Of a stretch of 64,000 nt of DNA, positions 1 to 64,000 are shown one piece after another. How positions within the stretch are numbered: position 1 is the first letter of the stretch; every line of letters begins with the position of its first letter. Under the pieces are notes generated by a model that was not told the origin of the DNA, made no database searches, and worked only from the letters and a program-made list of their open reading frames with translations. The translations under genes and the position numbers were made by a program. Origin of the DNA: Lentimicrobiaceae bacterium (GTDB lineage: Bacteria > Bacteroidota > Bacteroidia > Bacteroidales > F082); NCBI GenBank assembly GCA_015061295.1, contig SUWU01000004.1, positions 4,436 to 68,435 of the forward strand. The letters are read 5' to 3'.

Positions 1-433
1 TCATACCACGTAATGAGTTATCGAAACCGAGCGACCATTCTTCGTAAGTTCTGAAGATGAAGCCATTACCGAATTGGTCGTAAATATCACCGAGGGTGAT
101 GCCTATAGTTCCGTTGTCGTATGATGCAAAATAGTTAGCTATACCACAACCCTCTAATCTCTTATCATAACCTGACATAGGAGGAAGGTATGCCTCATAA
201 CGAAGTCCTGCGGAGAAATTACCTAATGAATAATTGATCTTTCCAAATCCATTGATACCGAATTGAGGAACGCCTTTTTCCAACATATATTCCTCTGTGA
301 TACCAATGCCGTCATCTACCATATAATATTGACCGTCAATCTGGAAGCTACCATTGATTTGCGAGTTATCAAACTGAGCAAACAAGCCCGTGACGCTCAA
401 CACTAATATCGACAATAATAAAAACCTTTTCAT
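1..433 (-). CDS. DUF6029-like outer-membrane protein, N-terminal 144 codons (gene runs off the left edge)
   Basis: ATG (reverse complement) at 433-431. Signal peptide MKRFLLLSILVLSVTGLFAQ, then GSFQIDGQYY..AGLRYEAYLPP..IYDQFGNGFIFRTYE. Frame stays open to position 1. Absent from the ORF track because it is truncated. Confidence 0.6.
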   Translation of the reverse strand, partial: MKRFLLLSILVLSVTGLFAQFDNSQINGSFQIDGQYYMVDDGIGITEEYMLEKGVPQFGINGFGKINYSLGNFSAGLRYEAYLPPMSGYDKRLEGCGIANYFASYDNGTIGITLGDIYDQFGNGFIFRTYEEWSLGFDNSLRGM

Positions 434-451
434 TGTCCTCTTTTCTTAAAA

Positions 452-940
452 TTATTTACTGATATTTAAAATTTCTTGATAAAGTTCTTCTTCAGCACCT
501 TCAAAATAACCTGTGTGTTGATAGACCATCTTGCCATTACCATCGAACAAGAAAGTGTGAGGAGGGTTACTTACATTCATTGCTCTTGCAAGGTCTTTAT
601 TAACATCAAGTAAAACATCGAACTCCCAGCCTTTACCTTCTACGAAAGGTCTGATACGTGGTGTTGAACGTGAGTCGTCGATAGTGACAGCAAAGATTTT
701 AACTCCTGTCTCGTCTTGCCAATCTTGATAAATCTCGCTCAAAGCATTATGTTCTTTTATACATGGTGCACACCATGTTGCCCAGAATGTCATAACGAAA
801 GGCTTACCATCATTATTCAATTCTGTAATGTTGACAGTCTCTCCATCTAAGTTTTTAAGTGTTACATTTGGTAAATCAGATTGTGCTTTTGCGCCTAAGA
901 AAAGTACGCTTAAAAACAATAATACTAATGTCTTTTTCAT
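452..940 (-). CDS. TlpA/ResA-like thiol:disulfide oxidoreductase (secreted thioredoxin fold)
   Basis: Signal peptide plus thioredoxin motif FWATWCAPC. 162 aa. Confidence 0.85.
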   Translation of the reverse strand: MKKTLVLLFLSVLFLGAKAQSDLPNVTLKNLDGETVNITELNNDGKPFVMTFWATWCAPCIKEHNALSEIYQDWQDETGVKIFAVTIDDSRSTPRIRPFVEGKGWEFDVLLDVNKDLARAMNVSNPPHTFLFDGNGKMVYQHTGYFEGAEEELYQEILNISK

Positions 941-957
941 AATTTTAATAGTTAAAG

Positions 958-1944
958 TTATACAATATATACTTCTAAAATCTTACACTCTTCATGAGCT
1001 GTGATACTCACGTTTTTTATCAAATTAGGTACCAGAATACACTCACCAGCTTTAATATTTTCATCACCGCCTTCATACGATAAAGTGAAGTCACCTGCTA
1101 CCGACATCAATATCACAAAAGAATCCAACTCCGAATAATCTTTTTTCAGTGTCGCTTCGTGCAACTTGATAATATTGGTAGTAAAGTAAGGACATGATAC
1201 CAACTTAACAGTAGAATTAACAGTCTTCTTATCATAGACAGTCTTACTATCTGTATCTTTCTTAAATTCTATTGTAGCCAATGCCTCATCGATATGCAAC
1301 TGACGACGCATTCCGTAGCGATCTATTCTATCCCAATCATACACTCGATATGAGGTGTCGCTCGTCTGCTGTATCTCAGCCACCATACAACCTGCTCCGA
1401 GCGCATGTATCTTTCGTGCTGGGATAAAAAACACATCATCATTTTGTACTGAGACATAATTAAGTAGTTCCTCAACTTTGGTTTCTTTTATTGCTTGTTC
1501 AAATTCCTCTGGTGTCACGTCACGTTTAAATCCAGAGACTAATTTCGCACCTTTATCAGCGTTCATCACATACCACATCTCCGTCTTTCCATTTTCCAAT
1601 CCATTCTGATGAGCCAACTCATCATCAGGATGAACCTGTACCGACAAACTATCCAAAGGGTCGATAATCTTTATCAAAAGGGGAAAACGTTCACCAAATC
1701 TGTTGAAAACTTCCTCACCGACAAGATCTCCCATAAAAGTCTCTATCAAATCGTTAAGTTCATCTCCTGCAAAAGCGCCATTACTTACAATGCTGTTCTG
1801 TCCTTCTAAACCAGAAATAAGCCATGCCTCACCACAATTCATCAAATCTCCAAAATCCTGATTCAGCAATGTCTTTACATGTTGCCCGCCCCATATCTTC
1901 TCAAAATACGTAGGTGTAAACTTTAAAGGATATAATATACTCAT
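958..1944 (-). CDS. manA: Mannose-6-phosphate isomerase, type I
   Basis: LKFTPTYFEKIWGG and SVQVHPDD cupin metal-site motifs. 328 aa. Confidence 0.85.
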   Translation of the reverse strand: MSILYPLKFTPTYFEKIWGGQHVKTLLNQDFGDLMNCGEAWLISGLEGQNSIVSNGAFAGDELNDLIETFMGDLVGEEVFNRFGERFPLLIKIIDPLDSLSVQVHPDDELAHQNGLENGKTEMWYVMNADKGAKLVSGFKRDVTPEEFEQAIKETKVEELLNYVSVQNDDVFFIPARKIHALGAGCMVAEIQQTSDTSYRVYDWDRIDRYGMRRQLHIDEALATIEFKKDTDSKTVYDKKTVNSTVKLVSCPYFTTNIIKLHEATLKKDYSELDSFVILMSVAGDFTLSYEGGDENIKAGECILVPNLIKNVSITAHEECKILEVYIV

Positions 1945-1962
1945 GACAATTATATTGAGTTA

Positions 1963-1970
1963 CAAAAATA
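1963..1970 (-). promoter_or_regulatory. Candidate -7 box for manA
   Basis: Reverse complement tatttttg, 19 nt upstream of the start. Confidence 0.45.
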
Positions 1971-2017
1971 ATAATTTTCTTTTTTGTAGAAATAGTATTT
2001 TTTTAAAAATTAATTTT

Positions 2018-2025
2018 TACTTTTG
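2018..2025 (+). promoter_or_regulatory. Candidate Bacteroidota -7 box (TAnnTTTG) for the M20 amidohydrolase gene
   Basis: tacttttg, 124 nt upstream of the ATG. Array R1 would then lie in the 5' UTR. Confidence 0.3.
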
Positions 2026-2037
2026 ATGTTAATATCA

Positions 2038-2132
2038 GAGTTGCTGAGATGCTAAGTTGCTGAGATGCTAAGTCATTAAAAATCTTACTATCACAGCATC
2101 ATAGTAACTTAGCAACTTAGTAACTTAGTATC
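2038..2132. repeat. Word array R1: octamers GCTGAGAT/GCTAAGTT x4 plus an inverted arm (ACTTAGCA/ACTTAGTA)
   Basis: Read directly. The arms are imperfect reverse complements separated by about 30 nt. Confidence 0.9.
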
Positions 2133-2148
2133 TACAAAAAACGTTTAC

Positions 2149-3255
2149 ATGAAAACACTTGAATCATTACGACATAAGTTAAATAAAAACGCTGAATTGT
2201 CGGGACAAGAAAAGAATACAAATAAGATTATTAATAATTTTTTAGAGAAGACGAATCCCGATGTCCATTATAGAAATGTTGGCGGTTACGGAATTATAGT
2301 TATATATAAAGGTGCAGAAGAAGGAAAGAACATCTTGCTACGAGCCGACATCGATGGGTTGAATATACCTGGAGAGAGTCAATTTTCTCATCGTTGTGGG
2401 CATGATGGTCATGCGACGATATTATGTGGTTTGGCGATGCGTCTCGGCAAGAAACGTCCCGCAAAAGGAGATGTCATTCTTCTTTTCCAGCCTGCTGAAG
2501 AGACGGGAGAAGGCTCGCAGGCAGTCATCAACGACCCTTTGTTTCAGGGACTTAAAATAGATACAGCTTTCGCTTTGCATAATCTTCCTAGTTTTGCCAA
2601 ACATCAGATTGTGATAAAGAAAGACTGTTTCGCTTCAGCATCTTTAGGATTAAAACTTATTTTCGATGGCAAGACATCTCACGCCTCGCAACCTGAAAAT
2701 GGAAATAACCCTCAGAAAACCGTAACGACATTGCTCGATGCTTTTCAGAAGAAATATGAGAATCTATGTAACGACAAACATCACACTATTTTAACAGTGA
2801 CACATGTCGTTGTCGGAGAAGAGACTTTTGGAGTGACGCCAGGTCATGCCGAAATTTGGATGACGCTTAGAAGTCAAGACGACAAAGCGCTACAGAATCT
2901 GACAAATTATTGTATCGATTTATGCAGCCTTAAATCTAAAGAATCTAACCTAAGATTTTTATACAGCATACATGAATCCTTTGCCGCAACGATGAATACG
3001 ACAGAAGAAGTTGAGATTGTTAAACAAAGTGCTAAAGAATTAAAATTATCTATCAATGAAATAACAGATGCTTTTCCATGGTCGGAGGATTTCGGAAGAT
3101 TTGGAAGCATATGTCCGGTTTGTCTTTTCGGCTTAGGCTGCGGATTGGAACACGAGCCGCTTCATAGCCCGAGTTATGACTTTGAAGACGAGATTATTGA
3201 TACTGGCGTTGATGTATTTGAGAAGATAGTAGAAATTGAGGACCTTAAAATATAA
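2149..3255 (+). CDS. M20D-family amidohydrolase (N-acyl-amino-acid amidohydrolase-like)
   Basis: HRCGHDGH, LLFQPAEE and HSPSYDF motifs typical of the M20D peptidase/amidohydrolase family. Confidence 0.8.
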   Translation: MKTLESLRHKLNKNAELSGQEKNTNKIINNFLEKTNPDVHYRNVGGYGIIVIYKGAEEGKNILLRADIDGLNIPGESQFSHRCGHDGHATILCGLAMRLGKKRPAKGDVILLFQPAEETGEGSQAVINDPLFQGLKIDTAFALHNLPSFAKHQIVIKKDCFASASLGLKLIFDGKTSHASQPENGNNPQKTVTTLLDAFQKKYENLCNDKHHTILTVTHVVVGEETFGVTPGHAEIWMTLRSQDDKALQNLTNYCIDLCSLKSKESNLRFLYSIHESFAATMNTTEEVEIVKQSAKELKLSINEITDAFPWSEDFGRFGSICPVCLFGLGCGLEHEPLHSPSYDFEDEIIDTGVDVFEKIVEIEDLKI

Positions 3256-3260
3256 AAAAC

Positions 3261-3295
3261 GCAGCGATGATTTTATTTGTGTTTATCATCGCTGC
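3261..3295. terminator. Bidirectional hairpin between convergent genes
   Basis: Perfect 10-bp stem gcagcgatga / tcatcgctgc with a 15-nt loop. Confidence 0.6.
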
Positions 3296-3318
3296 ATTTC
3301 AAAATTATCTTTTGGTCA

Positions 3319-4287
3319 TCAATCTATAACCGGACGAATAGGATGTCCTCTATAACGAGGCTTATAAGTAGTATACACTTCTACACCATCGTTATAAGTG
3401 AAATAAAAAAGAACTCCCCATGCTGACTCATCTGCTCCCCCTCCATTCGTATAACCATCAATAGGAACAGAAGACATATATTCACCATATTCTCTGTATT
3501 CATCTTTGAAAGTAGAAGGAAGGAATATCGACTTCCCGTTAGATCCTGTTATCTTCATTCCCCATATTCCGTTCATTTCTACACGCTCCCACATACAGTT
3601 GTCACGCAACTCTCTAATTTCATCCATTGTCGGAATACGCCATTCTCCTCCCCAATTAGCTCGTGCTGCATCATACTGCGGATTTCCTGAAATATCATCA
3701 AATTCAACTCCCATTGTAATGCAGTTTTCTGACGTATATTCATCTTTCGGACTAATTTCTCCCCATGCGAATATGTCACCAAATCCACTTGGCAAATCAG
3801 CTCCCACGTTACATGTAGCCCATTTCAAACCAGATGGTAAACCAAGGTCGACATATTCATAGCCATTTATTTCTCCATCAGAATCATATTCATCGTCACT
3901 ACCGTTACTTTCTCCAAAATTCAATGTAGTAAAACTCATTTGTTCACTAAGAGTCATACCCACTTTATTACTCGCAAATGCTCTGACATAATATGTAGTA
4001 TTAGTCATCATTTCTGTTAGTCCCCATTCATAAACATTTGCTCCGGCAGGCTTTAGATGCTGGAGTGTTAGCCCAACACCATCTTCAGGAATCTCTTCTG
4101 TATCACAAAGAACACCACAAGTATAAATTTCCGCCCCACCATCATCAGTAATTTCGAAAACAACTTTCGCCGACATTGATGCAACATCTTTAATTTCTTT
4201 TATCACAACGGTTGGCAGTTCTGGTACAGGATCGCATGATATCAACAACAAACATGCGAACATAATTATCAATCCAAGTTTTTTCAT
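3319..4287 (-). CDS. Lipoprotein with Fn3-like N-domain and DUF1566/Lcl-C-terminal-like domain
   Basis: Lipobox LLISC. C-terminal YVDLGLPSGLKWATCNVGA..FAWGE..WRIPTMDEIRELRDNC..GSNGKSIFLP pattern common in Bacteroidales surface proteins. Confidence 0.6.
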   Translation of the reverse strand: MKKLGLIIMFACLLLISCDPVPELPTVVIKEIKDVASMSAKVVFEITDDGGAEIYTCGVLCDTEEIPEDGVGLTLQHLKPAGANVYEWGLTEMMTNTTYYVRAFASNKVGMTLSEQMSFTTLNFGESNGSDDEYDSDGEINGYEYVDLGLPSGLKWATCNVGADLPSGFGDIFAWGEISPKDEYTSENCITMGVEFDDISGNPQYDAARANWGGEWRIPTMDEIRELRDNCMWERVEMNGIWGMKITGSNGKSIFLPSTFKDEYREYGEYMSSVPIDGYTNGGGADESAWGVLFYFTYNDGVEVYTTYKPRYRGHPIRPVID

Positions 4288-4402
4288 AAAGTTTAATTTT
4301 ATAATTTTAATGGTGCAATATTAATAATAATAATAACAGTAAACAAATGATTTTTCTGAAAATTCAGTACAGTTAAGCTTGTTGAAGCTACTTTCAGAAA
4401 AA

Positions 4403-4437
4403 ACTTGTAGTTTTGTAGTCTTGTTGACTTGTAGTCT
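4403..4437. repeat. Word array R2: octamers CTTGTAGT/TTTGTAGT/CTTGTTGA
   Basis: Read directly. It ends 8 nt before the LOG -7 box. 19 nt of it recur, reverse-complemented, inside malQ (21482-21500). Confidence 0.9.
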
Positions 4438-4444
4438 TTTTTCT

Positions 4445-4452
4445 TATATTTG
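4445..4452 (+). promoter_or_regulatory. Candidate -7 box for the LOG-family gene
   Basis: tatatttg, 20 nt before ATG 4472. Confidence 0.5.
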
Positions 4453-4471
4453 CGAAATAAAATTACTCTAT

Positions 4472-5059
4472 ATGAAAGTTTGTATTTTCTGCGGAAGCAG
4501 TATGGGCAACGATGTAAGATACCAAGAGGCTGCTGCACACTTAGGCGAGGTTCTCGCACAGAATGATTGTACGTTATATTACGGTGGAGGAAATATCGGT
4601 CTCATGAAAATCATCGCTGACAAGATGATAGAGAAAGGGAAAGAAGTCATCGGCATAATAACGAAAGGCCTCATCGACATGGAGCTGGCTCATGATAACA
4701 TAACAAAACTCGTTGAAGTAGAGACAATGTCGGAACGTAAACTAATGTTAATAAACGACTCTGACAGTTTCATCGCGATGCCAGGTGGCTTTGGAACCTT
4801 AGACGAACTTTTTGAAATAGTCGTTCTCAACCAACTGTGCATCACCGACAAACCTGTAGCACTTTATAACACATTAAATTACTACGACAAACTAATAGAC
4901 TTCATCGACCACGCTGTAAGTGAAGGCTTCATCAGAAAAGAACATCGCGACAATATTATTGTCAGCGACAATCCAGAAGTTTTATTTAAAGAATTGAGCA
5001 GACATAAATCCATCGACATAAAACAATGGATTGAAGATATTAAAGAAGAAAGCAGATAA
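4472..5059 (+). CDS. LOG-family (TIGR00730) nucleotide 5'-monophosphate nucleosidase
   Basis: MKVCIFCGSS start and PGGFGTLDE motif. Start moved from 4379 to ATG 4472 because the TAnnTTTG box at 4445-4452 lies inside the longer ORF. Confidence 0.85.
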   Translation: MKVCIFCGSSMGNDVRYQEAAAHLGEVLAQNDCTLYYGGGNIGLMKIIADKMIEKGKEVIGIITKGLIDMELAHDNITKLVEVETMSERKLMLINDSDSFIAMPGGFGTLDELFEIVVLNQLCITDKPVALYNTLNYYDKLIDFIDHAVSEGFIRKEHRDNIIVSDNPEVLFKELSRHKSIDIKQWIEDIKEESR

Positions 5060-5113
5060 TTGACAATTAACAATTGACAATTAACAATTGACAATTAACA
5101 ATTAACAATTGAC
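5060..5113. repeat. Word array R3: heptamers TTGACAA/TTAACAA x7.7
   Basis: Starts the nucleotide after the LOG stop codon. Stop codons occur in all frames. Confidence 0.95.
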
Positions 5114-5142
5114 TTATTGATGTAGTAGATAACAATATAATC

Positions 5143-6180
5143 ATGAATATAATAGGAATCACAGGGACATTAGGTGCTGGAAAAGGCACAATAGTAGATT
5201 ATCTTGTAAAAGAAAAAGGCTACGTTCATTATTCGGTACGTTCTTTCATTGCTGAAGAAATACAAAGGAGAGGCTTGGAAGTGAACCGCGACACTCTCAC
5301 TGAAGTAGGCAACGACCTAAGAGCTAAACACTCGCCGAGTTATATAGCGACGCAGCTTTATGAGAGAGCTTTCGCCACGGGCAAAAACGCTGTGATAGAG
5401 AGCATCCGTGCTATAGGCGAAGTGAACGCCTTACGTTCTAAAGGCAACTTCTATCTCTTTGCCGTCGATGCCGACAGAGAAGTTCGTTATCAACGTATCA
5501 CAGAGAGAAAGTCGGAGACAGACCATGTGTCGTTTGAGACTTTCGTCGCCAACGAAGAACGCGAGATGAACTCCACCGACCCTAACAAACAGAATATAGC
5601 CGCATGTATCAAAGAGGCTAACTTCGTCTTTATGAACGATGGTAGCATAGATGACTTACATAAGAAAGTAGAAGAGGTCTTGCATAAAATTGGCGAGCAG
5701 GAATACAAACGACCTTCGTGGGACGAATATTTCATGAACCTCGCCGACACCGTAGCAGAACGCGCCACCTGTAACAGAGGTCGTAGCGGCTGTGTCATTG
5801 TGAAAGACCGTCAGATCTTAGTGACAGGTTACGTAGGCGCTCCAACAGGCTTGCCACACTGCGATGAGGTAGGACATTTGTTCAAGAAGATGATACACGA
5901 AGACGGACATATCACTCAACATTGTGTGAGGACGGTTCACGCTGAGCAGAACGCTATCGCTCAGGCAGCAAGAAGAGGCATCGCTTTGGAAGGAAGTACA
6001 TTATATTGCAGAATGACTCCATGTAGGACCTGCGCCATGTTGATAATAAACTGCGGAATCGTCAGAGTCGTCTGCCAAAGAAAATATCACGATTGCGCCG
6101 AGTCGGAGCAGATGTTTAAAACAGCAGGAATAAAATTGGAATATATCTACGAAGAAGTACAGCAGTACGATAAACAGTAA
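5143..6180 (+). CDS. Fusion protein: N-terminal P-loop nucleotide-kinase-like domain plus C-terminal zinc dCMP/cytidine deaminase domain
   Basis: Walker A GITGTLGAGKGT at residues 5-16. C-terminal half has SWDEYFM..HAEQNAI..PCRTCA (ComEB-type deaminase zinc site). Confidence 0.85.
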   Translation: MNIIGITGTLGAGKGTIVDYLVKEKGYVHYSVRSFIAEEIQRRGLEVNRDTLTEVGNDLRAKHSPSYIATQLYERAFATGKNAVIESIRAIGEVNALRSKGNFYLFAVDADREVRYQRITERKSETDHVSFETFVANEEREMNSTDPNKQNIAACIKEANFVFMNDGSIDDLHKKVEEVLHKIGEQEYKRPSWDEYFMNLADTVAERATCNRGRSGCVIVKDRQILVTGYVGAPTGLPHCDEVGHLFKKMIHEDGHITQHCVRTVHAEQNAIAQAARRGIALEGSTLYCRMTPCRTCAMLIINCGIVRVVCQRKYHDCAESEQMFKTAGIKLEYIYEEVQQYDKQ

Positions 6181-6296
6181 GTCTCTGACAATGACTCTGA
6201 CAATGACTTTGACAATGACTTTGACAATGACTCTGACAATGACTTTGACAATGACCTGAAGACTTGGTGACTTGGAGACTTGGAGACTTGGAGACT
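6181..6296. repeat. Word array R4: 12-mers CTGACAATGACT(C/T) x6, then octamers GACTTGG(T/A) x4.5
   Basis: Starts the nucleotide after the stop of the deaminase-fusion gene and is followed by TAAAAAAAA. Confidence 0.95.
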
Positions 6297-6303
6297 AAAA
6301 AAA

Positions 6304-6327
6304 ACGGACGACTTAATTGTCATCCGT
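6304..6327. terminator. Hairpin flanked by A-run and T-run, serving the deaminase-fusion gene (+) and tRNA-fMet (-)
   Basis: acggacgac ttaatt gtcatccgt (one mismatch), aaaaaaaa on the left and ttttt on the right. Confidence 0.6.
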
Positions 6328-6337
6328 TTTTCTTTTG

Positions 6338-6411
<74 letters not shown>

Positions 6412-6459
6412 TCATGAACTGCAAACTAAACAACGTTTTATCGTTTTTGTTTGAGACTG

Positions 6460-6467
6460 CAAAGATA
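6460..6467 (-). promoter_or_regulatory. Candidate -7 box for tRNA-fMet
   Basis: Reverse complement tatctttg, about 50 nt upstream of the tRNA 5' end. Confidence 0.45.
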
Positions 6468-6564
6468 AATCAACTTTCTTTACAAGTCAAGTTTTTTTTT
6501 AAAAAAAATATATACAACAAACCTTAAAGCCAAGTAGCAGATTATCAATATATTTTAAATTCAT

Positions 6565-7851
6565 CTATCTAAAAACGTCTAAATTAATTCCGTAAGTCCA
6601 TTCAATATAGTCGATGGAAGCTTTATGAACCTTCATGAAAGTGCCTACAAATTGATTACCTTTCTTTCCAAAATAATATTTGAAACCAAGTCTCTCGTAA
6701 TAGTTGGTATATGCACTTGGAAGATATTGGCTTTCGAAAGGTGATGTATCAGAGAGAGCCCATGATTTTTTCTCGTCTGTTCCGTTGTAAATGCCGTGAT
6801 ATAGGTAATATGACACTCCGATGCAGAAAGCGACTTTGTTATACAAGACCTCGAACATGGCAGAAGCTGCTAAGTGCATTGAGTTTATCGGGCGATATTC
6901 GCACAAAGGAATTTCTAAGACACCTTCTTCGTATTCATCTTTAGCTTGTAGATATTTCACTTTTGTCTCACCGGTATAGCAGAGATCTAAACCGACGTCA
7001 TATCTGAATATAGGGTGAAAATGACGTGAGACACCGACCCTAAAAGTGTTGCTGAAATAATATCCAGGCTCGCCTGAGATCTCTCCGTTACGTTTGGTGT
7101 TAGTCTGTAAAAATCCAGGTGCCTCGCTGAGGAAAATATATGTCTTCTTCTTAAACGGCTCCCATTCGCTGCGGGTAAACTCTTCTCTTCCGTTGATATT
7201 ATAGCGGCAATTCAGCTGATAACCATAGACATTGACACCATGATTAGGTAATACTATAGCACCGTTGGAAGAGTGTGCAAACCAGAAACGCAATCCTAAG
7301 TCCATGTTGCGACTTATTCTGAAAGTAGGTCCGACGTCAATTCCTAAATGGACATTCATTAAAGAACCTATGAACTCGTTGCCATATTTTGGCCAGAACG
7401 ACAAGCCAGCGAGAATGTCGTAGTCAAACGACCAATAGCGTCCTCTGTAGAAGTTGCCGTTGATAAAACCGCCTACCGAATAGCAATCGCCTATGGTGTT
7501 GATATATTCTGTAACAGGAAGTCCGTTGGCATCGCGATGTTCGTATTTTGCACTGTCGATAGTGTTATGCTCGTAGCGGAAGAAGAAACCGTAAGATGGA
7601 AAGTTAAAAAGTTGTTCCCATTCTTTCTCTCCTGTTGTCTGATAACCAACATGCAAGTCGAAGTTGTATTGATGACTCTCGGCGAGATAGTTGTGACGTT
7701 CCACGAAAGGAATATAGGTGCCGTAACGTACAGCTGGCTCTATATACCATTTGGAAAATTTATTCTTCGTATCGTCTTGAGCCTTTTCTTGAGCTAATGA
7801 AAATGACGTTATAAAAATAATTAAAAATGATAACAATAAAAATCTTTTCAT
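6565..7851 (-). CDS. Acyloxyacyl hydrolase / lipid A deacylase (PagL-like) outer-membrane protein
   Basis: Signal peptide, beta-barrel-like alternating pattern, and FAHSSNG (H-x-S-N catalytic motif of PagL-type deacylases). Confidence 0.6.
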   Translation of the reverse strand: MKRFLLLSFLIIFITSFSLAQEKAQDDTKNKFSKWYIEPAVRYGTYIPFVERHNYLAESHQYNFDLHVGYQTTGEKEWEQLFNFPSYGFFFRYEHNTIDSAKYEHRDANGLPVTEYINTIGDCYSVGGFINGNFYRGRYWSFDYDILAGLSFWPKYGNEFIGSLMNVHLGIDVGPTFRISRNMDLGLRFWFAHSSNGAIVLPNHGVNVYGYQLNCRYNINGREEFTRSEWEPFKKKTYIFLSEAPGFLQTNTKRNGEISGEPGYYFSNTFRVGVSRHFHPIFRYDVGLDLCYTGETKVKYLQAKDEYEEGVLEIPLCEYRPINSMHLAASAMFEVLYNKVAFCIGVSYYLYHGIYNGTDEKKSWALSDTSPFESQYLPSAYTNYYERLGFKYYFGKKGNQFVGTFMKVHKASIDYIEWTYGINLDVFR

Positions 7852-7873
7852 TACAAAATGTTTATTATTCGTG

Positions 7874-7881
7874 CAAAGATA
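7874..7881 (-). promoter_or_regulatory. Candidate -7 box for the PagL-like gene
   Basis: Reverse complement tatctttg, 23 nt upstream of the start. Confidence 0.45.
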
Positions 7882-7975
7882 AAAAATAAACAGTCTCTTA
7901 TTATTTTTTTCTTACAACTTACGAATGCAAAAGGATATTTTGTTACTTTGCAATCTGAGTTAAAAAATTTTCAAC

Positions 7976-8860
7976 ATGAATCACAGAGCAGGTTATGTAA
8001 ATATTATCGGAAAGCCAAATGTCGGAAAATCAACGCTTATGAACGAATTTGTAGGCGAGAAAATTTCTATCGTGACATCGAAAGCGCAGACTACAAGACA
8101 TCGTATTTTGGGTATTGTGAACGGCGATGAGTTCCAAATTGTGTTCTCTGATACGCCTGGAATCATAAAAAATCCCGCTTATAAGATGCACGAAGTGATG
8201 AATCAGTTTGTGAATGTGGCTTTCATCGATGCCGATTTGATACTTTATGTCGTCGATATCACAGATAAAAAAATCGACGAAAAGACGGTGGAGCGACTAC
8301 AAAAAATCAACGATATTCCTATCTTCGTTCTTTTAAACAAGATAGATTTATCCGATCAAGATGGAGTGACGAGCGCTGTCAATTTCTGGCAGAGTACACT
8401 TCCAGCAGCTACTATTTTCCCAATCTCCGCTCTTCATCACGCCAATATAAGTCACATCTTCGATTGTATCTTGGAGAAACTTCCGGAATGTCCGCCTTAT
8501 TTCCCTAAAGACGAGTTTACAGATAGGTCGATGCGTTTCTTTATTTCCGAGATAATAAGAGAGAAAATATTGCTCATCTATAAACAAGAGATTCCATATT
8601 CGGTAGAAGTCGTCGTTGATGCTTACGAAGAAAGCAAGAAGATGATTAATATCAGAGCTACCATCTATGCGGCTCGCGACTCGCAGAAAGCCATATTAAT
8701 AGGTAAGGCTGGCAGCGCTATCAAGAAACTCGGCATCATGGCAAGAGGCGACATCGAAGAGTTTACTGGTAAGAAGATATTCCTCGATCTTAACGTCAAA
8801 GTCAGCAAAGACTGGCGCGACAATGAAGAAGAGCTGAGAAATTTCAGTTATGATTTTTAA
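7976..8860 (+). CDS. era: GTPase Era
   Basis: G1 GKPNVGKST, G3 DTPG, G4 NKID, C-terminal KH domain. 294 aa. Confidence 0.95.
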   Translation: MNHRAGYVNIIGKPNVGKSTLMNEFVGEKISIVTSKAQTTRHRILGIVNGDEFQIVFSDTPGIIKNPAYKMHEVMNQFVNVAFIDADLILYVVDITDKKIDEKTVERLQKINDIPIFVLLNKIDLSDQDGVTSAVNFWQSTLPAATIFPISALHHANISHIFDCILEKLPECPPYFPKDEFTDRSMRFFISEIIREKILLIYKQEIPYSVEVVVDAYEESKKMINIRATIYAARDSQKAILIGKAGSAIKKLGIMARGDIEEFTGKKIFLDLNVKVSKDWRDNEEELRNFSYDF

Positions 8861-8945
8861 GTTAACAATTAACAATGTACAATTTACAATGACAGTTTGA
8901 TATTAGAACTAATTGTTAATTATTCATTGTTAATTGTACATTATT
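8861..8945. repeat. Word array R5: TTAACAA/TGTACAA/TTTACAA arm plus inverted ATTGTTA arm
   Basis: Starts right after the era stop. The arms can pair as a long imperfect hairpin. Confidence 0.9.
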
Positions 8946-8949
8946 TTCG

Positions 8950-8957
8950 TATTTTTG
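8950..8957 (+). promoter_or_regulatory. Candidate -7 box for der
   Basis: tatttttg, 26 nt before the ATG. Confidence 0.45.
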
Positions 8958-8982
8958 CAAATTATAGAAATAGAACAAGAAA

Positions 8983-10290
8983 ATGAGTAATATTGTTGCA
9001 ATAGTAGGAAGACCTAATGTAGGTAAATCGACATTTTTTAATCGTTTAGTTCAGACACGTCAAGCCATTGTAGAAGAGACGAGTGGTGTGACTCGCGACC
9101 GTCATTATGGTCACAGCGACTGGAATGGAAAGTCGTTTACGGTGATAGACACAGGAGGTTATGTCGTTGGTTCTGACGATATTTTTGAAGAAGAGATTAG
9201 AAAACAAGTCGAGCTTGCTATTGAAGAAGCCGACGTTATAATATTCGTCGTCGATGGCAAAGAAGGTCTCCACGTCCTTGACGAAGACGTTGCCTTGATG
9301 TTACGTCGCTCCAAGAAAAAAGTATTACTCGCTGTCAACAAGACCGACATCCCTAACAAGGAAAGTAACATCGCCGACTTCTACTCTTTAGGTCTCGGCG
9401 ACATCTTCGCTTTCTCAGCCATGACAGGCACAGGTACCGGTGAGCTTTTAGATGAAGTTGTGAAACATCTTCCTAACGACACAACAGATACTTACGATGG
9501 ACTTCCTCGCTTCGCTCTCGTAGGTCGCCCTAATGTTGGCAAGTCTTCTATGATAAATGCCTTCTTAGGTCATGAACGTCATATCGTTACAGACATTGCA
9601 GGCACCACACGCGACAGCAACAACACTCGTTTCAACGCCTTCAATATGGATTTCATCCTTGTTGATACCGCTGGTCTTCGTAAGAAAAGCAAAGTCTCGG
9701 AAAATATAGAGTTCTATTCAGTCATGCGTTCGATACGCGCCATCGAGGAATGCGACGTAGCAGCACTCATCATCGACGCAACACAAGGATTCGAGGCACA
9801 AGATATGAACATCTTACGTCTCATCGAGAGAAATAAAAAAGGTCTCGTCCTCATCGTAAATAAATGGGACTTAGTAGAAAAAGACTCCAACACTCACCTT
9901 CAGTTCGAGAAGATGATAAGAGAGAAGACAGCGCCTTTCACCGATTATCCAATCATCTTTACTTCTGCAATAAATCGTCAAAGGACATTCCGCGTCTTGG
10001 AGGCTTTACATCAAGTGTATGAAAACCGCGAACGCAGAGTACCAGTACGCGAACTCAACGACACATTATTAGAGATAATATCAGCACAACCTCCACAAGT
10101 TGCATCACGAAATCGTTATCTCAAGATAAAATATATCACACAGCTGAAGAGCCCTACTCCACAGTTCATCTTCTTCTGTAATCTTCCAAAAGACGTCAAA
10201 GAGTCATATTGTCGTTTCTTAGAAAATAAAATACGTCAGAATTGGGACTTCAACGGAGTGCCGATACAGTTATTTTTCAGAGAAAAATAA
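8983..10290 (+). CDS. der: Ribosome-biogenesis GTPase Der (EngA), double GTPase
   Basis: Two G domains (GRPNVGKST twice, DTGG/DTAG, NKTD/NKWD). 435 aa. Confidence 0.95.
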   Translation: MSNIVAIVGRPNVGKSTFFNRLVQTRQAIVEETSGVTRDRHYGHSDWNGKSFTVIDTGGYVVGSDDIFEEEIRKQVELAIEEADVIIFVVDGKEGLHVLDEDVALMLRRSKKKVLLAVNKTDIPNKESNIADFYSLGLGDIFAFSAMTGTGTGELLDEVVKHLPNDTTDTYDGLPRFALVGRPNVGKSSMINAFLGHERHIVTDIAGTTRDSNNTRFNAFNMDFILVDTAGLRKKSKVSENIEFYSVMRSIRAIEECDVAALIIDATQGFEAQDMNILRLIERNKKGLVLIVNKWDLVEKDSNTHLQFEKMIREKTAPFTDYPIIFTSAINRQRTFRVLEALHQVYENRERRVPVRELNDTLLEIISAQPPQVASRNRYLKIKYITQLKSPTPQFIFFCNLPKDVKESYCRFLENKIRQNWDFNGVPIQLFFREK

Positions 10291-10350
10291 TTGACAATTA
10301 ACAATTGACAATGACTGTGGACGATGACTGTTGTCCATTGTCTCATTGAC
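10291..10350. repeat. Word array R6: TTGACAA/TTAACAA then GACAATGAC..GTCCATTGTC inverted words
   Basis: Starts right after the der stop and is followed by TAAAAAAA and the hslR ATG. Confidence 0.9.
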
Positions 10351-10359
10351 TAAAAAAAG

Positions 10360-10737
10360 ATGGAAGAACTTCGTATAGATAAATGGTTATGGTGCGCTCG
10401 TCTTTTCAAGACGCGTACTCTTGCTGCCGATGCGTGTAAAGGTGGCAAGGTTAAGATTAATGACACTTCCATCAAGCCTTCGCGTGATGTCAAAGTTGGC
10501 GAGCAGATACAAGTACAGCTTGGTCAACTTCATAAAGTCGTTGAAGTAAAAAGCATTCCTAAGAGTCGCGTCTCGCCAAAGCAAGTAGAAGAAGTTTATA
10601 TCGATTTGACCCCGAAAGAAGAATACGAGAGAATAGAATTTATCCACGCATACAAGGTAGAATACCGCGACAGAGGCGCTGGGCGCCCGACTAAAAAAGA
10701 AAGAAGAGAAATCGACAGAATCAAAGGAGAGATGTAG
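10360..10737 (+). CDS. hslR: RNA-binding S4-domain protein (Hsp15/HslR-like)
   Basis: RIDKWLWCARLFKTRTLAADACKGGKVKIN S4 motif. 125 aa. Confidence 0.8.
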   Translation: MEELRIDKWLWCARLFKTRTLAADACKGGKVKINDTSIKPSRDVKVGEQIQVQLGQLHKVVEVKSIPKSRVSPKQVEEVYIDLTPKEEYERIEFIHAYKVEYRDRGAGRPTKKERREIDRIKGEM

Positions 10738-10741
10738 GCGG

Positions 10742-10783
10742 TTGGCTATTGGCTGTTGGCTGTTGGCTATTAGCTATTAGCTG
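10742..10783. repeat. Word array R7: heptamers TTGGCTA/TTGGCTG/TTAGCTA x6
   Basis: Begins 5 nt after the hslR stop. Confidence 0.95.
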
Positions 10784-10858
10784 GTATTGACTTTTCTTTA
10801 ACAAACAAAACTTCTATCATGGTGTTTTTAAGGCATTATTATAAAAAACAAAAACACT

Positions 10859-12289
10859 ATGAAAGATTTCAATTTCAGACATGGAGACGCCAAAAGTGAT
10901 GTCTTCGGAACAGACGTAATGATCAACCCTTCGCCTGTGGATAAGATTCCAGATGGACCAACAACACCTCAGATCGCATATCAGATGGTCAAAGATGAAA
11001 CCTTCCCTCAGACTCAACCTCGACTCAACCTTGCTACTTTCGTCACCACATACATGGACGAATATGCAACAAAACTGATGAACGACGCTATCAGTATCAA
11101 CTACATCGACGAGACCGAATATCCTCGTGTGGCTGTGATGGGACAGAAATGTATCAATATCATCGCTAACCTATGGAACAGTCCTGAGACAAACAAATGG
11201 AAGACAGGAGCTGTCGGCATCGGTTCATCGGAAGCCTGTATGCTTGGTGGCGTCTCTGCATGGATGCGCTGGCGTAAGAGAAGAATGCAACAAGGCAAGC
11301 CTTACGACAAGCCTAACTTCGTAGTCTCTACAGGCTTTCAAGTCGTGTGGGAGAAGTTCGCTCAGCTGTGGCAGATAGAGATGCGTACAGTGCCGCTCAC
11401 TATGGAGAATCCTACCTTAGATCCTAAGAAAGCTATCGAGATGTGCGATGAAAACACAATCTGCATTGTACCTATCGTAGGATGTACTTGGACAGGTATG
11501 AACGACGACATCGAAGCTCTTGACAAGGAAGTAACTAAATTCAACAAAGCCACGGGCAACCAATTGTGTATCCACGTAGATGCAGCTTCTGGAGGTTTCA
11601 TCTTACCTTTCTTAAAACCTCATGTAAAATGGGACTTCAGATTAGACAACGTTTTGTCGATAAGCACCTCAGGTCATAAATATGGTCTCGTATATCCAGG
11701 CTTAGGCTGGGTCATCTGGAAAGACAAGAAATATCTCCCTGAAGAGATGGCATTCAGCGTCAACTATCTCGGTGCCGACATCACACAAGTCGGACTCAAC
11801 TTCTCACGTCCAGCAGCACAAGTCTTAGGACAATACTATCAATTCATCAGGTTAGGATTCCAAGGATATAAGGCAGTTCAGCAAAACTCTATGGAGATAG
11901 CAGAATATCTTCATAACGAGATAGGCAAAATGCCTCAGTTCAAGAATTATAGCAACGAAGTCGTAAATCCTTTGTTCATCTGGTCGCTGAATCCTAAATA
12001 CGACAAAGTAGCCAATTGGACTTTGTACGACTTACAATACAAGTTACAACAAAGTGGTTGGATGGTTCCTGCTTACACTATGCCGAAAGATTTAGAACAA
12101 TGTGTCGTGATGAGAATTGTATGCCGTCAGGGCTTCAGTCGCGATATGGCAGATATGCTGTTGAATGACATCAGGATGGCGGTGACAGAGTTAGATAAAC
12201 TCAGTTATCCTACACAGTCGAGAGTGGATGTCAACAGAAACATACATCCGAAGCAAAGTTTCAACCACGGAGGAAGAAAGTGTAAATGA
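10859..12289 (+). CDS. gadB: Glutamate decarboxylase (PLP-dependent)
   Basis: INYIDETEYP, SISTSGHKYG (PLP lysine), WMVPAYTMP. 476 aa. Confidence 0.9.
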   Translation: MKDFNFRHGDAKSDVFGTDVMINPSPVDKIPDGPTTPQIAYQMVKDETFPQTQPRLNLATFVTTYMDEYATKLMNDAISINYIDETEYPRVAVMGQKCINIIANLWNSPETNKWKTGAVGIGSSEACMLGGVSAWMRWRKRRMQQGKPYDKPNFVVSTGFQVVWEKFAQLWQIEMRTVPLTMENPTLDPKKAIEMCDENTICIVPIVGCTWTGMNDDIEALDKEVTKFNKATGNQLCIHVDAASGGFILPFLKPHVKWDFRLDNVLSISTSGHKYGLVYPGLGWVIWKDKKYLPEEMAFSVNYLGADITQVGLNFSRPAAQVLGQYYQFIRLGFQGYKAVQQNSMEIAEYLHNEIGKMPQFKNYSNEVVNPLFIWSLNPKYDKVANWTLYDLQYKLQQSGWMVPAYTMPKDLEQCVVMRIVCRQGFSRDMADMLLNDIRMAVTELDKLSYPTQSRVDVNRNIHPKQSFNHGGRKCK

Positions 12290-12316
12290 TTAGTAATGTA
12301 TGTTGATGTATAAAAA

Positions 12317-12346
12317 AAGTGCGGACGATTCAACATGTCCGCACTT
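12317..12346. terminator. Bidirectional hairpin between gadB and the T9SS cargo gene
   Basis: Perfect 10-bp stem aagtgcggac / gtccgcactt, preceded by an A-run. Confidence 0.6.
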
Positions 12347-12363
12347 TACATCATTAATATTAA

Positions 12364-15300
12364 TTATTTCTTAATGAAACGTCTCACAATATCACCTTCG
12401 TCAGTCTTAAGTTTGACAAAATAAACTCCAGCATTTAAATCTGTGACATCAACAACTTGTTGACTCATCGACTCGTTGACTCGTTGACTCAAAACCTGAC
12501 GACCGTAGATGTCGTAAATAGAAATCTCTTCAACATTAACATCTGTTGCGAGGAACAACTCATTTTCAACAGGATTAGGATAAACGTTAACTGTTGATGT
12601 CAATTCTTCTACTCCATCAATCAACTCCGTGTTGATCCTAATGTCGTCAACCATAAGACATACATTCTTAAATTTCTCACCGATATATTGTATCGCGACA
12701 TAAACCTCTTTGTTGTTATAATCTGCTAAATCGACTTCAACTTTCTCCCACTCTTCAGCAGCCTGACGCACATCATCGCCGAGCACGACAAAACTTTCAA
12801 AATCGTTGTCGGTATCAGAAATCAATATGCGATATTTTTCAAGTTCCTGATCCATCGTCTCTAAGAAGCGTGTTTTCACATAAAGTTCAAGATTAGACTT
12901 ATCGCCGAGTTTTAATTTAGGTGACATCAACCACACATCGCTTATCATTTCTTCTGTTTCATAGCCCACACAGAATGCAGCACCGAAACGTTCTCCAGAA
13001 TGAGGTGTGAAGCCAGGCAGAAGCTCTTCTGTCATAGCAGGTTTCGTAGATTCAGGATTAAAGGCGATGAAACCCACAGCTTCTCCACGATATTGATGTT
13101 CAAACATCCAGAAGTAATCAGTTGTTTGTCCGTTGCGATCTACTGTCGTCCAGCGAGGGTTGAAGACATCAGGAGCAGCATCAAAGTCATAACACGACTC
13201 GAAGTCCATAACATAAGGATTAGCCTCTTCTACGGAAGTAAAAGTCTTTGTCAGCTCATCGTTATCAGCATTTTCGTCTCCTTCGAGTAAAGTCTTAGCT
13301 ACTGCCACATAATCACCTACTTCTTTCATATTGATATTTTCAAAGTCAACCACTTTTTCTTCATATGGATACAGCGACACTTCTGCATCATAATCTGTAC
13401 CGTTAACAGTCAAGCGCACTGGCACATCGGCGTTCTCGTATCCTTTATTTTTAACTAAGACAGAAATGGTCTCATTTTCCGAGAACAAAGTAGCGTCTTT
13501 TACAGGAGCTGTGAATTTAACTACAGCAGCATCTTTTTCATAGACCGCAAGTTCAGAGTTAAAAGTAGCTCTTATCGACAAGGCAGGACCTATGATTTTT
13601 GTCAGATCATCACCAATTCTTTGATAACATGAATTTTCCAAGTCGTAAGGATCGACAGCGAGACCCATGTTATATGTTGAAAGTTGTTGTACTTCGAAAT
13701 AATACATTCCTGGAGCGAGTTTCATAGGATCCAATGTTATCTCTTTAAATCCGCCGAAGCCACGTTCGAACTCGGTATGAGTCACTAATCGTTCGATATT
13801 CAACTCACCATCTATAGCATAGATTGACAGCCCTATAGGTTTAGCCGCCATATCAGACTCTTCTTCGCCTATTTCTGCGAATCCTATTACGACAGAATTT
13901 AGTATGTCGGCGACGGTGATTGTATAGACGTTACCTACGTATAACTCATCGCCCCAGTTTCCTGTCCCCATCTCTATCGTCTCGATATATTCTGTTGCGT
14001 AAAAATCTTCCGTCACTATGATACTTCTAATGTCAAATATATTATCATCGATGTAAGCGTCTTCTTCTGCTGCCGTAGCTATCACTGTCAGATCTACTTG
14101 ATCGCCGATATTTTTCTCAGGAAGCACAGCCTTCATAGATATGACTTTATTTTCGTCAGAAGCTATATCGACGCCATCGCTTTCGCCCAATAAGGTCTCA
14201 CCTTCGTAAAGAGCCACTTTCACATCTGTCATGATTTCGGTGCCACGGTTTGTCACTGTGACGAAATATTCACCTTCGCCTGTCAGCTGAATTTGTGGGG
14301 TGAAAGGTGCTGCTGGATAAGTAACATCTTCTATTCTCAAGTCATATTGCGACACATTGGAGATAGCACATGTATAGAGATATAAGTTACAATTTTCTTC
14401 AGACTCATTCACGATAGCGAAGTTATAATTATCAGGCTCTGTTATAGTAACCATAAACTCTACCTCAGTATCACCTTCAATATTGTCATTCTCATACACT
14501 CTGACAAAGTCAGAAATATCTTCTCCTGATTTTCCCATCGCCACATACATTCTCGATGTCTCCCAGCCACCTTTTGAATATTGCAATTTAATACGAACCG
14601 AGTTTTCGAGATACAAACAACGTGTTATCAAAGCATTTTCAACTCCTGTTTGATCGGTACCAAACATTCCTGTCCACTCGTCTGTAAACCACGCAGCATC
14701 ATTTACCGCTGTCCAATATTCGCTATAATTTTCCCCATTGACAAAATCTGTCATTATAGGAAGTTCTGTAACGACATCATAATTGTTAACTACACCACTA
14801 AGAGTGCTTTCTGTTTCTTCTGAAGCTGTCGCTGTGACTTCTACCATATATTCACCTACTTCTGAGAAATCTGTTGTAGTGTTAAAATAAACCACTGCCG
14901 ATTCAGTAGGTAAAATCACTTCTGTAAATTCTTCTGTAACAACATCTCCTCCATTAACGCTATAAGTCATTGTAAAAGATGATGTCGGACCTGTTCCCAC
15001 ATTCTTCACCTTAACACCTACAACACTTGCATCGGAGAGGTCACAGTTAGAATAAGGAAGAATAACTTGTTCAATTTCAAGAAGAGGACTCACTTCCATC
15101 ATACCTGCGTCTATTGTCAACTCATCGATAAAGACATTCATACCTTCCACCGACTTCACATGGAAAGCGAAATAATAAACACCTTCAGTCTCGACGTCGA
15201 AGTTTATAATACGTTTCACCCATTCAGTCTGGTTGATAGCATAATCACCAATTATAGTCATCTCATCTACATTAGCCGTTGTACCATAGCGAACGTCTAA

Positions 15301-16530
15301 CAATTCTGTCGCATCTTCGCCGTTGATACATCTTGTATAAAACACCATGTGAGATGTTCCTGCTGGCATATGTATTGGCAATGAAATCAAGTTATCGTTA
15401 CCTGTACGGTCGCCACTCCATGAGCCAGAGCAGCTTACAGCACCCATTTCTCCATTTACGTCTTCAGTCCATTCATTATATTGCCAATAGCTATCGTCTT
15501 CGTTAACATCTTCCACTATCCAATCAGACTCAATACCATCTATACCGTAATCTGAGAAGTCGTAGTTAAAAGGAAGTTGAGAGACACCGATGTGCTTACA
15601 TTTGGCAGTCATTTTATCGTTAGATGTAATCATATCACCTTCAAGAGTAACCCAAGCCTCGACGACATATTGTTTTTCAACAGAGAGATCGGCTTTTGTT
15701 GTGAAAGTGTAAGTCGCTTTTTCGCCAGCCTCTATTGTCTCGGTATAAGTTTCGGTGACAGCTTCATTATCGTCTATTTGGTAGGAGACAGTGAAATTAG
15801 ATATTGCAGAAGTACCTCTGTTGGTTATCTCAATGGAAATATCTTCGCTGTCAGTCATATCCATGCCATTAGCTGGAACGATAAGATCTGTGATAGCAGC
15901 ATCGACATCTACATAAAGGAAAGCCATATCAACGTTATAACCATATTCGTTTACGCCATATTCTATCACGAAGCGATATGTGTTACCGCCTTGAAATTCA
16001 AAGTCATTAACCTTAGCATATTCGCCGTTAGTGAATATAAGACCGTCGCCAGGGAAAGGACATAAGATCATGAAATCGTAAGTTCCAGCAGGGATTTGTA
16101 TTGCGACAGCCTCATCGAAGACTATATTTGTTGAGTTTTCCGATGCGTCGGCATTCTCAGGAATGCTATATTCAAAGGCATCGTAGGTATCGTAATATGC
16201 ACTCGACCAATCATAAAACAGATTGTTGTAAGTGTCAGCATCGGCATCAAGAAGCATTTGGAAACCAAGCTGAGCAAACTCTCCAAAGACCTTATGAGCT
16301 TCTAATATGATTTCCGCTTTATCTGAAGGCACCTCTGATTCACTTCTATAGACATGTAATTTCGGTTGATTAGCATGATACCTCATCAACTCGTAGGTCA
16401 TATCACCATGACCGCGTAATTGTTCGATATTGAGAGCTTTCTTTTGTGAAGGAGACTCTCCAAAATTTAAAACTTGCCCCATTGCAAACATGCTGCACAT
16501 TGACAAGAAAAGTAAAAATAACTTTTTCAT
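12364..16530 (-). CDS. T9SS-secreted multidomain adhesin-like protein (DUF2436-like, CARDB-like, cleaved-adhesin/choice-of-anchor-J-like domains, type A sorting domain)
   Basis: Signal peptide. IILEAHKVF..GFQMLLDADADTY resembles DUF2436 of gingipain/hemagglutinin proteins. Repeated ITNRGT/VKNVGT CARDB-like units and DFES..WT..D adhesin-type motifs. C-terminus VNVYPNPVENELFL..GVYFVKLKT is a T9SS CTD. Confidence 0.8.
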   Translation of the reverse strand: MKKLFLLFLSMCSMFAMGQVLNFGESPSQKKALNIEQLRGHGDMTYELMRYHANQPKLHVYRSESEVPSDKAEIILEAHKVFGEFAQLGFQMLLDADADTYNNLFYDWSSAYYDTYDAFEYSIPENADASENSTNIVFDEAVAIQIPAGTYDFMILCPFPGDGLIFTNGEYAKVNDFEFQGGNTYRFVIEYGVNEYGYNVDMAFLYVDVDAAITDLIVPANGMDMTDSEDISIEITNRGTSAISNFTVSYQIDDNEAVTETYTETIEAGEKATYTFTTKADLSVEKQYVVEAWVTLEGDMITSNDKMTAKCKHIGVSQLPFNYDFSDYGIDGIESDWIVEDVNEDDSYWQYNEWTEDVNGEMGAVSCSGSWSGDRTGNDNLISLPIHMPAGTSHMVFYTRCINGEDATELLDVRYGTTANVDEMTIIGDYAINQTEWVKRIINFDVETEGVYYFAFHVKSVEGMNVFIDELTIDAGMMEVSPLLEIEQVILPYSNCDLSDASVVGVKVKNVGTGPTSSFTMTYSVNGGDVVTEEFTEVILPTESAVVYFNTTTDFSEVGEYMVEVTATASEETESTLSGVVNNYDVVTELPIMTDFVNGENYSEYWTAVNDAAWFTDEWTGMFGTDQTGVENALITRCLYLENSVRIKLQYSKGGWETSRMYVAMGKSGEDISDFVRVYENDNIEGDTEVEFMVTITEPDNYNFAIVNESEENCNLYLYTCAISNVSQYDLRIEDVTYPAAPFTPQIQLTGEGEYFVTVTNRGTEIMTDVKVALYEGETLLGESDGVDIASDENKVISMKAVLPEKNIGDQVDLTVIATAAEEDAYIDDNIFDIRSIIVTEDFYATEYIETIEMGTGNWGDELYVGNVYTITVADILNSVVIGFAEIGEEESDMAAKPIGLSIYAIDGELNIERLVTHTEFERGFGGFKEITLDPMKLAPGMYYFEVQQLSTYNMGLAVDPYDLENSCYQRIGDDLTKIIGPALSIRATFNSELAVYEKDAAVVKFTAPVKDATLFSENETISVLVKNKGYENADVPVRLTVNGTDYDAEVSLYPYEEKVVDFENINMKEVGDYVAVAKTLLEGDENADNDELTKTFTSVEEANPYVMDFESCYDFDAAPDVFNPRWTTVDRNGQTTDYFWMFEHQYRGEAVGFIAFNPESTKPAMTEELLPGFTPHSGERFGAAFCVGYETEEMISDVWLMSPKLKLGDKSNLELYVKTRFLETMDQELEKYRILISDTDNDFESFVVLGDDVRQAAEEWEKVEVDLADYNNKEVYVAIQYIGEKFKNVCLMVDDIRINTELIDGVEELTSTVNVYPNPVENELFLATDVNVEEISIYDIYGRQVLSQRVNESMSQQVVDVTDLNAGVYFVKLKTDEGDIVRRFIKK
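12459..12493. repeat. Octamer run TTGACTCA/TCGACTCG/TTGACTCG inside the T9SS sorting domain coding region
   Basis: Encodes SQRVNESMSQQ on the minus strand. Confidence 0.7.
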
Positions 16531-16570
16531 AAAATAATACTTTAGTTAATATATGATAATATAATTACCG

Positions 16571-16578
16571 CAAAGTTA
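16571..16578 (-). promoter_or_regulatory. Candidate -7 box for the 1388-aa T9SS cargo gene
   Basis: Reverse complement taactttg, 41 nt upstream of the start. Confidence 0.45.
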
Positions 16579-16681
16579 TTTCGTTTTTTAGAGAAATACA
16601 ATTATTTTTTTAAGATTATTAACATATGTTTATTATTTTACACACCTTTGATGCACACAATAGACTTATTGACTTTTTTTC

Positions 16682-16689
16682 TATATTTG
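16682..16689 (+). promoter_or_regulatory. Candidate -7 box for lysC
   Basis: tatatttg, 23 nt before the ATG. Confidence 0.5.
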
Positions 16690-16711
16690 TAGGATAATTT
16701 CTAATAAAACT

Positions 16712-17983
16712 ATGATTCGTAAAATATATAAATTCGGTGGCGCTTCAGTGAAAGACGCCAATGCTGTCAGAAACTTAAAGAATATTCTCGGAAAAGAAAA
16801 CAGAGATGACATCATGCTCGTTGTCTCCGCCATGGGAAAGACGACCAACGCCATAGAGAAGCTCCTCGCCGACTTCCGCGCAAACAACGGCCATCTTGAG
16901 ATAGGCGCGCTCAGCGAGATAATAGAATATCATGAAAATATCATGACAGAACTCTTCGAAGGCAACACCTCGCATCCTATCTTCGAGACGATGACCAATC
17001 TCTTCTTAGACTTATATCTCAACCTTAAAGAGACAGGCTACGACTACGACTATCAATACGATAACACCGTCAGTTTCGGTGAGATGCTCTCCACGACTCT
17101 TATCTCTGCTTATCTCAACGAGTGCGGCCTCGCAAACAAACTTTTAGACGCCCGCGAATATATCATCACTGACCATAACTTCCGTGCTGCTAACCCGGAA
17201 TGGGACGACTGCCGACTCAGGATACAGAAACTCAACGACGAACACGATGGCACCATGTATATAACACAGGGCTTCATCGCAAGCTCTACCTCGCCTAAGA
17301 CCACTACGACATTAGGAAGAGAAGGCTCTGACTTCACAGCAGCCATCTTCGCCAACTGCTTAGACGCCGAAGAAGTATCTATATGGAAAGACGTCGATGG
17401 CATCCGTAACGCCGACCCTAAACGCTTCCCCGACACTAAAAAGATCTCACATCTCTCTTACTTCGAGGCTATAGAACTCGCCTTCTACGGCGCCTCCATC
17501 ATCCATCCTAAGACACTGAAGCCTCTGCAAAACAAGAATATACCTCTGAAAGTCAGATGCTTCTTAGATACAAGATTAGAACCTACCGTCATCGACGGAA
17601 CCAAAGATTACATTGAATATATCCCTTCTTTCATCGTGAAAGAGAAACAGACTTTGATGAGCATCACCGCCCGCGACTATTCCTTCATGAACGAACATAA
17701 CCGCGCGCTCATCTTCAATATCATGGACGAACTCAACATACACGCCAATATGACGCAGGTGTCAGCTCTCGTCCTTTCTATCTGCTTCGACGAAAACGAA
17801 AAGAAACGCCTCCAACTCACAGAGGCGCTCTCTCAAGCTTTTAAAGTGAAATATAACGACGGACTTCAGCTCTTCACAATACGTCATTATCACGACGGAT
17901 TAGAGAAAGACTTCATCAAAGATAAAAAGATCTACGTCGAACAAAGAAGCCGAAGCACGTACCAAATTGTTTTAAGTTACTAA
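16712..17983 (+). CDS. lysC: Aspartate kinase
   Basis: KFGGASV, VVSAMGKTTN, LGREGSDFTA. 423 aa. Confidence 0.9.
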   Translation: MIRKIYKFGGASVKDANAVRNLKNILGKENRDDIMLVVSAMGKTTNAIEKLLADFRANNGHLEIGALSEIIEYHENIMTELFEGNTSHPIFETMTNLFLDLYLNLKETGYDYDYQYDNTVSFGEMLSTTLISAYLNECGLANKLLDAREYIITDHNFRAANPEWDDCRLRIQKLNDEHDGTMYITQGFIASSTSPKTTTTLGREGSDFTAAIFANCLDAEEVSIWKDVDGIRNADPKRFPDTKKISHLSYFEAIELAFYGASIIHPKTLKPLQNKNIPLKVRCFLDTRLEPTVIDGTKDYIEYIPSFIVKEKQTLMSITARDYSFMNEHNRALIFNIMDELNIHANMTQVSALVLSICFDENEKKRLQLTEALSQAFKVKYNDGLQLFTIRHYHDGLEKDFIKDKKIYVEQRSRSTYQIVLSY

Positions 17984-18075
17984 GTTACTGAGATACTAAG
18001 CTACTGAGATGCTAAGTTACTCAGCACACTCAGCATACTCAGCATACTCAGCACACTCAATACACTTAGAGACTC
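17975..18075. repeat. Word array R9: octamers TAAGTTAC/TGAGATAC/TGAGATGC, then nonamers CTCAGCA(T/C)A
   Basis: Includes the last lysC codons and its stop. It fills the whole spacer to the gadC stop. Confidence 0.9.
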
Positions 18076-18080
18076 ATAAA

Positions 18081-19559
18081 TCACTCCTCCCAATGGAAAG
18101 GTTGTATCTTTGCATCTTTATCTTCCCATGACGGCTTACGCAGCGCATATATTATAAAAGGTATAAGGACAAAGATGATGCAGCCTCCGAACATCACGGC
18201 GTACCATACCGTGTTGCTACCTGTCGCGATCTGGCTTGGCGGAATGAAGCTCAAGACGAAAGCGAGCAACGAACCCAAGAAACCGACACCACCGACGATC
18301 CACATCAAGGCGTTACCTTTCTTACCAATCCTAAATGAACGCGGCGCGTCTTTCATGCTATAACGAAGATAGATAGCAGCAGCAAACATCAGGAGATACA
18401 TTATGAGATATAGCAAGACCGTCATCTGCGACAAGATCTGATAGAAACTCTGTACCGACGGCATCACCACGAAGAGAAGACTCAAGATAGTTACGATGAT
18501 ACCTTGTATTATCAAGATGTTACTCTGCACTCCGAGTTTGTTAGTCTTCTGGAAGAATGGAGGAAGATAGCCAGCCTTACCAACGACGAGCAGACCTTTG
18601 GAAGGACCCGACACCCATGCCAAGACACCAGCGAGTACGCCGAAAGCGAGAGCCACAGCGATGACAGGCGACAGCCATGAAGCGTGGATATATTTGAAAT
18701 AATTATCAAAGCCTATCAATAAACTTTGGGTGAGGTTGATGTTATCTTTCGGAATGATGAAGCCGAGTGCGTATGTTCCCAAGACGAAAATCAACACTGT
18801 GATGAGTGCACCGATGAAGACAGCACGAGGATAACTCTTGCTTGGATTATCCATCTCGGTGACGTGGACGCCCGTCATCTCCATACCAGCATAGAAGAGG
18901 AAGATACTCGAGGCGAGTACGAGGTTATCGAGACGAGCGAGGTCTGGCCAGAAACTGCCGCTGAGATCCATCTGTATGGTACCGCCTGTAGCGACATAAT
19001 AAACGCCCAAGATTATCAATATTATTGACGGGATGATAGTACCGATGAGACCTCCTATCTTCGACACCTTACCGACCCATCCAATACCTTTGAAGGCGAT
19101 GAAGGTGGCGAGCCAATAGATAGCGAGCACCACGATAAGAGTATAGACTCTGTTGTTAGCCAAAGCCATATCCTCTACAGGATTCATACCGATGAAGGCT
19201 AACGACACCGCACCGAAGGTAAGCACCGTCGGGTACCAGATAGTATTTTGGAACCACTGCAGCCAGATAGCGAGGAAGCCGAAACGTTTACCGAAGGCCT
19301 CGCCCACCCAGCGGAAGACACCGCCTTCTTTGTTGGCGAACATAGAAGCAAGCTCCGCCGCCACCAAGGAGGTTGGGATGAGGAAGACGAGAGCCGCAAA
19401 GAGATAATAAAAAGCCGAACTCAATCCATATTCGGCTTCGGCAGGAAGTCCACGTAACGAGACCACCGCCGTCACATTCATGATAGCAATAGTGAAGACA
19501 CTAAGCTTCGCAATAGATTTTGTTTTGTTTGAATCCATAAGCTTTATATTTTTTCTCAC
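18081..19559 (-). CDS. gadC: APC-family amino acid transporter, glutamate/GABA antiporter-like
   Basis: 12-TM APC pattern. GVHVTEMDNPSKSYPRA and SFIPPSQI parallel the E. coli GadC segments as I recall them. Start could instead be Met8 (19538). Confidence 0.75.
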   Translation of the reverse strand: MRKNIKLMDSNKTKSIAKLSVFTIAIMNVTAVVSLRGLPAEAEYGLSSAFYYLFAALVFLIPTSLVAAELASMFANKEGGVFRWVGEAFGKRFGFLAIWLQWFQNTIWYPTVLTFGAVSLAFIGMNPVEDMALANNRVYTLIVVLAIYWLATFIAFKGIGWVGKVSKIGGLIGTIIPSIILIILGVYYVATGGTIQMDLSGSFWPDLARLDNLVLASSIFLFYAGMEMTGVHVTEMDNPSKSYPRAVFIGALITVLIFVLGTYALGFIIPKDNINLTQSLLIGFDNYFKYIHASWLSPVIAVALAFGVLAGVLAWVSGPSKGLLVVGKAGYLPPFFQKTNKLGVQSNILIIQGIIVTILSLLFVVMPSVQSFYQILSQMTVLLYLIMYLLMFAAAIYLRYSMKDAPRSFRIGKKGNALMWIVGGVGFLGSLLAFVLSFIPPSQIATGSNTVWYAVMFGGCIIFVLIPFIIYALRKPSWEDKDAKIQPFHWEE

Positions 19560-19585
19560 ACAAACAAGGAAAGAAATGAAATGTT

Positions 19586-19678
19586 CACTCTGACTTTGAC
19601 TTTGACACTGACTTATGGACTTGGGGACTCGGTGACTTGGGGACTTGGGGACTCGGTGACTTGGGGACTTGGCGACTT
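19586..19678. repeat. Word array R10: hexamers GACTTT/GACACT, then octamers GGACTTGG/GGACTCGG/TGACTTGG
   Basis: Lies in the divergent gadC/hpt spacer and is followed by TTAAAAAAAA. Confidence 0.95.
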
Positions 19679-19687
19679 AAAAAAACT

Positions 19688-19714
19688 TTCGTCTTTAGAC
19701 ATTCGTCTTTAGAC
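19688..19714. repeat. Direct repeat TTCGTCTTTAGAC x2 (14-nt period) just upstream of the hpt -7 box
   Basis: Read directly. This is a possible regulator binding site. Confidence 0.7.
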
Positions 19715-19721
19715 TTTTTGT

Positions 19722-19729
19722 TATATTTG
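19722..19729 (+). promoter_or_regulatory. Candidate -7 box for hpt
   Basis: tatatttg, 31 nt before ATG 19760. Confidence 0.5.
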
Positions 19730-19759
19730 CGAGGTTTTAAAAAAATTCTTTTAATTAAA

Positions 19760-20296
19760 ATGAATAACATTAAAGTACTTGATAAAGAGTTTGCTCCATA
19801 TATCTCTCAGGTTGAGATTGAGTCGGAGATAAGAAGAATAGCTACTCAAATTAACAGAGATATGCAGGACAAGAATCCTCTTTTCCTCGTCATGCTCAAC
19901 GGTGCTTTTATGTTTGCTGCCGAATTGTTAAAAAATATTGAGATAGATTGCGAGACTTCTTTCGTAAAATACTCCACCTACGATGGGACACAAAGCACAT
20001 GTGAAGCCAAAGAACTCATTGGTCTTAACTCCTCTTTGAAAGGCCGTAACATCGTTATCGTAGAAGACATCATAGACTCTGGTTTTACCATGAGCTGTCT
20101 GATTCAAAAGCTTCAGTCAATGGAGGTGGCAAGCATAAAAATAGCTACTATGCTTTTCAAACCAGAAGCCTTCAAATTCGATTACAAGATAGATTATATC
20201 GGCATGAATATCGGCAACGAGTTCATTGTCGGATATGGATTAGATTACAACGAACACGGAAGGAATTATCCTTTAATTTATCAAGTGGTAAAATAA
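19760..20296 (+). CDS. hpt: Hypoxanthine phosphoribosyltransferase
   Basis: VIVEDIIDSGFT PRPP motif. Start moved to ATG 19760 because the upstream part of ORF 19637 is translated repeat array and contains the -7 box. Confidence 0.9.
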   Translation: MNNIKVLDKEFAPYISQVEIESEIRRIATQINRDMQDKNPLFLVMLNGAFMFAAELLKNIEIDCETSFVKYSTYDGTQSTCEAKELIGLNSSLKGRNIVIVEDIIDSGFTMSCLIQKLQSMEVASIKIATMLFKPEAFKFDYKIDYIGMNIGNEFIVGYGLDYNEHGRNYPLIYQVVK

Positions 20297-20321
20297 ATTT
20301 AAACAAAAAAATATTTTAAAA

Positions 20322-20891
20322 ATGTTAAACATAATAATTTTTGGGCCTCCAGGTGCAGGCAAAGGAACACAATCAGAGTTTATCAAAGAAAAATATAACT
20401 TAACATACATCTCTACAGGACAGATACTTAGAAACGAGATGGCAGCCGAAACAGAAATCGGATTAAAAGTGAAAGAAATCATCAGTCAGGGCGGACTCGC
20501 TTCAGATGAGATAGTAGCAGAAATAATAGAGAAATTCATAGCCTCTCATGCCGACGCTAACGGTTTCCTCTTCGACGGTTATCCTCGCACTGTGAAACAA
20601 GCCGAGATTCTCGATGAGCTCTTTAGAAAATACAATCTCAGTCTCAGCGGTGTCCTCAGCCTTGAAGTACCAGAAGATATTCTCGTGGAACGTATGCTCG
20701 AACGCGGCAAGACAAGCGGTCGCGCTGATGATAACATCGACTCTATCCGTCATCGCTTCGTAGAATACGACCAAAAGACTAAACCTGTCCTCGACTTCTA
20801 CCAAAATAAAAACGCACTCTACCCTATCCACGGCGTCGGAACAATAGAGGAGATTTTTAATAATATTTGCGAGGTGATAGAAAGATTATAA
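20322..20891 (+). CDS. adk: Adenylate kinase
   Basis: GPPGAGKGTQ P-loop, short LID type. 189 aa. Confidence 0.95.
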   Translation: MLNIIIFGPPGAGKGTQSEFIKEKYNLTYISTGQILRNEMAAETEIGLKVKEIISQGGLASDEIVAEIIEKFIASHADANGFLFDGYPRTVKQAEILDELFRKYNLSLSGVLSLEVPEDILVERMLERGKTSGRADDNIDSIRHRFVEYDQKTKPVLDFYQNKNALYPIHGVGTIEEIFNNICEVIERL

Positions 20892-20932
20892 GTCACCAAG
20901 TCACCAAGTCTGGCTCAGAGACTCGGTGACTC
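20892..20932. repeat. Word array R11: GTCACCAA x2 and inverted GACTCGGTGAC
   Basis: Starts the nucleotide after the adk stop and is followed by TAAAAAAAAA and the malQ ATG. Confidence 0.9.
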
Positions 20933-20945
20933 TAAAAAAAAGTGT

Positions 20946-22814
20946 ATGCAGAACGTTTTTGATACAAAGGTTTTTAAGGTCGTGTCGAAAGGCAAGGACG
21001 ACATCTCTTACGGATGGAAGGGTGCCGGAGTAGCTGTGCCTGTGTTTTCTCTTAAAAGCAGCAGCAACTTTGGCATTGGCGAGTTCCTCGACCTTAAACT
21101 ACTCGCTGATTGGTGCAATAAAGTCGGATTGAAAATGATACAGATTCTTCCGATCAACGACACCCGCACCGACGGCTCATGGGACAACTCATATCCTTAT
21201 AAAGCCATCTCGACAAAAGCTCTGCATCCTATCTATCTTAACCTCGACAAGATGGGACAACTCGACGATAAAAGCGACAGAGAATATTTCAGGCAACAGA
21301 AAGAAATATTAAACGCCAAAGACTACGTCGATTATCCCGAAGTGATGAAAGTGAAAGAAGCCTACTTCAAGAAAATCTTTCATCAGACATGGAATGACAT
21401 TAAAGAAAAAGAAGATTATAAAGTATTCTTCAACGAGAACAAAGACTGGCTCGTGCCATACGCATCTTTCTGTAATCAACGAGACTACAAGTCAACAAGA
21501 CAACAAGTAGAGTCGCAAAGTTCAATGTCAACGTCAGAGTCAGTGTCAATGTCAGTGTCAACGTCAGAGTTCTCATACTTCCTTCAATATCACCTCGACA
21601 AGCAGCTCAAAGAAACCATCGATTATCTTCATGAGAAAGGCATCGCTTTGAAAGGCGACATTCCTATCGGCATAGGCAGAGACAGCGTTGACGCCCTTGC
21701 CAACCCTGAACTTTTCAACTTAGACTGTCAAGCTGGTGCTCCTCCCGATGCCTTTGCCACCGAAGGACAGAATTGGGGTTTCCCCACTTACAATTGGGAG
21801 GCGATGGCTAAAGACGACTACAGATGGTGGCGCGAACGACTCACACATATGAGCCGCTACTTCGACGCCTACCGCATCGACCACATATTAGGATTCTTCA
21901 GGATATGGGAGATACCGATAGAATATTCACAAGGAACAATGGGGCACTTCTCCCCTGCCCTGCCTCTTGAGATTGGAAACGGGAAACGGGTACGGGAAAC
22001 GGGTACGGGGAACGGGTACGGGTACGGGGAACGGGATACGTCACTACTTCTCAGTGACTCGGTTACTCAGAGACTTGGTGACTTATTCCTAAAAGATAAG
22101 CACGACAGCAACAAATTTCATCCGAGGATAAACATGCACCTCACTCAGACTTATAACGAGTTGGATGAGACACAGAAAGAAACGTTAAACAAAATTTACG
22201 ACGATTATTTCTATCATAGAAATGAGGCGCTTTGGAAAGCAGAGGCTCTGAAGAAGTTACCTAAAATCATCGAGGCAAGCGACATGTTGGTATGCGGTGA
22301 AGACCTTGGCATGGTTCCAGCCTGCGTTCCAGAAGTGATGCAGCAACTTAATATCTTAAGTCTTGAAGTACAAAGAATGCCTAAGAAATTCGGCGCCACA
22401 TTCGTCAATCCAAAAGAAAATCCTTATCTCAGCGTCGATACCACATCCACGCACGACACCTCTACATTAAGAGGATGGTGGGAAGAAAACGGCGAGCTGA
22501 CAAATCGTTTCTACAGAGAGATGTTAGGTCATCATGAAGGCGCTCCTTATTTCGCAGAGCCTTGGGTTTGCAAAGAAATCATCAAACAACATATGGAATC
22601 TTCTTCGATGTGGGTCATCATTCCTATCCAAGACTATATAGCAATGGACGGCGACTTCCGCTGGGACCAGACCCAGAGAGAACAAATCAACATTCCTGCA
22701 AACCCACATCATCACTGGTGCTATAAAATGTATCAAAGCATAGAAGAACTTATCGAAAGAAATTATCTCAACGATATGATTTCTGATATAATCAAAGAAT
22801 CAGGAAGAAACTAA
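20946..22814 (+). CDS. malQ: 4-alpha-glucanotransferase (GH77) carrying two repeat-derived in-frame insertions
   Basis: VQILPINDT, YRIDHILGFFRIWEIP, CGEDLGMVP, STHDTSTLRGWW GH77 motifs. Low-complexity segments SMSTSESVSMSVSTSE and GNGKRVRETGTGNGYGYGERD..SDSVTQRLGDL are encoded by the word arrays. Confidence 0.9.
   Translation: MQNVFDTKVFKVVSKGKDDISYGWKGAGVAVPVFSLKSSSNFGIGEFLDLKLLADWCNKVGLKMIQILPINDTRTDGSWDNSYPYKAISTKALHPIYLNLDKMGQLDDKSDREYFRQQKEILNAKDYVDYPEVMKVKEAYFKKIFHQTWNDIKEKEDYKVFFNENKDWLVPYASFCNQRDYKSTRQQVESQSSMSTSESVSMSVSTSEFSYFLQYHLDKQLKETIDYLHEKGIALKGDIPIGIGRDSVDALANPELFNLDCQAGAPPDAFATEGQNWGFPTYNWEAMAKDDYRWWRERLTHMSRYFDAYRIDHILGFFRIWEIPIEYSQGTMGHFSPALPLEIGNGKRVRETGTGNGYGYGERDTSLLLSDSVTQRLGDLFLKDKHDSNKFHPRINMHLTQTYNELDETQKETLNKIYDDYFYHRNEALWKAEALKKLPKIIEASDMLVCGEDLGMVPACVPEVMQQLNILSLEVQRMPKKFGATFVNPKENPYLSVDTTSTHDTSTLRGWWEENGELTNRFYREMLGHHEGAPYFAEPWVCKEIIKQHMESSSMWVIIPIQDYIAMDGDFRWDQTQREQINIPANPHHHWCYKMYQSIEELIERNYLNDMISDIIKESGRN
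21482..21572. repeat. Word array R12 inside malQ: CAAGTCAACAAG words, then hexamers GTCAAT/GTCAGT/GTCAAC/GTCAGA
   Basis: Read in frame as STRQQVESQSSMSTSESVSMSVSTSE. Confidence 0.9.
21975..22085. repeat. Word array R13 inside malQ: GGGAAAC/GGGTAC units, then octamers CTCAGTGA/CTCGGTTA/CTCAGAGA/CTTGGTGA
   Basis: Read in frame as GNGKRVRETGTGNGYGYGERD..SDSVTQRLGDL. Confidence 0.9.
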
Positions 22815-22875
22815 CAATCGTTTTTATTGATAAGATTATCAATATTATCTAACTCATCAATTCAACAAAAATACA

Positions 22876-22883
22876 TATCTTTG
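22876..22883 (+). promoter_or_regulatory. Candidate -7 box for the OsmC-family gene
   Basis: tatctttg, 56 nt before the ATG. Confidence 0.45.
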
Positions 22884-22938
22884 CGTTGTTATAAAAAATG
22901 ACAATTAAACTAATTTTAACTAATAAAACTTAAATAAT

Positions 22939-23328
22939 ATGGCAACAATTTCAGGAAAGTATTTAGGAAACTTATGCAGTGAATTAACTCATAACGAATC
23001 AGGTGTAAAGATAAATGTCGATGGACATGGCAAAGGATTTTCGCCTGTCGATTTAACAGCTGCATCATTAGGTGCATGTATGATGGCGATGATGGGCTAC
23101 ACCGCTGAGAGCAAGGGCATAAACTTAGAAGGTTTAAGCATCGAAGTTGACAAAGTCATGGCAGATGCTCCACGCCGAATCGGAGAGTTCAACATTGTAG
23201 TCAACTTTGCACATCCATACAACGACAGAGATAAAGCTATTTTGCAGAAAGCCGCTGAGACATGTCCTGTCAAGAAGACATTAAGCAGCGATTGTAAAAT
23301 CAATGTCGTAATGAATTTCCCAGAATGA
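22939..23328 (+). CDS. OsmC-family peroxiredoxin-like protein
   Basis: SPVDLTAASLGACMM and ETCPVKKTL OsmC cysteine motifs. 129 aa. Confidence 0.8.
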   Translation: MATISGKYLGNLCSELTHNESGVKINVDGHGKGFSPVDLTAASLGACMMAMMGYTAESKGINLEGLSIEVDKVMADAPRRIGEFNIVVNFAHPYNDRDKAILQKAAETCPVKKTLSSDCKINVVMNFPE

Positions 23329-23465
23329 TGATGACGATGATAATGACGATGACGATGAACAATGACAATGACGATGACAATGACGATGAACAATGACGAG
23401 AGTTAGAATCAAAAATCATTGTCATTGTCATTGTCAATGTCATTGTCAGTGTCAATGTCAGAGTC
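23329..23465. repeat. Word array R14: GATGAC/AATGAC arm and inverted CATTGTC/CAGTGTC arm
   Basis: Fills the whole spacer between the convergent OsmC-family and DUF4296 genes. Confidence 0.95.
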
Positions 23466-23834
23466 TCACTTTTTTTTCTTAATTTCTTCTTGTTTGGTAG
23501 TGAAGTAAGCGTTAACAGAATCTACTATTGATTTCATCTTAGGAAGGTCGTTGGTATTGTAATAGTTAAGGTTCTCGATAAATATGGAGTCTGTGATACC
23601 ATAATGAGAGAATATAGTGTCGTAGGCTCGTTGTTTTAGGTTTGTTACGCTTTGGTTCCTGCCTCTTCTATAGTTGATAGATTGTTCTATGATCTGTACG
23701 TCAATCATAACATCTACCATTTGTTGTTCTGTCAACAATATCGACGGTGCTCCTTCTTTTGATTTATCATTATCACAAGCAATCAAAAGCAAGAGCATCG
23801 TCATTAGTAATATTGTCAATTTTTTAATTTCCAA
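23466..23834 (-). CDS. DUF4296-like lipoprotein
   Basis: Lipobox LLIAC. Size and position immediately downstream of recQ, overlapping it by 11 nt. Confidence 0.6.
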
Positions 23835-26040
23835 CTTCTGAGATAAATTTAATACGCATCAGTCTTACTTCTACCTCTTCATATTCATTCTCGCCCAAGG
23901 CTCTGAGAGCATCTTCTACTACATCGGAGTCAGCCTCGCGGAAATATTCTAAAATATCTTCTTGGTGATACTCATCAATATTCTCTTCTATGAAGTAGTT
24001 GATATCCAATCGTGTTCCGCTTGCCACTATACTCTCTATCTCTGTAAGAAGCTCATCGAATCCCATATTTTTAGAGTGAGCTATATCGTCGAGAGGTATC
24101 TTTCTATCTATATTTTGTATGATACTTATTTTAAGAGCCGACCTATTGACTGACGATTTTATCACCATATCATTAGGACGTGTTATCTCATTCTCTTCCA
24201 CATATTCTCTGATAAGGTCGAGGAATGGCTGTCCAAACTTCTGAGCCTTACCCTGTCCTACTCCCACTATCTGTGTCATCTCCTCCATAGTGATAGGATA
24301 TTGTATCGTCATATCTTCTAAGGAAGGATCTTGGAATATCACGAAAGGAGGCAGGTTCATCTTCTTAGCGATAGTCTTTCTGAGGTCTTTCAGCATAGAG
24401 AAAAGCGTCTTGTCGGTGCCGCTATCTTTGCTATAAGCCACTCTTTCCTCATCGAAATCGTCATCATCAGGATTGTCGTAATCGTGGTCTTTTGCCACCA
24501 TGATAGGATAAGGCTTCTTAACATAATCCTTACCTTCCTTAGTGACTTTCAAGATACCATATTCCTCTATGTCTTTAGTCAACAAGCCATTAACCACAGC
24601 CTGTCTGATTATCGACACCCAATATTTCTCTTCATTATCATCACCTGCACCGAAGAACTCGTTAGTATCATGTTTAGCCGTCTTGATGTCGCCTGTTGCT
24701 TTACCAGCGAGAAGCTCTGCTATATGCTTTGTCTTGAAGAGTTGTTTTGTTGCGAGGATAGCTTCGATAACAAGTTTAAGGTCTTCTTGTCCATCGAATT
24801 TAACTTTAGGGTTGAGACAGTTGTCACACGATCCGCAGTTTTCTTTTTCGTATGACTCACCGAAATAATGTAGGAGCAGTTTATGGCGGCACACCGACGA
24901 CTCTGCATATGTCACAGTCTCGTTAAGCAATTCGCGTGCTATCTCCTGTTCTGCCACGTCTTTACCTTTGTTAAATTTCTCTAACTTATGAATATCTTCG
25001 TAGTCGTAGAAAGCTATACATTTGCCTTCGCCTCCATCTCTACCAGCTCTACCTGTCTCTTGATAATAACCTTCGAGGCTCTTAGGTATGTCGTGATGTA
25101 TCACGAAACGAATGTCAGGTTTATCGATGCCCATTCCGAATGCTATGGTAGCTACCACAATATCTACTTCTTCCATCAGGAACCTATCTTGGTTTTCGCG
25201 GCGCGTCTGTGCGTCGAGGCCAGCATGATAAGGGAGAGCTCGTATTCCGTTAGCGATGAGGACTTCAGCGAGTTCCTCCACTTTCTTACGGCTGAGGCAA
25301 TATACGATACCCGACTTACCTGGATTACTCTTGATATATTTTATGATGTCTTTTACAACGTCTTTAGTCTTTGGTCGTACTTCATAATAAAGGTTTGGTC
25401 TGTCGAACGACGATTTAAACACCTTAGCATCCATAATATCGAGGTTCTTCATGATATCCTTCTGAACCTTGACGGTAGCCGTCGCCGTGAGTGCTATGAT
25501 AGGAGCTTTAGGGTCGATGGAGTTTATAATAGGTCTCAGTCGTCGATATTCTGGTCTGAAGTCGTGTCCCCATTCTGAGATACAATGAGCCTCGTCTATA
25601 GCGAATAACGATATCTTAAGACCTTTCAAGAACTCTACTGTATCTTCTTTCGTCAGCGACTCTGGTGCTACATAAAGAAGTTTCGTCTTACCTTTCGACA
25701 AGTCATCTTTCACTTGTAACAACTCCGACTTCGACAACGAAGAGTTCATGACATGAGCGATACCACTATCAGTGCCGAAGTTGCGAATCATATCAACCTG
25801 ATTTTTCATCAGCGCTATCAATGGAGAGACAACAATAGTGATGCCTTTACTTATCAAAGCAGGTAACTGATAACACAAAGATTTGCCGCCACCAGTAGGC
25901 ATCAGAACAAATACGTTCTTACCAGATAACACCGTCTTGATAATCTCTTCCTGATTACCTTTGAACTGTTCAAAGCCAAAAACTTTCTTTAATAAATCGT
26001 ATAAAGTCTTATCATCAATTTTTGCCATAATATCTTTCAA
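23824..26040 (-). CDS. recQ: ATP-dependent DNA helicase RecQ
   Basis: [33 protein letters not shown], zinc-binding CDNC, C-terminal HRDC. Start may be Met5 (26028). Confidence 0.95.
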
Positions 26041-26050
26041 TGAAAATTAC

Positions 26051-26058
26051 TATATTTG
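26051..26058 (+). promoter_or_regulatory. Candidate -7 box for kpsF
   Basis: tatatttg, 98 nt before ATG 26156. Confidence 0.4.
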
Positions 26059-26155
26059 CAAAGTCATGACGAAGATAATTTTTCTTGCACTTCGCATTGA
26101 CAAAGTTATGATTTTTAATATTAAAAATGCAAGAAAAAAAATATTTTTTTTCAAA

Positions 26156-27112
26156 ATGAGAAATATCAGAGACATAGCCACACAAGTCATTGACACAGAA
26201 GCGAGTTCTATATTAGGCTTAAAAGAACTCTTAACAGATGACTTTGAAAAAGTAGTCAATTTGATATTAAATTCCAAGGGTAATGTGGTTGTTTCGGGTA
26301 TTGGCAAGAGTGCTAATATCGCACAAAAGATTGTCGCCACCTTAAATTCCACAGGCACTACGGCGGTCTTTATGCACGCTGCCGATGCCATTCACGGCGA
26401 TCTCGGGATGATACGCGATGAAGACATCGTCATCATCATATCTAAAAGTGGAGAGACACCAGAGATTAAAGTACTCACACCTCTCATCAAGATAAGAAAC
26501 AACAAACTCGTCGCCATCGTTGGCAACACCAAGTCTTTCCTCGCATCGGAGGCAGACTACATTTTAGATGCGACGGTGCCTCACGAGGCTTGTCCCAACA
26601 ACCTCGCCCCTACCGCCAGCACTACAGCACAACTCGTCATGGGCGACGCTCTTGCAATGACATTACTAGAATGTAGAGGATTTACCTCTGACGACTTCGC
26701 TAAATTCCATCCTGGCGGCGCATTAGGAAAACGTCTCTACTTACGCGTAGGCGATGTATGCGTAAAAAATGCAACACCAATGGTGTCGAAAGATGACGTC
26801 ATGACAAAAGTGATAATAGAAATATCGGAGAAATTACTAGGTGCTGCAGCAGTGATGGACGACAACAAACTCATAGGCATCATCACCGACGGCGACCTCA
26901 GAAGAATGCTCATGAAACATCCTAACATAGAAGAGGTAAAGGCAAAAGACATCATGACAAAAAATCCAAAAACCATCAATAAGAACGATTTAGTCGTCAA
27001 CGCCTTAGAACTTATGCAAGATAAATCTATAACACAACTTCCTGTAATGGAAGACAACAAATACGTCGGAATGATACACATACACGACATCATAAAAGAA
27101 GGAATTATTTAG
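26156..27112 (+). CDS. kpsF: Arabinose-5-phosphate isomerase (KpsF/GutQ; SIS plus 2 CBS domains)
   Basis: SGIGKSANIAQKIVATLNSTG SIS motif and tandem CBS. Start moved to ATG 26156, downstream of the -7 box at 26051-26058. Confidence 0.9.
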   Translation: MRNIRDIATQVIDTEASSILGLKELLTDDFEKVVNLILNSKGNVVVSGIGKSANIAQKIVATLNSTGTTAVFMHAADAIHGDLGMIRDEDIVIIISKSGETPEIKVLTPLIKIRNNKLVAIVGNTKSFLASEADYILDATVPHEACPNNLAPTASTTAQLVMGDALAMTLLECRGFTSDDFAKFHPGGALGKRLYLRVGDVCVKNATPMVSKDDVMTKVIIEISEKLLGAAAVMDDNKLIGIITDGDLRRMLMKHPNIEEVKAKDIMTKNPKTINKNDLVVNALELMQDKSITQLPVMEDNKYVGMIHIHDIIKEGII

Positions 27113-27125
27113 AATTGACTCAAGT

Positions 27126-27174
27126 GAGACGCATCAATGTTGTGTTCATTTTGAAGGTATCATTGATACGTCTC
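27126..27174 (+). terminator. Long hairpin after kpsF
   Basis: 14-nt arms gagacgcatcaatg / cattgatacgtctc with one mismatch. Confidence 0.4.
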
Positions 27175-27176
27175 TA

Positions 27177-27203
27177 CTTATCGTCTTATTGACTTATTGA
27201 CTT
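27177..27203. repeat. Octamers CTTATCGT/CTTATTGA x3
   Basis: Followed by TAAAAAA and the lptB ATG. Confidence 0.8.
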
Positions 27204-27208
27204 AAAAA

Positions 27209-27946
27209 ATGATACTCAGAACTGATAATTTAGTAAAGAAATATAACAACCGTACTGTTGTAAAAGGTGTTAGCGTAGAGGTTAAACAAGGTGAGATTGT
27301 TGGTTTGTTAGGACCTAACGGTGCTGGAAAGACTACCACATTTTACATGACAGTAGGTCTCATCAAGCCTTTTTCGGGTCATGTATATTTAGACGACGAA
27401 GACATCACACAATTTCCAATGTATAAAAGAGCACAGTTAGGAATAGGTTATTTAGCGCAAGAGGCTTCCGTGTTTCGTCAACTCAGCGTTGAAGACAACA
27501 TCGCTTCTGTTATGCAGTTTAAGAAAGACATGACCAAAGAGCAACAGAGAGAGAAGTTAGAGTCGTTACTTAACGAGTTCAGCCTGCAACATATCAGAAA
27601 AAGCAAAGGCATACAGCTATCTGGAGGCGAGCGTCGAAGGACAGAGATAGCTCGTGCGTTGGCAGTAAACCCCAAGTTCATACTCTTAGACGAGCCTTTT
27701 GCTGGCGTCGATCCTATTGCTGTAGAAGACATCCAACGCATAGTAGCTAAACTAAAAAACAAAAATATCGGGGTTCTCATCACCGACCATAACGCCAACG
27801 AGACATTATCTATCACCGACAGGGCGTATCTCGTTTTCGAGGGCAAGCTGCTTAAAGCAGGAACGCCAGAAGAACTCGCCAACGATGAGGTGGTACGTTC
27901 TCACTATTTAGGAAGCAACTTTGAGCTAAGAAGAAAAGAGTTTTAG
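27209..27946 (+). CDS. lptB: LPS export ABC transporter ATP-binding protein LptB
   Basis: GPNGAGKTT, LSGGERRR, ILLDEPFAGVDP, C-terminal YLGSNF. Confidence 0.9.
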   Translation: MILRTDNLVKKYNNRTVVKGVSVEVKQGEIVGLLGPNGAGKTTTFYMTVGLIKPFSGHVYLDDEDITQFPMYKRAQLGIGYLAQEASVFRQLSVEDNIASVMQFKKDMTKEQQREKLESLLNEFSLQHIRKSKGIQLSGGERRRTEIARALAVNPKFILLDEPFAGVDPIAVEDIQRIVAKLKNKNIGVLITDHNANETLSITDRAYLVFEGKLLKAGTPEELANDEVVRSHYLGSNFELRRKEF

Positions 27947-27989
27947 ACAATTTACAATTAACAATTTACAATTAACAATTTACAATTAA
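27947..27989. repeat. Word array R15: heptamers ACAATTT/ACAATTA x6
   Basis: Spans exactly from the lptB stop to 2 nt before the pssA ATG. Confidence 0.95.
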
Positions 27990-27991
27990 GG

Positions 27992-28726
27992 ATGAAGAAA
28001 CATATTCCGAATATGATAACATGTTGCAACCTTTTATCGGGTTGCATCTCGATAGTCTTAATCTGTAACGGCTACGCCTTAGCTGCTGGCATCATGATTT
28101 TCATGGCAGCAGTCTTTGATTTCTTCGATGGTTTTGCTGCTCGTTTGTTAAAAGCCTATTCCCCTTTGGGAGCGCAGTTAGACTCACTCTCCGATGTTGT
28201 TTCTTTCGGTGTAGCGCCTTCATTTATAATCTACTATTATCTCAATCAACAACCAACAGCCGATAGTCTAAACATCGACATATCAGGTTTCAACCTTGTT
28301 GCTTTTGCAGCATTTTTCCTTGCAATATTCGCTGCTTTACGTCTCGCTAAATTTAACATCGATGACAGACAGACGACCTCTTTCATAGGGTTACCTACTC
28401 CAGCCATGGGGCTCTTCGTAGCATCGTTGCCTTTCACCTTGAACAACGACCATCTGACATTTATGGGAAACATCATAACAAACACCTATTTCCTACTCGC
28501 CATAATAATAACATTCAGTTTCTTGATGGTTAGCGAGATACCGTTCTTTTCGTTGAAGATAAAAAACCTAAGGTTCAAAGAAAACATATACCTCTACATA
28601 CTCGCAGCATTCGCTGTTGTGGCATTCTCATTGTTAGGATTTGCAGCAATCCCTTTCGTAATGATATTCTATATCGTGGAAGCGTGCGTTATCTCACGTA
28701 ATGTGGCATCGTCTCAGGCAAGATGA
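27992..28726 (+). CDS. pssA: CDP-diacylglycerol--serine O-phosphatidyltransferase
   Basis: CDP-alcohol transferase motif DFFDGFAARLL..GAQLDSLSD. Polytopic membrane protein. Confidence 0.85.
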   Translation: MKKHIPNMITCCNLLSGCISIVLICNGYALAAGIMIFMAAVFDFFDGFAARLLKAYSPLGAQLDSLSDVVSFGVAPSFIIYYYLNQQPTADSLNIDISGFNLVAFAAFFLAIFAALRLAKFNIDDRQTTSFIGLPTPAMGLFVASLPFTLNNDHLTFMGNIITNTYFLLAIIITFSFLMVSEIPFFSLKIKNLRFKENIYLYILAAFAVVAFSLLGFAAIPFVMIFYIVEACVISRNVASSQAR

Positions 28727-29018
28727 TAGAATATTCGATAAGACCTTTTATAGCGCCGTCAACATACCACGGAGTTTGATATATCATCTTCTTCACATCA
28801 CCTTTCTGTATCGTATAAACATTGGTCGCCTTCTCATCTATAAGACGTTTTATCGTCTCTTGTGACGATGGCTTATGACACGACATCATATTCTTTCCAA
28901 CCATATCACCAAAGACCGATTTCGCCTTATCATTCATATACACAACATTACCTTCGGTATCAGAGATAGTTATACTCACATTTATCTCTTTGAAAAAATC
29001 AAAAATATTACTTTCCAT
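28689..29018 (-). CDS. Small single-PAS-domain protein
   Basis: 109 aa. ITISDTEGNVVYMNDKA..CHKPSSQETIKRL PAS-like pattern. Its 3' end overlaps pssA by 38 nt. Confidence 0.65.
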   Translation of the reverse strand: MESNIFDFFKEINVSITISDTEGNVVYMNDKAKSVFGDMVGKNMMSCHKPSSQETIKRLIDEKATNVYTIQKGDVKKMIYQTPWYVDGAIKGLIEYSIILPETMPHYVR

Positions 29019-29091
29019 GACATGAATTTTTTATGCAAAAAAAAGAAATATTTGTTAAAGATGAAACGTTGAAACAAAAAAAATAAAATGT

Positions 29092-29099
29092 TATATTTG
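29092..29099 (+). promoter_or_regulatory. Candidate -7 box for the lptF/G-GT4-GT4 unit
   Basis: tatatttg, 21 nt before the TTG start. Confidence 0.5.
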
Positions 29100-29119
29100 C
29101 AAACGTAAATAGGTTTGCA

Positions 29120-30574
29120 TTGAAGAAACTCTACATATATATATTACGCTCTTTTATTGGCACATTCATCTTCACGTTTTTTGTCGCCATTTTCATTTTA
29201 TTGATGCAATTCTTATGGACATATCTCGACGACCTTGTCGGGAAAGGCTTAGGTTTTGACGTCTTAGGCAAGTTGATATTCTACACGTCCATAACATTCG
29301 TACCTATGGCGATGCCTTTAGCAATATTATTATCGTCGTTGATGTGTTTCGGCAACTTAGGAGAATATTATGAACTTGTCGCCATGAAAGCCTCTGGCAT
29401 CTCGGTATGGAAGATCATGCGACCTCTGCTTATCTTCTCCATCATTATGAGTCTCACTGCCTTTATCTTTTCTAACAACGTATTGCCTGTAGCCACGTTA
29501 AAATCCAAGACATTATTACGTGATGTAAGGAAGCAAAAGATGTCGTTCGACATCCCCGAAGGCATGTTTTATAAAGGCATTGATGGTTATACCATACGTG
29601 TAAACAAAAAAGGTGCTGATGGTACCTCACTTTACGATGTGATGATTTACGACCATACAGAACATCAAGGAAACATAAAAGTCACCACTGCCGACTCTGC
29701 CACCATAGCCTTGTCGCCAAGTCAGAAAGAGATAGTATTCACCTTATACGATGGATACAACTACAACGAGGTCGTTGACGACAATCATTATAGGCAGAAG
29801 CGTCCATTTGAGAAGATGAAATTTGCAAAACAATATGTCACCTTCGACATCTCCGATTTCGACCTTACACAGACTGACGAGAACGCACTAAAAGGACATC
29901 AGTCGATGTTGAACATAAGCCAGCTCAATGTAGCCATCGACTCGTTAAAGAGAGACACCGAAGAACGACAGCAGTCGTACAACATCTCTTTCGTCAACAG
30001 GTTTCAGCATTTCTCATCGAGAGATGTAGAGAATAAAGCCAAAGGCAAATATCATGACGACGATACTATAAGTGTTTTCAGATGGCCTCTTATAGACAAT
30101 TTTGTCGAGAGAGAACAAAGGTCTATCATCAACTCAGCGTGTTCGTCAACGAGAAATATCTCCGACAACATAGACTTAAACATCACCGACTTCAAGCGAC
30201 AAGACACCAACTTAAGGAAGCATCAGCAGGTGCTTCATGAGAAGTTCTCGCTCAGCATAGCTTGTCTGTTGTTTTTCTTCATCGGAGCGCCATTAGGAGC
30301 CATCATCAGAAAAGGAGGTCTCGGACTCCCCATTGTCATCAGCGTTGTCTTTTTCGTGATATATTACATCATCACCATCACAAGCCAACGTATAGCGATA
30401 GCTGGCGACATACCTGTATTTTTGGGTGTCTGGCTCTCATCTATCATATTACTGCCGATAGGCATTTTCCTCACGACAAAAGCTACCACCGACTCCAGCA
30501 TACTCGATGGCGAGAGTTGGAAGAAAACTATAAACAACATTTTCAAGAGAAACAAAAAAGATACGACGTTATGA
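29120..30574 (+). CDS. LptF/LptG-family (YjgP/YjgQ) LPS export permease
   Basis: Six-TM permease with a large periplasmic insert. Apparent TTG start at 29120, 21 nt after the -7 box. Confidence 0.8.
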   Translation: MKKLYIYILRSFIGTFIFTFFVAIFILLMQFLWTYLDDLVGKGLGFDVLGKLIFYTSITFVPMAMPLAILLSSLMCFGNLGEYYELVAMKASGISVWKIMRPLLIFSIIMSLTAFIFSNNVLPVATLKSKTLLRDVRKQKMSFDIPEGMFYKGIDGYTIRVNKKGADGTSLYDVMIYDHTEHQGNIKVTTADSATIALSPSQKEIVFTLYDGYNYNEVVDDNHYRQKRPFEKMKFAKQYVTFDISDFDLTQTDENALKGHQSMLNISQLNVAIDSLKRDTEERQQSYNISFVNRFQHFSSRDVENKAKGKYHDDDTISVFRWPLIDNFVEREQRSIINSACSSTRNISDNIDLNITDFKRQDTNLRKHQQVLHEKFSLSIACLLFFFIGAPLGAIIRKGGLGLPIVISVVFFVIYYIITITSQRIAIAGDIPVFLGVWLSSIILLPIGIFLTTKATTDSSILDGESWKKTINNIFKRNKKDTTL

Positions 30575-31794
30575 ATATCCTGATGCTTTGTAACAAATCA
30601 CCCTACCCTCCACAAGAAGGAGGTCCTATGGCAATGAACAGTATTGTCACCGGACTTCTCAAGGCTGGTCATAAGGTGAAGATATTATCATTCAACAGCG
30701 AGAAATATCACATCAAGAAGAAAGATATTCCCGTCTCATATCGCGACAAGACAGGCATAGAACTAATCGACATCGACTTAAGAATAAAACCCATTCAGGC
30801 ATTAAAAAACATCATCGCCAACAAATCGTATCATGTAGAACGTTTTATCTCTCCATTGTTCACAAAGAAACTGATAGAGACATTACAGAAGGAGAGGTTC
30901 GACATCGTGCAGTTAGAGATGATATATATGGCACCATATATAAAAACGATACGAGCCAACTCCAATGCCCTGATTGTCATGAGAGCTCATAACGTAGAAC
31001 ATCTTATCTGGGATAGAATAGCTAAGAAGACCAAGTTTCCTCCTAAAAAATGGTATCTCAACCATTTAGTCAGTACATTAAAGAAATACGAGCTAAGTGT
31101 ACTCGATGAAGTTGATGGCATTGCCGCCATCACCTATAGAGACGCTGCGTTTTTCAGAGGAAAGACAGCGACACCTGTCATCGACATACCATACGGCGTG
31201 GAACCCGACAAGTTCACGCCATCGTATGAAGTAAAAGAAAAACCAAGTTTCTATCACATAGGCTCTATGAACTGGATGCCTAACGAAGAAGGCATCAAAT
31301 GGTTCCTCAACAACGTGTGGGATAATTTCATTAAGAAAGAACCCGACGCTCATCTCTACCTCGCAGGTCGTCATATGCCTAAATGGCTCATAAAGACAAA
31401 GAAAACCAACGTACATGTCTTAGGCGAAGTAGATGATGCTCAAGAGTTCATAAAAGATAACGATATTGCCATAGTACCACTTCTGTCGGGCAGCGGGATA
31501 AGAATAAAAATCATTGAGTCGATGGCGATGGGCAAGACAGTGATAACAACGATGATAGGAGCCGAAGGAATACAATACTCAGAATACGAGAATATCATCA
31601 TCGCCGATGAAGCAGCCAAGATGACAGAGACGATGTGTAAGATGAGAAGAGAACCTCAAGAAGCTGAGAGGATAGGAAGAAGCGCCCGTAAGTTGGTGGA
31701 ACACATCTACGACAACAAAAAAATCATCGACAGACTACTCATCTTCTACGACGAGATAGGGAAAGATAAAAAAGATATTTCATATATTAAGTAG
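30571..31794 (+). CDS. Glycosyltransferase family 4
   Basis: MNILMLCNKSPYPPQEGG start and C-terminal GT-B E-x7-E region (IIESMAMGKTVITT). ATGA start/stop overlap with the permease gene. The ORF-track 5' extension (30262) lies inside that gene. Confidence 0.85.
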   Translation: MNILMLCNKSPYPPQEGGPMAMNSIVTGLLKAGHKVKILSFNSEKYHIKKKDIPVSYRDKTGIELIDIDLRIKPIQALKNIIANKSYHVERFISPLFTKKLIETLQKERFDIVQLEMIYMAPYIKTIRANSNALIVMRAHNVEHLIWDRIAKKTKFPPKKWYLNHLVSTLKKYELSVLDEVDGIAAITYRDAAFFRGKTATPVIDIPYGVEPDKFTPSYEVKEKPSFYHIGSMNWMPNEEGIKWFLNNVWDNFIKKEPDAHLYLAGRHMPKWLIKTKKTNVHVLGEVDDAQEFIKDNDIAIVPLLSGSGIRIKIIESMAMGKTVITTMIGAEGIQYSEYENIIIADEAAKMTETMCKMRREPQEAERIGRSARKLVEHIYDNKKIIDRLLIFYDEIGKDKKDISYIK

Positions 31795-31807
31795 TAACAG
31801 CAAAACC

Positions 31808-32980
31808 ATGAAGATATTCGTATTGCTATCGAGGATACCATGGCCGTTAGAGAAAGGCGACAAGCTGAGAGCTTATAACCAAATCAAGCAGCTCGCCAAA
31901 AATAACGAGGTGATACTATGTGCCCTTAATACAGACAGATACAACAACAAAGAGGAAGCCTTCAAAGCCTTGCAACCTTATTGCTCATCAGTGACATTCA
32001 TCGATATCAACAAAATGTCAATATTGGCAAATATAGCAAGAGCTTTCATAAAAGGATTACCATTTCAATGCGGATATTTCTACAACAGAAAAGCTCATAA
32101 GAAAATACATAACCTTATTGAGAAACACCAACCCGATATGCTGTTCTGCCAACTACTGAGAACAGCAGAATATATACGTCACGAAAACACCCCAAAAGCT
32201 ATAGATTATCAAGATGTCTTCTCCATGGGAATGAAAAGAAGATTAGACATAGCCCCTCTGTATCTGAAACCATTCTTCAAAATGGAATATAACAGATTAA
32301 AACGTTATGAACACGACATCTTCGACGACTTCAACATCAAGACAATCATCAGCAAACAAGACCGCGACCTTGTTGACCATCATAAAAAAGACGAGATACT
32401 AATAGTGCCTAACGGCGTTGACCATGAATATTATTCGCCTCAAAATCAAGAGAAAAGATACGACATCGTCTTTACAGGCAACATGGCTTACGCACCTAAT
32501 ATCAACGCAGTGGAATATCTTGCATATCATATCATGCCTTTGGTATGGAAACATCTTCCCAATGCAAAACTTTATATCGCTGGTGCAACGCCAGACCCTC
32601 GCGTTAAGAAAGTAGCCTCCGACAATGTCATCATCAGCGGATGGCTCAACGATATGAGAGATGCCTACGCACAATCTAAGATATTTGTCGCACCGATGAG
32701 AATAGGCACAGGCTTGCAAAACAAACTCCTTGAAGCCATGTCGATGAAGCTACCTTGCATAACGACACCTCTGGCTAACAACCCATTAGGAGCTGAAGAC
32801 AGAAAAGAAATCCTCGTGGGAAATAACGAATACGAACTCGCAGATCATATAATAACATTATTGACAGATAACGAAAAAGCCGACAACATGGCGCAAAACG
32901 GCTACGACTTCGTACATCGCATCTATGACTGGGAGAAAGCGACAAAGATTATGGAATTAAGAATGAACAATGTACAATGA
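31808..32980 (+). CDS. Glycosyltransferase family 4 (second copy)
   Basis: SRIPWPLEKGDKLRAY N-terminus and LLEAMSMKLPCITT GT-B motif. The last codons MNNVQ and the stop are encoded by a heptamer array. Confidence 0.85.
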   Translation: MKIFVLLSRIPWPLEKGDKLRAYNQIKQLAKNNEVILCALNTDRYNNKEEAFKALQPYCSSVTFIDINKMSILANIARAFIKGLPFQCGYFYNRKAHKKIHNLIEKHQPDMLFCQLLRTAEYIRHENTPKAIDYQDVFSMGMKRRLDIAPLYLKPFFKMEYNRLKRYEHDIFDDFNIKTIISKQDRDLVDHHKKDEILIVPNGVDHEYYSPQNQEKRYDIVFTGNMAYAPNINAVEYLAYHIMPLVWKHLPNAKLYIAGATPDPRVKKVASDNVIISGWLNDMRDAYAQSKIFVAPMRIGTGLQNKLLEAMSMKLPCITTPLANNPLGAEDRKEILVGNNEYELADHIITLLTDNEKADNMAQNGYDFVHRIYDWEKATKIMELRMNNVQ

Positions 32981-33059
32981 ACAATGAACAATGAATAATG
33001 AATAATGAATAATGAATAATAATAACTTGGTGACTCAGTGACTCAGTGACTTGGTGACT
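32963..33059. repeat. Word array R16: heptamers ATGAACA/ATGTACA/ATGAATA x8, then octamers CTTGGTGA/CTCAGTGA x4
   Basis: Begins inside the last 6 codons of the second GT4 gene and is followed by TTTTAAAAA. Confidence 0.95.
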
Positions 33060-33076
33060 TTTAAAAACAAATAGGT

Positions 33077-34750
33077 ATGGCAGACGATAAGAAGATAATA
33101 TTTTCGATGGTTGGCGTGAGCAAGATCATTCCGCCTTCAAGACAGATTTTGAAAGACATTTATTTGTCATTTTATTATGGAGCTAAAATCGGTATCATCG
33201 GTTTGAATGGCTCAGGTAAATCAACCTTGTTGAAAATCATTGCTGGCAAGGATAAATCCTATAACGGAGAAGTCGTTTTCTCTCCAGGATATTCCGTCGG
33301 TATGTTAGACCAGGAACCAGAATTGGATAACAGCAAGACTGTGAAGGAAGTCGTTCAAGAAGGCATTCAGGAAGTCGTTGACATTTTAAAGAGATATGAG
33401 GAAGTCAACGCCCGTTTCATGGAAGAACTCACCGACGACGAGATGAACGCTCTCGTGGAAGAACAAGGTCAGCTCACCGACCTGATTGAACAGCACGACG
33501 CTTGGGATTTGGACAGCAAACTTGAGAGAGCCATGGATGCGCTCAACTGTCCTGACGGAGACACTCCTGTGAAGAACCTCTCCGGTGGTGAACGCCGCCG
33601 CGTGGCATTGGTGCGACTTCTTCTCCAAGAACCAGATATTCTATTATTAGACGAACCAACCAACCACCTTGACGCAGAGGCAATCAACTGGTTAGAGCAA
33701 CACTTGCAACAATATAAAGGAACCGTTATCGCCGTCACCCACGACCGTTACTTTTTAGACCACGTGGCAGGCTGGATTTTAGAATTAGACCGCGGTGAAG
33801 GCATCCCATGGAAAGGCAACTACTCCTCATGGCTCGACCAGAAGACAGCACGTATGGCGATGGAAGAGAAGACAGAAAGCAAACGTCGCAAGACTTTGGA
33901 ACGCGAGCTCGAATGGGTCAGGATGGCACCGAAAGCACGTCACGCCAAAGGCAAGGCCCGTCTCGCTTCATATGAGAAACTCCTTAACGAAGATGTAAAA
34001 GAGAAAGAAGAGAAATTAGAAATATATATCCCGAACGGCGACCGTCTCGGCAACAAAGTCATCGAGGCAAAGAACATAACAAAAGCCTACGGCGATAAAC
34101 TGTTATTCGAGAATTTGAGTTTCTCGCTTCCTCCAGCAGGCATCGTGGGCGTCATAGGACCTAACGGCGCTGGTAAGACGACATTATTCCGTCTCATCAT
34201 GGGATTAGAGAAACCAGACTCTGGCGAGTTTGAGGTAGGCGAGACAGTAAAGACAGGCTACGTCGATCAGCAGCACGCCGACATCGACCCTGAGAAGACA
34301 GTTTGGGAAGTCATCTCTGGTGGCAACGAATTGATACAACTTGGCAAACGCACCATGAACTCAAGGGCTTACGTCTCGAGATTCAATTTCGGTGGCAACG
34401 ACCAGCAGAAGAAAGCAGGCGTATTGTCGGGCGGTGAACGTAACAGAATGCACCTCGCCCTTACGTTAAAACAAGAAGCTAATGTGCTTCTCCTCGACGA
34501 ACCTACCAACGACATCGACGTGAATACGCTGCGTGCTTTGGAAGAAGGTTTGGAAAACTTCGCGGGATGCGCCGTCGTTATCTCTCACGACAGATGGTTC
34601 TTAGATAGAATCGCGACTCATATCCTCGCTTTCGAAGGCGACTCACAAGTGTATTTCTTCGAAGGAAGTTATTCGGAATATGAGGAGAACAAGATTAAAC
34701 GACTTGGCAATGCAGCGCCTAAGAAGTTTAAATACAAGAAATTGATGTAA
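33077..34750 (+). CDS. ettA: Energy-dependent translational throttle ABC-F ATPase EttA
   Basis: Two ABC cassettes (GLNGSGKST, GPNGAGKTT; LSGGERRR, LSGGERNR). 557 aa. KKFKYKKL tail. Confidence 0.95.
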   Translation: MADDKKIIFSMVGVSKIIPPSRQILKDIYLSFYYGAKIGIIGLNGSGKSTLLKIIAGKDKSYNGEVVFSPGYSVGMLDQEPELDNSKTVKEVVQEGIQEVVDILKRYEEVNARFMEELTDDEMNALVEEQGQLTDLIEQHDAWDLDSKLERAMDALNCPDGDTPVKNLSGGERRRVALVRLLLQEPDILLLDEPTNHLDAEAINWLEQHLQQYKGTVIAVTHDRYFLDHVAGWILELDRGEGIPWKGNYSSWLDQKTARMAMEEKTESKRRKTLERELEWVRMAPKARHAKGKARLASYEKLLNEDVKEKEEKLEIYIPNGDRLGNKVIEAKNITKAYGDKLLFENLSFSLPPAGIVGVIGPNGAGKTTLFRLIMGLEKPDSGEFEVGETVKTGYVDQQHADIDPEKTVWEVISGGNELIQLGKRTMNSRAYVSRFNFGGNDQQKKAGVLSGGERNRMHLALTLKQEANVLLLDEPTNDIDVNTLRALEEGLENFAGCAVVISHDRWFLDRIATHILAFEGDSQVYFFEGSYSEYEENKIKRLGNAAPKKFKYKKLM

Positions 34751-34795
34751 AGTCGCAAGGTCGCAGAGACACATAAATATTGTGACCTTACGACC
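34751..34795. repeat. Inverted words GTCGCAAGGTCGCA / TGTGACCTTACGAC
   Basis: Starts right after the ettA stop and is followed by TAAAAA. Confidence 0.8.
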
Positions 34796-34810
34796 TAAAA
34801 ATTATCAACA

Positions 34811-35272
34811 ATGAAAAAAGCATTTAAAAAATTATCAACAATCTCTCTTTTTGTTTTGATAGCATTGCTGCCATCTTGCGACCCTGGATTTTATGATACA
34901 TTTAAAATAAAAAATGAATTAGGCAGAGACATCAAAGCTACTGATCTCCACGGTCATGATACTATCACCATCAAAAACGGCGAAGTTAAAATCGCCCTTG
35001 AAAATGGAGGATTGGGAACTTCACAATTCTCATATACAAATACTGACCGTTATCTACAAGAATACCCTGTCATTATCTTCGACAACAGCGTTGCATATAC
35101 AAGTAAGAACACTGAATTGATAAAACAATTTGAAAAGTCAATATTTAAAATGTCATGTTGGGAGATTTTATTTTTTGAAGATAGAAAAATGAGTGATAAT
35201 TGCGAGGTACTTTATACTATTACAGAAGAAGACTATCAGAATGCTATCATCTTAAACGAAATGAATAAATAA
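34811..35272 (+). CDS. Hypothetical lipoprotein
   Basis: Lipobox LLPSC. 153 aa, AT-rich, no family recognised. Confidence 0.55.
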   Translation: MKKAFKKLSTISLFVLIALLPSCDPGFYDTFKIKNELGRDIKATDLHGHDTITIKNGEVKIALENGGLGTSQFSYTNTDRYLQEYPVIIFDNSVAYTSKNTELIKQFEKSIFKMSCWEILFFEDRKMSDNCEVLYTITEEDYQNAIILNEMNK

Positions 35273-35305
35273 TATGGACAAAGTCTGTTGTCCGTTGACA
35301 TAAAA
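35267..35305 (+). repeat. 39-bp perfect direct repeat, copy 1 (left boundary of the ATPase cassette)
   Basis: aaataatatggacaaagtctgttgtccgttgacataaaa. Contains the small hairpin ggacaa..ttgtcc. Confidence 0.95.
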
Positions 35306-35310
35306 AATAT

Positions 35311-35318
35311 TATCTTTG
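35311..35318 (+). promoter_or_regulatory. Candidate -7 box for the AAA/DUF4143 gene
   Basis: tatctttg, followed by a perfect 14-bp palindrome at 35330-35343. Confidence 0.5.
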
Positions 35319-35329
35319 CAAGCAAAAAC

Positions 35330-35343
35330 TGTGTATATACACA
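35330..35343. promoter_or_regulatory. Perfect 14-bp palindrome, operator-like
   Basis: tgtgtatatacaca lies between the -7 box and the ATG of the ATPase gene. Confidence 0.35.
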
Positions 35344-35358
35344 AAAAGTGTTTCTGAT

Positions 35359-36597
35359 ATGATATTTAAAAGGGAGCAATATATAGAGAAGTTAATTAAT
35401 AACAAACATAATCACCTTGTCAAGATTGTTACTGGTTTAAGACGTGTAGGCAAGTCGTTTTTGCTTTTTAATCTTTACAAACAACATCTTATAAATAATG
35501 GTGTTCCTGAGAATCATATCATAGAATTTCAACTAGATTCTTTTTCACACAGAAAATATCGTAAAGCAGAGTTCCTATTTGAACACGTAGAAAGTTTGTC
35601 CAAACAAGACCATCAGATGTACTATGTTATGATTGATGAAGTACAGATGTTAGAGGATTTTGTAGATGTTTTGAATGGTTTTCTTCATATAAAAAATCTT
35701 GATGTATATGTAACAGGCAGTAACGCTAAATTTTTATCGTCAGATATAGTAACAGAGTTTAGAGGAAGAGGCGTACAGATTCATCTTCAACCTCTATCAT
35801 TCAAAGAAATAAAGGAAAAATCAACGGAAGACATTCTTTCTCTATGGAAAGATTACATATATTACGGTGGGTTACCTATGGTTGTCCTGGAGAAAAGCAA
35901 ATCACGTAAAGCAGAAATTCTTCAAGAACTAATTAGAGAAACGTATCTTAGCGATATTATCAACAGAAACAGCATTAAGAATGACGCTGAAATAGAGGAA
36001 CTTTTTTGTCTTTTGGCTTCCAACATAGGAGCTTTAACTAATCCTAATAAACTAGCAAACACGTTTGTTAGTGAAAAAAAAGTAAAGATAAGTCATAGCA
36101 CAATAAAATCTTACATCGATTATTTTATAGATTCATTTCTTATTAATAAAGCTATTAGATATGATATCAAAGGTAAGAAATATATAAATTCTCCTTATAA
36201 ATATTATTTTTCTGACATCGGATTGCGCAATGCCCTTCTCAACTTTCGACAAATAGAGAGTACACACATCATGGAAAATATCATATATAATTACATGATA
36301 GGTACAGGTTATAAAGTAGATGTAGGAATTATCACTCATTATTACAAAGATTCTACCGGCAAAACGACAAGAAGTGTATTAGAAATTGATTTTGTATGCA
36401 ATAAAAGTAGTGAGCGTATATATATTCAATCGGCATATTCAATACCTAACAAAGAAAAGCAACAACAAGAACAACGTTCGCTTACATTAACTGACGATTC
36501 TTTCACAAAAATAATATTGACAACTGATAATATACCAATTCATACATTGGATAATGGTATCATTATGATGAATGTATATGATTATCTTCTCAAATAA
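35359..36597 (+). CDS. AAA_14 / DUF4143-type ATP-binding protein
   Basis: Walker A GLRRVGKSF, Walker B YVMIDEVQ. C-terminal half is typical of the DUF4143 (predicted PD-(D/E)xK-like) family. Has its own -7 box at 35311-35318. Confidence 0.8.
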   Translation: MIFKREQYIEKLINNKHNHLVKIVTGLRRVGKSFLLFNLYKQHLINNGVPENHIIEFQLDSFSHRKYRKAEFLFEHVESLSKQDHQMYYVMIDEVQMLEDFVDVLNGFLHIKNLDVYVTGSNAKFLSSDIVTEFRGRGVQIHLQPLSFKEIKEKSTEDILSLWKDYIYYGGLPMVVLEKSKSRKAEILQELIRETYLSDIINRNSIKNDAEIEELFCLLASNIGALTNPNKLANTFVSEKKVKISHSTIKSYIDYFIDSFLINKAIRYDIKGKKYINSPYKYYFSDIGLRNALLNFRQIESTHIMENIIYNYMIGTGYKVDVGIITHYYKDSTGKTTRSVLEIDFVCNKSSERIYIQSAYSIPNKEKQQQEQRSLTLTDDSFTKIILTTDNIPIHTLDNGIIMMNVYDYLLK

Positions 36598-36599
36598 TA

Positions 36600-36638
36600 A
36601 AATAATATGGACAAAGTCTGTTGTCCGTTGACATAAAA
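36600..36638 (+). repeat. 39-bp perfect direct repeat, copy 2 (right boundary of the ATPase cassette)
   Basis: Identical 39-mer, 1333 bp downstream of copy 1. Confidence 0.95.
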
Positions 36639-36646
36639 TAAAAAGT

Positions 36647-37684
36647 ATGGAAAACGAAAAAATAGAATTAACAGAATTATCGGAGCTTGGCGAATTTGGT
36701 CTCATCGACAGATTGACTAAAGACATCAAGATTCATAATAAATCGACAATAAAAGGCATCGGAGACGACGCTGCCGTCATAGATCATAAAAGCGAGCAGA
36801 CCTTAGTCTCTGTCGATGTCTTGATTGAAGGCGTGCATTTCGACATGACATATATGCCGCTCAAACACTTAGGCTACAAAGCTGCCGTAGTGAACTTCTC
36901 CGACATCTACGCCATGAACGGAACACCGACACAGATTGTAGTCGGGATGGGAATCTCGAGCAAGTTCTCCGTCGAAGCCGTCGAAGAAATCTTCTCAGGA
37001 ATAAGATTGGCCTGCGACAACTATAAAGTCGATTTGGTCGGCGGCGACACAACAGCCAGCAAATCGGGACTCTTCATCTCGATAACAGTAATAGGTAAGG
37101 CTAAGAAGAACGACATCGTATTTCGTGACGGAGCCAAAGCTAACGACCTCTTATGCGTCAGCGGCAACCTCGGCGCAGCATACACCGGACTTCTCATCCT
37201 TGAAAGAGAGAAAGCCGCTTTCATGGCAGACCCTAACGTTCAGCCAGAACTCTATGGCTACGACTATATTCTCGAGAGACAGCTGAAGCCAGAGGCACGT
37301 AAAGATATAGTCGCTCAACTTAAAGAGTTAGAGATAAAACCTACTTCTATGATTGACATTTCCGACGGACTTGCATCTGAGATTTTACATCTCTGCAAAG
37401 ACTCTAAAGTAGGCTGCCGTATCTTCGAAGACCGTATCCCTATGAACCAGAAAACCATCGATGTAGCTAAGGAGTTCGACATCGTTCCTTGCGTGGCAGC
37501 TCTCAACGGAGGAGAAGACTACGAGCTTCTTTTCACAGTGAAACAAGAAGACTACGAGAAGGTCAAAGATATGAATGATGTGAGAATCATTGGTTTTATG
37601 ACACCAGACGAAAACGTCGCAGAATTGATAACCACCGACGAACATGTCATTCCGATAGAAGCACAAGGGTTCAAACATTTTTAA
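36647..37684 (+). CDS. thiL: Thiamine-monophosphate kinase
   Basis: GIGDDAAV, VGGDTT, GGEDYELLFT AIR-synthase-like motifs. Confidence 0.9.
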   Translation: MENEKIELTELSELGEFGLIDRLTKDIKIHNKSTIKGIGDDAAVIDHKSEQTLVSVDVLIEGVHFDMTYMPLKHLGYKAAVVNFSDIYAMNGTPTQIVVGMGISSKFSVEAVEEIFSGIRLACDNYKVDLVGGDTTASKSGLFISITVIGKAKKNDIVFRDGAKANDLLCVSGNLGAAYTGLLILEREKAAFMADPNVQPELYGYDYILERQLKPEARKDIVAQLKELEIKPTSMIDISDGLASEILHLCKDSKVGCRIFEDRIPMNQKTIDVAKEFDIVPCVAALNGGEDYELLFTVKQEDYEKVKDMNDVRIIGFMTPDENVAELITTDEHVIPIEAQGFKHF

Positions 37685-37688
37685 TAAC

Positions 37689-39554
37689 ATGACCATTCCC
37701 GACAAAATAAAATCAATCCTAAAAACCATTCCCACCGATCCAGGAGTGTATCAATATTTTGATGAGAAAGGTGAGATTATTTATGTCGGGAAAGCTAAGA
37801 ACCTGAAACGCCGCGTACACAGTTACTTCAACAAACAGCAGCAGAGCAGAAAGGTCAGCGTACTCGTGAGTCGCATCGCCGACATCAGATTTACCGTCGT
37901 GAACAGCGAGATGGAAGCGCTTCTCCTTGAAAACAATTTCATCAAGCAATATAAGCCGCGTTATAATATCTTGTTGAAAGACGACAAGACATACCCTTGG
38001 ATTTGTATTAAAAACGAACGTTTCCCGCGTATCTTCCTCACGAGGAAAAAAGTCAACGACGGCTCAACATATTTCGGACCTTATCCTTCGGTGATGACAG
38101 CAAAGACACTGCTTGAAATGCTGAGGCAGCTCTACCCTATCAGAAACTGTAAATTAATTTTAAAGGAAGAGAACATAAAGAACAACCATTATCGACCTTG
38201 TCTTGAATATCATATCGGAAACTGCAAGGCTCCTTGCGATGGAAGTATCAACGAAGATGACTATAACAAGATGATTTACAATGTTAAGAAAGTCATCAAA
38301 GGTAACATTCAGGAAGTCTTACGCGATATGAAATCGCAGATGATGGAGCACGCGGCAAAGTTAGAATTTGAACAGGCACAAGTCATAAAAGACAAATACG
38401 ATTTATTAGAAAACTATCACGCCAAGTCGGTAGTTTGCAGCAACACAGCCTACGACATGGAGGTCTTTTCTTTTGAAGACGCTGGCAATTCTTTCTATGT
38501 CAATTACATGAAAATCGTGGAAGGTGCCATCATACAATCGCATTCTTTTGAAATAAAACGTAAGTTGGAAGAGACAGCAGAAGAACTGCTTTCGATAGCG
38601 ATTGTTGAGATACATCAGATGAATGCTGGCACTGACAATGACTCTGACATTGACATTGACAATGACATTGACAATGACTCCTATATTAATAAGAATAAAA
38701 ATATTAGAGAGATTATTGTTCCGATAGAATTGAATATTAATATAGAAGGTGTGCGGCTGACTATTCCGCAGCGAGGCGAGAAATATGAGATTTTGGAACT
38801 GTCGCAGCGTAATGCTAAACAATATCGACTTGAGGTAGAGAAGCTACGTACCCTCGTCGATCCGGAGCGCCATACGAAGAGAATCCTAAACCAGATGAAA
38901 GAAGACCTGAAACTTCCTGTGCTACCAGAAGTGATAGAATGCTTCGACAACTCCAACTTTCAAGGCGACTATGCCGTAGCCGCGATGACGCAGTTTGTCA
39001 ATGCGAAACCTAACAAGAGCGGCTACCGACATTTCAATATCAAGACAGTAGAAGGGCCCAACGACTTCGCCTCTATGGAGGAGATAATATATAGAAGGTA
39101 TAGCAGACTTCTTAACGAAAACCAACGACTCCCCGATTTGATTGTCGTCGATGGCGGCAAGGGACAGCTTTCTTCAGCAGTTAAAATATTACAACAGTTA
39201 GGATTAAACGGTAAAATCAGCATCATCGGCATCGCGGAGAAGTTGGAAGAAATATATTTCCCTGGCGACAGCATACCTTTATATATAGACAAACGCTCCG
39301 AGACTTTGAAGGTGATTCAACACATAAGAGACGAAGCCCATAGATTCGGCATCACACATCACAGAAAGAAATTCGAGAAAGGCTTCATTCACTCAGAGCT
39401 CAACGACATCAAAGGCATTGGCAAGCATACCGCTGAGAAATTGATGTTAGAATTAAAATCTGTCAAGAATATCAAAGAAGCTGATTTAGAGACATTAACA
39501 GAGATTATCGGCAAAGCCAAGGCTGATATTATATGGAAATATTTCCATTCCTAA
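37689..39554 (+). CDS. uvrC: Excinuclease ABC subunit C, with a repeat-derived in-frame insertion
   Basis: GIY-YIG (GVYQYF..IIYVGKAKNL), UVR domain, endonuclease and HhH domains. Linker TDNDSDIDIDNDIDND is encoded by a GACAAT/GACATT array. Confidence 0.95.
   Translation: MTIPDKIKSILKTIPTDPGVYQYFDEKGEIIYVGKAKNLKRRVHSYFNKQQQSRKVSVLVSRIADIRFTVVNSEMEALLLENNFIKQYKPRYNILLKDDKTYPWICIKNERFPRIFLTRKKVNDGSTYFGPYPSVMTAKTLLEMLRQLYPIRNCKLILKEENIKNNHYRPCLEYHIGNCKAPCDGSINEDDYNKMIYNVKKVIKGNIQEVLRDMKSQMMEHAAKLEFEQAQVIKDKYDLLENYHAKSVVCSNTAYDMEVFSFEDAGNSFYVNYMKIVEGAIIQSHSFEIKRKLEETAEELLSIAIVEIHQMNAGTDNDSDIDIDNDIDNDSYINKNKNIREIIVPIELNINIEGVRLTIPQRGEKYEILELSQRNAKQYRLEVEKLRTLVDPERHTKRILNQMKEDLKLPVLPEVIECFDNSNFQGDYAVAAMTQFVNAKPNKSGYRHFNIKTVEGPNDFASMEEIIYRRYSRLLNENQRLPDLIVVDGGKGQLSSAVKILQQLGLNGKISIIGIAEKLEEIYFPGDSIPLYIDKRSETLKVIQHIRDEAHRFGITHHRKKFEKGFIHSELNDIKGIGKHTAEKLMLELKSVKNIKEADLETLTEIIGKAKADIIWKYFHS
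38632..38690. repeat. Word array R18 inside uvrC: hexamers GACAAT/GACATT/GACTCT
   Basis: Read in frame as TDNDSDIDIDNDIDND. 38633-38678 is identical to 56259-56304. Confidence 0.95.
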
Positions 39555-39606
39555 AAAAAAATTAAAACTTTTTTCATAATTTCTTGTTTTTTCATTAATA
39601 ATTATT

Positions 39607-39614
39607 TAACTTTG
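39607..39614 (+). promoter_or_regulatory. Candidate -7 box for the 1511-aa T9SS cargo gene
   Basis: taactttg, 45 nt before the ATG. Confidence 0.45.
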
Positions 39615-39658
39615 GTGCATACTTTAATAAACATATGTTTAACTAATATTAACGTGTT

Positions 39659-42600
39659 ATGAAAACAGCTACTTTTATCAAGAGGTTCGCCTCTGTATTG
39701 TTAGTAATGGTTCTCATGCTTCAGAATTTTGCCTTTGCGCAAGTTCAAGGACCAGCAGATTTTTACACAAAATCTAAAAAAAGTGAAAAACAGCAAACCG
39801 TCAAAGGACAGAAAGCTAGTCCTAAGATGATGCAGATGTTGAGAAAGGCAGAAAAGCAATCAGCTTTCCCTTCAGCAACAGGTCTCAAAAAGGTAACACC
39901 AAACAAAAACATTTCTAGAGCTCCTTTGGCAGTGACAGAGAGCGGTGCTACTTTATTCGGTAATTTAATTTACAGCAGCGATTGGGAAGATAGCTCACAA
40001 ACAGGTTTTTACAACATCAACCCTAACACTGGTGAATACACTACTATTGCGACAAACGAGATGCTCGCTGGCGCAGGTACCGTAGTGGATGGCATAGGCT
40101 ACATTTCATACGGTGAATCCGACTGGTGGGGCTCTATATTAAGTCTATATACAATTGTCTATGATGTAGAGAACGGTGAGATAATAGAAGCTATTGAACA
40201 TGATCCTGAGGACTACACTTCATACGCAATAAATATGGCTTACAACTATGTTGATAAAACTATTTATGCCATAACATACAATGAAGATGCTAGTCTTTGT
40301 AGATTAAGCACATTCGATCGCACTAATTACACCTATAGTATGATAGCAGATTTCCCTGCTGAATATGACATCTTCGCGATGACATTCGATCCTAATGGCA
40401 CCTTATATTTAATACTTGCCGACGGTGTCGTCTATGAAGCAGATCCTGAAACAGGCGCTATCATCGGCGAAGTCGCAAATACAGGTTTCAGTCCTAGATA
40501 TATGCAGTCAGCATGTTGGAGCCCTGTCGATAATCAGATTCTCTGGGCTGCATCTAATGATGATGAAAGTTATATCTTAGCTATAGACGTAGCAACTGGC
40601 ACAACAGAGACACTCTGCACATTCAACTACTATGAAGAATGGACAAGTCTCTACACCACCGACCCAATAGCTGGAGAAAACGCTCCTGCAGAGCCATTAA
40701 TCGTAGTGACATTAGACTCACCATCAGCTCTCACTGGCACTATCATGGCAGTAGCACCTACAGCAACACTTGCAGGTAACACACTCTCGGAAACAGGTCT
40801 TTCTTTCGTGGTAGAATTAAATGGCGAGGAGATTTACAACGCTGCAGCAACACCAGGTCAAATGGTAACTCTCACCCCTACATTTGCTGAAGGAAATAAC
40901 ACTGTACGTGCTTACGCTATCAACGACGATGGTAAGGGTGCCATTGCAACATACAAACTCTACGCTGGCGAAGACACTCCTAAGCCTGTCACAAACCTCG
41001 AAGTCTCTATCGACGACAGCGGATTAGCAACACTCACATGGGTTGCTCCTACAGAAGGCGCCAATGGTGGTTATCTTAACACAGCAGCATTGACATACAC
41101 AGTGGAACGTTTAGGTGAAGTTGTGGCAACAGGTCTTACTAATACCACATATACAGATCAACTTCCTGATGGCATGGCATCTTACGAATGGACAGTATAT
41201 GCAGTATCAGGCGAAAAAACAAGTGAACCTACATTTACAGATAGAGTCATCTTTGGCGATGCTATCGTATTACCATACGAACACGCATTCGATAACGAAG
41301 GTTGCTTAGACCTCTACACTGTGGTGGATAATAATCTTGACGAAAAAACATGGACATTTAGTGCTTCAAATGCTGCTATACAATATCCTTATAATAGTAA
41401 CAGCGATGCTGACGACTATGCTATCACTCCTCCTCTCCAACTCACAAATGAGAAGATGATAAGTGTAGAGGTAACAACATTATGTTATTCTCTCTCATAC
41501 CCTGAAAAGATTGAGATAACACTCGGCACAAGCACAGATCCTTCAACACATACTACAATTCTTATCCCAGAAACTGTAGTCGATTGGAACGCACCTCAGA
41601 CATTACGTGCTAACTTCTCTGTTGAGGAGGCTGGAACATATTACATTGGTATCCATGCTGTTTCTGACGCTGACATGTTCTATCTGTTAGTAAAAGACAT
41701 CACAGTCAAAGAAGCTGCTGGATTTGGTGCTCCTAAAGCTGTAGAAAACGTAACAGCAACACCAGGTGCTAACGGTGCTTTAACAGCAACCCTCGCTTTC
41801 ACAGCACCAACAGAATCATTCGGTGGAGATGCTCTCACAGAAGACGTAACAGTAACAGCTTATCGCGGTGAAGAACTCATTGGTACCACAACATTAGCTC
41901 CAGGTGCTAATGGAACTATCACCGACAACAACGCTGCTCAAGGAAACAACAAATATACATTAGTAACATCTAACAGCGAAGGCGAAGGCGACGTTTATGA
42001 AATCTCATGCTTCTGTGGTGTCGATATTCCTTCATCAGTAACTAACCTTAAGTTCACCACAGCAGATGACAACCAATCAACAGTGATGTCATGGGACGCT
42101 CCTACAACAGGTGCACAAGGTGGTTATGTGAATGTAGAAGAACTTGTCTATACAATCTATGTCCCAACACCTGATGGATATTACATCGAACCTATCGATG
42201 AGACTACAGAATTATCATATACAATCACTGTAGAAGAAACTGCACTCACTGGTTATTCATACTATGTATCAGCAAAGAATGATGCTGGTGAAAGCGACGC
42301 AAACGGTGGCAGCGTAGTATTAGGTAAACCATATGCACTTCCATTCGTTGAACAATTGACAGGTACTTCATTGGCAAACGGACCATGGTATTTGTACAAC
42401 TCAGACGATTCTTATGCTGAATGGGGTATAGGTGCTACAATGGAGAACTACAACCTTCCAGAAGTAGTCACAGCACCAGACGGCGGTATGATGGTATGCT
42501 ACGACTCATGGGAATATGCTGGCGGCAGCTGCGGATTGAAGGCTCCTAAAATGTCTCTCGCAGGAGCAACAGCACCAACATTATACTTCTCAATGTATCA

Positions 42601-44194
42601 TTACGCAACAGCAGACGATGTTAACGAATTGAAGATCTCTGTCACCACGGACGATAACACATACGAAGAGATATTCGCTAAGAAAGTAAACGACATCGAC
42701 GAATATGGTTGGGTTGAATATCAAGTAAGCCTCGACGAATATAAAGAAGCTGCTTGGATTGCTCTTATGTTCGATGCTAATATCACACCAAACGGTTTCG
42801 TATTCATAGACTATGTAATCGTTGAAAACGCATCAGAAAATGATGTCATGGTAAAATCTGTCAATGTTCCTTCAAATGTTGTAATGGGCGAAGAAGCAGA
42901 AATAACAGCAAGCATCTTGAATAAAGGCACCAACGCTGCATCATACGAAGTGACATTCTTTGTTGGTGAAGAAGAATTGACAACTGTTACAGGCAGCGAT
43001 TTAGCAAACAACGAAGTCGCTGAACACACAGCAAAGTTCACTCCTAAAGCAGAACACATCGGCGTTGTTGACGTTAAAGCTGTTGTCACCATGACAGGCG
43101 CTACCGATGAGGTAGAAGCTAACAACGAAGCTACTGCTAAATTAAATGTAAAACAACCTGAACTTCCTGTTGTCATCGACCTTACAGGTGAAGGTGAAAG
43201 CACTGTTACATTAACATGGAGCGCTCCTATAGTTTCAGCAGAAGCTATCGTTGACGATATGGAAAAATATGAAAGCTGGATCATCGACAACAACATCGGC
43301 GACTATACCAACGTTGACGCTGATGGTGAACAGACATACGGACTTCAAGGTTATGAAACTCCAGATGCATACGGTCCTAAAGCATGGCAAGTATGGGCAC
43401 CAGCAGAAGTAGGTATCAATACAGAAACTTGGGCTCCATATAGCGGCGAAAAATGCTTGGTAGCATTCTCAACTACTTCAGGCGGTCCTGCTGATGACTG
43501 GTTGATCTCTCCTGAAATCGTAGGTGGAACAGAAATGTCGTTCTACGCAGGCGTACCTACTACACAATATGGTCCAGAGATATTTGAGATACTCTACTCA
43601 ACAACAGGCACCGACATCAGTACATTCCAACTCTTAGAACAAAGTTCTAAAGCTACAGAAGGATGGGAACAATTCACATACACAATCCCTGCAGGTGCAA
43701 AACACTTCGCTATCCGTTATAGAAGTGCCGACATCTTCGCATTGCTCATCGACGACCTCTCATATGTTCCAGCTGCAAGAGCTGCAAGAGCAGAAGACTT
43801 AGAAATATTAGGTTATAACGTATATGCTAACGGCGAAAAACTCAATGACGAACTTGTTACAGAAACAACATATAGTCAAGGATTAGACTGTATCGAGTAC
43901 AACTTCAACGTAACAGTTGTCTATAACGAAGGTGAGTCATTATTCTCAAATACCTTTGTTATCACAGGCGTTGGCATCGAAGATCTCAACAGCATCGGAG
44001 TAAATGTCTATGGACAAGATGACTTCATCAAGATTGAGAACGTAGCAGGTCGCATGGTAAGAGTCTTCACCGTTGATGGTAGAGTCGTTTACAATGCAAA
44101 AGCTACTGACAACGACATCTTAATCCCTGCAAATCTCGGTGTATATATTGTCAACATCGACAACACCGCCTCATGCAAGGTATTTGTAAGATAA
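39659..44194 (+). CDS. T9SS-secreted multidomain surface protein (Fn3-like, CARDB-like, choice-of-anchor-J/cleaved-adhesin-like domains, C-terminal sorting domain)
   Basis: Signal peptide. Repeated PKPVTNL..LTW.APT Fn3-like units, KSVNVP..ILNKGTN CARDB-like unit, PADDWLISPEI adhesin-type motif. C-terminal GVYIVNIDNTASCKVFVR beta-sandwich tail. Confidence 0.8.
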   Translation: MKTATFIKRFASVLLVMVLMLQNFAFAQVQGPADFYTKSKKSEKQQTVKGQKASPKMMQMLRKAEKQSAFPSATGLKKVTPNKNISRAPLAVTESGATLFGNLIYSSDWEDSSQTGFYNINPNTGEYTTIATNEMLAGAGTVVDGIGYISYGESDWWGSILSLYTIVYDVENGEIIEAIEHDPEDYTSYAINMAYNYVDKTIYAITYNEDASLCRLSTFDRTNYTYSMIADFPAEYDIFAMTFDPNGTLYLILADGVVYEADPETGAIIGEVANTGFSPRYMQSACWSPVDNQILWAASNDDESYILAIDVATGTTETLCTFNYYEEWTSLYTTDPIAGENAPAEPLIVVTLDSPSALTGTIMAVAPTATLAGNTLSETGLSFVVELNGEEIYNAAATPGQMVTLTPTFAEGNNTVRAYAINDDGKGAIATYKLYAGEDTPKPVTNLEVSIDDSGLATLTWVAPTEGANGGYLNTAALTYTVERLGEVVATGLTNTTYTDQLPDGMASYEWTVYAVSGEKTSEPTFTDRVIFGDAIVLPYEHAFDNEGCLDLYTVVDNNLDEKTWTFSASNAAIQYPYNSNSDADDYAITPPLQLTNEKMISVEVTTLCYSLSYPEKIEITLGTSTDPSTHTTILIPETVVDWNAPQTLRANFSVEEAGTYYIGIHAVSDADMFYLLVKDITVKEAAGFGAPKAVENVTATPGANGALTATLAFTAPTESFGGDALTEDVTVTAYRGEELIGTTTLAPGANGTITDNNAAQGNNKYTLVTSNSEGEGDVYEISCFCGVDIPSSVTNLKFTTADDNQSTVMSWDAPTTGAQGGYVNVEELVYTIYVPTPDGYYIEPIDETTELSYTITVEETALTGYSYYVSAKNDAGESDANGGSVVLGKPYALPFVEQLTGTSLANGPWYLYNSDDSYAEWGIGATMENYNLPEVVTAPDGGMMVCYDSWEYAGGSCGLKAPKMSLAGATAPTLYFSMYHYATADDVNELKISVTTDDNTYEEIFAKKVNDIDEYGWVEYQVSLDEYKEAAWIALMFDANITPNGFVFIDYVIVENASENDVMVKSVNVPSNVVMGEEAEITASILNKGTNAASYEVTFFVGEEELTTVTGSDLANNEVAEHTAKFTPKAEHIGVVDVKAVVTMTGATDEVEANNEATAKLNVKQPELPVVIDLTGEGESTVTLTWSAPIVSAEAIVDDMEKYESWIIDNNIGDYTNVDADGEQTYGLQGYETPDAYGPKAWQVWAPAEVGINTETWAPYSGEKCLVAFSTTSGGPADDWLISPEIVGGTEMSFYAGVPTTQYGPEIFEILYSTTGTDISTFQLLEQSSKATEGWEQFTYTIPAGAKHFAIRYRSADIFALLIDDLSYVPAARAARAEDLEILGYNVYANGEKLNDELVTETTYSQGLDCIEYNFNVTVVYNEGESLFSNTFVITGVGIEDLNSIGVNVYGQDDFIKIENVAGRMVRVFTVDGRVVYNAKATDNDILIPANLGVYIVNIDNTASCKVFVR

Positions 44195-44215
44195 GATAAT
44201 TAAAGATTAACATCA

Positions 44216-44247
44216 AAAAGCCTCACGAAATCTCGTGAGGCTTTTTT
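44216..44247 (+). terminator. Canonical intrinsic terminator of the 1511-aa cargo gene
   Basis: aagcctcacga aatc tcgtgaggctt followed by tttttt. Confidence 0.75.
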
Positions 44248-44274
44248 ATTTAATATAGTAACTAATTACACAAA

Positions 44275-44306
44275 TAAAAAAAGCCTCGACTTTCATCGAG
44301 GCTTTT
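44275..44306 (-). terminator. Intrinsic terminator directly 3' of tRNA(CAT)
   Basis: agcctcga ctttca tcgaggct. On the minus strand it is followed by a T-run. Confidence 0.7.
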
Positions 44307-44307
44307 G

Positions 44308-44381
44308 TGCTCCCACCTGGACTTGAACCAGGGACCAACTGATTATGAGTCAGCTACTCTAACCAACTGAGCTATAGGAGC
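44308..44381 (-). tRNA. tRNA with CAT anticodon (elongator Met or lysidine-modified Ile2); CCA not encoded
   Basis: Reverse complement GCTCCTATAGCTCAGTTGGTTAGAGTAGCTGACTCATAATCAGTTGGTCCCTGGTTCAAGTCCAGGTGGGAGCA folds as a cloverleaf. C4:G69/C5:G68 and the TTGGTC variable loop resemble E. coli ileX as I recall it. Confidence 0.9.
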
Positions 44382-44418
44382 AGGATAATTTTTATTCTAT
44401 CCTTTGGTTTTGCGAGTG

Positions 44419-44426
44419 CAAAGTTA
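44419..44426 (-). promoter_or_regulatory. Candidate -7 box for the second tRNA(CAT)
   Basis: Reverse complement taactttg, about 38 nt upstream of the tRNA 5' end. Confidence 0.45.
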
Positions 44427-44547
44427 CAAAAATATTGATAACATCGTAACAAAAAAATCAAAAATTTTCAAAAAAAATTATACTACACTTATTTATATTC
44501 AACACATCAAAATAATCTATATAAAATCAATGATTTACATTCAGAAA

Positions 44548-45531
44548 CTATAAAGTCTTATAATAATCTGCCACTTCATCTAATATCGAAAACACTTCCT
44601 CAATAGTCTTGACTTCCATCAATCGCATCTTAAATTGCTTGAAATTAACAAAGCCTTTAAAGTAAAGTCCCCAATGTTTACGCATCTCCATCACAGCATA
44701 AAACTCATCTTTCTTATAATCTAAAGAATCTGTCAGATGTTTTTTAGCCACACGCACTCTCTCTTCGACATTTGGAGGAGGAAGTAACTCACCCGTCTTC
44801 AGATAATGTTTTATCTCTTTAAAAATCCATGGGTTGCCGTAAGTGGCACGTCCTATCATAAGACCATCGACGCCGTAATTATCCAAGAAATATTTTGCTG
44901 AAGGTCCGTCAACGACATCGCCATTACCGATAATCGGTATCGTCATGCGAGGATTATTCTTCACCTCCCCTATTAAAGTCCAGTCGGCAGGCTCTCCCCA
45001 TTTTGTGGTACGCAGACGTCCATGTATCGTAAGAGCTTGTATTCCCACATCTTGAAGACGCTCAGCAATATCAACTATCTCTTTATGATCGCTGTCGTAA
45101 CCCAATCGAGTCTTCACCGTAACAGGTTTCTTCACCGCCTTCACGACAGCATCTGTGATGGCAATCATCTTTGGAATGTCGTTTAAAATACCAGAGCCTG
45201 CTCCTTTAGAAGCGACTTTCTTGACAGGACAGCCGAAATTAATGTCAATAATATCAGGATTATAACGCTCCGCATAACGAGCGGCTTCTACCATAGGCTC
45301 GATGCTATTACCAAAAATCTGAACTCCAAAAGGTCGCTCTTCTTCAACAAAACCTAACTTACGCACACTTTTAACAGCGTCACGAATCAAGCCGTCGGAA
45401 GAGATAAATTCGGAATATACAATATCGGCACCCTGCTCCTTACAAGCATGACGAAATGGAGGATCAGTGACGCCTTCCATCGGAGCCAATAACAAAGGAA
45501 TATCTTCAAATTCTATGTCAGCAATCTTCAT
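44548..45531 (-). CDS. dusB: tRNA-dihydrouridine synthase B-like
   Basis: LAPMEGVTD, DINFGCP, TIHGR motifs. Start set at Met12 (45531) because a minus-strand -7 box (45552-45559) lies inside the longer ORF. Confidence 0.9.
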   Translation of the reverse strand: MKIADIEFEDIPLLLAPMEGVTDPPFRHACKEQGADIVYSEFISSDGLIRDAVKSVRKLGFVEEERPFGVQIFGNSIEPMVEAARYAERYNPDIIDINFGCPVKKVASKGAGSGILNDIPKMIAITDAVVKAVKKPVTVKTRLGYDSDHKEIVDIAERLQDVGIQALTIHGRLRTTKWGEPADWTLIGEVKNNPRMTIPIIGNGDVVDGPSAKYFLDNYGVDGLMIGRATYGNPWIFKEIKHYLKTGELLPPPNVEERVRVAKKHLTDSLDYKKDEFYAVMEMRKHWGLYFKGFVNFKQFKMRLMEVKTIEEVFSILDEVADYYKTL

Positions 45532-45551
45532 GATAATCTCGAAATATAATG

Positions 45552-45559
45552 CAAAAATA
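45552..45559 (-). promoter_or_regulatory. Candidate -7 box for dusB
   Basis: Reverse complement tatttttg, 21 nt upstream of Met at 45531. Confidence 0.45.
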
Positions 45560-45584
45560 ATCATTTCATTTCATCAAAAAATAT

Positions 45585-45592
45585 TAAATTTG
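45585..45592 (+). promoter_or_regulatory. Candidate -7 box for the CPBP protease gene
   Basis: taaatttg, 16 nt before the ATG. Confidence 0.45.
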
Positions 45593-45607
45593 CAAAAAAA
45601 GTAAATC

Positions 45608-46570
45608 ATGCAATTTCCAATATTTAAACGTACTAACAAATTAGAAAGGATATTTATATTATCGGCATTAGTCGTTATCGGTTTAATCATAGGTAGCGTA
45701 ATAGGTGTCATATTTCCATTTGTGACAGGACAAGATGTAACGTCGTTAAGTTCACTTCGTTTCATGCAAATCACCTCGCAAATATTCACTTTCGTACTTC
45801 CTCCTATGTTATACGCGATGTTAGTAAAAGAAGAACCAATGACAGCCTTAGGGTTAAAGAAAGTCACATATCATTGGTTCGTAATAGGTATTGCGATGAT
45901 GTATGCTATCTTACCTCTTAACAACATCTTTGCCGAATGGAATGCTGGCCTAAAATTGCCCGAATCGATGAGCGGTATTGAAGAAATGATGAGATCGATG
46001 CAAGAATCTGCCACAGAACTAACCGAAAGGATGTTAAATGTCAACAACATAGGAGGACTCATCATAAACCTCATTATGATAGCAGGTTTGGCTGCTTTAG
46101 GTGAAGAGCTGCTATTCCGCTCTATAATACAGACATCGTTAATAAAGATTTGCAGAAATGCACATATAGGAATATTCTTAGCTTCAGCGATATTCTCTTT
46201 CATTCACTTTGAATTTTACGGATTCATCCCACGACTTGTATTAGGACTGTTAATGGGATATATGTTCTATTATTCACGAAGCATCTGGGTACCAATGGCG
46301 ATGCACTTCGTCAACAACGGAACAGCCGTGGTTCTATATTACCTTAACAACATCGGGATAATAAATGTTGATGTTGATACATTCGGACAGACGGGAGTAT
46401 TGCCTCTAATAATGAGCATTGTAATAATGATTGCTCTGTTCTGGCTTGCGATAAGGAGAACGAGGAATGAGAATGACAATGACAATGACAATGACGATGA
46501 CAATGACAATGACGATGACAATGACGATGACAATGACGATGACAATGACGATGACAATGACAATGAATAG
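45608..46570 (+). CDS. CPBP-family intramembrane glutamic endopeptidase with a repeat-encoded poly-Asp/Asn tail
   Basis: EELLFRS, FSFIHF, HFVNN CPBP motifs. The last ~35 residues (NDNDNDNDDDNDND...) are encoded by a GACAAT/GACGAT array. Confidence 0.85.
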   Translation: MQFPIFKRTNKLERIFILSALVVIGLIIGSVIGVIFPFVTGQDVTSLSSLRFMQITSQIFTFVLPPMLYAMLVKEEPMTALGLKKVTYHWFVIGIAMMYAILPLNNIFAEWNAGLKLPESMSGIEEMMRSMQESATELTERMLNVNNIGGLIINLIMIAGLAALGEELLFRSIIQTSLIKICRNAHIGIFLASAIFSFIHFEFYGFIPRLVLGLLMGYMFYYSRSIWVPMAMHFVNNGTAVVLYYLNNIGIINVDVDTFGQTGVLPLIMSIVIMIALFWLAIRRTRNENDNDNDNDDDNDNDDDNDDDNDDDNDDDNDNE

Positions 46571-46619
46571 TTAATAGTTGATAATTAATAGTTGGTAGTT
46601 GACAACTCACAATTTTCAA
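46466..46619. repeat. Word array R19: hexamers GACAAT/GACGAT (CPBP tail), then heptamers TTAATAG/TTGATAA/TTGGTAG/TTGACAA
   Basis: The hexamer part is translated. The heptamer part starts at the stop codon. Confidence 0.95.
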
Positions 46620-46632
46620 TTTTAAACTAAAA

Positions 46633-47034
46633 ATGGAGTATTTGTTTGTAATGGATAAGACATTGATTTATAAGTTTTTAAAATTCGGGATCGTAGGTTG
46701 TTCTGGAATGATTATAGATTTCGGAATGACGTATATTTGTAAAGAGTTTTTCAAACTTAATAAATTTATTAGTAATGCGATAGGTTTCATTCTTGCCGCC
46801 ACATCAAATTATTTCCTCAATAGAGTCTGGACTTTTGAAAGTCATAGCGAACAAATTGGAACACAATACATCCAATTTATGATCGTATCGACCATAGGAT
46901 TAGGTATCAATTCTTTGGTCTTATATTTATTAAACGAGAAATTAAAATGGAATTTCTATTTAAGCAAATTATTCGCGATAGGAATTACGACAATATGGAA
47001 TTTCTTTGCAAATCTGCTGTTTACATTTACTTAA
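46633..47034 (+). CDS. GtrA-family membrane protein
   Basis: 4-TM protein. KFLKFGIVG..NRVWTF GtrA signature. Start may be Met7 (46651). Confidence 0.8.
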   Translation: MEYLFVMDKTLIYKFLKFGIVGCSGMIIDFGMTYICKEFFKLNKFISNAIGFILAATSNYFLNRVWTFESHSEQIGTQYIQFMIVSTIGLGINSLVLYLLNEKLKWNFYLSKLFAIGITTIWNFFANLLFTFT

Positions 47035-47048
47035 ATTAAAGTCAACGA

Positions 47049-47090
47049 GCTAATAGCTAATGGCTAATGGCTAATAGCTAACGGCTAATT
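47049..47090. repeat. Word array R20: heptamers GCTAATA/GCTAATG/GCTAACG x6
   Basis: Lies between the convergent GtrA and O-antigen-ligase-like genes. Confidence 0.95.
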
Positions 47091-48690
47091 AGTCAGTGTC
47101 AGAGTTTATCGTAAACACCAAAAACGAATTAAAGAAAGCGAATAATGTTACTCCTATCTGAGTTTCGAGAGTATCTTCTGTCAACATGGAAAGCATCATT
47201 ATAAGCAAAAACACTATGTACAAATAGTTAATGTTTTTCTTATCAGCAAATAAAGGATAAATCATTGAAAATAAAAACCATATCAATCCTACTACGCCGA
47301 AAGCGACAGTAATAGCAAGATATTGATTATGCGAACGCAGCCTATTCTCTCTTGTCAGTTTTGAATTTGATTTCTCGTAATAATCGTTGAAAGCGACTGA
47401 TATATCGCCTGTTCCGACACCCATAATAGGATTTTCCTTAATAATATTTAACGATGCTTTTATATATTCAACACGTTGAAAGACAGAGCTTCCATTAGCA
47501 TCTCTATCATCAGCATAATTATCGTATGCCACCATTATCTTCATGATACGTGTCTTCAAGCCTGGATTTTCAATATAATTAAAATTAGCTATTCCATTCT
47601 CTATATTCATCACGTCATCATCTGTGAGTTGCGACACGCCTTCTGCATCTTTCCTTAAATCTTTAGATGTGAGATAACGTACCAAAGAACCATATCCATC
47701 GTCATATATGCTATATATCTTCTTATCGCTACGCGCATTCCATGCGTTTATCATCTCATCTATCGAAAGATACATACCAACATAACGTCCATCTTCTATC
47801 CTATAACTAATAGTATCAAAAACATATGGATTTCCCAACTTAGTATGCGTATCTAATTGTTCCACAATAATTTTTTCTGGCGTTCTATATCGATGTATCA
47901 CATCATACAAATAATATATCATCGACAATAATACAATCACAACCACTGCTATCACAGAAATTCTAACTATCATATTTTTGTTTCTCATGATAGATATTAG
48001 CAGAATAGATACTGTTAATATTGATACTATCACAATTCCAATAAAAGACTCCCACAACATTATCTGCCATAAGAACCATAACATTAAGATGACGATGAGA
48101 CCTTTTATCAAAAGATTGTACCTTCTTTTTACGAGATAATAACCCAATATAAATATAGAGAAAACCATACAGAGCGACACTCGTATATGACTCACAAAAA
48201 CAGACAATTCTCTAACATCAACAAAGTCGCGACGGAGATATTTTACGAAGCCAAGTATAGTGACAAAGAAAACCGATGCTATAAAAAACCATAAGACGGT
48301 ATCGGAATGTTTCTTACTCAAAGGCTTCATCGATGACAATATCATAGGAAGAAGCAACAGTGGCAGTTTGATTCTCAGGTCTCTAAAAGCATATTGAAAA
48401 TCAGATGTAAATACCAATCCTAATAGATGCAGCAGATATATCGACACCATAACGACAGCCACTTTGTTATGGATAAAATCGTTAAAACGTGTTTTTACAT
48501 TATAACATATCCCATGAAATAACGATTTAAAAGTAAGGCTTCGCATGTTGATTCCGAGCAACAGCCACAAAGCAAGAAGATAAAACTGCGATACGCTCAA
48601 ACCGAACTTTGAAGTAGGAATGAAGATTGCCATCAATATCAATCCTACTAAATAAAAATAAGTTCCCGTTTTACCGTATTCAACTTTCAT
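47089..48690 (-). CDS. O-antigen-ligase-like (Wzy_C-type) polytopic membrane protein
   Basis: Many TM segments. Large loop followed by LRSHNQYLAITVAFGVVG, typical of the O-antigen ligase family. Confidence 0.65.
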   Translation of the reverse strand: MKVEYGKTGTYFYLVGLILMAIFIPTSKFGLSVSQFYLLALWLLLGINMRSLTFKSLFHGICYNVKTRFNDFIHNKVAVVMVSIYLLHLLGLVFTSDFQYAFRDLRIKLPLLLLPMILSSMKPLSKKHSDTVLWFFIASVFFVTILGFVKYLRRDFVDVRELSVFVSHIRVSLCMVFSIFILGYYLVKRRYNLLIKGLIVILMLWFLWQIMLWESFIGIVIVSILTVSILLISIMRNKNMIVRISVIAVVVIVLLSMIYYLYDVIHRYRTPEKIIVEQLDTHTKLGNPYVFDTISYRIEDGRYVGMYLSIDEMINAWNARSDKKIYSIYDDGYGSLVRYLTSKDLRKDAEGVSQLTDDDVMNIENGIANFNYIENPGLKTRIMKIMVAYDNYADDRDANGSSVFQRVEYIKASLNIIKENPIMGVGTGDISVAFNDYYEKSNSKLTRENRLRSHNQYLAITVAFGVVGLIWFLFSMIYPLFADKKNINYLYIVFLLIMMLSMLTEDTLETQIGVTLFAFFNSFLVFTINSDTD

Positions 48691-48693
48691 AAA

Positions 48694-48727
48694 TCATTGT
48701 TAATTGTACATTATTAATTGTTAATTC
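48694..48727. repeat. Word array R21: ATTGTTA/ATTGTAC/ATTAATT words
   Basis: Encodes the last codons (GINN) and the stop of the S41 peptidase gene on the minus strand. Confidence 0.85.
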
Positions 48728-50372
48728 CTCTTAACAATGTCTCATATTCGTTTTCACCATTAGAATTAAGAAGTATCTCAATAGCACGATTAAGTTCTTT
48801 GTCATTTTCAAGTGTAGATATTATCTTTCCTTTTTGGAAATAATAACGTCCGACAATCTCCATTTTAAGAATTTCTTCTATCTCTTCTCTATTGATAAAC
48901 AAGTCGTTACCTTTATGATTTTTCAGTTCGTTTTCGAGCACATCGAGATAACTTTTGATATTATCATAATAGCCCTCCATTTTGGCTGTCTTAACTAATT
49001 CCTCAAAATCTTTCTCACTTTCAGAAGTATATTTAAACTCTTTATCTTCAACAAATTTCACAAAGTCGTTATATATTTCATCTGTAATTTCAAACTCTTC
49101 AGGTTTAGCTATCGACTTATGTTCTTTGTAGAATTTGTTTGCATATTTAAAGATCATATTTTGAGCATAGAGATGAGCTGTTATTGTAGAAAGCATTTCT
49201 GGTTCTATTTTCACATCAGGTTGAATGCCATGACCTTCATAAACTATCCTTCCATTTGCAGTTTTAAATTGAGGTCCAAGAGTGTCGTTCTTTGTCAAGG
49301 TGTCGTTCTTTGATTTTTTAGAATAATCTATTTCTTGGATACAACGTTTACTTGGGATATAATATTTCGACACTGTCACTTTCATCTGAGTGTTGTAGCT
49401 CATTGGCAAGATATTCTGCACCAATCCTTTTCCAAATGTTCTCTGACCTACTATAACGCCTCTATCGAAGTCTTGTATCGAGCCAGAGACTATTTCGCTG
49501 GCAGAGGCGCTTGCCTCGTTGACGAGTATTGCCAAAGGAATATCAACATCTTCAGGTTCATGTTTTGTATAATAGTTTCTATTCTGTTCTGGTGTTTTAC
49601 CTTTAGTATAAACGACGAGTTTATCTTTAGGAACGAAAATGTTAACAATATCTACAGCCTCGTTGAGCAATCCTCCACCATTACCTCTCAAGTCGATGAC
49701 AAGACCTTTGAGGTCGTTCTCAGATCTCATTTTGAGGAAAGCATCTTTCAGTTCCTTAGCAGCGTCTTTTGTAAATTGGCTGAGAGAGATGTATGCCACG
49801 CCGCCGTCCAACACTGCATAATAAGGTATATTATCAATCTTAATCTTCTCACGAGTCAATGTTTTGGTGATAACATCTTTCTCTCCTTCACGAGATATTT
49901 TCAATGTCACCTGGGAGTTAGGCTGACCTTTGAGAAGCTCGCTCACTTCGCTTACCGTTTTACCTTTAGTATCAACGCCATTGACTTCAACGATAGCGTC
50001 ACCAGGAAGAAGACCAGCTTTATGAGCGGGGAAGTTTTCATAAGGCTCATAGATATGTACGTTACCATCATAAAATTGGATAACAGAACCTATTCCGCCG
50101 TATTCACCCATTGTGAGAAGACGCACATCTTCAATCTCCGACTCAGGTATAAAGACAGTATAAGGATCCAATTCTTTGAGCATCGCATTGATAGCCGTCT
50201 CGTTAAGTTCAGCAGGATTAATCTCATCGACATAATTCATATTGAGGAATCTCAACACATTATTATAAATGTCAATACTTTTAGAAATCTCGAAGTTATT
50301 TTGCTTCTCCTGAGAAAAAGACAATATCGGGAAAAATAATAATACAAGTAATAAAAACCTAAATTTATTCAT
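48714..50372 (-). CDS. S41-family C-terminal processing peptidase
   Basis: PDZ segment (GLLPGDAIVEVNG), DLRGNGGG, ASASEI and GQRTFGKG catalytic motifs. Confidence 0.9.
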   Translation of the reverse strand: MNKFRFLLLVLLFFPILSFSQEKQNNFEISKSIDIYNNVLRFLNMNYVDEINPAELNETAINAMLKELDPYTVFIPESEIEDVRLLTMGEYGGIGSVIQFYDGNVHIYEPYENFPAHKAGLLPGDAIVEVNGVDTKGKTVSEVSELLKGQPNSQVTLKISREGEKDVITKTLTREKIKIDNIPYYAVLDGGVAYISLSQFTKDAAKELKDAFLKMRSENDLKGLVIDLRGNGGGLLNEAVDIVNIFVPKDKLVVYTKGKTPEQNRNYYTKHEPEDVDIPLAILVNEASASASEIVSGSIQDFDRGVIVGQRTFGKGLVQNILPMSYNTQMKVTVSKYYIPSKRCIQEIDYSKKSKNDTLTKNDTLGPQFKTANGRIVYEGHGIQPDVKIEPEMLSTITAHLYAQNMIFKYANKFYKEHKSIAKPEEFEITDEIYNDFVKFVEDKEFKYTSESEKDFEELVKTAKMEGYYDNIKSYLDVLENELKNHKGNDLFINREEIEEILKMEIVGRYYFQKGKIISTLENDKELNRAIEILLNSNGENEYETLLRGINN

Positions 50373-50410
50373 AACAAAAAAATCTAATTCTTAATTCAAA
50401 TGTCTCACCA

Positions 50411-50438
50411 CAACTATCAACTATTAACTATTAACTGA
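50411..50438. repeat. Word array R22: heptamers CAACTAT/TAACTAT/TAACTGA x4
   Basis: Lies immediately 3' of yidD on the minus strand. It is the reverse complement of the TTAATAG/TTGATAG family. Confidence 0.9.
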
Positions 50439-50439
50439 T

Positions 50440-50670
50440 TCAAGGTACAGGATCATAGCCACTTCCACCCCAAGGGTTACACGATAATATTCTTTTTATT
50501 GTAAGCCAACCGCCTTTTAAGGCACCATATTTTTTTATTGCTTCTATCCCATAGTTAGAACAGGTAGGAGTATATCTGCAGTTTCTACCTATAAAAGGTG
50601 ATAATGTAATCTGATAGATACGTATCAGAAGTATCAGTAAGTCAGCTGGTAATCGTAATAATCTTTTCAT
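50440..50670 (-). CDS. yidD: Membrane protein insertion efficiency factor YidD
   Basis: [31 protein letters not shown] signature. 76 aa. Confidence 0.95.
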
Positions 50671-50671
50671 T

Positions 50672-51088
50672 TTACAAATAACTATTCTCCAAACGCAAAG
50701 ATAGTTGTTTTATTTTCTTTTCTATCTCTTCGTATGATAAAATAATTGTAGCTGTATAAACAAGAGCGACATCCAATATTTTCTTTTGTTCATCGCATCT
50801 TATCATGAGCTGAGTTTTATTTTTTCTCCACGCTTCTCTGACGAGTCTTTTAACCTTATTACGTTTCACCGCATGATGAAATCTTTTCTTTGACACCGAC
50901 ACCAACAAACGAGGTATCGAGTTATTCTCTTCTGTGTCATGCAGGTAAACAACAACACGAAAAGGGTAAAAGTTAAATCCTTTACCCTTTTCGAATAATT
51001 GTTCTATCTCTTTCTTTTTATGTAATCTTTGTTCTTTTGGCAAGGTCTGCCGAGACATCATATCATGACATCTATTTTCTTCGTTCAT
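50672..51088 (-). CDS. rnpA: Ribonuclease P protein component
   Basis: Basic protein. [28 protein letters not shown]-like motif. Sits immediately upstream of yidD. The start may be an internal Met. Confidence 0.85.
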
Positions 51089-51094
51089 CTGAAA

Positions 51095-51859
51095 TTATTT
51101 TTTCTTGGCTTTTTTAATTTCGTTATTGATAAACTCTTCTATCGCCATATTCATAGATGGGCACGATGGTGTAGGTGCGCTGAAGTTCAATGTGAAGCCA
51201 GCATCAGTGATAGCTTTGCATGTAGATTGACCGAAACCACCTATTGCAACATTTTCATTTTGAACGAAGTCGGGGAAATTAGCTTTGAGTGAGTCGATAC
51301 CTGCTGGGCTAAAGAACACCAAGATATCGTATTTGTTAATATCCACATGCGACAGATCGGCTGACACCGTACGGAAGATAACTGCTTTAGTAAAGTTAAG
51401 TTTAGCTTCGTTAAGCATACCTTCATAATTTTCAGTGATGAGATTAGAGCTTGGCAGGAAATAATTTTCTTCCTTATGTTTCTTCATCACCTCGATGAGG
51501 TCGGCAAAAGTCTGCTTACCGTAAAAAATCTTTCTCTTTCTGTATTGGATATAACGTTGGAGATATAATGCCGTTGACTCTGAGACACAGAAATATTTCA
51601 TATCTTCTGGGATAGTATAACGCATCTCCTTTGCCACACGGAAGAAATGATCTATAGTGTTACGACTCGTTAAAATGATAGCTGTAAAATCCGTCAATTT
51701 CACTTTCTCCTGACGCAGCTCACTCGCAGTAACATCTTCCAACTTTATAAACTTCTCGAAATCTATACTGACATTATACTTTCTAATAATGGCATCATAA
51801 GGTGTCTTGGTAACGTCAGCAGGCTTTGGCTGCGACAAAAGAATTGATTTAATCTTCAT
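51095..51859 (-). CDS. hemD: Uroporphyrinogen-III synthase (HemD-family)
   Basis: 254 aa HEM4-like two-lobe pattern (ILTSRNTIDHF..VFFSPAGIDS). Conserved Bacteroidota synteny with DUF4271 and rnpA. Confidence 0.7.
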   Translation of the reverse strand: MKIKSILLSQPKPADVTKTPYDAIIRKYNVSIDFEKFIKLEDVTASELRQEKVKLTDFTAIILTSRNTIDHFFRVAKEMRYTIPEDMKYFCVSESTALYLQRYIQYRKRKIFYGKQTFADLIEVMKKHKEENYFLPSSNLITENYEGMLNEAKLNFTKAVIFRTVSADLSHVDINKYDILVFFSPAGIDSLKANFPDFVQNENVAIGGFGQSTCKAITDAGFTLNFSAPTPSCPSMNMAIEEFINNEIKKAKKK

Positions 51860-51925
51860 CTACTATCTTTATTTATCTAACACTAAACCGAAGTATCTCT
51901 TTCAAACACTCATCAATATTATGAT

Positions 51926-52672
51926 TTACAACGTAATAAAAACATCATAAACCAATTTAAACATTACCATGAGGGTCATAACTTCGAGGGTGCAAAGATA
52001 CAAAAAAATATTTACAAAAGAAACCTTTGGAAGCAAACGAATTTCAACAAAAAAGTTAATAAAATGCATCAGATAAATAATAACAATCAACAGCATTGCT
52101 ACTATGCAAAAAAACTTATATGGATAGAAAAACAGAATCATCAAGATGGGAATAAGTATCATGTTAACCATCTCGAGATTAGAGATATTTAAATTAACAT
52201 AGAAATGTAGCACAGTTCCATTATCGAATATCCACACGTAAAATGCCATCAAAAGATAACTTATGACAAAAAATGCCGACACTCCACAAACTATATCTAT
52301 GTAGAAACTAAAGTTATCATACAAAATTTTGTTTGCGCCATAAATCATCATAGTTTTATGTAAAAACAATGAAATCAACAATATAGAAGATATTACAACA
52401 GACATATGCGACAACAGAGACGATGACATAACATCTCTGACATTCTTATCGACAGCAGATTTCTGAAAAGGAGACCTCATCATGTAAAACATCTGCTGCA
52501 TATTAAAATGCTTCCCTATCACTATCATTATCAAGACAGAAAACAAAATCATGAAATTCCAACCTGCACTTACGAATGTGACCTCCCTCTCGACAGGACC
52601 TCCGTAAGCACTTGGCAGTTCTGTGACAAACTTAAAATCATGATATTGTCCGTTGATTATACTGTCGTTCAT
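51926..52672 (-). CDS. DUF4271-like polytopic membrane protein
   Basis: Six predicted TM helices. Position upstream of hemD is typical for DUF4271. Confidence 0.6.
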   Translation of the reverse strand: MNDSIINGQYHDFKFVTELPSAYGGPVEREVTFVSAGWNFMILFSVLIMIVIGKHFNMQQMFYMMRSPFQKSAVDKNVRDVMSSSLLSHMSVVISSILLISLFLHKTMMIYGANKILYDNFSFYIDIVCGVSAFFVISYLLMAFYVWIFDNGTVLHFYVNLNISNLEMVNMILIPILMILFFYPYKFFCIVAMLLIVIIYLMHFINFFVEIRLLPKVSFVNIFLYLCTLEVMTLMVMFKLVYDVFITL

Positions 52673-52690
52673 AAAGACATTTTTTCAATG

Positions 52691-52698
52691 CAAATTTA
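52691..52698 (-). promoter_or_regulatory. Candidate -7 box for the DUF4271-hemD-rnpA-yidD unit
   Basis: Reverse complement taaatttg, 19 nt upstream of the start. Confidence 0.45.
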
Positions 52699-52733
52699 CA
52701 TCTTTTTTCTTTGACTTTTTCAGAATAGATTAG

Positions 52734-52741
52734 TAATTTTG
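52734..52741 (+). promoter_or_regulatory. Candidate -7 box for pta-ackA
   Basis: taattttg, 39 nt before the ATG. Confidence 0.45.
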
Positions 52742-52779
52742 TAGGCAACAAATCAAGTATTCTTTTAAAACATAATATC

Positions 52780-53787
52780 ATGGATCTCATAGAACAAATA
52801 AAACAAAATGCACGTGAAAACAGACAACGCATCGTGCTTCCTGAAGGCGACGAGGAAAGAACAATAAAAGCCGCCGACCAACTCATTGCCGATGGCATCG
52901 CTGATGTCATTCTCATCGGACCAGCCCAAAAGATCAAAGATATGGCTAAAGAGTTTGAGTTGAAAAACATCGACAAAGCCTGTATCGTAGATCCAAAGAA
53001 CAACCCAGACAGAGACAAATACGCCAATTTACTTTTTGAACTCCGTAAGAACAAAGGCTTGACATTTGAACAAGCACAAGAGTTTGCTGAGAACTTCATG
53101 TATCTCGGTGTTCTCATGCTCAAAGCTGGCGACGCCGACGGTTTAGTCAGTGGCGCTCGTAGCACTACAGGCGACATGCTCCGTCCTGCATTGCAAATCA
53201 TCAAAACTGCTCCAGGAGTATCATGCGTATCAGGAGCTTTCATCATGTTCCTTCCTAACGACAAATACGGAACCGATGGCAAGATAGTATGCGCCGACTG
53301 CGCTGTGACACCAGTTCCAACAGCAGAACAACTTGCAGAAATAGCAGTATGTACCGCCGACACAGCCAAGAACATCGCCAAGATAGACCCTAAAGTAGCA
53401 ATGCTCAGCTTCTCTACTAAAGGCTCAGCAAAACATGAAGATGTCGATAAAGTTATCAAGGCAACAGCATTAGCAAAACAGATGCGTCCTGATTTGTGCA
53501 TCGACGGAGAACTTCAGGCTGATGCCGCCATTGTTCCTTCTGTTGGCGCAAGCAAAGCTCCTAATAGCGATGTAGCAGGCAAGGCTAACACATTGGTATT
53601 CCCAAGATTGGAAGTAGGTAACATAGCATATAAACTCGTTCAACGTCTCGCTGGCGCTGAAGCAGTAGGCCCTGTACTTCAAGGCTTCGCAAAACCATGT
53701 AACGACCTCAGCCGCGGATGTTCTATCGACGACATCTATAAGTTAGTAGCAATCACATGTAACCAGGCGATAGCACAGAAACAATGA
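52780..53787 (+). CDS. pta: Phosphate acetyltransferase
   Basis: RIVLPEGDEERT, DGLVSGA, GELQADAA, NDLSRG PTA_PTB motifs. Confidence 0.95.
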   Translation: MDLIEQIKQNARENRQRIVLPEGDEERTIKAADQLIADGIADVILIGPAQKIKDMAKEFELKNIDKACIVDPKNNPDRDKYANLLFELRKNKGLTFEQAQEFAENFMYLGVLMLKAGDADGLVSGARSTTGDMLRPALQIIKTAPGVSCVSGAFIMFLPNDKYGTDGKIVCADCAVTPVPTAEQLAEIAVCTADTAKNIAKIDPKVAMLSFSTKGSAKHEDVDKVIKATALAKQMRPDLCIDGELQADAAIVPSVGASKAPNSDVAGKANTLVFPRLEVGNIAYKLVQRLAGAEAVGPVLQGFAKPCNDLSRGCSIDDIYKLVAITCNQAIAQKQ

Positions 53788-53817
53788 ACAATGAACAATT
53801 GACAATTAACAATTAAC
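53779..53817. repeat. Word array R23: TGAACAA/TTGACAA/TTAACAA heptamers
   Basis: Contains the last pta codons and its stop. Confidence 0.9.
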
Positions 53818-53829
53818 GTATATTAACAG

Positions 53830-55029
53830 ATGAAAATTTTAGTTTTAAACTGTGGCAGTTCTTCTATCAAGTATCAGCTTTTTGATATTGATGACAATCA
53901 GCATACTGTCATGGCAAAGGGTCTCCTCGAGCGTATAGGTCTCGAAATGGGAGAGTTTACTCACAAATGGAATGGCGAGAAATATTACGAACAACTTCCT
54001 ATTCCAAATCACACCGTAGGTATCAGCATAGTTCTCAAAGCCTTGCTCGACGAAAATCATGGTGTCATCAAATCATTAGATGAAATTGGTGCTGTTGGAC
54101 ATCGTTTAGTTCATGGTGGCGAGAAGTTCACCAAGAGCGTCCTCATCGATGGTAGCGTCATGGAACTCATGGAAGAACTCGTTGACCTCGCTCCTCTTCA
54201 CAACCCAGCATGTATGGCAGGCGTGAAAGCTGTCACCGAATTACTACCTAACGTAAAACAAGGAGGCTGCTTCGACACTGCCTTCCATTCAACGATGAAA
54301 CCTGAGGCTTACCTCTACCCTATCCCTTACGAATATTACGAAAAATATCGTGTTCGCCGTTACGGCTTCCACGGAACAAGTCATAAATACGTCTCTGAGA
54401 ACGCAGCTAAATTCGTTGGCAAAGACTGGAAAGACCAAAAAATTATCACATGCCATCTCGGCAGCGGCGCTTCTATAGCAGCAGTACAAAACGGCAAATC
54501 TGTTGATACATCAATGGGCTTCACTCCTGTTGAAGGACTCATGATGGGCAGCCGTACTGGCGACTTAGACCTTGGCGTATTCATGTATATAGCTGAAAAA
54601 GAAGGCTACGACCTTAAACAGATGAACACTCTCGTCAACAAAAAATCCGGCCTCATCGGAATAACAGGCGACAAACAAGATATGCGCGACGTGAGAGCTG
54701 GCAAAGAAGCTGGCGATGAACGCGCGACATACGCTTTCAATATGTTCAAGCATCGAGTAAAGAAATATATAGGTGCTTACGCAGCAGTGATGAATGGCGT
54801 TGACATCATCGTCATGACCGGAGGAATAGGCGAAAACGCATGGTTTATGAGAGGTCCTATACTTCAAGATATGGAATATCTCGGCGTCAAAATCGACATG
54901 AGCATCAACGATGGCTTGATGGGCGAAGCTAAAGTCATCTCAACACCTGACTCAAAAGTTACCGTCGTCGTGTTCCCAACCGACGAAGAATATATGATCG
55001 CTAAAGATACTTACGACCTTGTGAAGTAA
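53830..55029 (+). CDS. ackA: Acetate kinase
   Basis: ILVLNCGSSSIKYQLF, GHRLVHGG, YGFHGTSH, GGIGEN. Confidence 0.95.
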   Translation: MKILVLNCGSSSIKYQLFDIDDNQHTVMAKGLLERIGLEMGEFTHKWNGEKYYEQLPIPNHTVGISIVLKALLDENHGVIKSLDEIGAVGHRLVHGGEKFTKSVLIDGSVMELMEELVDLAPLHNPACMAGVKAVTELLPNVKQGGCFDTAFHSTMKPEAYLYPIPYEYYEKYRVRRYGFHGTSHKYVSENAAKFVGKDWKDQKIITCHLGSGASIAAVQNGKSVDTSMGFTPVEGLMMGSRTGDLDLGVFMYIAEKEGYDLKQMNTLVNKKSGLIGITGDKQDMRDVRAGKEAGDERATYAFNMFKHRVKKYIGAYAAVMNGVDIIVMTGGIGENAWFMRGPILQDMEYLGVKIDMSINDGLMGEAKVISTPDSKVTVVVFPTDEEYMIAKDTYDLVK

Positions 55030-55125
55030 GATGCTGAGTTACTGAGATGCTGAGATGCTGAGTTACTGAGATGCTTAGCATCTTAGCATCTTAGCATCTT
55101 AACATCTTAGCATCTTAGCATCTTA
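55030..55125. repeat. Word array R24: octamers GATGCTGA/GTTACTGA arm and inverted TTAGCATC x6 arm
   Basis: Fills the spacer between convergent ackA and the choloylglycine hydrolase gene exactly, stop to stop. Confidence 0.95.
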
Positions 55126-56196
55126 TAATCTTATCTCCTCCACCTCTTGCGAGTCTTTCTTATCTAAAGCATGATATTGATATTCTACTTTTGAGAAGTC
55201 AATCTCCTTCAAATCTATTTTCCTTATAGCATTATTATAAAAGGTCTTAAAATAAACTTCCTTATTTGTCAGGTCGATGACTGAAGTCCATTGTGTTGCG
55301 CTTGGCATATCAGGGATTTCGTTTTTAGGAAAGTTCATTCCGATAGGAATATCGAAGTTATTTAAGATATGAAAACATTGTAACATCGTCTCTTGTGCCG
55401 TTGCTAAAGTCGGTGCAGTAGCCTTGAAGAAGGCAGCTCTCACGAAGCGAGAAGGCGGCGTAAAGTCACCTGGCAACCCAAGGAAACCATTGCCATGACC
55501 TATTGGATTTACCTTAAACTCATACATCTCTTGCGCAGGAGGATTCACAGGAGTGAGATTGATGTAATTGCTCAGATTGGTAAGATGCCATTGAAAACCG
55601 GGAGCGTTGGTAATCACACCGACAGGATTATCGTAGATATGAACCACGCCTTGTTCTATCTCGATAACGATTTGCTTTCCAGAGCTATCACCGACTCTCC
55701 AATGTATAGCTGCTTCTTTACCATCGCCGCCCATGAGAGAGACGACACGCACCTTATTAATATTAGCCTTTACCTCATCAACAGTAGCAAACTGCGACAA
55801 CAACCACGGCACCAACTGCAAGTCGGATATTGTCGTTGAATTGTATCTCTCATCATAAAGCAGATAACTACCATAATTAGGATAATAGAACAAACCTGCG
55901 GAGAGACCTGCTTCATTGAGACCTTCCGCCACAAACTCCTTCTCTTCCACAGCAAGACCTACATAACCATATTTGGCTTTAAATGTCATTCCATTCTTGC
56001 CCTTAGGAGTGAAAGATGTCTGACTAAAATTACGAGGAACGACGACATAAACGCTGTTAAGATTGGAGCCTGCCCACTCTATAGTCCTCGCCTGAAAATA
56101 AGAGCCATCGGCTGAAAACATCGAGATACCTGTACAAGCATCCGCTTTAAATTGCCATGCTAACAGCAAGCACGCAACAATAAATAACTTTTTCAT
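55123..56196 (-). CDS. Choloylglycine hydrolase family (bile-salt hydrolase / linear amide C-N hydrolase), secreted
   Basis: Signal peptide ending ..KADA followed by the nucleophile Cys (CTGISM). Ntn-hydrolase pattern. Start set at Met13 (56196). Confidence 0.8.
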   Translation of the reverse strand: MKKLFIVACLLLAWQFKADACTGISMFSADGSYFQARTIEWAGSNLNSVYVVVPRNFSQTSFTPKGKNGMTFKAKYGYVGLAVEEKEFVAEGLNEAGLSAGLFYYPNYGSYLLYDERYNSTTISDLQLVPWLLSQFATVDEVKANINKVRVVSLMGGDGKEAAIHWRVGDSSGKQIVIEIEQGVVHIYDNPVGVITNAPGFQWHLTNLSNYINLTPVNPPAQEMYEFKVNPIGHGNGFLGLPGDFTPPSRFVRAAFFKATAPTLATAQETMLQCFHILNNFDIPIGMNFPKNEIPDMPSATQWTSVIDLTNKEVYFKTFYNNAIRKIDLKEIDFSKVEYQYHALDKKDSQEVEEIRL

Positions 56197-56256
56197 AATC
56201 TTTATATTGTTTTTTTGTTGAGAGATAAACAATATAAGATTGAAAAAGTTTTATTC

Positions 56257-56326
56257 TTTGACAATGACTCTGACATTGACATTGACAATGACATTGACAA
56301 TGACATTGACGATGACAATGACTCAG
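56257..56326. repeat. Word array R25: hexamers GACAAT/GACATT/GACGAT
   Basis: Intergenic. Shares a 46-nt exact string with the uvrC insertion. Confidence 0.95.
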
Positions 56327-56396
56327 ATATTAAAAAAAGACGCAAAGACTCTCTATCTCTGCGCCTTTATAAACTCTACAACTTTATCCTTTCACA

Positions 56397-58289
56397 TCAC
56401 TTAACAACTAATTTTCTTACGGAGCTATTTTCTCCTTGTTGTATCATGATGAAATAAACGCCATTCTCAACATCTTCGATATTTATTGAAGAGACGTTTC
56501 CTGTGAGTTCTGTCGATTTCACGCAGCGACCTGTCACGTCGAGGATATTTACTTGAGTATCTTTATCGTTCTCCATCTCAACATAAATCATTGAAGTCGC
56601 TGGGTTTGGATACACTGTAAATTGAATGTCGTTCAACTCGATGCAGCCGACTGTTGAGAAGTCTTTAGTTGTTATTATTCCTCTCTCACCTTCTGCGTTG
56701 TAGCCGAATGCCATAACGATATAATCTATATCTGCTTCAAGCTCATCCATTGTTCCTTCTACTGCACCTTCTGTTGGCATACCATATTCATAGAGATAAT
56801 CAGCGCAGAACTCTTCACCATATTGTTCATATTGATCTTTTGGAAGAACGCCATAGAAATATTCTGTTGTATATTCGTTAGGTGTGAATGTCAATTTCAC
56901 TGATGTTGGTGACAACACTTCTACTTCTATTGCTATCTCCGAAGTACCTGTTTCCACATCATCATTCAATGGAGCGACAGTAGTATGCAGACGACTTGTC
57001 AACAATCTATAATCTGGAGTACCATCATAGCGATAACCTAAGACCAACAATTTACCATCTCTTTGCAAATCGACATCTAAAGAAAGTACTTCTACATCTG
57101 ACCATGGAAGAGGGACAATACCTGTCATAAAATCCTCATTCAGTGAGCCATCAGGATTAAGGTTATAAGCATATGCTCGATAGTTAGAGTTTTCTGTATC
57201 TTGAGTATAAAGTGTTCCAAATATCTGATCATCGTGAGCGACTACAAATCCGCGACTATAATTATGGCATTGATCACCTTTTAGGACTTCTAATATCACC
57301 AATCCATTATCGCCAAATGAAGCATCAATTTCACCATCCGTAGTAAGACGTGCGATATAAGTACCTGTGCTAAAATTATCTTCATCTGATGTATCCAAAT
57401 AACCCAACACAAGACATTTACCATCAGATTGCATATCAATAGAATAGACATCGGCATTACCTTCACTAACTCCAAGCAAGATGCTACCATTATCACCGAA
57501 TGTAGCGTCAATGGTACCGTCAGCATTAGCTCTACTTACTCTTGGCACAGGGATACCCCAATAATAGCCTTCCTTTTGTACAAAAGCGTTACCTCCTACC
57601 ATGAGTTTATCATCCTGATCGATACACATGGAGTAGATATAAGTAGAAGAACTCTCTTCTGTCAACCACATTTTACCGTTATCTCCATATGATAAATCCA
57701 ATTCACCTTCGGGAGTATAACGTTCCACTATAGCACCGTCATAAGAAGTATTGTTAGCATAAAATTTACAACCTCCTAAATATAAATTACCTTGCGAATC
57801 CATTGCTATAGCTCGAGCCTCATTCATATCTGAAAGAGCATATCCATTATCACCAAAGTTAGTATTAGCGAAACCATTCTCATCAACACATAAGATATAT
57901 GATTTATTCATAACCCCATCTGCATAGATATGTCCTGCTATATACAAATAATTATCATCTGTCAATATTGAAGCGAAAGGCTCATTTATGGCGGCTGTCA
58001 TATATCTAAAGAAAGCATATCCATTATCACCGTATGTCTCATCTATCGAGCCATCAGGATTTTGGCGTGTGACACAGATATAATAATCTGCGCCTTCTAT
58101 TGATGATTTTGAGATAACCAATATCTTGCCGTCTTTCTGTGCATGTATCGTAGCTTGCAAATCTCTATAATCTGTTGGGTTAAAATCAACAGTACCACCG
58201 TTGCCGTAAGTCTCATCTAATGTTCCTGGATCCTGTGCGAAGCCAACGAACATCAACAACATAAATGCTAAAGTAAATATTTTTTTCAT
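56397..58289 (-). CDS. T9SS-secreted delta-60-repeat (beta-propeller-like) protein, paralog A
   Basis: Signal peptide. Repeated [TS][YF]GDNG[YKSL] motifs about every 60 aa. C-terminal FTVYPNPATSMIYVE..GVYFIMIQ sorting domain. Confidence 0.8.
   Translation of the reverse strand: MKKIFTLAFMLLMFVGFAQDPGTLDETYGNGGTVDFNPTDYRDLQATIHAQKDGKILVISKSSIEGADYYICVTRQNPDGSIDETYGDNGYAFFRYMTAAINEPFASILTDDNYLYIAGHIYADGVMNKSYILCVDENGFANTNFGDNGYALSDMNEARAIAMDSQGNLYLGGCKFYANNTSYDGAIVERYTPEGELDLSYGDNGKMWLTEESSSTYIYSMCIDQDDKLMVGGNAFVQKEGYYWGIPVPRVSRANADGTIDATFGDNGSILLGVSEGNADVYSIDMQSDGKCLVLGYLDTSDEDNFSTGTYIARLTTDGEIDASFGDNGLVILEVLKGDQCHNYSRGFVVAHDDQIFGTLYTQDTENSNYRAYAYNLNPDGSLNEDFMTGIVPLPWSDVEVLSLDVDLQRDGKLLVLGYRYDGTPDYRLLTSRLHTTVAPLNDDVETGTSEIAIEVEVLSPTSVKLTFTPNEYTTEYFYGVLPKDQYEQYGEEFCADYLYEYGMPTEGAVEGTMDELEADIDYIVMAFGYNAEGERGIITTKDFSTVGCIELNDIQFTVYPNPATSMIYVEMENDKDTQVNILDVTGRCVKSTELTGNVSSINIEDVENGVYFIMIQQGENSSVRKLVVK
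56400..56954 (-). repeat. About 555-bp near-identical block, copy A (3' end of delta-60 paralog A)
   Basis: Aligned by eye to 58368-58922 without indels. Only about a dozen substitutions. Confidence 0.9.
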
Positions 58290-58308
58290 AACTTAATCTA
58301 TTTAAAAA

Positions 58309-58342
58309 GACTCAGAACCCAAAAAAATCTGAGTTCTGAGTC
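58309..58342 (-). terminator. Hairpin terminator after delta-60 paralog B
   Basis: 10-bp stem gactcagaac / gttctgagtc. A T-run follows on the minus strand. Confidence 0.55.
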
Positions 58343-58364
58343 TTTGTCTGTGTCTGCGTTAATA

Positions 58365-60284
58365 TTATTTAACAACTAATTTTCTTACGGAGCTATTTTC
58401 TCCTTGTTGAATCATGATAAAATAAACGCCATTCTCAACATCTTCGATATTTATTGAAGAGACGTTTCCTTTGAGTTCTGCCGATTTCACGCAGCGACCT
58501 GTCACGTCGAGGATACTTACTTGAGTATCTTTATCGTTCTCCATCTCAACATAAATCATTGAAGTCGCTGGGTTTGGATACACTGTAAATTGAATGTCGT
58601 TTAACTCGATGCAGCCGACTGTTGAGAAGTCTTTAGTTGTTATTATTCCTCTCTCACCTTCTGCGTTGTAGCCGAATGCCATAACGATATAATCTGCATC
58701 TGCTTCAAGATCATCCATTGTTCCTTCTACTGCACCTTCTGTTGGCATACCATATTCATAGAGATAATCAGCGCAGAAGTCTTCTCCATATTGTTCATAT
58801 TGATCTTTTGGAAGAACGCCATAGAAATATTCTGTTGTATATTCGTTAGGTGTGAATGTCAGTTTCACTGATGTTGGTGACAACACTTCTACTTCTATTG
58901 CTATCTCTGAAGTACCCGTTTCTCCGCCTTGTTGTGGAGCAACACTTGTATGGATACGGCTCGACATTAAATTCAAGTCAACAAAGTTAGGATTTGTTGG
59001 TTGCATATCAACCCAACCAACGACGACTATCTTACCATCTTTCTGAATATCAAGAGAGGTTGACTGTCCGTTAGGATATTCACTCCATGGAAGAGGAAGC
59101 AAGCCTGTACCAGCGAAGTCTTCGTTAGCAGTACCATCAGCATTCATATTATACGCATATTGACGATATCTATCTTGTACATAATCTTTTGTATAAACAA
59201 CTCCGAAGATTTGGTCATCATGAGCGACTTCTATATCATTACTATAGTTTTCACAGCCATCACCAACAGCGATCTCGTATGTTGTAAATCCATTATCACC
59301 AAATGAAGTATCAAATTCACCATCCTTAGTAATACGTGTTACATAAGTTGCTGTTCTACCATAGTTATCTTCAGCATCAAAATCTGTTGTTTCATTCCAA
59401 CCGACAACGATATATTTTCCATCAGATTGTACTTCAATATCACGTATTTGACTATTTATCTCATTGATGCCCATAATAAAGCATCCATTATCAGCAAATG
59501 TATTATCCATGCTACCATCTGTATTAAGTCTCCACAATCTTGGATCTCTAATCTGTGAAGAATAAGCTGGTTTCTCAACGAACACTATACCACCTGCAAG
59601 AAGTTTATCATCTTCCACCACTTTGATAGCGTCAATATATGAAGAAAAACCTGGTTCTTGTATCAATAAATCACCGCCATCGCCCCATGAAGCATCTAAT
59701 TGTCCATCTGGTGTATAACGTTGTATAAATGCTACATCTAAGCCAGCACTAGTATAACCAGCAGCATAGATTCTTCCTTGTGAGTCTATTGCTATATCTA
59801 AGAATTCTGTACCGTCTCTATCGCACATAACCCAACCATTATCACCAAAATCAGTATTAGCGAAACCATTTTCATCAATACATACGACATTTGCTGTGCT
59901 AATGACTTCTTCTGAATAAATCTTGCCTGCTACATACAATTGTCCATCTTCACCTAATACCGATGCTATTGGAGAATTTTTATATACTATCTGTTGTTGG
60001 AAGAAAGCATATCCATTATCACCATATGTCTCATCTGTTGAACCATCAGGGTTTTGACGTGTGACACAGATATAATAGTTAGCGCCATCTTTACGCGAGT
60101 TAGAGACTATCAATATCTTTCCATCATCTTGTACATGAACCATAGGATCGTTTTCAAGATATTGTGTAGGATTAACTACGACAGTACCGCCGTTGCCGTA
60201 GGTCTCATCTAATGTTCCTGGATCTTGTGCAAAACCAATGAACATCATCATGCACATAAGCACTAATGTAAACAGTTTTTTCAT
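58365..60284 (-). CDS. T9SS-secreted delta-60-repeat protein, paralog B
   Basis: Same architecture as paralog A. The last 185 codons are nearly identical at nucleotide level. Confidence 0.8.
   Translation of the reverse strand: MKKLFTLVLMCMMMFIGFAQDPGTLDETYGNGGTVVVNPTQYLENDPMVHVQDDGKILIVSNSRKDGANYYICVTRQNPDGSTDETYGDNGYAFFQQQIVYKNSPIASVLGEDGQLYVAGKIYSEEVISTANVVCIDENGFANTDFGDNGWVMCDRDGTEFLDIAIDSQGRIYAAGYTSAGLDVAFIQRYTPDGQLDASWGDGGDLLIQEPGFSSYIDAIKVVEDDKLLAGGIVFVEKPAYSSQIRDPRLWRLNTDGSMDNTFADNGCFIMGINEINSQIRDIEVQSDGKYIVVGWNETTDFDAEDNYGRTATYVTRITKDGEFDTSFGDNGFTTYEIAVGDGCENYSNDIEVAHDDQIFGVVYTKDYVQDRYRQYAYNMNADGTANEDFAGTGLLPLPWSEYPNGQSTSLDIQKDGKIVVVGWVDMQPTNPNFVDLNLMSSRIHTSVAPQQGGETGTSEIAIEVEVLSPTSVKLTFTPNEYTTEYFYGVLPKDQYEQYGEDFCADYLYEYGMPTEGAVEGTMDDLEADADYIVMAFGYNAEGERGIITTKDFSTVGCIELNDIQFTVYPNPATSMIYVEMENDKDTQVSILDVTGRCVKSAELKGNVSSINIEDVENGVYFIMIQQGENSSVRKLVVK
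58368..58922 (-). repeat. About 555-bp near-identical block, copy B (3' end of delta-60 paralog B)
   Basis: See copy A. Confidence 0.9.
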
Positions 60285-60332
60285 CTTTTTAATTATTAGT
60301 TAAACATTTAATTCTATTTTAAAAAATTGCTA

Positions 60333-60340
60333 CAAATTTA
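60333..60340 (-). promoter_or_regulatory. Candidate -7 box for delta-60 paralog B
   Basis: Reverse complement taaatttg, 49 nt upstream of the start. Confidence 0.4.
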
Positions 60341-60384
60341 ATATAAATAATTGTATCAAGAGAGCATTTTCCCATATTATTTTT

Positions 60385-60392
60385 TATTTTTG
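60385..60392 (+). promoter_or_regulatory. Candidate -7 box for yqaE-like/queA
   Basis: tatttttg, 13 nt before ATG 60405. Confidence 0.45.
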
Positions 60393-60404
60393 CAAGAAAA
60401 AATT

Positions 60405-60557
60405 ATGTCATTAATCAGAGTCATTCTATCTATCATTTTTCCTCCTTTAGCTGTATTGGATCAAGGCTGCGGATCTATTCTTATCGTATTTATACTTACA
60501 CTATGCGGTTGGATTCCTGGCGTTATCGCTGCATTAGTCATTCTTAATAAAAGTTAA
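60405..60557 (+). CDS. YqaE/Pmp3-family small membrane proteolipid
   Basis: 50 aa. IIFPPLAV..CGWIPGVIAAL signature. Start at ATG 60405, 13 nt after the -7 box. Confidence 0.8.
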   Translation: MSLIRVILSIIFPPLAVLDQGCGSILIVFILTLCGWIPGVIAALVILNKS

Positions 60558-60571
60558 TAAGTCTTAACATT

Positions 60572-61864
60572 ATGATTGATAAAGTCAGAAATATTTCTAT
60601 TGAGGATTACGATTATCCACTCCCCGATGAGCGCATCGCTAAGTATCCTTTAAGTGAACGTGACGCTTCGAAGTTGTTAGTATTAAACAAAGACAACATA
60701 TCATCTTCTCATTTTAAAGATATAGGCGACTTCCTCCCAAAGGATTCTCTTCTTATCTTTAACGAGACAAAAGTCGTGAGGGCAAGACTTCAGTTTACCA
60801 AAGACAGTGGCGCTGCCATAGAGATATTCTGCTTAGAACCCATAACAGGCAACGGCGATTACCAACTCGCCTTCAGTAGCAAATCACCATCAAGATGGAA
60901 GTGCTTAGTAGGGAACTCCCGCCGCTGGAAAAACGAAACGGCTTTAAGTCTCCGAGTCCCCGTGTCCCCGTGTCCCCGTGTCCCCGTGTCAAGGTCATTG
61001 TCAGTGTCAGTGTCAGAGTCAACGTCAATGTCAGAGTCAACTCTTTATGCGAAGCGTTTGGAGAAGAACGACAATTACTCTGTGGTAGAGTTTTCTTGGG
61101 AGCCTGAGGAGTTAAGTTTCGCCGAGGTGTTGGAAGCAGCAGGCGAGATACCTCTTCCTCCTTATCTTCACCGCGAGGCAGAAGAGTCGGACAGAGAACG
61201 CTATCAGACTGTCTTTGCAAGACATGAAGGCTCAGTGGCCGCTCCAACAGCGGGGCTACATTTTACCGATGATCTAATTAACGACCTAAAAGAAAAAGGA
61301 ATATCTTTCGAAAAAGTGACGCTACATGTCGGAGCAGGAACGTTCCGTCCCGTGTCGTCGGAGACGATAGGAGAACATGAGATGCACTCCGAGACGATAG
61401 TAGTTAAAAAATCATGCATCGAAAATATATTAAGGAATATCGACAAGACCATCATTCCCGTCGGCACTACAAGCATGAGAACGATAGAGTCGTTATATTG
61501 GATAGGACTTATGTTGAAAGAAGAAGGTTTGGAAGAACGACATCTTCATCTTGAGCAGTGGTTTCCATATAAAGAAAGAGAGACACTTCCGCCAGCAGAA
61601 AAATCTCTCTCAACAATATTAGATTATCTAAAATCTCATAATCTTAACGAGTTACACGCCACCACAGCTTTAATGATAGCACCATCGTGTAAGATAAACA
61701 TCGCCAAAGCTCTGATAACAAATTTCCACCAACCTAAGAGCACCTTATTATTATTGGTGTCGGCTCTCATCGGAGAACGATGGAAAGAAGCATACCAATA
61801 CGCCTTAGATAACGACTTCAGATTTCTGAGCTACGGCGACAGTTGCCTTTTTATCAATGAATAA
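60572..61864 (+). CDS. queA: S-adenosylmethionine:tRNA ribosyltransferase-isomerase with a repeat-derived in-frame insertion
   Basis: YDYPLPDERIAKYP, IPLPPYL, YQTVFA..GSVAAPTAGLHFT, NFHQPKSTLL motifs. The segment SLRVPVSPCPRVPVSRSLSVSVSESTSMSEST is encoded by word arrays. Confidence 0.9.
   Translation: MIDKVRNISIEDYDYPLPDERIAKYPLSERDASKLLVLNKDNISSSHFKDIGDFLPKDSLLIFNETKVVRARLQFTKDSGAAIEIFCLEPITGNGDYQLAFSSKSPSRWKCLVGNSRRWKNETALSLRVPVSPCPRVPVSRSLSVSVSESTSMSESTLYAKRLEKNDNYSVVEFSWEPEELSFAEVLEAAGEIPLPPYLHREAEESDRERYQTVFARHEGSVAAPTAGLHFTDDLINDLKEKGISFEKVTLHVGAGTFRPVSSETIGEHEMHSETIVVKKSCIENILRNIDKTIIPVGTTSMRTIESLYWIGLMLKEEGLEERHLHLEQWFPYKERETLPPAEKSLSTILDYLKSHNLNELHATTALMIAPSCKINIAKALITNFHQPKSTLLLLVSALIGERWKEAYQYALDNDFRFLSYGDSCLFINE
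60948..61041. repeat. Word array R26 inside queA: octamers GTCCCCGT x4, then hexamers GTCAGT/GTCAGA/GTCAAC/GTCAAT
   Basis: Read in frame as SLRVPVSPCPRVPVSRSLSVSVSESTSMSEST. Confidence 0.95.
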
Positions 61865-61983
61865 TGTACAATGAACAATGACAATGACAATGACAATGAA
61901 CAATGACAATGAACAATGACAATGAACATTATACATTGTACATTATTAATTGTTAATTGTCAATTGTTAATTGTTAATTGTCT
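61865..61983. repeat. Word array R27: AATGAC/AATGAAC arm and inverted ATTGTTA/ATTGTCA arm
   Basis: Lies between convergent queA and the SulP gene. The right arm includes the last 5 SulP codons and its stop. Confidence 0.95.
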
Positions 61984-63700
61984 TCGACACTTCTTCTGCT
62001 CTGGCGAGCGCCTTATGGATGTGGTCGAGAACGTTTTCCTCTCCTACCATATCGACGATGCCAGCTTGTTTGATAGAGGCATGTACACTTTCATTAACAC
62101 CAGATAATATTATGATATGACCTTCGTCCTGTGCCGACTTGATGAAAATCTCAAGGTTGTGAATACCAGTAGCGTCAATAAAACTTACCTTACGCATTCT
62201 GATGATACGAATGACATTATCGGAATGACGATATGACAACTCCTCGAATTTATTAGCGATACCGAAGAAGAAAGGTCCTTCAATCTCATAGACTTCTGTC
62301 TTTGCAGGAATGATAAGTTTCTCATCTTGCTCGCCATCATGATGAACATCCATCTCATCTTGAATGACAGAAATACTTGTGCTTTCCATGACACGTTTCA
62401 AGAACAATATGATAGCCATAACCAAGCCAATTTCAATAGCGATTGTCAAGTCGAAGATGACGGTGAGTAATAATGTAGTGAAGAGCACTGCGATGTCGCT
62501 TCTCGATTGTTTGCACATTGAGACGATTGTTCTCCAGCCGCTCATGTTATAAGAAACGACGATAAGTACGCCAGCGAGACACGACATCGGAATGAGACCG
62601 ACGAGGCTACCTAAGAACAGCAACACCATTAATAATACTACAGTGTGAATGATGCCCGCCACTGGAGTGCGACCGCCATTGTTGATATTCGCCATGGTAC
62701 GAGCTATAGCACCTGTTGCAGGGATACCTCCGAAGAAAGGAACGACGACGTTAGCGATACCGTTACCGATAAGCTCTGTGTTGGAGTTATGCCTGTCGCT
62801 GATAACACCGTCGGCTACCATTGCAGATAGTAACGATTCTATTGCGCCCAACATCGCGATGGTGAAAGCTGCAGGAAGAACTGCTTGTGCCGTTGAGAAG
62901 AAAGTCTCGCCTTCTGCCAAAGCTGGCATTCTGAATGAAGGAAGACCTGAAGGCAACTCGTACAAATCGCCGATAGTCTTGATAGAATCGACACCAGCAT
63001 ATTTCTTCAAAATCCATGTAACGATAGTCATGATGATGATTGCCAACAACGAGCCAGGAATCTTCTTTGAGATTTTAGGAGTGAATGCTATTATCAAGAT
63101 GCTGAGTACACCTATTAATAATGCCCACCAATTTATGTTAGAAAGGTTTTGGAAGTAACAAGCCCATTTGTCGATGAAGTTGGCAGGGACGTTTTCGATG
63201 CCGAGGCCGAAGAGGTCGTTCATCTGTGTTGAGAATATTGTTATCGCTATACCGCCTGTGAAACCTACTATGATAGGATAAGGCATGAACTTGATGATGC
63301 TTCCGAGTTTAAAGACACCCATCGCGATCTGCATCAGACCTGCTAAGATAGTAGCGATAGCGAGACCTGTCAAGCCATATTGTTGGATGATGCCATAGAT
63401 GATAACGATGAAAGCTCCCGTTGGACCGCCTATCTGCACTTTGGAGCCACCGAGAGCAGAGATGATGAAACCAGCCATGATAGCGGTGACGAGACCTTCG
63501 GTAGGACCTACGCCAGAAGCGATACCGAAAGCGATGGCTAAAGGAATAGCCACTATACCTACGATGACACCAGCCATCGCATCTTTAGCGAACATCTGTT
63601 TGTTGTAATTTTTTAATGTTGAAAACAAGCGCGGCTTGAAATCAATGGAAAATCTACGGCTTTTCTTTGCCTTGTTGTTAACAGTATTTGTTTCTGCCAT
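61967..63700 (-). CDS. SulP-family anion transporter with C-terminal STAS domain
   Basis: Polytopic N-terminal part (GGPTGAF, NTELIGNGIAN) plus a STAS-like C-terminus. The last codons TINN and the stop lie in a heptamer array. Confidence 0.9.
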   Translation of the reverse strand: MAETNTVNNKAKKSRRFSIDFKPRLFSTLKNYNKQMFAKDAMAGVIVGIVAIPLAIAFGIASGVGPTEGLVTAIMAGFIISALGGSKVQIGGPTGAFIVIIYGIIQQYGLTGLAIATILAGLMQIAMGVFKLGSIIKFMPYPIIVGFTGGIAITIFSTQMNDLFGLGIENVPANFIDKWACYFQNLSNINWWALLIGVLSILIIAFTPKISKKIPGSLLAIIIMTIVTWILKKYAGVDSIKTIGDLYELPSGLPSFRMPALAEGETFFSTAQAVLPAAFTIAMLGAIESLLSAMVADGVISDRHNSNTELIGNGIANVVVPFFGGIPATGAIARTMANINNGGRTPVAGIIHTVVLLMVLLFLGSLVGLIPMSCLAGVLIVVSYNMSGWRTIVSMCKQSRSDIAVLFTTLLLTVIFDLTIAIEIGLVMAIILFLKRVMESTSISVIQDEMDVHHDGEQDEKLIIPAKTEVYEIEGPFFFGIANKFEELSYRHSDNVIRIIRMRKVSFIDATGIHNLEIFIKSAQDEGHIIILSGVNESVHASIKQAGIVDMVGEENVLDHIHKALARAEEVSKTINN

Positions 63701-63774
63701 GACAAAAAAACTTTTGAATGATAATGACTTATAATTGTTTTTTTATAAAATTTCTGCTATCATTTTTGAAGGTG

Positions 63775-63782
63775 CAAAGATA
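63775..63782 (-). promoter_or_regulatory. Candidate -7 box for the SulP transporter gene
   Basis: Reverse complement tatctttg, 75 nt upstream of the start. Confidence 0.4.
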
Positions 63783-63850
63783 GGAAAAAAGTCTAAAGGC
63801 TAAGGACGAGAGATGAAAGTTTTTTATCTGAGAATGATTTTAAATGTGAA

Positions 63851-64000
63851 TTATTTTTTAATCTTTTTTTTCTGTTGTGAGAGAAATAACTCTTTTTGAA
63901 AATCAATTTCTTTCTCCAATTCTTTTTCAGATGGAAGATAATTCATATACTGAGATGCGAACAATTGTTTATTTTCGTGCAACACAGAATAACGAGCCAT
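63851..64000 (-). CDS. 3' end of a probable PD-(D/E)xK nuclease family (DUF1016/YhcG-like) gene; upstream part lies outside the window
   Basis: Reverse complement reads ..ARYSVLHENKQLFASQYMNYLPSEKELEKEI.., which resembles the conserved C-terminus of YhcG-type proteins. Frame is open to the window edge and the stop is at 63851-63853. Confidence 0.4.
   Translation of the reverse strand: MARYSVLHENKQLFASQYMNYLPSEKELEKEIDFQKELFLSQQKKKIKK

What the first reader, a model, noticed from the sequence alone, without database searches (positions are those of the whole stretch)
2038..61983. Pervasive short-period tandem 'word' arrays built from a small shared vocabulary, placed at gene 3' ends
I count 28 blocks by eye in 64 kb. 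Each is a tandem run of 6-, 7-, 8-, 9- or 12-nt units. The units come from a few related families: GACAAT/GACATT/GACGAT; TTGACAA/TTAACAA/TGTACAA/TGAACAA/TGAATAA; CTTGGTGA/CTCAGTGA/CTCGGTGA/CTTGGAGA; GCTGAGAT/GCTAAGTT/TTACTGAG; GGCTAAT/GGCTATT/GGCTGTT; TTAATAG/TTGATAG; CTTGTAGT. Placement is not random. Many blocks start on the nucleotide after a stop codon (5060, 6181, 8861, 10291, 20892, 23329, 27947, 34751, 55030, 61865). They often fill the spacer exactly up to the next gene. The heptamer and octamer versions carry TGA/TAA/TAG in every frame. This does not look like ordinary microsatellite slippage, REP/BIME elements or CRISPR. It resembles an uncharacterised family of intergenic elements with possible roles in termination, mRNA 3'-end structure, translational insulation of adjacent cistrons, or protein binding.
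Basis: seen in the sequence. Interest (0 to 1): 0.8.

Follow-up and report, generated by a model that had tools for sequence, protein, structure and literature searches.

The report
Hypervariable short tandem-repeat arrays between genes
An uncultured ruminant-gut Bacteroidales bacterium has about a quarter of its DNA between genes made of 6-8-base tandem "word" arrays that change copy number between strains and often pair into hairpins at gene ends; this is a very dense new example of a repeat class already known from cyanobacteria and some other Bacteroidetes.

Summary
Tandem Repeats Finder gives 39 merged arrays (1,966 bp) against 0-4 in composition-matched simulations. Arrays cover 26% of non-coding but 1.2% of coding DNA. 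All ten "first base after a stop codon" positions check out.

The organism is an uncultured gut Bacteroidales, not a cyanobacterium. The same kind of array fills the same spacers in about 16 syntenic related genomes from independent assemblies.

In ten strains of the same species (proteins 97-100% identical) the arrays differ by whole units. Of 91 indel blocks, 80 lie in arrays.

Two things were missed. Many arrays come as inverted pairs that fold into long hairpins with periodic arms. These sit mainly between convergent genes, where other genomes have ordinary terminator hairpins. G-poor ACAATTR heptamers instead form unstructured spacers inside operons.

Stop-codon adjacency is largely a by-product: the arrays carry stops, so reading frames end on them.

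Closest known are long simple-sequence repeats, cyanobacterial STRRs and TAACTGA heptamers. I rate this a new member of a known kind, unusually dense. Function at RNA 3' ends is inferred, not shown.

The parts
2039..2130 (.). Inverted array pair in the divergent PMI|M20 spacer. The 5' arm is 2039-2073 (AGTTGCTGAGATGCTA, 8/16-nt period). The 3' arm is 2102-2130 (TAGTAACT).
   Evidence: TRF. The spacer folds at -52.8 kcal/mol, z = -6.0. A TAnnTTTG motif at 2018 lies upstream, so the hairpin may sit in the M20 5' UTR (inference).
4404..4438 (+). CTTGTAGT 8-mer array, 4.4 copies, just upstream of the putative LOG promoter (TATATTTG at 4445).
5058..5110 (+). AATTGAC/AATTAAC heptamer array, 7.6 copies. 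It starts inside the LOG stop codon and is unstructured.
   Evidence: Spacer fold z = +0.3.
6183..6296 (+). 12-mer array (GACAAT plus GACTYT, 6.5 copies) followed by an AGACTTGG 8-mer array (4.6 copies), after the kinase-dCMP deaminase stop. An A-run and an ordinary hairpin with a T-run follow at 6297-6336.
8862..8942 (.). Inverted heptamer arrays in the Era|Der spacer: TTAACAA type at 8862-8891 and TAATTGT type at 8910-8942. A TAnnTTTG motif for der follows at 8950.
   Evidence: Fold z = -4.7..
10289..10345 (+). AATTGAC heptamers overlapping the Der stop, then a GACAATGAC-type short hairpin, then an A-run before the S4-domain gene.
   Evidence: (z = -2.7).
10733..10783 (+). GGCTRTT heptamer array overlapping the stop of the S4-domain gene.
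12455..12490 (-). ACTCGTTG 8-mer run (4.5 copies) inside the C-terminal sorting domain of the 1,388-aa T9SS protein.
17973..18059 (.). Inverted arrays between the convergent AA-kinase and AA-permease genes. The 5' arm is 8-mers (TAAGTTAC/GAGATGCT). The 3' arm is 9-mers (ACTCAGCAY). Pairing is weak in this strain.
   Evidence: z = -1.25 here, but z from -3.1 to -6.3 in 10 of 12 spacers folded at this site.
19587..19714 (+). ACTTTG hexamers, GGACTTGG 8-mers (7.8 copies), an A-run and a TTCGTCTTTAGACA doublet in the divergent AA-permease|PRT spacer, upstream of the PRT TAnnTTTG motif at 19722.
   Evidence: Strain length variation from 83 to 310 nt.
20890..20933 (.). Short hairpin with 8-mer arms (AAGTCACC repeated ... 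GAGACTCGGTGACTC) in the Adk|GH77 spacer, followed by an A-run and the GH77 start.
   Evidence: z = -3.8. Strain alleles of 54, 61, 62, 78 and 85 nt, and a different 75-nt hairpin allele in L092.
21476..21566 (+). In-frame arrays inside GH77: CAACAAGA 8-mers, then TCAATG/TCAACG/TCAGAG hexamers encoding (S-x)n. They occupy the place of an ancestral loop.
21978..22083 (+). In-frame G-rich AACGGG/ACGGGT array and CTCRGWGA 8-mers inside GH77, at the site where a domain of roughly 90 aa present in other Bacteroidota is missing.
23325..23460 (.). Long inverted hexamer arrays between convergent OsmC and DUF4296. The 5' arm is (GACGAT/GACAAT)n. The 3' arm is (TCATTG/TCAATG)n.
   Evidence: MFE -64.7 kcal/mol, z = -8.8. 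33 to 209 nt among strains.
27128..27204 (+). Palindromic element GACGCATCAATG...CATTGATACGTC followed by TCTAC (27128-27177; the other strand begins GTAG), followed directly by an ACTTATTG 8-mer array (27176-27204) and an A-run before LptB.
   Evidence: Spacer z = -3.5.
27947..27989 (+). ACAATTT/ACAATTA heptamer array filling the LptB|CDP-OH spacer. No predicted structure.
   Evidence: MFE 0.0. Strain alleles of 24, 38 and 45 nt.
32955..33060 (+). AATGAAC/AATGAAT heptamers that supply the GT1b stop codon, then GTGACTCA/GTGACTTG 8-mers and an A-run before ABC-F.
34751..34797 (.). Hairpin with short 8-mer-like arms (AGTCGCAAGGTCGCAGAG ... GTGACCTTACGACCT) after the ABC-F stop. It falls below the TRF threshold.
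   Evidence: z = -5.4..
38630..38680 (+). In-frame GACAAT/GACATT hexamer array inside UvrC.
46466..46605 (+). AATGAC hexamers (16.8 copies) translated as the (ND)n C-terminal tail of the Rce1-like protein, then AATAGTT heptamers that supply the stop codon.
47048..47089 (.). AGCTAAT/GGCTAAT heptamer array between convergent GtrA and Wzy. It is partly self-complementary.
   Evidence: z = -3.4.
48695..48726 (-). ATTGTTA heptamers (ACAATTA on the minus strand, the sense of the genes) filling the S41|Wzy spacer.
50411..50436 (-). CAACTAT heptamers (ATAGTTR on the minus strand), starting 4 nt after the stop of a YidD ORF (50440-50670, minus strand) that is too short (76 aa) to appear in the 90-aa ORF listing.
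53780..53817 (+). AACAATG/AACAATT heptamers that supply the Pta stop codon and fill most of the Pta|AckA spacer. Unstructured.
   Evidence: (MFE -1.0).
55029..55133 (.). Inverted 8-mer arrays filling the convergent AckA|CBAH spacer. The 5' arm is GAGATGCT/GAGTTACT. The 3' arm is AGCATCTT.
   Evidence: MFE -53.6 kcal/mol, z = -10.1.
56258..56322 (+). GACAAT/GACATT hexamer array between an ordinary terminator hairpin (56336-56368, minus strand) and the CBAH start. It is antisense to the flanking minus-strand genes.
60948..61041 (+). In-frame GTCCCCGT 8-mers (5.4 copies) and GTGTCA hexamers inside QueA.
61855..61982 (.). CAATGA(A)C 6/7-mers overlapping the QueA stop, and inverted ATTGTTA heptamers overlapping the SulP stop (convergent genes).
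   Evidence: z = -2.6.

Best explanation
These are long simple-sequence repeats with 6-, 7- and 8-nt units, of the same kind as cyanobacterial STRRs and the heptamer repeats reported in a few Bacteroidetes. Here they occur at very high density in an uncultured ruminant-gut Bacteroidales lineage.

Shown. The arrays gain and lose whole units quickly, which fits slipped-strand mispairing. They are almost excluded from coding sequence and from promoter-bearing spacers. They therefore pile up in the only free DNA of a 92%-coding genome, which is the stretch just past stop codons.

Shown. Most arrays carry stop codons, so ORFs end on or inside them. Arrays without a stop in the frame in use are read as low-complexity protein segments.

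Shown as anatomy, inferred as function. Two structural classes exist.
(1) Inverted pairs of arrays from one word family fold into long, imperfect hairpins whose repeated arms can pair in several registers. They sit mainly between convergent genes. At the same sites other genomes carry ordinary hairpins with T-runs. The 5' arm is purine-rich, as in the ordinary hairpins. I infer that they act as 3'-end hairpins, either bidirectional transcription barriers or blocks to 3' exonucleases, much as REP elements do in enterobacteria.
(2) G-poor ACAATTR heptamer arrays have no predicted structure and sit in operon-internal spacers that lack a promoter motif. I infer that they serve as tolerated, unstructured spacers ahead of the next start codon in an organism that does not use Shine-Dalgarno sites.

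The two arms of a hairpin use the same word family, so they are coupled, either by selection for pairing or by template switching between the arms. Which of the two is not resolved.
For: Real and non-random: 39 blocks against 0-4 simulated; 26.4% of non-coding against 1.17% of coding bases; 0.81% of coding against 9-22% of spacer bases in 16 related loci.

Not an artefact: the same arrays appear in independent assemblies from at least ten samples with SPAdes-style, MEGAHIT-style and scaffold-style record names, and in about 16 related genomes from several studies.

Slippage behaviour: whole-unit length differences among strains whose proteins are 97-100% identical. 80 of 91 indel blocks lie in arrays, and gap columns are 55-65% in arrays against 0.5% and 2.7% elsewhere.

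Stop adjacency: median gap of 3 nt to stops against 28 nt to starts. Arrays inside genes have no stop in any frame on the sense strand in GH77 (21476-21508, 21522-21566, 21978-22040) and QueA (60948-61041); the other in-gene arrays have none in the frame in use.

Hairpins: z-scores from -2.6 to -10.1 for the hairpin-type spacers in the window. Ten of 12 AA-kinase|AA-permease spacers folded (ten related genomes plus two alleles of the window's species) fold into one periodic hairpin with z from -3.1 to -6.3, although the unit sequence differs between genomes. At OsmC|DUF4296 some genomes have array hairpins and others (L007, L014, L005) have ordinary hairpins with T-runs. Array-rich convergent spacers fold at -0.279 kcal/mol per nt against -0.218 for array-free ones. 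The 5' arm is purine-rich in 17 of 22 array hairpins and in 14 of 16 non-array hairpins. A hairpin's own arms pair at -0.92 kcal/mol per nt against -0.42 for arms taken from different loci, and every hairpin uses one word family on both arms.

Unstructured class: MFE 0.0 to -1.0 kcal/mol for LptB|CDP-OH and Pta|AckA, and z about +0.3 for LOG|kinase and GT1b|ABC-F.

Promoters: only 1 of 12 array-bearing co-directional spacers holds a TAnnTTTG motif, against 5 of 11 array-free ones (my tally).

Prior descriptions of the kind: PMC4679880 (which also summarises Mrazek 2007), PMC4692102, and PMC12699852 (high short-tandem-repeat density in Bacteroidota).
Against: No transcript data, so any role in termination or stabilisation is inference from position and fold.

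Most array hairpins lack a T-run after the stem. Several are followed by an A-run instead (Adk|GH77; the arrays ending at 6296, 19678 and 33060). The consensus terminator scan did not flag them and was not above shuffle expectation in two of the three 20-kb stretches scanned (60001-64000 was not scanned).

Arm lengths vary independently between strains at OsmC|DUF4296. The window's own AA-kinase|AA-permease hairpin is weak (z = -1.25), and two strains carry a 33-nt near-deletion allele at OsmC|DUF4296. Selection on the hairpins therefore cannot be strict.

Some strain differences could be short-read assembly errors. Contigs break at arrays and scaffolds carry N-gaps there.

The cross-genome hairpin counts reuse the same orthologous site, so they are not fully independent.

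A core motif shared across genomes (CTNAG/ACTYRG in 27 of 58 8-mer arrays, 18-fold enriched) is not explained by plain slippage.
Confidence: 0.6

Rival explanations
1. Purely neutral repeat accumulation. A lineage-specific slippage bias at 6-8-nt units produces arrays wherever selection does not remove them. Hairpins arise only because arrays in opposite orientation lie next to each other, and none of the arrays has a function.
For: Unit-number polymorphism and rapid turnover. Vocabulary changes between related genomes. Arm lengths vary independently, and near-deletion alleles exist. Arrays intrude into ORFs, and GH77 is split in one strain, L084. Density ranges widely, from 4 to 42 bp/kb, among close relatives.
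Against: The two arms of a hairpin use the same word family at every hairpin spacer in the window, and at the AA-kinase|AA-permease site in every related genome, even though the family differs between genomes. Array hairpins and ordinary hairpins with T-runs replace one another at the same sites and share arm polarity. Stop-adjacent arrays show an orientation preference: only 4 of 62 have a unit whose reverse complement is also seen in that position.
Confidence: 0.3
2. The arrays are derived from, or are the preferred target of, a small mobile hairpin element: the palindrome GACG..TCAATG...CATTGA..CGTC followed by TCTAC, whose other strand begins GTAG. This resembles REP/REPIN elements moved by a RAYT transposase. 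The shared vocabulary would then be inherited from the element and its flanks.
For: The element is followed by a 7- or 8-mer array directly after CTAC in most clade copies (for example window, L003, L004, L014, L073, L083 and L091), but not in L007, L009 or L016. It shows presence/absence polymorphism within the species: it is inserted in the AA-permease|PRT array only in L083 and L091. In GH77, an allele carrying the element (L091, L092, L003) and an allele carrying a hexamer array (window, L083, L089) occupy the same site and share the head GTAGAG. Rumen Bacteroidales relatives carry inverted doublets of a GTAGAGACG hairpin.
Against: Most arrays in the window have no copy of the element nearby; there is one copy in 64 kb. 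The core of the 8-mer arrays is ACTYRG/CTNAG, not the GAGACG stem of the element. No transposase gene is present in the window. Insertion into arrays that already existed explains the association equally well.
Confidence: 0.15
3. The arrays are repeated binding sites for a sequence-specific DNA- or RNA-binding protein, for example an S1-, Csp- or nucleoid-type protein. This would form a genome-wide regulatory or structural network, as proposed for TAACTGA repeats in Beggiatoaceae.
For: A core motif is shared by 8-mer arrays across genomes (CTNAG/ACTYRG, 18-fold enriched, in 27 of 58 arrays). Arrays are oriented relative to the upstream gene. The architecture of array followed by an A-run before a start codon recurs in several genomes. 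The proposal has a precedent in PMC4679880.
Against: The words differ strongly between related genomes, and copy number is unconstrained within the species. That is not expected for a conserved recognition network. Arrays flank unrelated housekeeping genes. No candidate protein was identified.
Confidence: 0.1
4. Assembly artefact: the arrays are created or inflated by short-read assemblers.
For: Contigs end at arrays (L001, L002). A scaffold has N-gaps at arrays (L086).
Against: The same arrays, at the same sites and with the same units, are recovered from at least ten samples with SPAdes-style, MEGAHIT-style and scaffold-style record names. Identical alleles recur in different samples: L084 = L087 and L086 = L088. 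Related genomes from several studies show the same phenomenon. Most arrays are shorter than a read.
Confidence: 0.01

Closest known systems
Long simple-sequence repeats with 5-11-nt units (Mrazek et al. 2007, as summarised in PMC4679880)
   Same: Head-to-tail arrays of short units. They are over-represented relative to base composition, mostly intergenic, and heptamers are the commonest unit. Units that are multiples of three are tolerated in genes. Slippage is the proposed origin. All of these properties were seen here.
   Different: The density here is extreme: about 0.6 arrays per kb and 26% of non-coding DNA. 8-mers are as common as 7-mers. Many arrays are arranged as inverted pairs. This gut Bacteroidales clade is not among the genomes those studies describe, as far as my searches show.
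Cyanobacterial short tandemly repeated repetitive sequences, STRR (Mazel et al. 1990; cited in PMC4692102; details from my own knowledge)
   Same: Families of tandem heptanucleotides spread through the intergenic DNA of a whole lineage. Each genome has a small vocabulary. Function is still unknown.
   Different: Different phylum and different words: no tandem CCCCAGT, TTGGTCA or CAACAGT in the window. Here there are also 6- and 8-nt units and hairpin pairs.
TAACTGA heptamer direct repeats of Beggiatoaceae, cyanobacteria and five Bacteroidetes (MacGregor 2015, PMC4679880)
   Same: Intergenic heptamer direct repeats with stop codons in all frames. Some overlap the stop codon of the upstream gene. 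Other heptamer arrays occur in the same spacers in Gramella, Aequorivita and Elizabethkingia. Contigs break at the repeats.
   Different: There is no tandem TAACTGA in the window. Those repeats sit mostly just upstream of start codons, whereas the arrays here abut stop codons. That paper reports a single indirect repeat in the BOGUAY genome and no strain polymorphism.
GGGNATC heptamer repeats of Xanthomonas and GGGGAYT repeats of Nostoc (Rehm et al. 2015, PMC4692102)
   Same: Heptamer arrays enriched in non-coding DNA, with variable copy number and occasional inverted pairs that could form stem-loops.
   Different: Those are G-rich words that form quadruplexes and prefer four units. The words here are mostly A/T-rich. 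Only the arrays inside genes at 21978-22040 and 60948-60990 are G- or C-rich.
REP/BIME and REPIN elements (PMC3116915; the function of REPs as mRNA 3' stabilisers and the GTAG head are from my own knowledge)
   Same: Hairpin-forming repeats in spacers at gene 3' ends and inside operons. This is probably the nearest analogue for how the hairpin class works. A separate palindrome with a GTAG head and REP-like features lies next to some arrays.
   Different: REPs are palindromic units of 20-40 nt that are dispersed as copies, not tandem runs of non-palindromic words of 6-8 nt. Their copies are conserved in sequence, whereas these arrays turn over quickly. A link to a RAYT transposase was not tested.

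Membership tests
Long simple-sequence repeats / VNTR-type arrays | Head-to-tail copies of a unit of about 5-11 nt | tested here: met
   TRF periods of 6, 7, 8, 9 and their multiples.
Long simple-sequence repeats / VNTR-type arrays | More frequent than base composition predicts | tested here: met
   39 blocks against 0-4 in 20 third-order Markov simulations.
Long simple-sequence repeats / VNTR-type arrays | Length polymorphism by whole units between close strains | tested here: met
   Alleles of 24, 38 and 45 nt; mostly 8-nt steps (54, 61, 62, 78, 85 nt); and 33 to 209 nt at three spacers. 80 of 91 indel blocks lie in arrays. Caveat: all are short-read assemblies.
Long simple-sequence repeats / VNTR-type arrays | Enriched in non-coding DNA, with in-frame units tolerated in genes | tested here: met
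   26.4% against 1.17%. Arrays inside genes have no stop in the frame in use.
Cyanobacterial STRR | Host is a heterocystous cyanobacterium | tested here: not met
   Gene content is that of Bacteroidota: T9SS sorting domains, DUF4296, DUF4271. Nearest genomes are Bacteroidales MAGs.
Cyanobacterial STRR | The STRR1-3 heptamer words | tested here: not met
   No tandem copies in the window. The words themselves are recalled from memory.
TAACTGA direct repeats (MacGregor 2015) | The unit is TAACTGA | tested here: not met
   Five single copies and no tandem copy.
TAACTGA direct repeats (MacGregor 2015) | Forward orientation within a few nucleotides upstream of a start codon | tested here: not met
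   Arrays lie next to stops (median gap 3 nt) rather than starts (median gap 28 nt).
REP/BIME/REPIN | The unit is an imperfect palindrome of 20-40 nt, dispersed as conserved copies | tested here: not met
   The array units are non-palindromic words of 6-8 nt in tandem. Only the separate GACG...CGTC-TCTAC element fits this feature.
REP/BIME/REPIN | Association with a RAYT (Y1 transposase) gene | not tested
   No such gene is in the window. A whole genome of the clade was not available.
CRISPR array | Repeats of about 23-47 nt separated by unique spacers of similar length | tested here: not met
   Units of 6-8 nt are contiguous, with no spacers.
Intrinsic (Rho-independent) terminator | A stable stem-loop at the 3' end of a gene | tested here: met
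   True for the hairpin class only: z from -2.6 to -10.1.
Intrinsic (Rho-independent) terminator | A run of T directly after the stem | tested here: not met
   No array hairpin was listed by the scan over 1-60000. Several are followed by an A-run. The 3' arms are merely pyrimidine-rich.
Intrinsic (Rho-independent) terminator | Transcripts end there | not testable with these tools
   No RNA data.
Phase-variable contingency locus | The repeat lies in the promoter or 5' coding region of a surface or virulence gene, so that a change in unit number switches expression | tested here: not met
   Most arrays follow the stop codons of housekeeping genes: era, der, adk, ackA, pta, lptB, queA.
Known RNA families (Rfam) | A match above the gathering score | tested here: not met
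   Only two tRNA genes matched.

The most novel reading that the evidence does not exclude
The periodic-arm hairpins are a distinct class of 3'-end element. On this reading, ordinary terminator or REP-like hairpins have been expanded by coupled slippage and template switching between the arms, possibly seeded by the GTAG-headed palindrome. The result is a stem-loop that can pair in several registers, renews itself, and functionally replaces intrinsic terminators or acts as an intercistronic RNA stabiliser throughout a Bacteroidales lineage. The G-poor heptamer arrays would serve as unstructured leaders for translation without Shine-Dalgarno sites.
Probability: 0.2. Interest if true: 0.7.

Novelty: new member of a known kind. 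Interest (0 to 1): 0.45.

Why it matters
Tandem heptamer families have been known in cyanobacteria since 1990 and were later noted in a few Bacteroidetes. Their origin and function are still open questions.

This lineage is a very dense natural case: roughly one array per 1.6 kb and a quarter of the non-coding DNA. Many strain-level alleles are already present in public metagenomes. Questions about mutation rate, coupling of the hairpin arms and use at RNA 3' ends can therefore be tested with long reads and rumen metatranscriptomes.

There are practical consequences. The arrays break short-read assemblies of abundant ruminant-gut Bacteroidales. They shift gene ends, insert variable peptide segments into enzymes (GH77, QueA, UvrC, an Rce1-like protease), and may split genes (GH77 in one strain). 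All of this affects annotation and strain typing.

Tried and rejected
Cyanobacterial STRR was my first guess from the words and the 40% G+C. I rejected it once Pfam showed Bacteroidota gene content and the nearest genomes proved to be Bacteroidales MAGs. None of the published heptamer words occurs in tandem in the window.

Rfam matched only tRNA genes.

The sigma-70 promoter scan picks up the TTGACAATTAACAAT arrays, but Bacteroidetes do not use that consensus, so I disregarded those hits. The terminator scan was no better than shuffles in two of the three stretches scanned, and it recovered only the few canonical terminators.

I tested whether the 8-mer words derive from the GAGACG stem of the palindromic element. 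K-mer enrichment points to an ACTYRG/CTNAG core instead, so that link stays weak.

I tested whether hairpin arms are matched specifically within each locus. They are matched at the level of the word family, and arms of the same family pair equally well across loci.

One literature search with taxon words returned only unrelated papers. I found no paper describing these arrays in gut Bacteroidales. This is absence in the held library, not proof that none exists.

The first look-up by exact Adk protein returned only 1.2-kb contigs that end at the array. The OsmC look-up gave the useful strain set.

Full report
**1. Observation**

Tandem Repeats Finder reports 107 rows. They merge into 39 blocks of period 6-24 nt covering 1,966 bp. 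Twenty third-order Markov simulations of the window gave 0-4 blocks and 0-159 bp.

The main ones are:
- AACAATT and one-mismatch relatives among the heptamers;
- AATGAC and relatives among the hexamers;
- 8-mers of the pattern NACTYRKY (GACTTGGT, GACTCGGT, AACTTAGC, ATCTCAGC and so on).

All ten positions given as "the nucleotide after a stop codon" are exactly that, and each ORF concerned has a Pfam domain.

**2. Organism and genes**

My first guess was cyanobacterial STRRs. The gene content says otherwise. It includes three proteins with the T9SS C-terminal sorting domain, DUF4296, DUF4271, LptF/G, era-der and pta-ackA.

The nearest genomes are uncultured Bacteroidales MAGs from animal guts. 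The best GH77 match, at 84% identity, is labelled "Lentimicrobiaceae bacterium SIG107". Others are labelled Bacteroidales or Candidatus Limimorpha.

The window is 92% coding.

**3. Placement**

- Arrays cover 26.4% of non-coding bases and 1.17% of coding bases.
- By spacer type they cover 60% of convergent, 23% of co-directional and 13% of divergent spacer bases.
- The three convergent spacers without arrays each hold a strong ordinary hairpin.
- In 16 syntenic loci of the clade, arrays cover 0.81% of coding and 9-22% of spacer bases.
- In those loci the median gap from a stop codon to the nearest array edge is 3 nt, and 54 of 109 gaps are 2 nt or less or overlap the ORF. The median gap from an array to a start codon is 28 nt.
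- The Bacteroidetes -7 promoter motif TAnnTTTG (from my own knowledge of the consensus) lies in the array-free parts of divergent spacers. By my tally, it occurs in 1 of 12 array-bearing co-directional spacers and in 5 of 11 array-free ones.

So the arrays occupy DNA that is neither coding nor promoter.

**4. Why ORFs stop at arrays**

Read in the sense of the upstream gene, most 7- and 8-mer arrays have stop codons in all three frames. In many cases the stop codon itself is part of the first unit, for example TAA|GTCACC, where the unit is AAGTCACC, and TAA|GATGCT.

Several arrays begin before the stop and so supply it (Pta, GT1b, QueA, S4, AA-kinase).

Where an array has no stop in the frame in use, it is translated. 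Examples are the (ND)n tail of the Rce1-like protein and the segments inside GH77, QueA and UvrC.

Stop adjacency is therefore expected if arrays expand until they meet sequence under selection. It does not by itself point to a function.

**5. Hypervariability**

A look-up of the exact OsmC protein returned ten contigs of the same species from other samples. Their proteins are 97-100% identical to the window's, apart from Adk and GH77 (91-99%) and a few others at 94-96%.

At the arrays the strains differ by whole units:

| Spacer | Lengths among strains |
|---|---|
| LptB\|CDP-OH | 24, 38, 45 nt |
| Adk\|GH77 | 54, 61, 62, 78, 85 nt |
| OsmC\|DUF4296 | 33 to 209 nt |

Two strains carry a different word family on one arm at AA-kinase|AA-permease. 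One strain carries a wholly different hairpin at Adk|GH77.

In an alignment of ten strains over 16.4 kb, gap columns make up 55-65% of array columns. They make up 0.5% of non-array coding and 2.7% of non-array intergenic columns. Of 91 indel blocks, 80 lie in arrays.

Identical alleles recur in different samples (L084 = L087, L086 = L088), which argues against random assembly error. Still, contigs break at arrays and scaffolds have gaps there, so some differences may be artefacts.

**6. Two structural classes**

*Hairpin class.* Folding each spacer shows inverted array pairs that form long imperfect hairpins:

| Spacer | z-score |
|---|---|
| AckA\|CBAH | -10.1 |
| OsmC\|DUF4296 | -8.8 |
| PMI\|M20 | -6.0 |
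| Era\|Der | -4.7 |
| Adk\|GH77 | -3.8 |
| QueA\|SulP | -2.6 |

*Unstructured class.* Direct ACAATTR heptamer arrays have no predicted structure. LptB|CDP-OH has an MFE of 0.0, and LOG|kinase, Pta|AckA and GT1b|ABC-F have z about +0.3.

At the convergent AA-kinase|AA-permease spacer, every clade genome has a tandem-unit arm followed by its inverted counterpart, yet the unit differs between genomes. Ten of the 12 spacers folded at this site fold into one periodic hairpin with z from -3.1 to -6.3.

At OsmC|DUF4296, some genomes have array hairpins and others have ordinary hairpins with T-runs.

Other measures:
- Array-rich convergent spacers fold at least as strongly as array-free ones: -0.279 against -0.218 kcal/mol per nt.
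- The 5' arm is purine-rich in 17 of 22 array hairpins and in 14 of 16 ordinary hairpins. This property does not depend on which strand is read.
- A hairpin's own arms pair better than arms from other loci: -0.92 against -0.42 kcal/mol per nt. The match is at the level of the word family.

These facts support positional and structural equivalence with 3'-end hairpins.

They do not show termination. Most array hairpins lack a T-run, several are followed by an A-run and the next start codon, and the scan of 1-60000 did not list them. Inside operons, an exonuclease-barrier role like that of REP elements is the closer analogy.

**7. Distribution**

Array density is 30.7 bp/kb in the window and 4-42 bp/kb in the syntenic clade. 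It is 10-27 bp/kb in many rumen Bacteroidales of higher G+C, and near zero in Sediminibacterium, Ferruginibacter, Saccharicrinis and others.

Periods 7 and 8 and their multiples dominate in the relatives, and the preferred words differ from genome to genome. A core (CTNAG/ACTYRG) recurs in 27 of 58 8-mer arrays of the clade, an 18-fold enrichment. This is unexplained.

**8. Arrays inside genes**

In GH77 the arrays sit where other Bacteroidota have a conserved loop and a domain of roughly 90 aa. The encoded peptide varies between strains, for example (SMSE)n copy number, and the gene is split in L084.

**9. Comparison with what is known**

The nearest descriptions are:
- long simple-sequence repeats with 5-11-nt units, in which heptamers are commonest and slippage is proposed (Mrazek 2007, as summarised in PMC4679880);
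- cyanobacterial STRRs (cited in PMC4692102);
- TAACTGA heptamers in Beggiatoaceae, cyanobacteria and five Bacteroidetes, with other heptamer arrays in the same spacers (PMC4679880);
- GGGNATC repeats in Xanthomonas and GGGGAYT repeats in Nostoc, with occasional inverted pairs (PMC4692102).

A 2025 survey notes a high short-tandem-repeat density in Bacteroidota (PMC12699852).

None of the published words is tandemly repeated here.

I therefore file this as a new member of a known kind. What is unusual is the density, the equal weight of 8-mers, the hairpin arrangement with matched arms, and the abutment to stop codons rather than start codons.

**10. Verdict**

- Best explanation: slippage-driven, lineage-wide simple-sequence repeats that fill unconstrained 3' spacers. 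The inverted pairs probably serve as 3'-end hairpins. Confidence 0.6 overall. It is high for the repeat nature and about even for the RNA-level role.
- Interest: 0.45.

Noticed in passing
window 27128-27177; also L003, L004, L007, L009, L014, L016, L073, L083, L091: A palindromic element of about 50-70 nt, GACG[Y/R]NTCAATG...CATTGANNCGTC followed by TCTAC. Its other strand begins GTAG, as REP sequences do. It is often preceded by an A-run. In most copies (not in L007, L009 or L016) it is followed directly by a 7- or 8-mer array. It is present in the AA-permease|PRT spacer only in strains L083 and L091, so it appears to be mobile. Rumen Bacteroidales relatives (L028, L031, L042, L053, L069, L074) carry inverted doublets of a GTAGAGACG hairpin.
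   Followed up: partly
L091 8530-8715, L092 8530-8715, L003 10505-10690, compared with window 21450-21635: The same palindromic element lies in frame inside the GH77 gene of some strains, where it is translated as SRDASMIPTISTNIDTS. At the same site the window's allele has GTAGAGTCGCAAAG followed by a hexamer array. A mobile hairpin and a tandem array are thus alternative alleles within a coding sequence.
   Followed up: partly
window 35273-35305 and 36606-36638: An identical 33-nt segment containing a hairpin (TATGGACAAAGTCTGTTGTCCGTTGACATAAAA) lies on both sides of the AAA_14/DUF4143 ATPase gene (35359-36597). In strains L085 and L092 a gene of this type sits elsewhere, between the PLP decarboxylase and the AA-kinase. 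It looks like a mobile gene cassette.
   Followed up: no
window 21978-22040 and 60948-60990: Arrays inside genes that are G-rich (GGGAAAC/GGGTAC, in GH77) or C-rich (GTCCCCGT, 5.4 copies, in QueA). They could form G-quadruplexes on one strand.
   Followed up: no
window 50440-50670, minus strand: A 76-aa YidD ORF (PF01809, E = 2.8e-31) lies downstream of rnpA. It was too short for the 90-aa ORF list. A heptamer array starts 4 nt after its stop codon.
   Followed up: yes
L005 17397-17675, L007 19631-19923, L014 17002-17330: A conserved structured-looking element of about 150-250 nt (GTGAGCCCTGAAAGGGCGAAAC ... GCGAGCAAAGATATAGCGGAAAGCCCGACGGC ... CCGGAACGCCC) lies in the LptB|CDP-OH spacer of three relatives, with its own internal G-rich arrays. 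It is absent from the window.
   Followed up: no
window 12364-16530 compared with L085, L090, L092: The 1,388-aa T9SS surface protein gene is present in the window and most strains. It is absent from the corresponding position in three strains, so there is strain-level gene-content variation next to the arrays.
   Followed up: no
window 19560-19600 and the orthologous AA-permease upstream regions in the clade loci: A short block (AAATGAAATGTTCA / AAAATGTTCAA) just upstream of the amino-acid permease start is conserved across the clade, while the rest of the spacer turns over. It may be a promoter or leader element.
   Followed up: no

Follow-up and report, generated by a model that had tools for sequence, protein, structure and literature searches.

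The closest known systems to the repeats analyzed here are the tandem repeats of Borgs and the STRR of cyanobacteria. Borg repeats are pervasive, fast-evolving and genome-specific, and occur both in intergenic regions and in ORFs, where they mostly encode disordered protein segments and are subjected to frame-preserving selection; their in-ORF units are all divisible by three, near-perfect and virtually unique to each locus, with a density of 0.62% (Schoelmerich et al., bioRxiv 10.1101/2022.05.18.492195). In cyanobacteria, the gene for RNase P RNA was found to contain STRR heptamer repeats (Vioque 1997, in the form in which it is cited in PMC2858038). [quoted passage not shown]

The window analyzed in this work, that is, the whole 64-kb stretch of DNA, derives from the genome of an uncultured gut member of the Bacteroidales and contains about 40 arrays comprising 2014 bp, or ~3% of its length. 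Our literature search retrieved nothing specific on such repeats in the Lentimicrobiaceae or the Bacteroidales. As in Borgs, the arrays that we describe in a malQ gene are part of a fast-evolving repeat set, both intergenic and in ORFs, in which the reading frame is kept. Unlike Borg repeats, however, their units have 6, 7, 8 or 13 nt, are imperfect and, in the case of the 7- and 8-mers, are read in rotating phases; their words are common to many loci (10 for the hexamers and 3-6 for each octamer family in the 64 kb), the host is a bacterial chromosome and the share of ~3% exceeds the 0.62% of Borgs. With STRR and the heptamer SSRs they have in common the dispersal of tandem words and the occasional presence of an array at a tolerant position of a functional gene, and, like the SSRs of Xanthomonas and Nostoc, all the AATTNAC arrays of the window (7/7) had the same orientation as the gene with the stop codon that they touch. 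They differ from both in belonging to the Bacteroidota, in their many word families of period 6-8 instead of a few heptamers, in their frequent inverted pairs and in being translated inside housekeeping protein genes. The traits that set them apart from Borgs and STRR are their non-triplet units and the genome-wide sharing of their vocabulary.

The host gene and its predicted catalytic residues are the following:

20946-22814, plus strand: malQ-like GH77 4-alpha-glucanotransferase ORF, 622 aa (Pfam PF02446).
21879-21881, plus strand: codon of D312, predicted catalytic nucleophile, in YRIDH, aligned to the RIDH motif of solved GH77 enzymes.
22299-22301, plus strand: codon of E452, predicted acid/base, in GEDLG, aligned to the EDLG motif of potato DPE1.
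22455-22457, plus strand: codon of D504, predicted third catalytic carboxylate, in STHD, aligned to the THD motif of solved GH77 enzymes.

A Pfam search matched residues 31-596 to positions 1-460 of the 465 in the PF02446 profile (E=4.3e-136), and the ORF falls in the DPE2 lineage without CBM20 domains. D312, E452 and D504, whose catalytic roles we take to be established GH77 knowledge, were invariant in a 89-sequence alignment (A2). Outside the arrays, dN/dS was 0.03-0.09. An uninterrupted ORF was present at 18/18 orthologous loci found by tblastn on raw contigs, a procedure that does not require an intact gene, and no frameshifted malQ allele was found among ~26 loci (these 18 plus 8 close-strain loci examined by protein look-up). 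Taken together, these sequence comparisons show an intact malQ gene subject to strong purifying selection.

The preliminary description of this DNA had reported two in-frame arrays in the GH77 gene, and both peptides that it quoted are present exactly in the translation of 20946-22814. Our analysis resolved four tandem arrays at two sites of the ORF:

21474-21569, plus strand: variable site 1, aa 177-208, NQRDYKSTRQQVESQSSMSTSESVSMSVSTSE, between helices H156-179 and H204-230.
21479-21518, plus strand: octamer array R12a, ACGAGACT ACAAGTCA ACAAGACA ACAAGTAG AGTCGCAA (TRF period 8/16).
21522-21569, plus strand: hexamer array R12b, eight TCANNG units in constant phase, SMSTSESVSMSVSTSE (TRF).
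21969-22082, plus strand: variable site 2, aa 342-379, EIGNGKRVRETGTGNGYGYGERDTSLLLSDSVTQRLGD, between barrel strand 4 (D312) and strand 5 (E452).
21978-22042, plus strand: G-rich array R13a, alternating 6- and 7-nt units AACGGG, AAACGGG, TACGGG and GAACGGG (TRF period 13/6/19).
22050-22081, plus strand: octamer array R13b, CTCAGTGA CTCGGTTA CTCAGAGA CTTGGTGA (TRF).

Site 1 is thus composed of octamers and hexamers, and site 2 of a G-rich 6/7-mer array followed by octamers. TRF delimited the arrays at 21476-21508 (8-mer), 21522-21566 (6-mer), 21978-22040 (6/7/13-mer) and 22050-22083 (8-mer), with periods of 6, 8, 13 and 16 in the ORF, and the head-to-tail short units were above chance: arrays with a period of at least 6 summed 175 bp, as compared with a mean of 0.8 bp and a maximum of 35 bp in 300 dinucleotide-preserving shuffles. 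Parsing of the units showed a constant codon phase for the hexamers, and a rotation through the three phases for the 7- and 8-mers. The codon phases were 2,1,0,2,1 in R12a and 0,2,1,0 in R13b, in agreement with the earlier proposal that the periodicity lies at the DNA level and that the octamers are translated in shifting phases. In R13b, the sole unit with its last triplet in frame reads AGA and not TGA. The arrays had also been described as tandem words rather than a palindromic unit, and this was borne out in the window, as no inverted repeat was found at 21460-21580 or 21960-22095.

Both array sites are predicted to lie outside the (beta/alpha)8 barrel core. An AF2 model built from a shallow alignment of 44 close homologs had a mean pLDDT of 48.6 and was discarded; the deeper alignment A2 was used instead, giving a model of the window MalQ with a pLDDT of 81.7 and a pTM of 0.86. 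This model matched amylomaltase structures (1TZ7, 1CWY and 6M6T, among others) with E values of ~1e-25 to 1e-27 and a target-normalised TM of ~0.8. Its only long segments with pLDDT <50 were residues 181-203 and 345-367, which coincide with the arrays and are modeled as unstructured surface excursions, as the preliminary description had expected of a GH77 structure. The segments are rich in Ser, Thr, Glu, Gly and Gln. Composition and low pLDDT together suggest that they are probably disordered linkers, the thin alignment in the array columns being a factor that may partly lower the pLDDT. Predicted tryptic fragments spanning the arrays would contain SSMSTSESVSMSVSTSEFSYFLQYHLDK or VRETGTGNGYGYGER.

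Three of the four malQ arrays share their words with intergenic arrays. The hexamer family, which reads TGACNN on the opposite strand, was absent from shuffled sequences, and its words recur between genes at 23419-23460, 56259-56324 and 6186-6257, among other places. The CTCAGTGA/CTTGGTGA octamers are also intergenic at 20889-20931, 33025-33060 and 6260-6294, and the reverse complements of the ACAAG octamer words of R12a form an intergenic array at 4418-4437. The ACGGG array, on the other hand, was found nowhere else in all the sequences compared, being unique to malQ site 2. Hence the earlier statement that the units are the same as the intergenic words holds for the hexamers and for both octamer arrays, but not for ACGGG. 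Words of the R13b type also form a hairpin between the adk stop codon and the malQ start:

20892-20935, no strand assigned: intergenic hairpin of R13b-type octamer words, GTCACCAA twice / CTCAGAGA CTCGGTGA, an inverted repeat of 13 nt with 92% complementarity.

The arms of this hairpin have 1-5 units and vary independently among strains, and the length of the spacer takes all residues modulo 3. Two other genes of the window, encoding UvrC and QueA, also hold in-frame arrays. An Rfam search returned two tRNAs only, with no known RNA family at any array, and a promoter/terminator scan of 20300-23500 gave background levels.

The comparison of strains, whose loci are designated by L-numbers, revealed that both malQ sites vary by gain of units, loss of units or replacement of the whole allele between strains that are ~99% identical elsewhere (dS ~0.045). 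Mismatch density in the arrays was mostly 3-6% (range, 0-5.6%), as compared with ~1% in the flanks. In close relatives, site 1 spans 66-126 nt and site 2 takes lengths of 66, 108, 114 or 141 nt; the corresponding figures for array-poor orthologs are 15 or 36 nt and 42-48 nt, respectively. R12b has 8 units in the window and in L084, 6 in L081 and 3 in L088, and the GTCGCAAA unit of site 1 appears once in the window and four times in L087. R13a is present in the window, L081, L083, L086 and L088, and absent from L084, L085, L087 and L001. Despite this turnover, the length of both sites was a multiple of three in 18/18 measurements, as had been anticipated for strain variants, whereas the spacers with intergenic arrays of the same strains were 0, 1 or 2 modulo 3. 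The L087 and L001 genes are 97-100% identical over most of ~1.5 kb from ~21200 onward, with an identity of 44-62% at site 1. In L083, L086 and L001 the site-1 allele is a hairpin with 16-nt arms instead of a direct array, and its stem resembles that of an intergenic hairpin at 27126-27174 of the window. The L083-type hairpin was absent from the window and, among 163 loci, was found only in malQ of L083 and L086. As this hairpin is not dispersed and its stem motif, GACGYRTCA, is no more frequent in the window than expected by chance, a REP-like family was rejected as unsupported. A scan of metagenome contigs detected no relative closer than 66% and added no strain variants.

The preliminary description regarded the arrays as inserted in frame in a conserved enzyme. 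Insertion into an otherwise continuous conserved sequence was not sustained, as at these positions the outgroup GH77 enzymes of DPE2 type have native segments that are conserved and unrelated to the arrays, with ~37 aa in the case of site 1 and ~75 aa in that of site 2, while the nearest array-poor ortholog (L089/L019, syntenic, 572 aa) has only 5 aa and 16 aa, respectively. From the alignment, both sites are scars of native DPE2-type segments lost in the host lineage. The array margins (NQRDYKST and LSDS..Q.L.DLF) still align with ancestral residues, and LSDSVTQRLGD, encoded by R13b, can be aligned to residues of LSESQIDG type in array-poor orthologs. The alignment of the margins implies that part of the arrays looks to have grown in place rather than to have been inserted. 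In a sister clade, site 1 and a sub-loop of site 2 are occupied by different heptamer and octamer arrays; one of these consists of four GACAACA units and is translated as DNRQQTTDN.

The array structure, the shared words, the strain turnover, the conservation of frame, the purifying selection on the rest of the gene and the confinement of low model confidence to the arrays were all shown by the analysis, and the account that we favor, with reasonable confidence, is that the malQ segments are hypervariable tandem arrays of 6-, 7- and 8-nt units, driven by slippage and recombination and tolerated as disordered linkers. The arrays would grow and shrink by slipped-strand mispairing and unequal exchange between units, and would be replaced by homologous recombination or gene conversion, both between strains and between arrays. 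Their persistence would depend on a permissive position, provided by the scars of lost segments outside the barrel core, on a total length kept as a multiple of three and on a reading frame in use without stop codons; under these conditions they would be translated as Ser/Thr/Glu/Gly/Gln-rich linkers. The best reading is that they belong to a repeat process pervading this uncultured gut Bacteroidales genome, and most likely they are tolerated passengers, not functional modules. A comparable situation is that of the low-complexity inserts of Plasmodium, slippage-derived disordered loops between conserved blocks of housekeeping enzymes, which show extreme AT bias and codon-level repeats (Asn/Lys). 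The malQ arrays are likewise fast-evolving and placed between conserved blocks of a housekeeping enzyme, but they are bacterial and their 7- and 8-nt words are common to intergenic arrays.

An alternative is that array or hairpin cassettes behave as mobile or copied modules, inserted or pasted into coding sites by template switching or gene conversion with the intergenic arrays as donors. This would make them a functional analogue of the Rickettsia palindromic elements described by Ogata and colleagues in 2000, which are reportedly discrete and palindromic, of ~100-150 bp, with a family consensus. The likeness, already suggested in the preliminary description, stands as far as it concerns lineage-specific repeat DNA in frame at surface positions of conserved proteins and compatible with their function; it fails in that the window arrays are direct tandem words without inverted repeat or fixed length, and no family consensus or defined length was found, the loci sharing short words only. 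The common word families at many loci are in line with such modules, as are the match of the CTCAGAGA/GGTGAC words upstream of the window malQ with site 2 and that of the ACAAG words upstream of malQ in L086 and L001 with site 1; the hairpin allele of L083, L086 and L001, with a stem like that at 27126-27174, and the whole-allele replacement in near-identical backgrounds point in the same direction. Nevertheless, a discrete element with boundaries is lacking, variation proceeds in single-unit steps, the in-gene arrays of the window have no inverted repeat, their margins align with ancestral residues, the ACGGG array is without a donor in the sequences compared, the stem motif does not exceed chance, and mosaic recombination between lineages accounts for the sharing of alleles without transposition. 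We therefore regard mobile modules as unlikely.

A selected function, be it a tunable flexible linker, a nucleic-acid structure (G-quadruplex or hairpin) with an effect on transcription or translation, or a phase-variation switch in which the change of one 7- or 8-nt unit shifts the frame and turns malQ on or off, seems to us quite improbable. Units not divisible by three are a classic substrate for phase variation, and in contingency loci such as those of Haemophilus, SSRs with non-triplet units in ORFs or promoters vary by gain and loss of units. The malQ arrays resemble them in their short units, not divisible by three, that are gained and lost one by one; however, no out-of-frame allele was found in the assembled sequences of the 18 tblastn and 8 close-strain loci, and the hosts are GH77, UvrC and QueA rather than surface, host-interaction or restriction genes. 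As UvrC, QueA and MalQ are cytoplasmic housekeeping enzymes, adaptive surface variation is disfavored. Also consistent with a function are the occupation of the same sites in several lineages and the ACGGG array, which constitutes one of only two G-quadruplex-type motifs in the 64 kb (21981-22040 in a G4 scan), and a regulatory role has been proposed for the G-rich heptamer repeats near gene ends of Xanthomonas and Nostoc (PMC4692102); yet the array-poor ortholog does without arrays, and their content differs between close strains. A role at the nucleic-acid level, e.g. of that G-quadruplex motif, may exist. Finally, repeats are prone to error in short-read MAG assemblies, and in one MAG (JAZOCI01, L020/L071) malQ is split over two contigs, which could evoke assembly errors or a pseudogene gathering junk. 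The break is not at an array and is thus uninformative on array instability; the arrays recur in independent assemblies of many samples, where they differ in a coherent manner, by unit steps, and with a dN/dS of 0.03-0.09 and intact catalytic residues, these readings were ruled out for practical purposes.

It is worth mentioning that slippage alone does not account for the presence of few word families at many unlinked loci, nor for the whole-allele swaps between near-identical genes. These two features call for some degree of copying from one array to another, or for a generator with a sequence bias. A lineage-specific process of this kind, generating or copying arrays with a sequence bias, with templated unit addition and directed gene conversion among arrays as candidate mechanisms, is a tentative proposal to which we give minor weight. 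If true, the generator would write shared 6-8-nt words at stop-anchored gene ends, hairpin arms and permissive enzyme loops, with the non-triplet units then filtered by frame, and it would represent a chromosomal bacterial counterpart of the Borg repeats with a mechanism of its own, possibly regulatory via G-quadruplexes or slippery hairpins.

In summary, malQ offers a natural, strain-resolved case of non-triplet (7- and 8-nt) repeats inside an essential-type enzyme, in which only the length classes that restore the frame survive, at positions where a floppy linker is tolerated by the fold. It illustrates how segments that are probably disordered arise de novo and turn over rapidly in a bacterial chromosome, with independent recurrence at the same loops in sister lineages, and it marks two insertion-tolerant positions in DPE2-type GH77 enzymes. 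Furthermore, the ~3% of short-word arrays in the genomes of this uncultured group of gut Bacteroidales can serve to type strains and to study the origin of a genome-wide repeat vocabulary, and poses a risk to assembly and annotation.

malQ is a real gene under constraint. Its ORF (20946-22814, +) encodes 622 amino acids with a Pfam GH77 match across the full length (E=4e-136), and close homologs are plentiful in MAGs of animal-gut Bacteroidales (NCBI labels: Bacteroidales or Lentimicrobiaceae). Outside the two array sites (site 1, 21474-21569; site 2, 21969-22082) dN/dS against nine relatives was 0.03-0.09, the catalytic residues Asp312, Glu452 and Asp504 were invariant in an 89-sequence alignment, and the model built from that alignment (mean pLDDT 81.7, pTM 0.86) superposed on solved amylomaltases with a target-normalised TM of ~0.8. 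Tandem Repeats Finder (TRF) identified four arrays within the gene:

21476-21508, +, array of period 8/16
21522-21566, +, array of period 6/18
21978-22040, +, array of period 13/6/19
22050-22083, +, array of period 8/16

The ORF thus contains 175 bp of array, against a mean of 0.8 bp and a maximum of 35 bp in 300 dinucleotide-preserving shuffles. The two peptides read from the arrays in the preliminary description were found verbatim in the translation, and its view that the periodicity lies at the DNA and not the codon level was borne out by the unit parse: successive octamers, like successive 6/7-nt G-rich units, shift among codon phases 0, 1 and 2, therefore their periodicity is a property of the DNA. 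The eight TCANNG hexamers all start at phase 0. In the octamer array one unit alone has its final triplet in frame; that triplet is AGA where the neighbouring units have TGA, and this was the same in every strain. Only two G4-type motifs occur in the 64 kb, the ACGGG array of malQ and the array of QueA (antisense strand, 60958-60985); a putative regulatory G-quadruplex role for the former is possible.

Long stretches of pLDDT below 50 were restricted to residues 181-203 and 345-367 of the model, that is, to the arrays. As read from the order of secondary-structure elements, site 1 would separate the long helices 156-179 and 204-230 in the helical excursion that links barrel strands 2 and 3, and site 2 would fall in the excursion leading from strand 4 (nucleophile) to strand 5 (acid/base). 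The expected loops were thus recovered as low-confidence regions, but outgroup enzymes with native segments at both positions alter the picture. DPE2-type GH77 proteins of other Bacteroidota have ~905 aa and CBM20 domains, and the outgroup enzymes of this type carry a conserved segment of ~37 aa at site 1 (YLRDKYKTSDFREW...YD...) and of ~75 aa at site 2 (ER.TKPYIR.H...TQRKI...IRDGL). Both are missing from the window's clade; among the malQ loci fetched from relatives, L003 and L004 retain the first only and L005-L014 the second only. The nearest syntenic array-poor genome (L089/L019), with no TRF array scoring >=40 across 7.7 kb, encodes a MalQ of 572 aa that is 75% identical and has 5 aa at site 1 and 16 aa at site 2. 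Since the native segments are lost and the array-poor ortholog has only these short stretches, the arrays occupy deletion scars. The earlier proposal of arrays inserted into a conserved enzyme therefore stands as regards the in-frame, intact ORF, but the sites themselves are scars of lost segments. At their edges the arrays can still be matched to ancestral residues (NQRDYKST to YLRDKYKTS; LSDSVTQRLGDLF to LSESQIDxLF), which suggests that they were partly grown in place from local seeds.

Across nine loci the length of both sites was a multiple of three throughout, as had been predicted for strain variants:

Site 1: 96, 84, 126, 96, 120, 126, 114, 66 and 126 nt, all 0 mod 3
Site 2: 114, 108, 108, 66, 66, 141, 66, 108 and 66 nt, all 0 mod 3

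Because these loci were located through intact proteins, and are biased to intact genes, two controls were added. A tblastn search of raw contigs gave 18 orthologous loci, all 18 with the ORF uninterrupted through the arrays, and the array-bearing spacers adk-malQ, permease-hpt and osmC-DUF4296 of the same strains were 0, 1 or 2 mod 3 with no preference. The frame constraint is therefore specific to the in-gene arrays, from which we infer that they are translated. No out-of-frame malQ allele was seen among the fetched close-relative loci or the 18 tblastn loci, which gives no support to a role in phase variation.

DNA of eight close relatives was obtained by exact protein look-up and that of more distant orthologs by tblastn, and the two sites were excised. 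The window, L081, L083, L084, L085 and L088 are ~99% identical outside the sites (dS ~0.045). Hexamer arrays had 8, 6, 3 or 8 (reordered) units; octamer GTCGCAAA was present once in the window and four times in L087; and L085 had four GCGCAGAG-type units, a three-unit difference of 24 nt. The ACGGG array was found in the window, L081, L083, L086 and L088, its place being taken by an unrelated 29-nt stretch in L084, L085, L087 and L001, and site 1 of L083, L086 and L001 contained an alternative sequence of 72 nt that includes a hairpin with 16-nt arms. Within one allele type, the mismatch density of arrays was mostly 3-6%, compared with ~1% in the flanks. Sliding identity profiles (20931-22814 against L084, L087, L001 and L086) show malQ to be a recombination mosaic and indicate that these lineages often exchange DNA by homologous recombination. 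From ~21200 on, identity between L087 and L001 is 97-100% along the greater part of ~1.5 kb and 44-62% at site 1; this drop inside near-identical genes identifies the sites as turnover hotspots.

Along the same alignment, L087 and L001 pass from 82-93% to 97-100% identity, and identity between L084 and L087 is 100% for about 200 nt at the start, then 77-96%, mostly 80-90%. The site-1 hairpin allele (L083 3551-3596; also L086, L001) has the arms AGACGCGTCAATGATT / AAACATTGACACGTCT. A single intergenic hairpin of the window, GAGACGCATCAATG...CATTGATACGTCTC (27126-27174), is similar to its stem, and the count of the stem motif in the window was at chance level.

Site 1 of a sister clade (61-67% identity) holds GTTCAAAG octamers and AGCCAAC and GTCAACA heptamers, and a sub-loop of the kept site-2 segment carries four GACAACA units in three phases, read DNRQQTTDN; a lineage 85% identical has four GATTCTCA units at site 2, and the C terminus of ortholog L014 is extended through an array. 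UvrC and QueA of the window also contain in-frame arrays, drawn from the word families of malQ:

38630-38680, TGACAA/TGACAT hexamers in UvrC (ORF 37689-39554, +), read as NAGTDNDSDIDIDNDIDNDSY
60948-61041, GTCCCCGT octamers then GTCANN hexamers in QueA (ORF 60572-61864, +), read as LRVPVSPCPRVPVSRSLSVSVSESTSMSEST

Identical permissive loops are repeatedly colonised; the proteins affected are housekeeping enzymes of the cytoplasm.

The UvrC hexamers belong to the malQ site-1 word family on the opposite strand. At the end of the CAAX-protease-like (Rce1-like) ORF 45608-46570, ~17 AATGAC copies (46466-46566) make up the final ~33 codons, so that an array encodes the C-terminal tail, as in L014. 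The octamer array ACTCGTTG (12455-12490) is located towards the 3' end of a large gene for a T9SS-sorted protein (12364-16530, -) and falls within the region coding for the Por_Secre_tail C-terminal sorting domain.

That the malQ words are those of the intergenic arrays held for three of the four malQ arrays, exact 10-mers of which reappear clustered elsewhere in the window:

23432-23461, 56265-56310, 6192-6237, 19602-19613 and inside two other ORFs, malQ hexamer 10-mers
20889-20923, 33025-33060 and 6260-6273, CTCAGTGA/CTTGGTGA-type octamers, exact 10-mer match
4418-4437, ACAAG octamers, exact 10-mer match

It failed for the G-rich ACGGG array, with no other occurrence in the window or, outside malQ, in 163 fetched loci. 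In a regular-expression census (TGACNN)>=3 occurred at 10 window loci and in none of the shuffles. The window holds ~40 arrays in total (2014 bp, 3.1%), the majority between genes and frequently paired in inverted orientation, and many begin on or beside a stop codon.

Other features of the window are:

5058-5113, 8867-8887, 10289-10309, 27949-27983, 32962-32989, 53783-53817 and 61952-61979, AATTNAC/AATGAAC heptamer arrays
6338-6411, -, tRNA gene (Rfam), just downstream of an extended array of hexamers plus octamers (6183-6296)
44308-44381, -, tRNA gene (Rfam)
~60400-60550, +, seemingly a small unlisted Pmp3/YqaE-like proteolipid gene (by eye, gap 60285-60571)
50373-50671, -, gap with seemingly a small unlisted YidD-like ORF (by eye)

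Each of the seven heptamer arrays runs in the same direction as the gene immediately upstream, and five overlap the stop of that gene, the stop triplet lying inside the first repeat unit. In the adk-malQ spacer (20892-20935; homologs in L081-L088) both hairpin arms are octamer arrays that expand independently, from 1 to 5 units depending on the strain; in L086 and L001 the words there are wholly different, of the ACAAG family, and in array-poor L089 a plain stem-loop, AGAGACGTCA...TGGCGTCTCT, takes the equivalent place.

The arrays display unit-step polymorphism, raised mismatch density, mosaic recombination, frame filtering and independent expansion of hairpin arms. Their length would change by slipped-strand mispairing and unequal exchange, homologous recombination would carry alleles between strains, and purifying selection would purge out-of-frame, stop-containing or structurally harmful variants. 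Slippage alone does not account for a small vocabulary common to unlinked loci, nor for the words common to the upstream spacer and the in-gene malQ arrays in both lineages, which would allow for copying between arrays, a rival and more novel reading.

The observation proved real, its initial interpretation partly right. Rickettsia palindromic elements are defined by a discrete palindromic element. This is absent here, so the malQ arrays are not of that type, and the likeness proposed earlier is limited to an in-frame, surface-loop outcome. By analogy, the closest described phenomenon is the tandem repeats of Borgs, which evolve fast, are found between genes and in ORFs, and create disordered regions; their in-ORF units are all divisible by three and their sequences locus-unique (10.1101/2022.05.18.492195). 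The malQ-type arrays are likewise intergenic and in-ORF and fast-changing, but the window's arrays have non-triplet units and a vocabulary common to many loci. [quoted passage not shown] A recent STR census found high STR density in Bacteroidota, coding sequence included; our literature search found no paper describing these arrays in this clade.

The malQ arrays are best filed as tandem-repeat-derived, probably disordered insertions. What is notable in them is the frame-filtered non-triplet units, the vocabulary common genome-wide and the repeated appearance at scars left by deletions in a conserved enzyme; a dedicated array-writing mechanism, if true, would raise their importance.

Follow-up and report, generated by a model that had tools for sequence, protein, structure and literature searches.

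A PDC-S01 ATPase-nuclease gene probably inserted with long target duplication in the ettA-thiL spacer of a Bacteroidales genome

The ATPase unit between a lipoprotein-like gene and thiL in the window (the whole 64,000-nt stretch of DNA that was analysed) probably entered this spacer by insertion with long target duplication. The original prediction had described the gene as an accessory cassette flanked by a duplicated target, and single-copy empty sites in five sister species bear this out. An accessory single-gene unit, made up of a -7 box, an operator-like palindrome and an ATPase-nuclease ORF, would have entered a target that runs from the final codons of the lipoprotein to just before the thiL start and is now about 47 nt long. 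Since the target was left on both sides of the insert, neither neighbour gene would have been damaged. The features of the locus are given below.

33077-34750, + strand: ettA (energy-dependent translational throttle ABC-F; NCBIfam TIGR03719, E 3.6e-283), the left conserved border
34811-35272, + strand: lipoprotein-like ORF of 153 aa, low in GC and itself variably present in the ettA-thiL spacer
35259-35305, + strand: left target copy (T-L), which contains the 39-mer at 35267-35305 and aligns to the single copy of empty sites
35276-35299, + strand: spacer-repeat core GGACAAAGTC with the heptamers TGTTGTC and CGTTGAC, within T-L
35300-35305, + strand: A-rich tail of T-L, within the left target copy
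35306-36591, + strand: inserted unit proper (1286 bp), one transcription unit, missing at empty sites
35311-35318, + strand: predicted Bacteroidota-type -7 promoter box TATCTTTG (TAnnTTTG), read from the sequence
35330-35343, + strand: perfect 14-bp operator-like palindrome TGTGTATATACACA, downstream of the -7 box and upstream of the ATG
35359-36597, + strand: ATPase-nuclease gene, 412 aa (AAA_14 and DUF4143; PADLOC PDC-S01)
36592-36638, + strand: right target copy (T-R), which contains the 39-mer at 36600-36638 and retains the native upstream sequence of thiL
36647-37684, + strand: thiL (thiamine-phosphate kinase; NCBIfam TIGR01379, E 2.4e-92), the right conserved border

The DNA comes from an uncultured Bacteroidales bacterium of the gut or rumen, whose genome measures 2.1 Mb. 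In 14 related genomes ettA adjoins thiL, with 0-3 genes between them; the ettA-thiL spacer is hypervariable, and ettA and thiL are its conserved borders. The lipoprotein-like ORF, for which Pfam, NCBIfam and PADLOC gave no match, is missing from G004, G009, G061, G065 and G070a and is a mere 3' remnant in G044 and L128-L131. The cassette had been described as more AT-rich than the genes around it, and its GC content is indeed 0.29-0.33, compared with 0.48-0.51 for ettA, 0.43-0.50 for thiL and 0.38 for the whole genome. The lipoprotein gene also lies inside this low-GC stretch. A search of positions 34600-36800 against Rfam, with E values up to 1, detected no known RNA in the repeat or the cassette.

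The 39-mer AAATAATATGGACAAAGTCTGTTGTCCGTTGACATAAAA occurs at 35267-35305 and 36600-36638 on the + strand, 1333 bp apart and with 0 mismatches, and 0 of 100 shuffles gave a match. These perfect direct repeats bracket the ATPase gene as predicted, and when up to three mismatches were allowed in the genome-wide check, the same two copies were the only ones in the whole assembly. The ORF coordinates also confirm the described placement of the repeats, after the lipoprotein stop and after the ATPase stop just before thiL. The left 39-mer begins on the final codon and stop of the lipoprotein (AAA TAA, 35267-35272), and the right 39-mer, which begins 2 nt past the ATPase stop (36595-36597), stops 8 nt short of the thiL ATG (36647).

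The 39-mer is the still-identical part of two longer target copies. The 8 nt to its left, AAATGAAT versus AAATAATA, are identical at 5 of 8 positions; judged from this alignment, the similarity probably extends 8 nt leftward, which gives a duplicated target of about 47 nt (35259-35305 and 36592-36638) with about 44 of 47 positions identical. The Lys codon and stop of the ATPase gene (36592-36597) lie inside the right copy, and the target as a whole spans from the final codons of the lipoprotein to 8 nt before the thiL ATG. In L130, a 30-nt exact repeat (AAATAAATAATTAAAAAACAGGACAAAGTC) from the lipoprotein stop region is found again at the ATPase stop, and duplication that reaches into the locus-specific flank is also present in G018, L128 and L129. 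The duplicated sequence includes 20 nt of locus-specific sequence from the lipoprotein stop region, beyond the conserved part of the dispersed repeat family described below.

A search of relatives for the arrangement lipoprotein, 39-mer, thiL, which had been proposed as a check, found such empty sites in G006, G021, G041, G046 and G070b, each with the lipoprotein gene, one target copy and thiL. Occupied genomes carry a target copy, the ATPase unit and a second target copy. Aligned with the 39-mer, the single copy of G006 is identical at 38 of 39 positions, leaving aside a 14-nt indel that corresponds to two additional heptamers in this genome, and the ancestral target would have measured about 60 nt if four heptamers were present. 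T-R is orthologous to the element directly 5' of thiL in G004, G006, G021, G018, G041, G044, G046 and G070b. Lineages without the ATPase gene would either never have had it or have lost it through recombination between the two copies.

The exact 39-mer is specific to this locus, in that it occurs twice in the assembly; this does not hold for its core, which belongs to a dispersed spacer-repeat family. Members of the family consist of GGACAAAGTC, followed by 1-4 heptamers of the form [CT]GTTG[AT]C and a run of A. Of the 61 genomes of the genus, 16 contain the core, with 5-52 copies each; repeat-rich genomes often have it in consecutive spacers, and about 15 elements were found in this genome. 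The repeat lies 5' of a co-oriented start codon in 39 of 57 intergenic copies, with a median distance of 42 nt from the ATG. Because the repeat core is dispersed, part of the perfect identity of the two copies may reflect constraint on the family or homogenisation instead of a recent event.

Campbell-type homologous recombination would make use of such a repeat as portable homology: a circle with the ATPase gene and one repeat would have crossed over at the spacer repeat upstream of thiL. The copy numbers of the core and its frequent occurrence in consecutive spacers fit this route, and a paralogue in this genome has a spacer-repeat element 147 nt upstream. We nevertheless consider it distinctly unlikely, because the 20 nt of the lipoprotein stop region that were duplicated are outside the conserved part of the family, the element stands on both sides solely at the two ettA-thiL copies among the paralogue loci scanned, and independent insertions of the orthogroup, as well as other cassettes, have unrelated flanking repeats. 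A cassette that was already flanked may have spread between lineages later by this route. The idea that the spacer repeat belongs to a general ATPase cassette was also rejected, given that the two-sided arrangement is limited to these two copies among the loci scanned. It makes up most of the target, yet is incidental to the insertion event.

A coincidence, in which the ATPase gene was a resident and two members of the spacer-repeat family arrived or were homogenised independently of each other, one 5' of the ATPase gene and one 5' of thiL, would accord with the usual position of the repeat 5' of co-oriented starts and with its runs in consecutive spacers. Set against the existence of single-copy empty sites, the duplication of non-element sequence from the lipoprotein stop region and the stop codon that the right copy supplies to the ATPase gene, such an origin is extremely improbable; a pair in adjacent spacers is expected about 0.1 times (an estimate from about 15 elements and an assumed number of about 1800 spacers).

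The original prediction had also raised capture at a specific hairpin-containing site. This is not supported, as flanking repeats elsewhere are unrelated in sequence and the hairpin of the 39-mer, which has a stem of 6 bp, is not conserved across the repeat family; many members are without its 3' arm. A terminator function was likewise rejected as a defining feature, as the + strand is without a T run and a consensus scan finds a terminator on the minus strand only.

Insertion with long target duplication, which we favour, is an old event here. Current mobility at the locus, implied by the earlier suggestion of a self-mobile unit, is not supported, given junctions that are identical in two deep subclades, an ATPase gene that has diverged as much as thiL, and the occupation of all conspecific contigs. 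These contigs (13/13, found via the exact thiL or lipoprotein protein) have both copies perfect. A joined-flank pattern, which represents the deletion allele, matched no metagenome contig, and a looser flank pattern matched two, of which one is a further occupied allele and one has an upstream part too short to tell. G000, G018 and L128-L131 share both junctions exactly, and the ATPases of the ettA-thiL site form one clade (support 100/99). G000 and G018 belong to different well-supported subclades. A recent transfer between them was set aside because the divergence of the ATPase gene equals that of thiL (81.4% versus 82.9% nt identity).

On these comparisons the insertion has a single, old origin; it is now fixed in this species and kept in a few other lineages. 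The 5' side of both copies has a subclade-specific state (TAATAT in group A, TTAAAAAACA in group B), so a single ancient insertion would also require either some gene conversion of one copy by the other or a transfer across lineages. An old transfer between lineages carrying the ATPase cassette may have taken place. Moreover, the presence of the ATPase gene in one genome per subclade implies several independent losses.

The ATPase product matches Pfam AAA_14 (PF13173) and DUF4143 (PF13635) above cut-offs (E 1.4e-29 and 2.6e-20), and the PADLOC model PDLC04787 (PDC-S01) over its full length (residues 2-411, E 9.2e-109). A possible link to defence had been proposed, and this match to a candidate defence family agrees with it; the gene may have an anti-phage function. 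Walker A residues G26, G31, K32 and S33 and Walker B residues D93 and E94 do not vary across 21 aligned sequences, and the same alignment, together with an AlphaFold2 model, places the invariant acidic residues D321, E342 and D344 in a predicted C-terminal alpha/beta domain. The model has a pLDDT of 89.6, and its best fold matches are the archaeal AAA+ protein SSO1545, STAND NB-ARC and Cdc6/Orc1; the fold search returned AAA+/STAND matches only, and a sequence search against solved structures gave no match. As modelled, the protein is a predicted AAA+/STAND-like ATPase with a winged helix and a DUF4143 domain of the PD-(D/E)XK type. DUF4143 is among the PD-(D/E)XK families that have been listed (PMC3424549).

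A distance of 5 nt separates the -7 box of the predicted ATPase promoter from the left copy, so that the -33 position falls inside T-L. TAnnTTTG is the established -7 consensus of Bacteroides promoters. The same box is found in the same place upstream of paralogues and orthologues. Around the palindrome, 37 nt are identical in G018, compared with 81% identity for the ATPase gene overall; paralogues have different palindromes at the same place, and orthologues in other contexts have two copies.

The ATPase orthogroup (81-87% at the amino acid level) is present in at least seven genomic contexts. Three contexts other than ettA-thiL have flanking direct repeats, of 64 bp (63/64), 29 bp (27-28/29) and 22 bp (20/22), and 3 of the seven have no flanking repeat. 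An empty site was verified for the context with the 64-bp repeat (L143 versus L144, genomes about 96% identical); none was found for the 29-bp repeat, where all inspected contigs that extend past the neighbouring gene are occupied. Repeat sequences and insert ends differ at every site of the orthogroup. The expectation that other DUF4143 copies are flanked by long duplications is supported, with repeats of unrelated sequence. Direct repeats of 20 bp or more flank 12 of 25 paralogue loci versus 8 of 250 control ORFs, the controls being taken from one genome, and at least 3 of the 8 repeat-flanked controls are ATPase paralogues or known cassettes.

The insert is one ORF carrying only AAA_14 and DUF4143. 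The reported lack of an integrase or transposase was verified for the 1286-bp insert, whose two ends show no terminal inverted repeats. A DNA transposon or miniature inverted-repeat element was rejected on the absence of terminal inverted repeats, on ends that differ between insertions and on duplications of 22-75 bp. An integrase-borne element was rejected as well, as no recombinase is located in or beside the insert and the repeats at four sites are unrelated and have no common att core.

Site-specific integration could also be performed by a recombinase in trans, with the two copies as attL and attR of a degenerate integrase-less element, similar to a cis-mobilisable element. Direct repeats of 30-60 bp are typical around integrase-borne islands, and three tyrosine recombinases (PF00589 matches) are encoded in the assembly, all on other contigs. 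However, the 1286-bp insert has neither an integrase nor space for a remnant, the -7 box is 5 nt away from the left copy, the stop codon is inside the right copy, and the repeats at the four sites (22-64 bp) are without a common core and border insert ends that differ. This origin is therefore very improbable.

Other cassettes of this genome have similar duplications. A 75-bp duplication surrounds three surface-protein genes and a 44-bp duplication surrounds a TdeIII restriction enzyme with an HNH gene, and an empty site was found for each. The YhcG, hipBA, WG-repeat and 138-aa cassettes gave no empty sites, their synteny not being conserved or their flanks being multicopy. Because non-defence cassettes (secreted surface proteins) share the signature, a host-level rather than a cargo-driven process is suggested. 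By the favoured route, a break with long staggered ends would have been joined to a DNA fragment and then filled in, or a template switch would have occurred during replication. The encoded nuclease may have had some part in the process. It is rather unlikely that PDC-S01 genes are autonomous selfish single-gene elements whose own ATPase-nuclease makes or exploits the long-staggered break.

Minimal mobile elements of Neisseria are variable cassettes between conserved genes; their exchange is attributed to homologous recombination within the flanking genes, and they are not known to have a target duplication. The ettA-thiL interval resembles them in its 0-3 different genes per species between the same conserved neighbours, but differs in the presence of a target duplication. 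Integron cassettes with attC sites are comparable in that a single gene is bracketed by a repeated, hairpin-capable element occurring in runs. Unlike integron cassettes, the ATPase unit has its own predicted promoter, its repeat is without attC architecture, the duplication includes locus-specific sequence and other insertions use unrelated repeats. An integron cassette was rejected, as the unit has a -7 box and palindrome of its own that are conserved across paralogues and no IntI-type integrase adjoins it (genome-wide, PF00589 matches only).

Insertion with long target duplication was reportedly described in a paper of 2000 (Gene 259:99). Its signature and criteria have been published for restriction-modification genes (Furuta, Abe and Kobayashi 2010, NAR, PMC2853133). 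In agreement with these criteria, the repeats at ettA-thiL exceed 30 bp, one copy is present at the empty site, and the insert is smaller than 20 kb and contains no mobility gene or inverted repeats. The criteria also ask that the repeat be more than a multicopy element of the genome, so as to exclude chance insertion between repeats; here the exact 39-mer is found twice and its core is dispersed, while the duplication in G018, L128, L129 and L130 takes in locus-specific flank. As in the published cases, the ATPase unit is a defence-type cargo with a (predicted) nuclease, free of integrase, transposase and terminal repeats; direct repeats of more than 30 bp align to one copy in the empty-site genome, repeat lengths and sequences vary by site, and the repeats extend over the stop or start of neighbouring genes, which remain intact. 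The cargo differs, being a single PDC-S01 ATPase-nuclease gene instead of a restriction-modification pair, though restriction-modification cargo was a criterion of the screen and not of the rearrangement itself, and the TdeIII restriction cassette of the same genome has cargo of that kind. Further differences are the Bacteroidales host, whose phylum is missing from the genus list of PMC2853133, a target that is mostly a dispersed spacer repeat, and the non-defence surface-protein cassettes of this genome that share the signature.

PDC-S01, an ATPase fused to a PD-(D/E)XK domain, has been described as the commonest single defence locus of rumen genomes and as fourth among defence-candidate loci across prokaryotes, with experimental validation of its anti-phage activity pending (PMC13356809, PMC12988326). 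The same holds for most candidates of this kind, and PMC12988326 cites no validation for PDC-S01. In the literature searched, no description of its mobility mode or of flanking repeats was found. The present analysis places PDC-S01 beside restriction-modification genes in a poorly understood integrase-free insertion class, because the orthogroup has at least seven contexts, two verified empty sites have different long duplications, and about half of the paralogue loci are flanked by repeats, compared with about 3% of controls. The many natural pairs of occupied and empty sites in metagenomes are a source from which the insertion mechanism may be inferred. In genome annotation, repeats of this type can serve as markers of accessory gene units and as predictors of exact deletion alleles. 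If PDC-S01 genes were selfish elements after all, this would reveal an integrase-free mobility mode for what is reportedly the commonest candidate defence gene of the rumen, and would make these genes a tractable system in which to study how long target duplication arises.

The 39-mer AAATAATATGGACAAAGTCTGTTGTCCGTTGACATAAAA occurs on the + strand at 35267-35305 and 36600-36638 and is perfect in both places, as stated in the original prediction of an ATPase gene bracketed by 39-bp direct repeats. Shuffled versions of the window gave no match to the pair, and a genome-wide search allowing 3 mismatches returned only these two copies in the whole assembly (2.1 Mb, 63 contigs). ORF and family calls also bore out the proposed gene arrangement. 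The GC content is 0.29-0.33 across the lipoprotein and ATPase genes vs 0.43-0.51 in ettA and thiL (genome mean, 0.38), in agreement with the suggested AT-richness of the cassette, and the low GC also spans the lipoprotein gene. The features of the region are:

33077-34750, ettA
34811-35272, 153-aa lipoprotein-like ORF without a family match
35259-35305, T-L, left copy of the duplicated target
35276-35305, spacer-repeat element, left
35306-36591, insert
35311-35318, -7 box TAnnTTTG, 5 nt inside the left end of the insert
35330-35343, 14-bp palindrome within the insert
35359-36597, 412-aa AAA_14+DUF4143 protein (the ATPase)
36592-36638, T-R, right copy of the duplicated target
36609-36638, spacer-repeat element, right
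36647-37684, thiL
37689-39554, uvrC

The ettA-thiL interval (window 34751-36646) is a hot spot, hypervariable among 14 related genomes, mostly incomplete metagenome-assembled ones, and holds 0-3 genes by species. Its contents are as follows (G000 is the genome of the window; other G numbers are relatives of the genus):

G004, G009, G061, G065, G070a: empty of genes
G044: 3' remnant of the lipoprotein gene only
G041, G046, G070b: lipoprotein gene only
G021, G006: lipoprotein gene and one or two extra 373-376-aa genes
G060: ~2.7 kb of other genes
G000, G018: lipoprotein gene and ATPase

Five genomes (G006, G021, G041, G046, and G070b) have a single element copy between the lipoprotein stop and thiL. 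These are the empty sites that had been anticipated. The lipoprotein gene itself is fast-evolving (~70% nucleotide identity where thiL has 83-90%), and is cut to a short 3' remnant in G044 and in contigs L128-L131.

The extent of the target can be read from these comparisons. The 20-nt AAATAAATAATTAAAAAACA sits after the lipoprotein gene in empty-site genomes and precedes the right copy in G018, L128, L129, and L130, and L130 has an exact repeat of 30 nt that starts 6 nt ahead of where the ATPase stop codon ends. The target therefore extended from the last codons of the lipoprotein up to the A-rich tail that closes the element, and the 39-mer pair is a target duplication reaching past the dispersed element. 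The end of the ATPase ORF, AAA TAA, is provided by the right copy. The insert contains the -7 box, the palindrome, the ATPase ORF, and nothing more; no terminal inverted repeats were found at its ends. A single event placed a self-contained transcription unit here and left ~47-60 nt of target on either side of it, which preserved the lipoprotein stop and the sequence upstream of thiL.

The 39-mer core belongs to a dispersed spacer-repeat family. Of 61 genomes sampled from the genus, 16 contain the pattern GGACAAAGTC[CT]GTTG[AT]C (at most 1 mismatch), with 5 to 52 copies per genome vs 0-1 for a reversed control pattern, and G000 itself has ~15 elements; further copies lie at loci L027-L070. Aligned copies consist of the head GGACAAAGTC, 1-4 [CT]GTTG[AT]C heptamers, and (A/T)TAAAAAAA, and other short-period word arrays are frequent upstream. 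Of the 57 copies that lie between genes, 39 have a start codon in the same orientation after them (median distance 42 nt), and 41 come after the end of a gene in that orientation. Elements are sometimes present as tandem doublets, and the family is lineage-specific; Rfam gave no matches for the spacer repeat. Capture at a specific hairpin-containing site, as had been proposed, was not borne out: the hairpin varies within the family, single-heptamer copies being without the 3' arm, and flanking repeats elsewhere are unrelated.

Both junctions are nucleotide-identical in G000, G018, and four contigs from metagenomes or genomes (L128-L131). A tree of ettA and thiL resolved two groups (support 100/99) and separated G000 from G018; nucleotide identity between the two genomes is 81.4% for the ATPase and 82.9% for thiL. 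In the protein tree, the ettA-thiL ATPases form a single clade (100/99), in which G000 is sister to all others. The shared junctions, separate groups, matching divergence, and single ATPase clade point to one old insertion at ettA-thiL. Left copies of group B, one of the two groups of this comparison, share a private 3' end, TGTTGATATAAAAG, unlike the right copies, so the two have drifted apart. Within each group, the 5' sides of both copies carry subclade-specific states, which requires some conversion between copies or an old transfer.

The same gene lineage is found elsewhere. The 412-aa orthologues (81-87% identity; public labels Prevotella sp. or Bacteroidaceae) make up at least 120 clusters. 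A long branch sets them off from the closest paralogues, which share no more than 54% identity, and they occupy at least 7 distinct neighbourhoods. Flanking direct repeats, unrelated in sequence to each other, were found in three orthologue contexts and in none of three others:

P0062: 64 bp (63/64 matching), at -213 and +72 relative to the ORF
P0067: 29 bp (27-28/29), at -181 and +170
P0076: 22 bp (20/22), at -125 and +17

For P0062, an empty site with one 64-bp copy is present in L144, from a genome ~96% identical. Since the DNA carried beside the gene varies in amount between contexts, the unit is without defined element ends. Flanking direct repeats at other DUF4143 copies, as envisaged originally, extend to paralogues: at 12/25 paralogue loci of the genus the two flanks share a direct repeat of 20 bp or more, vs 8/250 random control ORFs (300-500 aa, drawn from G000 alone). 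Some of the paralogue repeats are word arrays or members of hairpin families and not proven copies of a target. The eight positive controls include two ATPase paralogues, one WG-repeat cassette (contig C56), and one gene adjoining an ATPase paralogue.

Other repeats also accompany paralogues. At G000:C31:55495-58323 (L066), hairpins AGTCACACG(TCC/GAC)GTGTGACTCTAC, which read on the opposite strand as GTAG and then a palindrome (REP-like), are found at three places within 3 kb and flank a paralogue and its neighbour; similar hairpins are present in relatives. The 10.7-kb contig C32 has inverted ~100-nt copies at both ends (1-110 and 10590-10702), and carries a truncated paralogue and further short hairpin repeats.

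Upstream regions were compared for window 35311-35358, paralogues in L015, L016, and L072-L089, and orthologues in L132-L143. All AAA_14/DUF4143 paralogues have the -7 box, ~11 nt, and then a 12-14-bp palindrome TGnnn...nnnCA, whose sequence varies by paralogue with symmetry kept (TGTGTATATACACA, TGCGTATATACGCA, TGTCACATGTGACA, TGCGGATAACCGCA). Orthologues in other contexts have a second palindrome copy ~118 nt upstream. The conserved symmetry suggests an operator or 5' hairpin. A structure model of the protein (pLDDT 89.6) combines an ATPase of AAA+/STAND-like fold with helical and winged-helix segments and an alpha/beta domain at the C-terminus, with SSO1545, NB-ARC proteins, and Cdc6/Orc1 as best fold matches; palindrome and winged helix together possibly serve autoregulation.

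G000 was scanned for isolated direct repeats that are perfect over at least 22 bp and lie 0.3-6 kb apart. This gave 23 pairs, the longest of which flank accessory units:

C48:1337-5422 (L118), 75 bp, three secreted/lipoprotein genes; empty site in G006 and G018
C40:46330-49348 (L120), 44 bp, TdeIII restriction enzyme, HNH gene, and 242-aa gene; empty site in G006 (95-99% identity)
C14:68207-68260 (window 63772-63825), 54 bp perfect, 355-aa YhcG/DUF1016 PD-(D/E)XK nuclease gene; second copy at C14:69375, past the window end (period 1168 bp)
C14:110-806 (L121), 42 bp perfect, 138-aa gene
C38:14062-15861 (L122), 31 bp perfect, hipBA (hipB-hipA) module
C56:23457-25167 (L123), 29+30-bp composite perfect, WG-repeat gene

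L118 and L120 are two more cases of insertion with long target duplication; in L118, the adjoining gene's 3' end forms the repeat. For the YhcG cassette, a syntenic empty site was sought in five relatives and none was found. A Flavo-1 RNA (RF01705, 45.7 bits) lies at C56:25725-25805 (L123:4226-4306); such copies, ~88 nt, number dozens per genome in relatives (80-99% identity).

Insertion with long target duplication has been described for restriction-modification genes without any other mobile element; the repeats frequently cover the start or stop of adjoining genes, double-strand breakage was proposed as the cause, and a life cycle of insertion, amplification, and release was suggested (PMC2853133). 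The ATPase cassette has the structure described there, with direct repeats longer than 30 bp that align to one copy at empty sites and an insert without mobility gene or terminal inverted repeats; it differs in cargo and host phylum. Repeat lengths that vary over 22-75 bp, targets unrelated in sequence, and the lack of defined ends speak against placement by a dedicated recombinase. The encoded protein belongs to the PADLOC candidate defence family PDC-S01, in which an ATPase is joined to a PD-(D/E)XK domain and which is highly abundant in rumen genomes (PMC13356809, PMC12988326), and DUF4143 is counted among PD-(D/E)XK families (PMC3424549). Self-insertion by the encoded nuclease is unlikely, and a host-level process combined with selection for accessory genes is the preferred reading, because cassettes without nucleases share the same signature. 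As to the route, the fragment was probably either ligated at a break with long staggered ends, followed by gap filling, or copied in through template switching. All 13 conspecific contigs, from different metagenomes, are occupied with both 39-mers perfect, and no deletion allele was seen among them. The T-L/T-R pair would be a substrate for precise deletion, and such deletion between the copies could explain the patchy distribution of the cassette.
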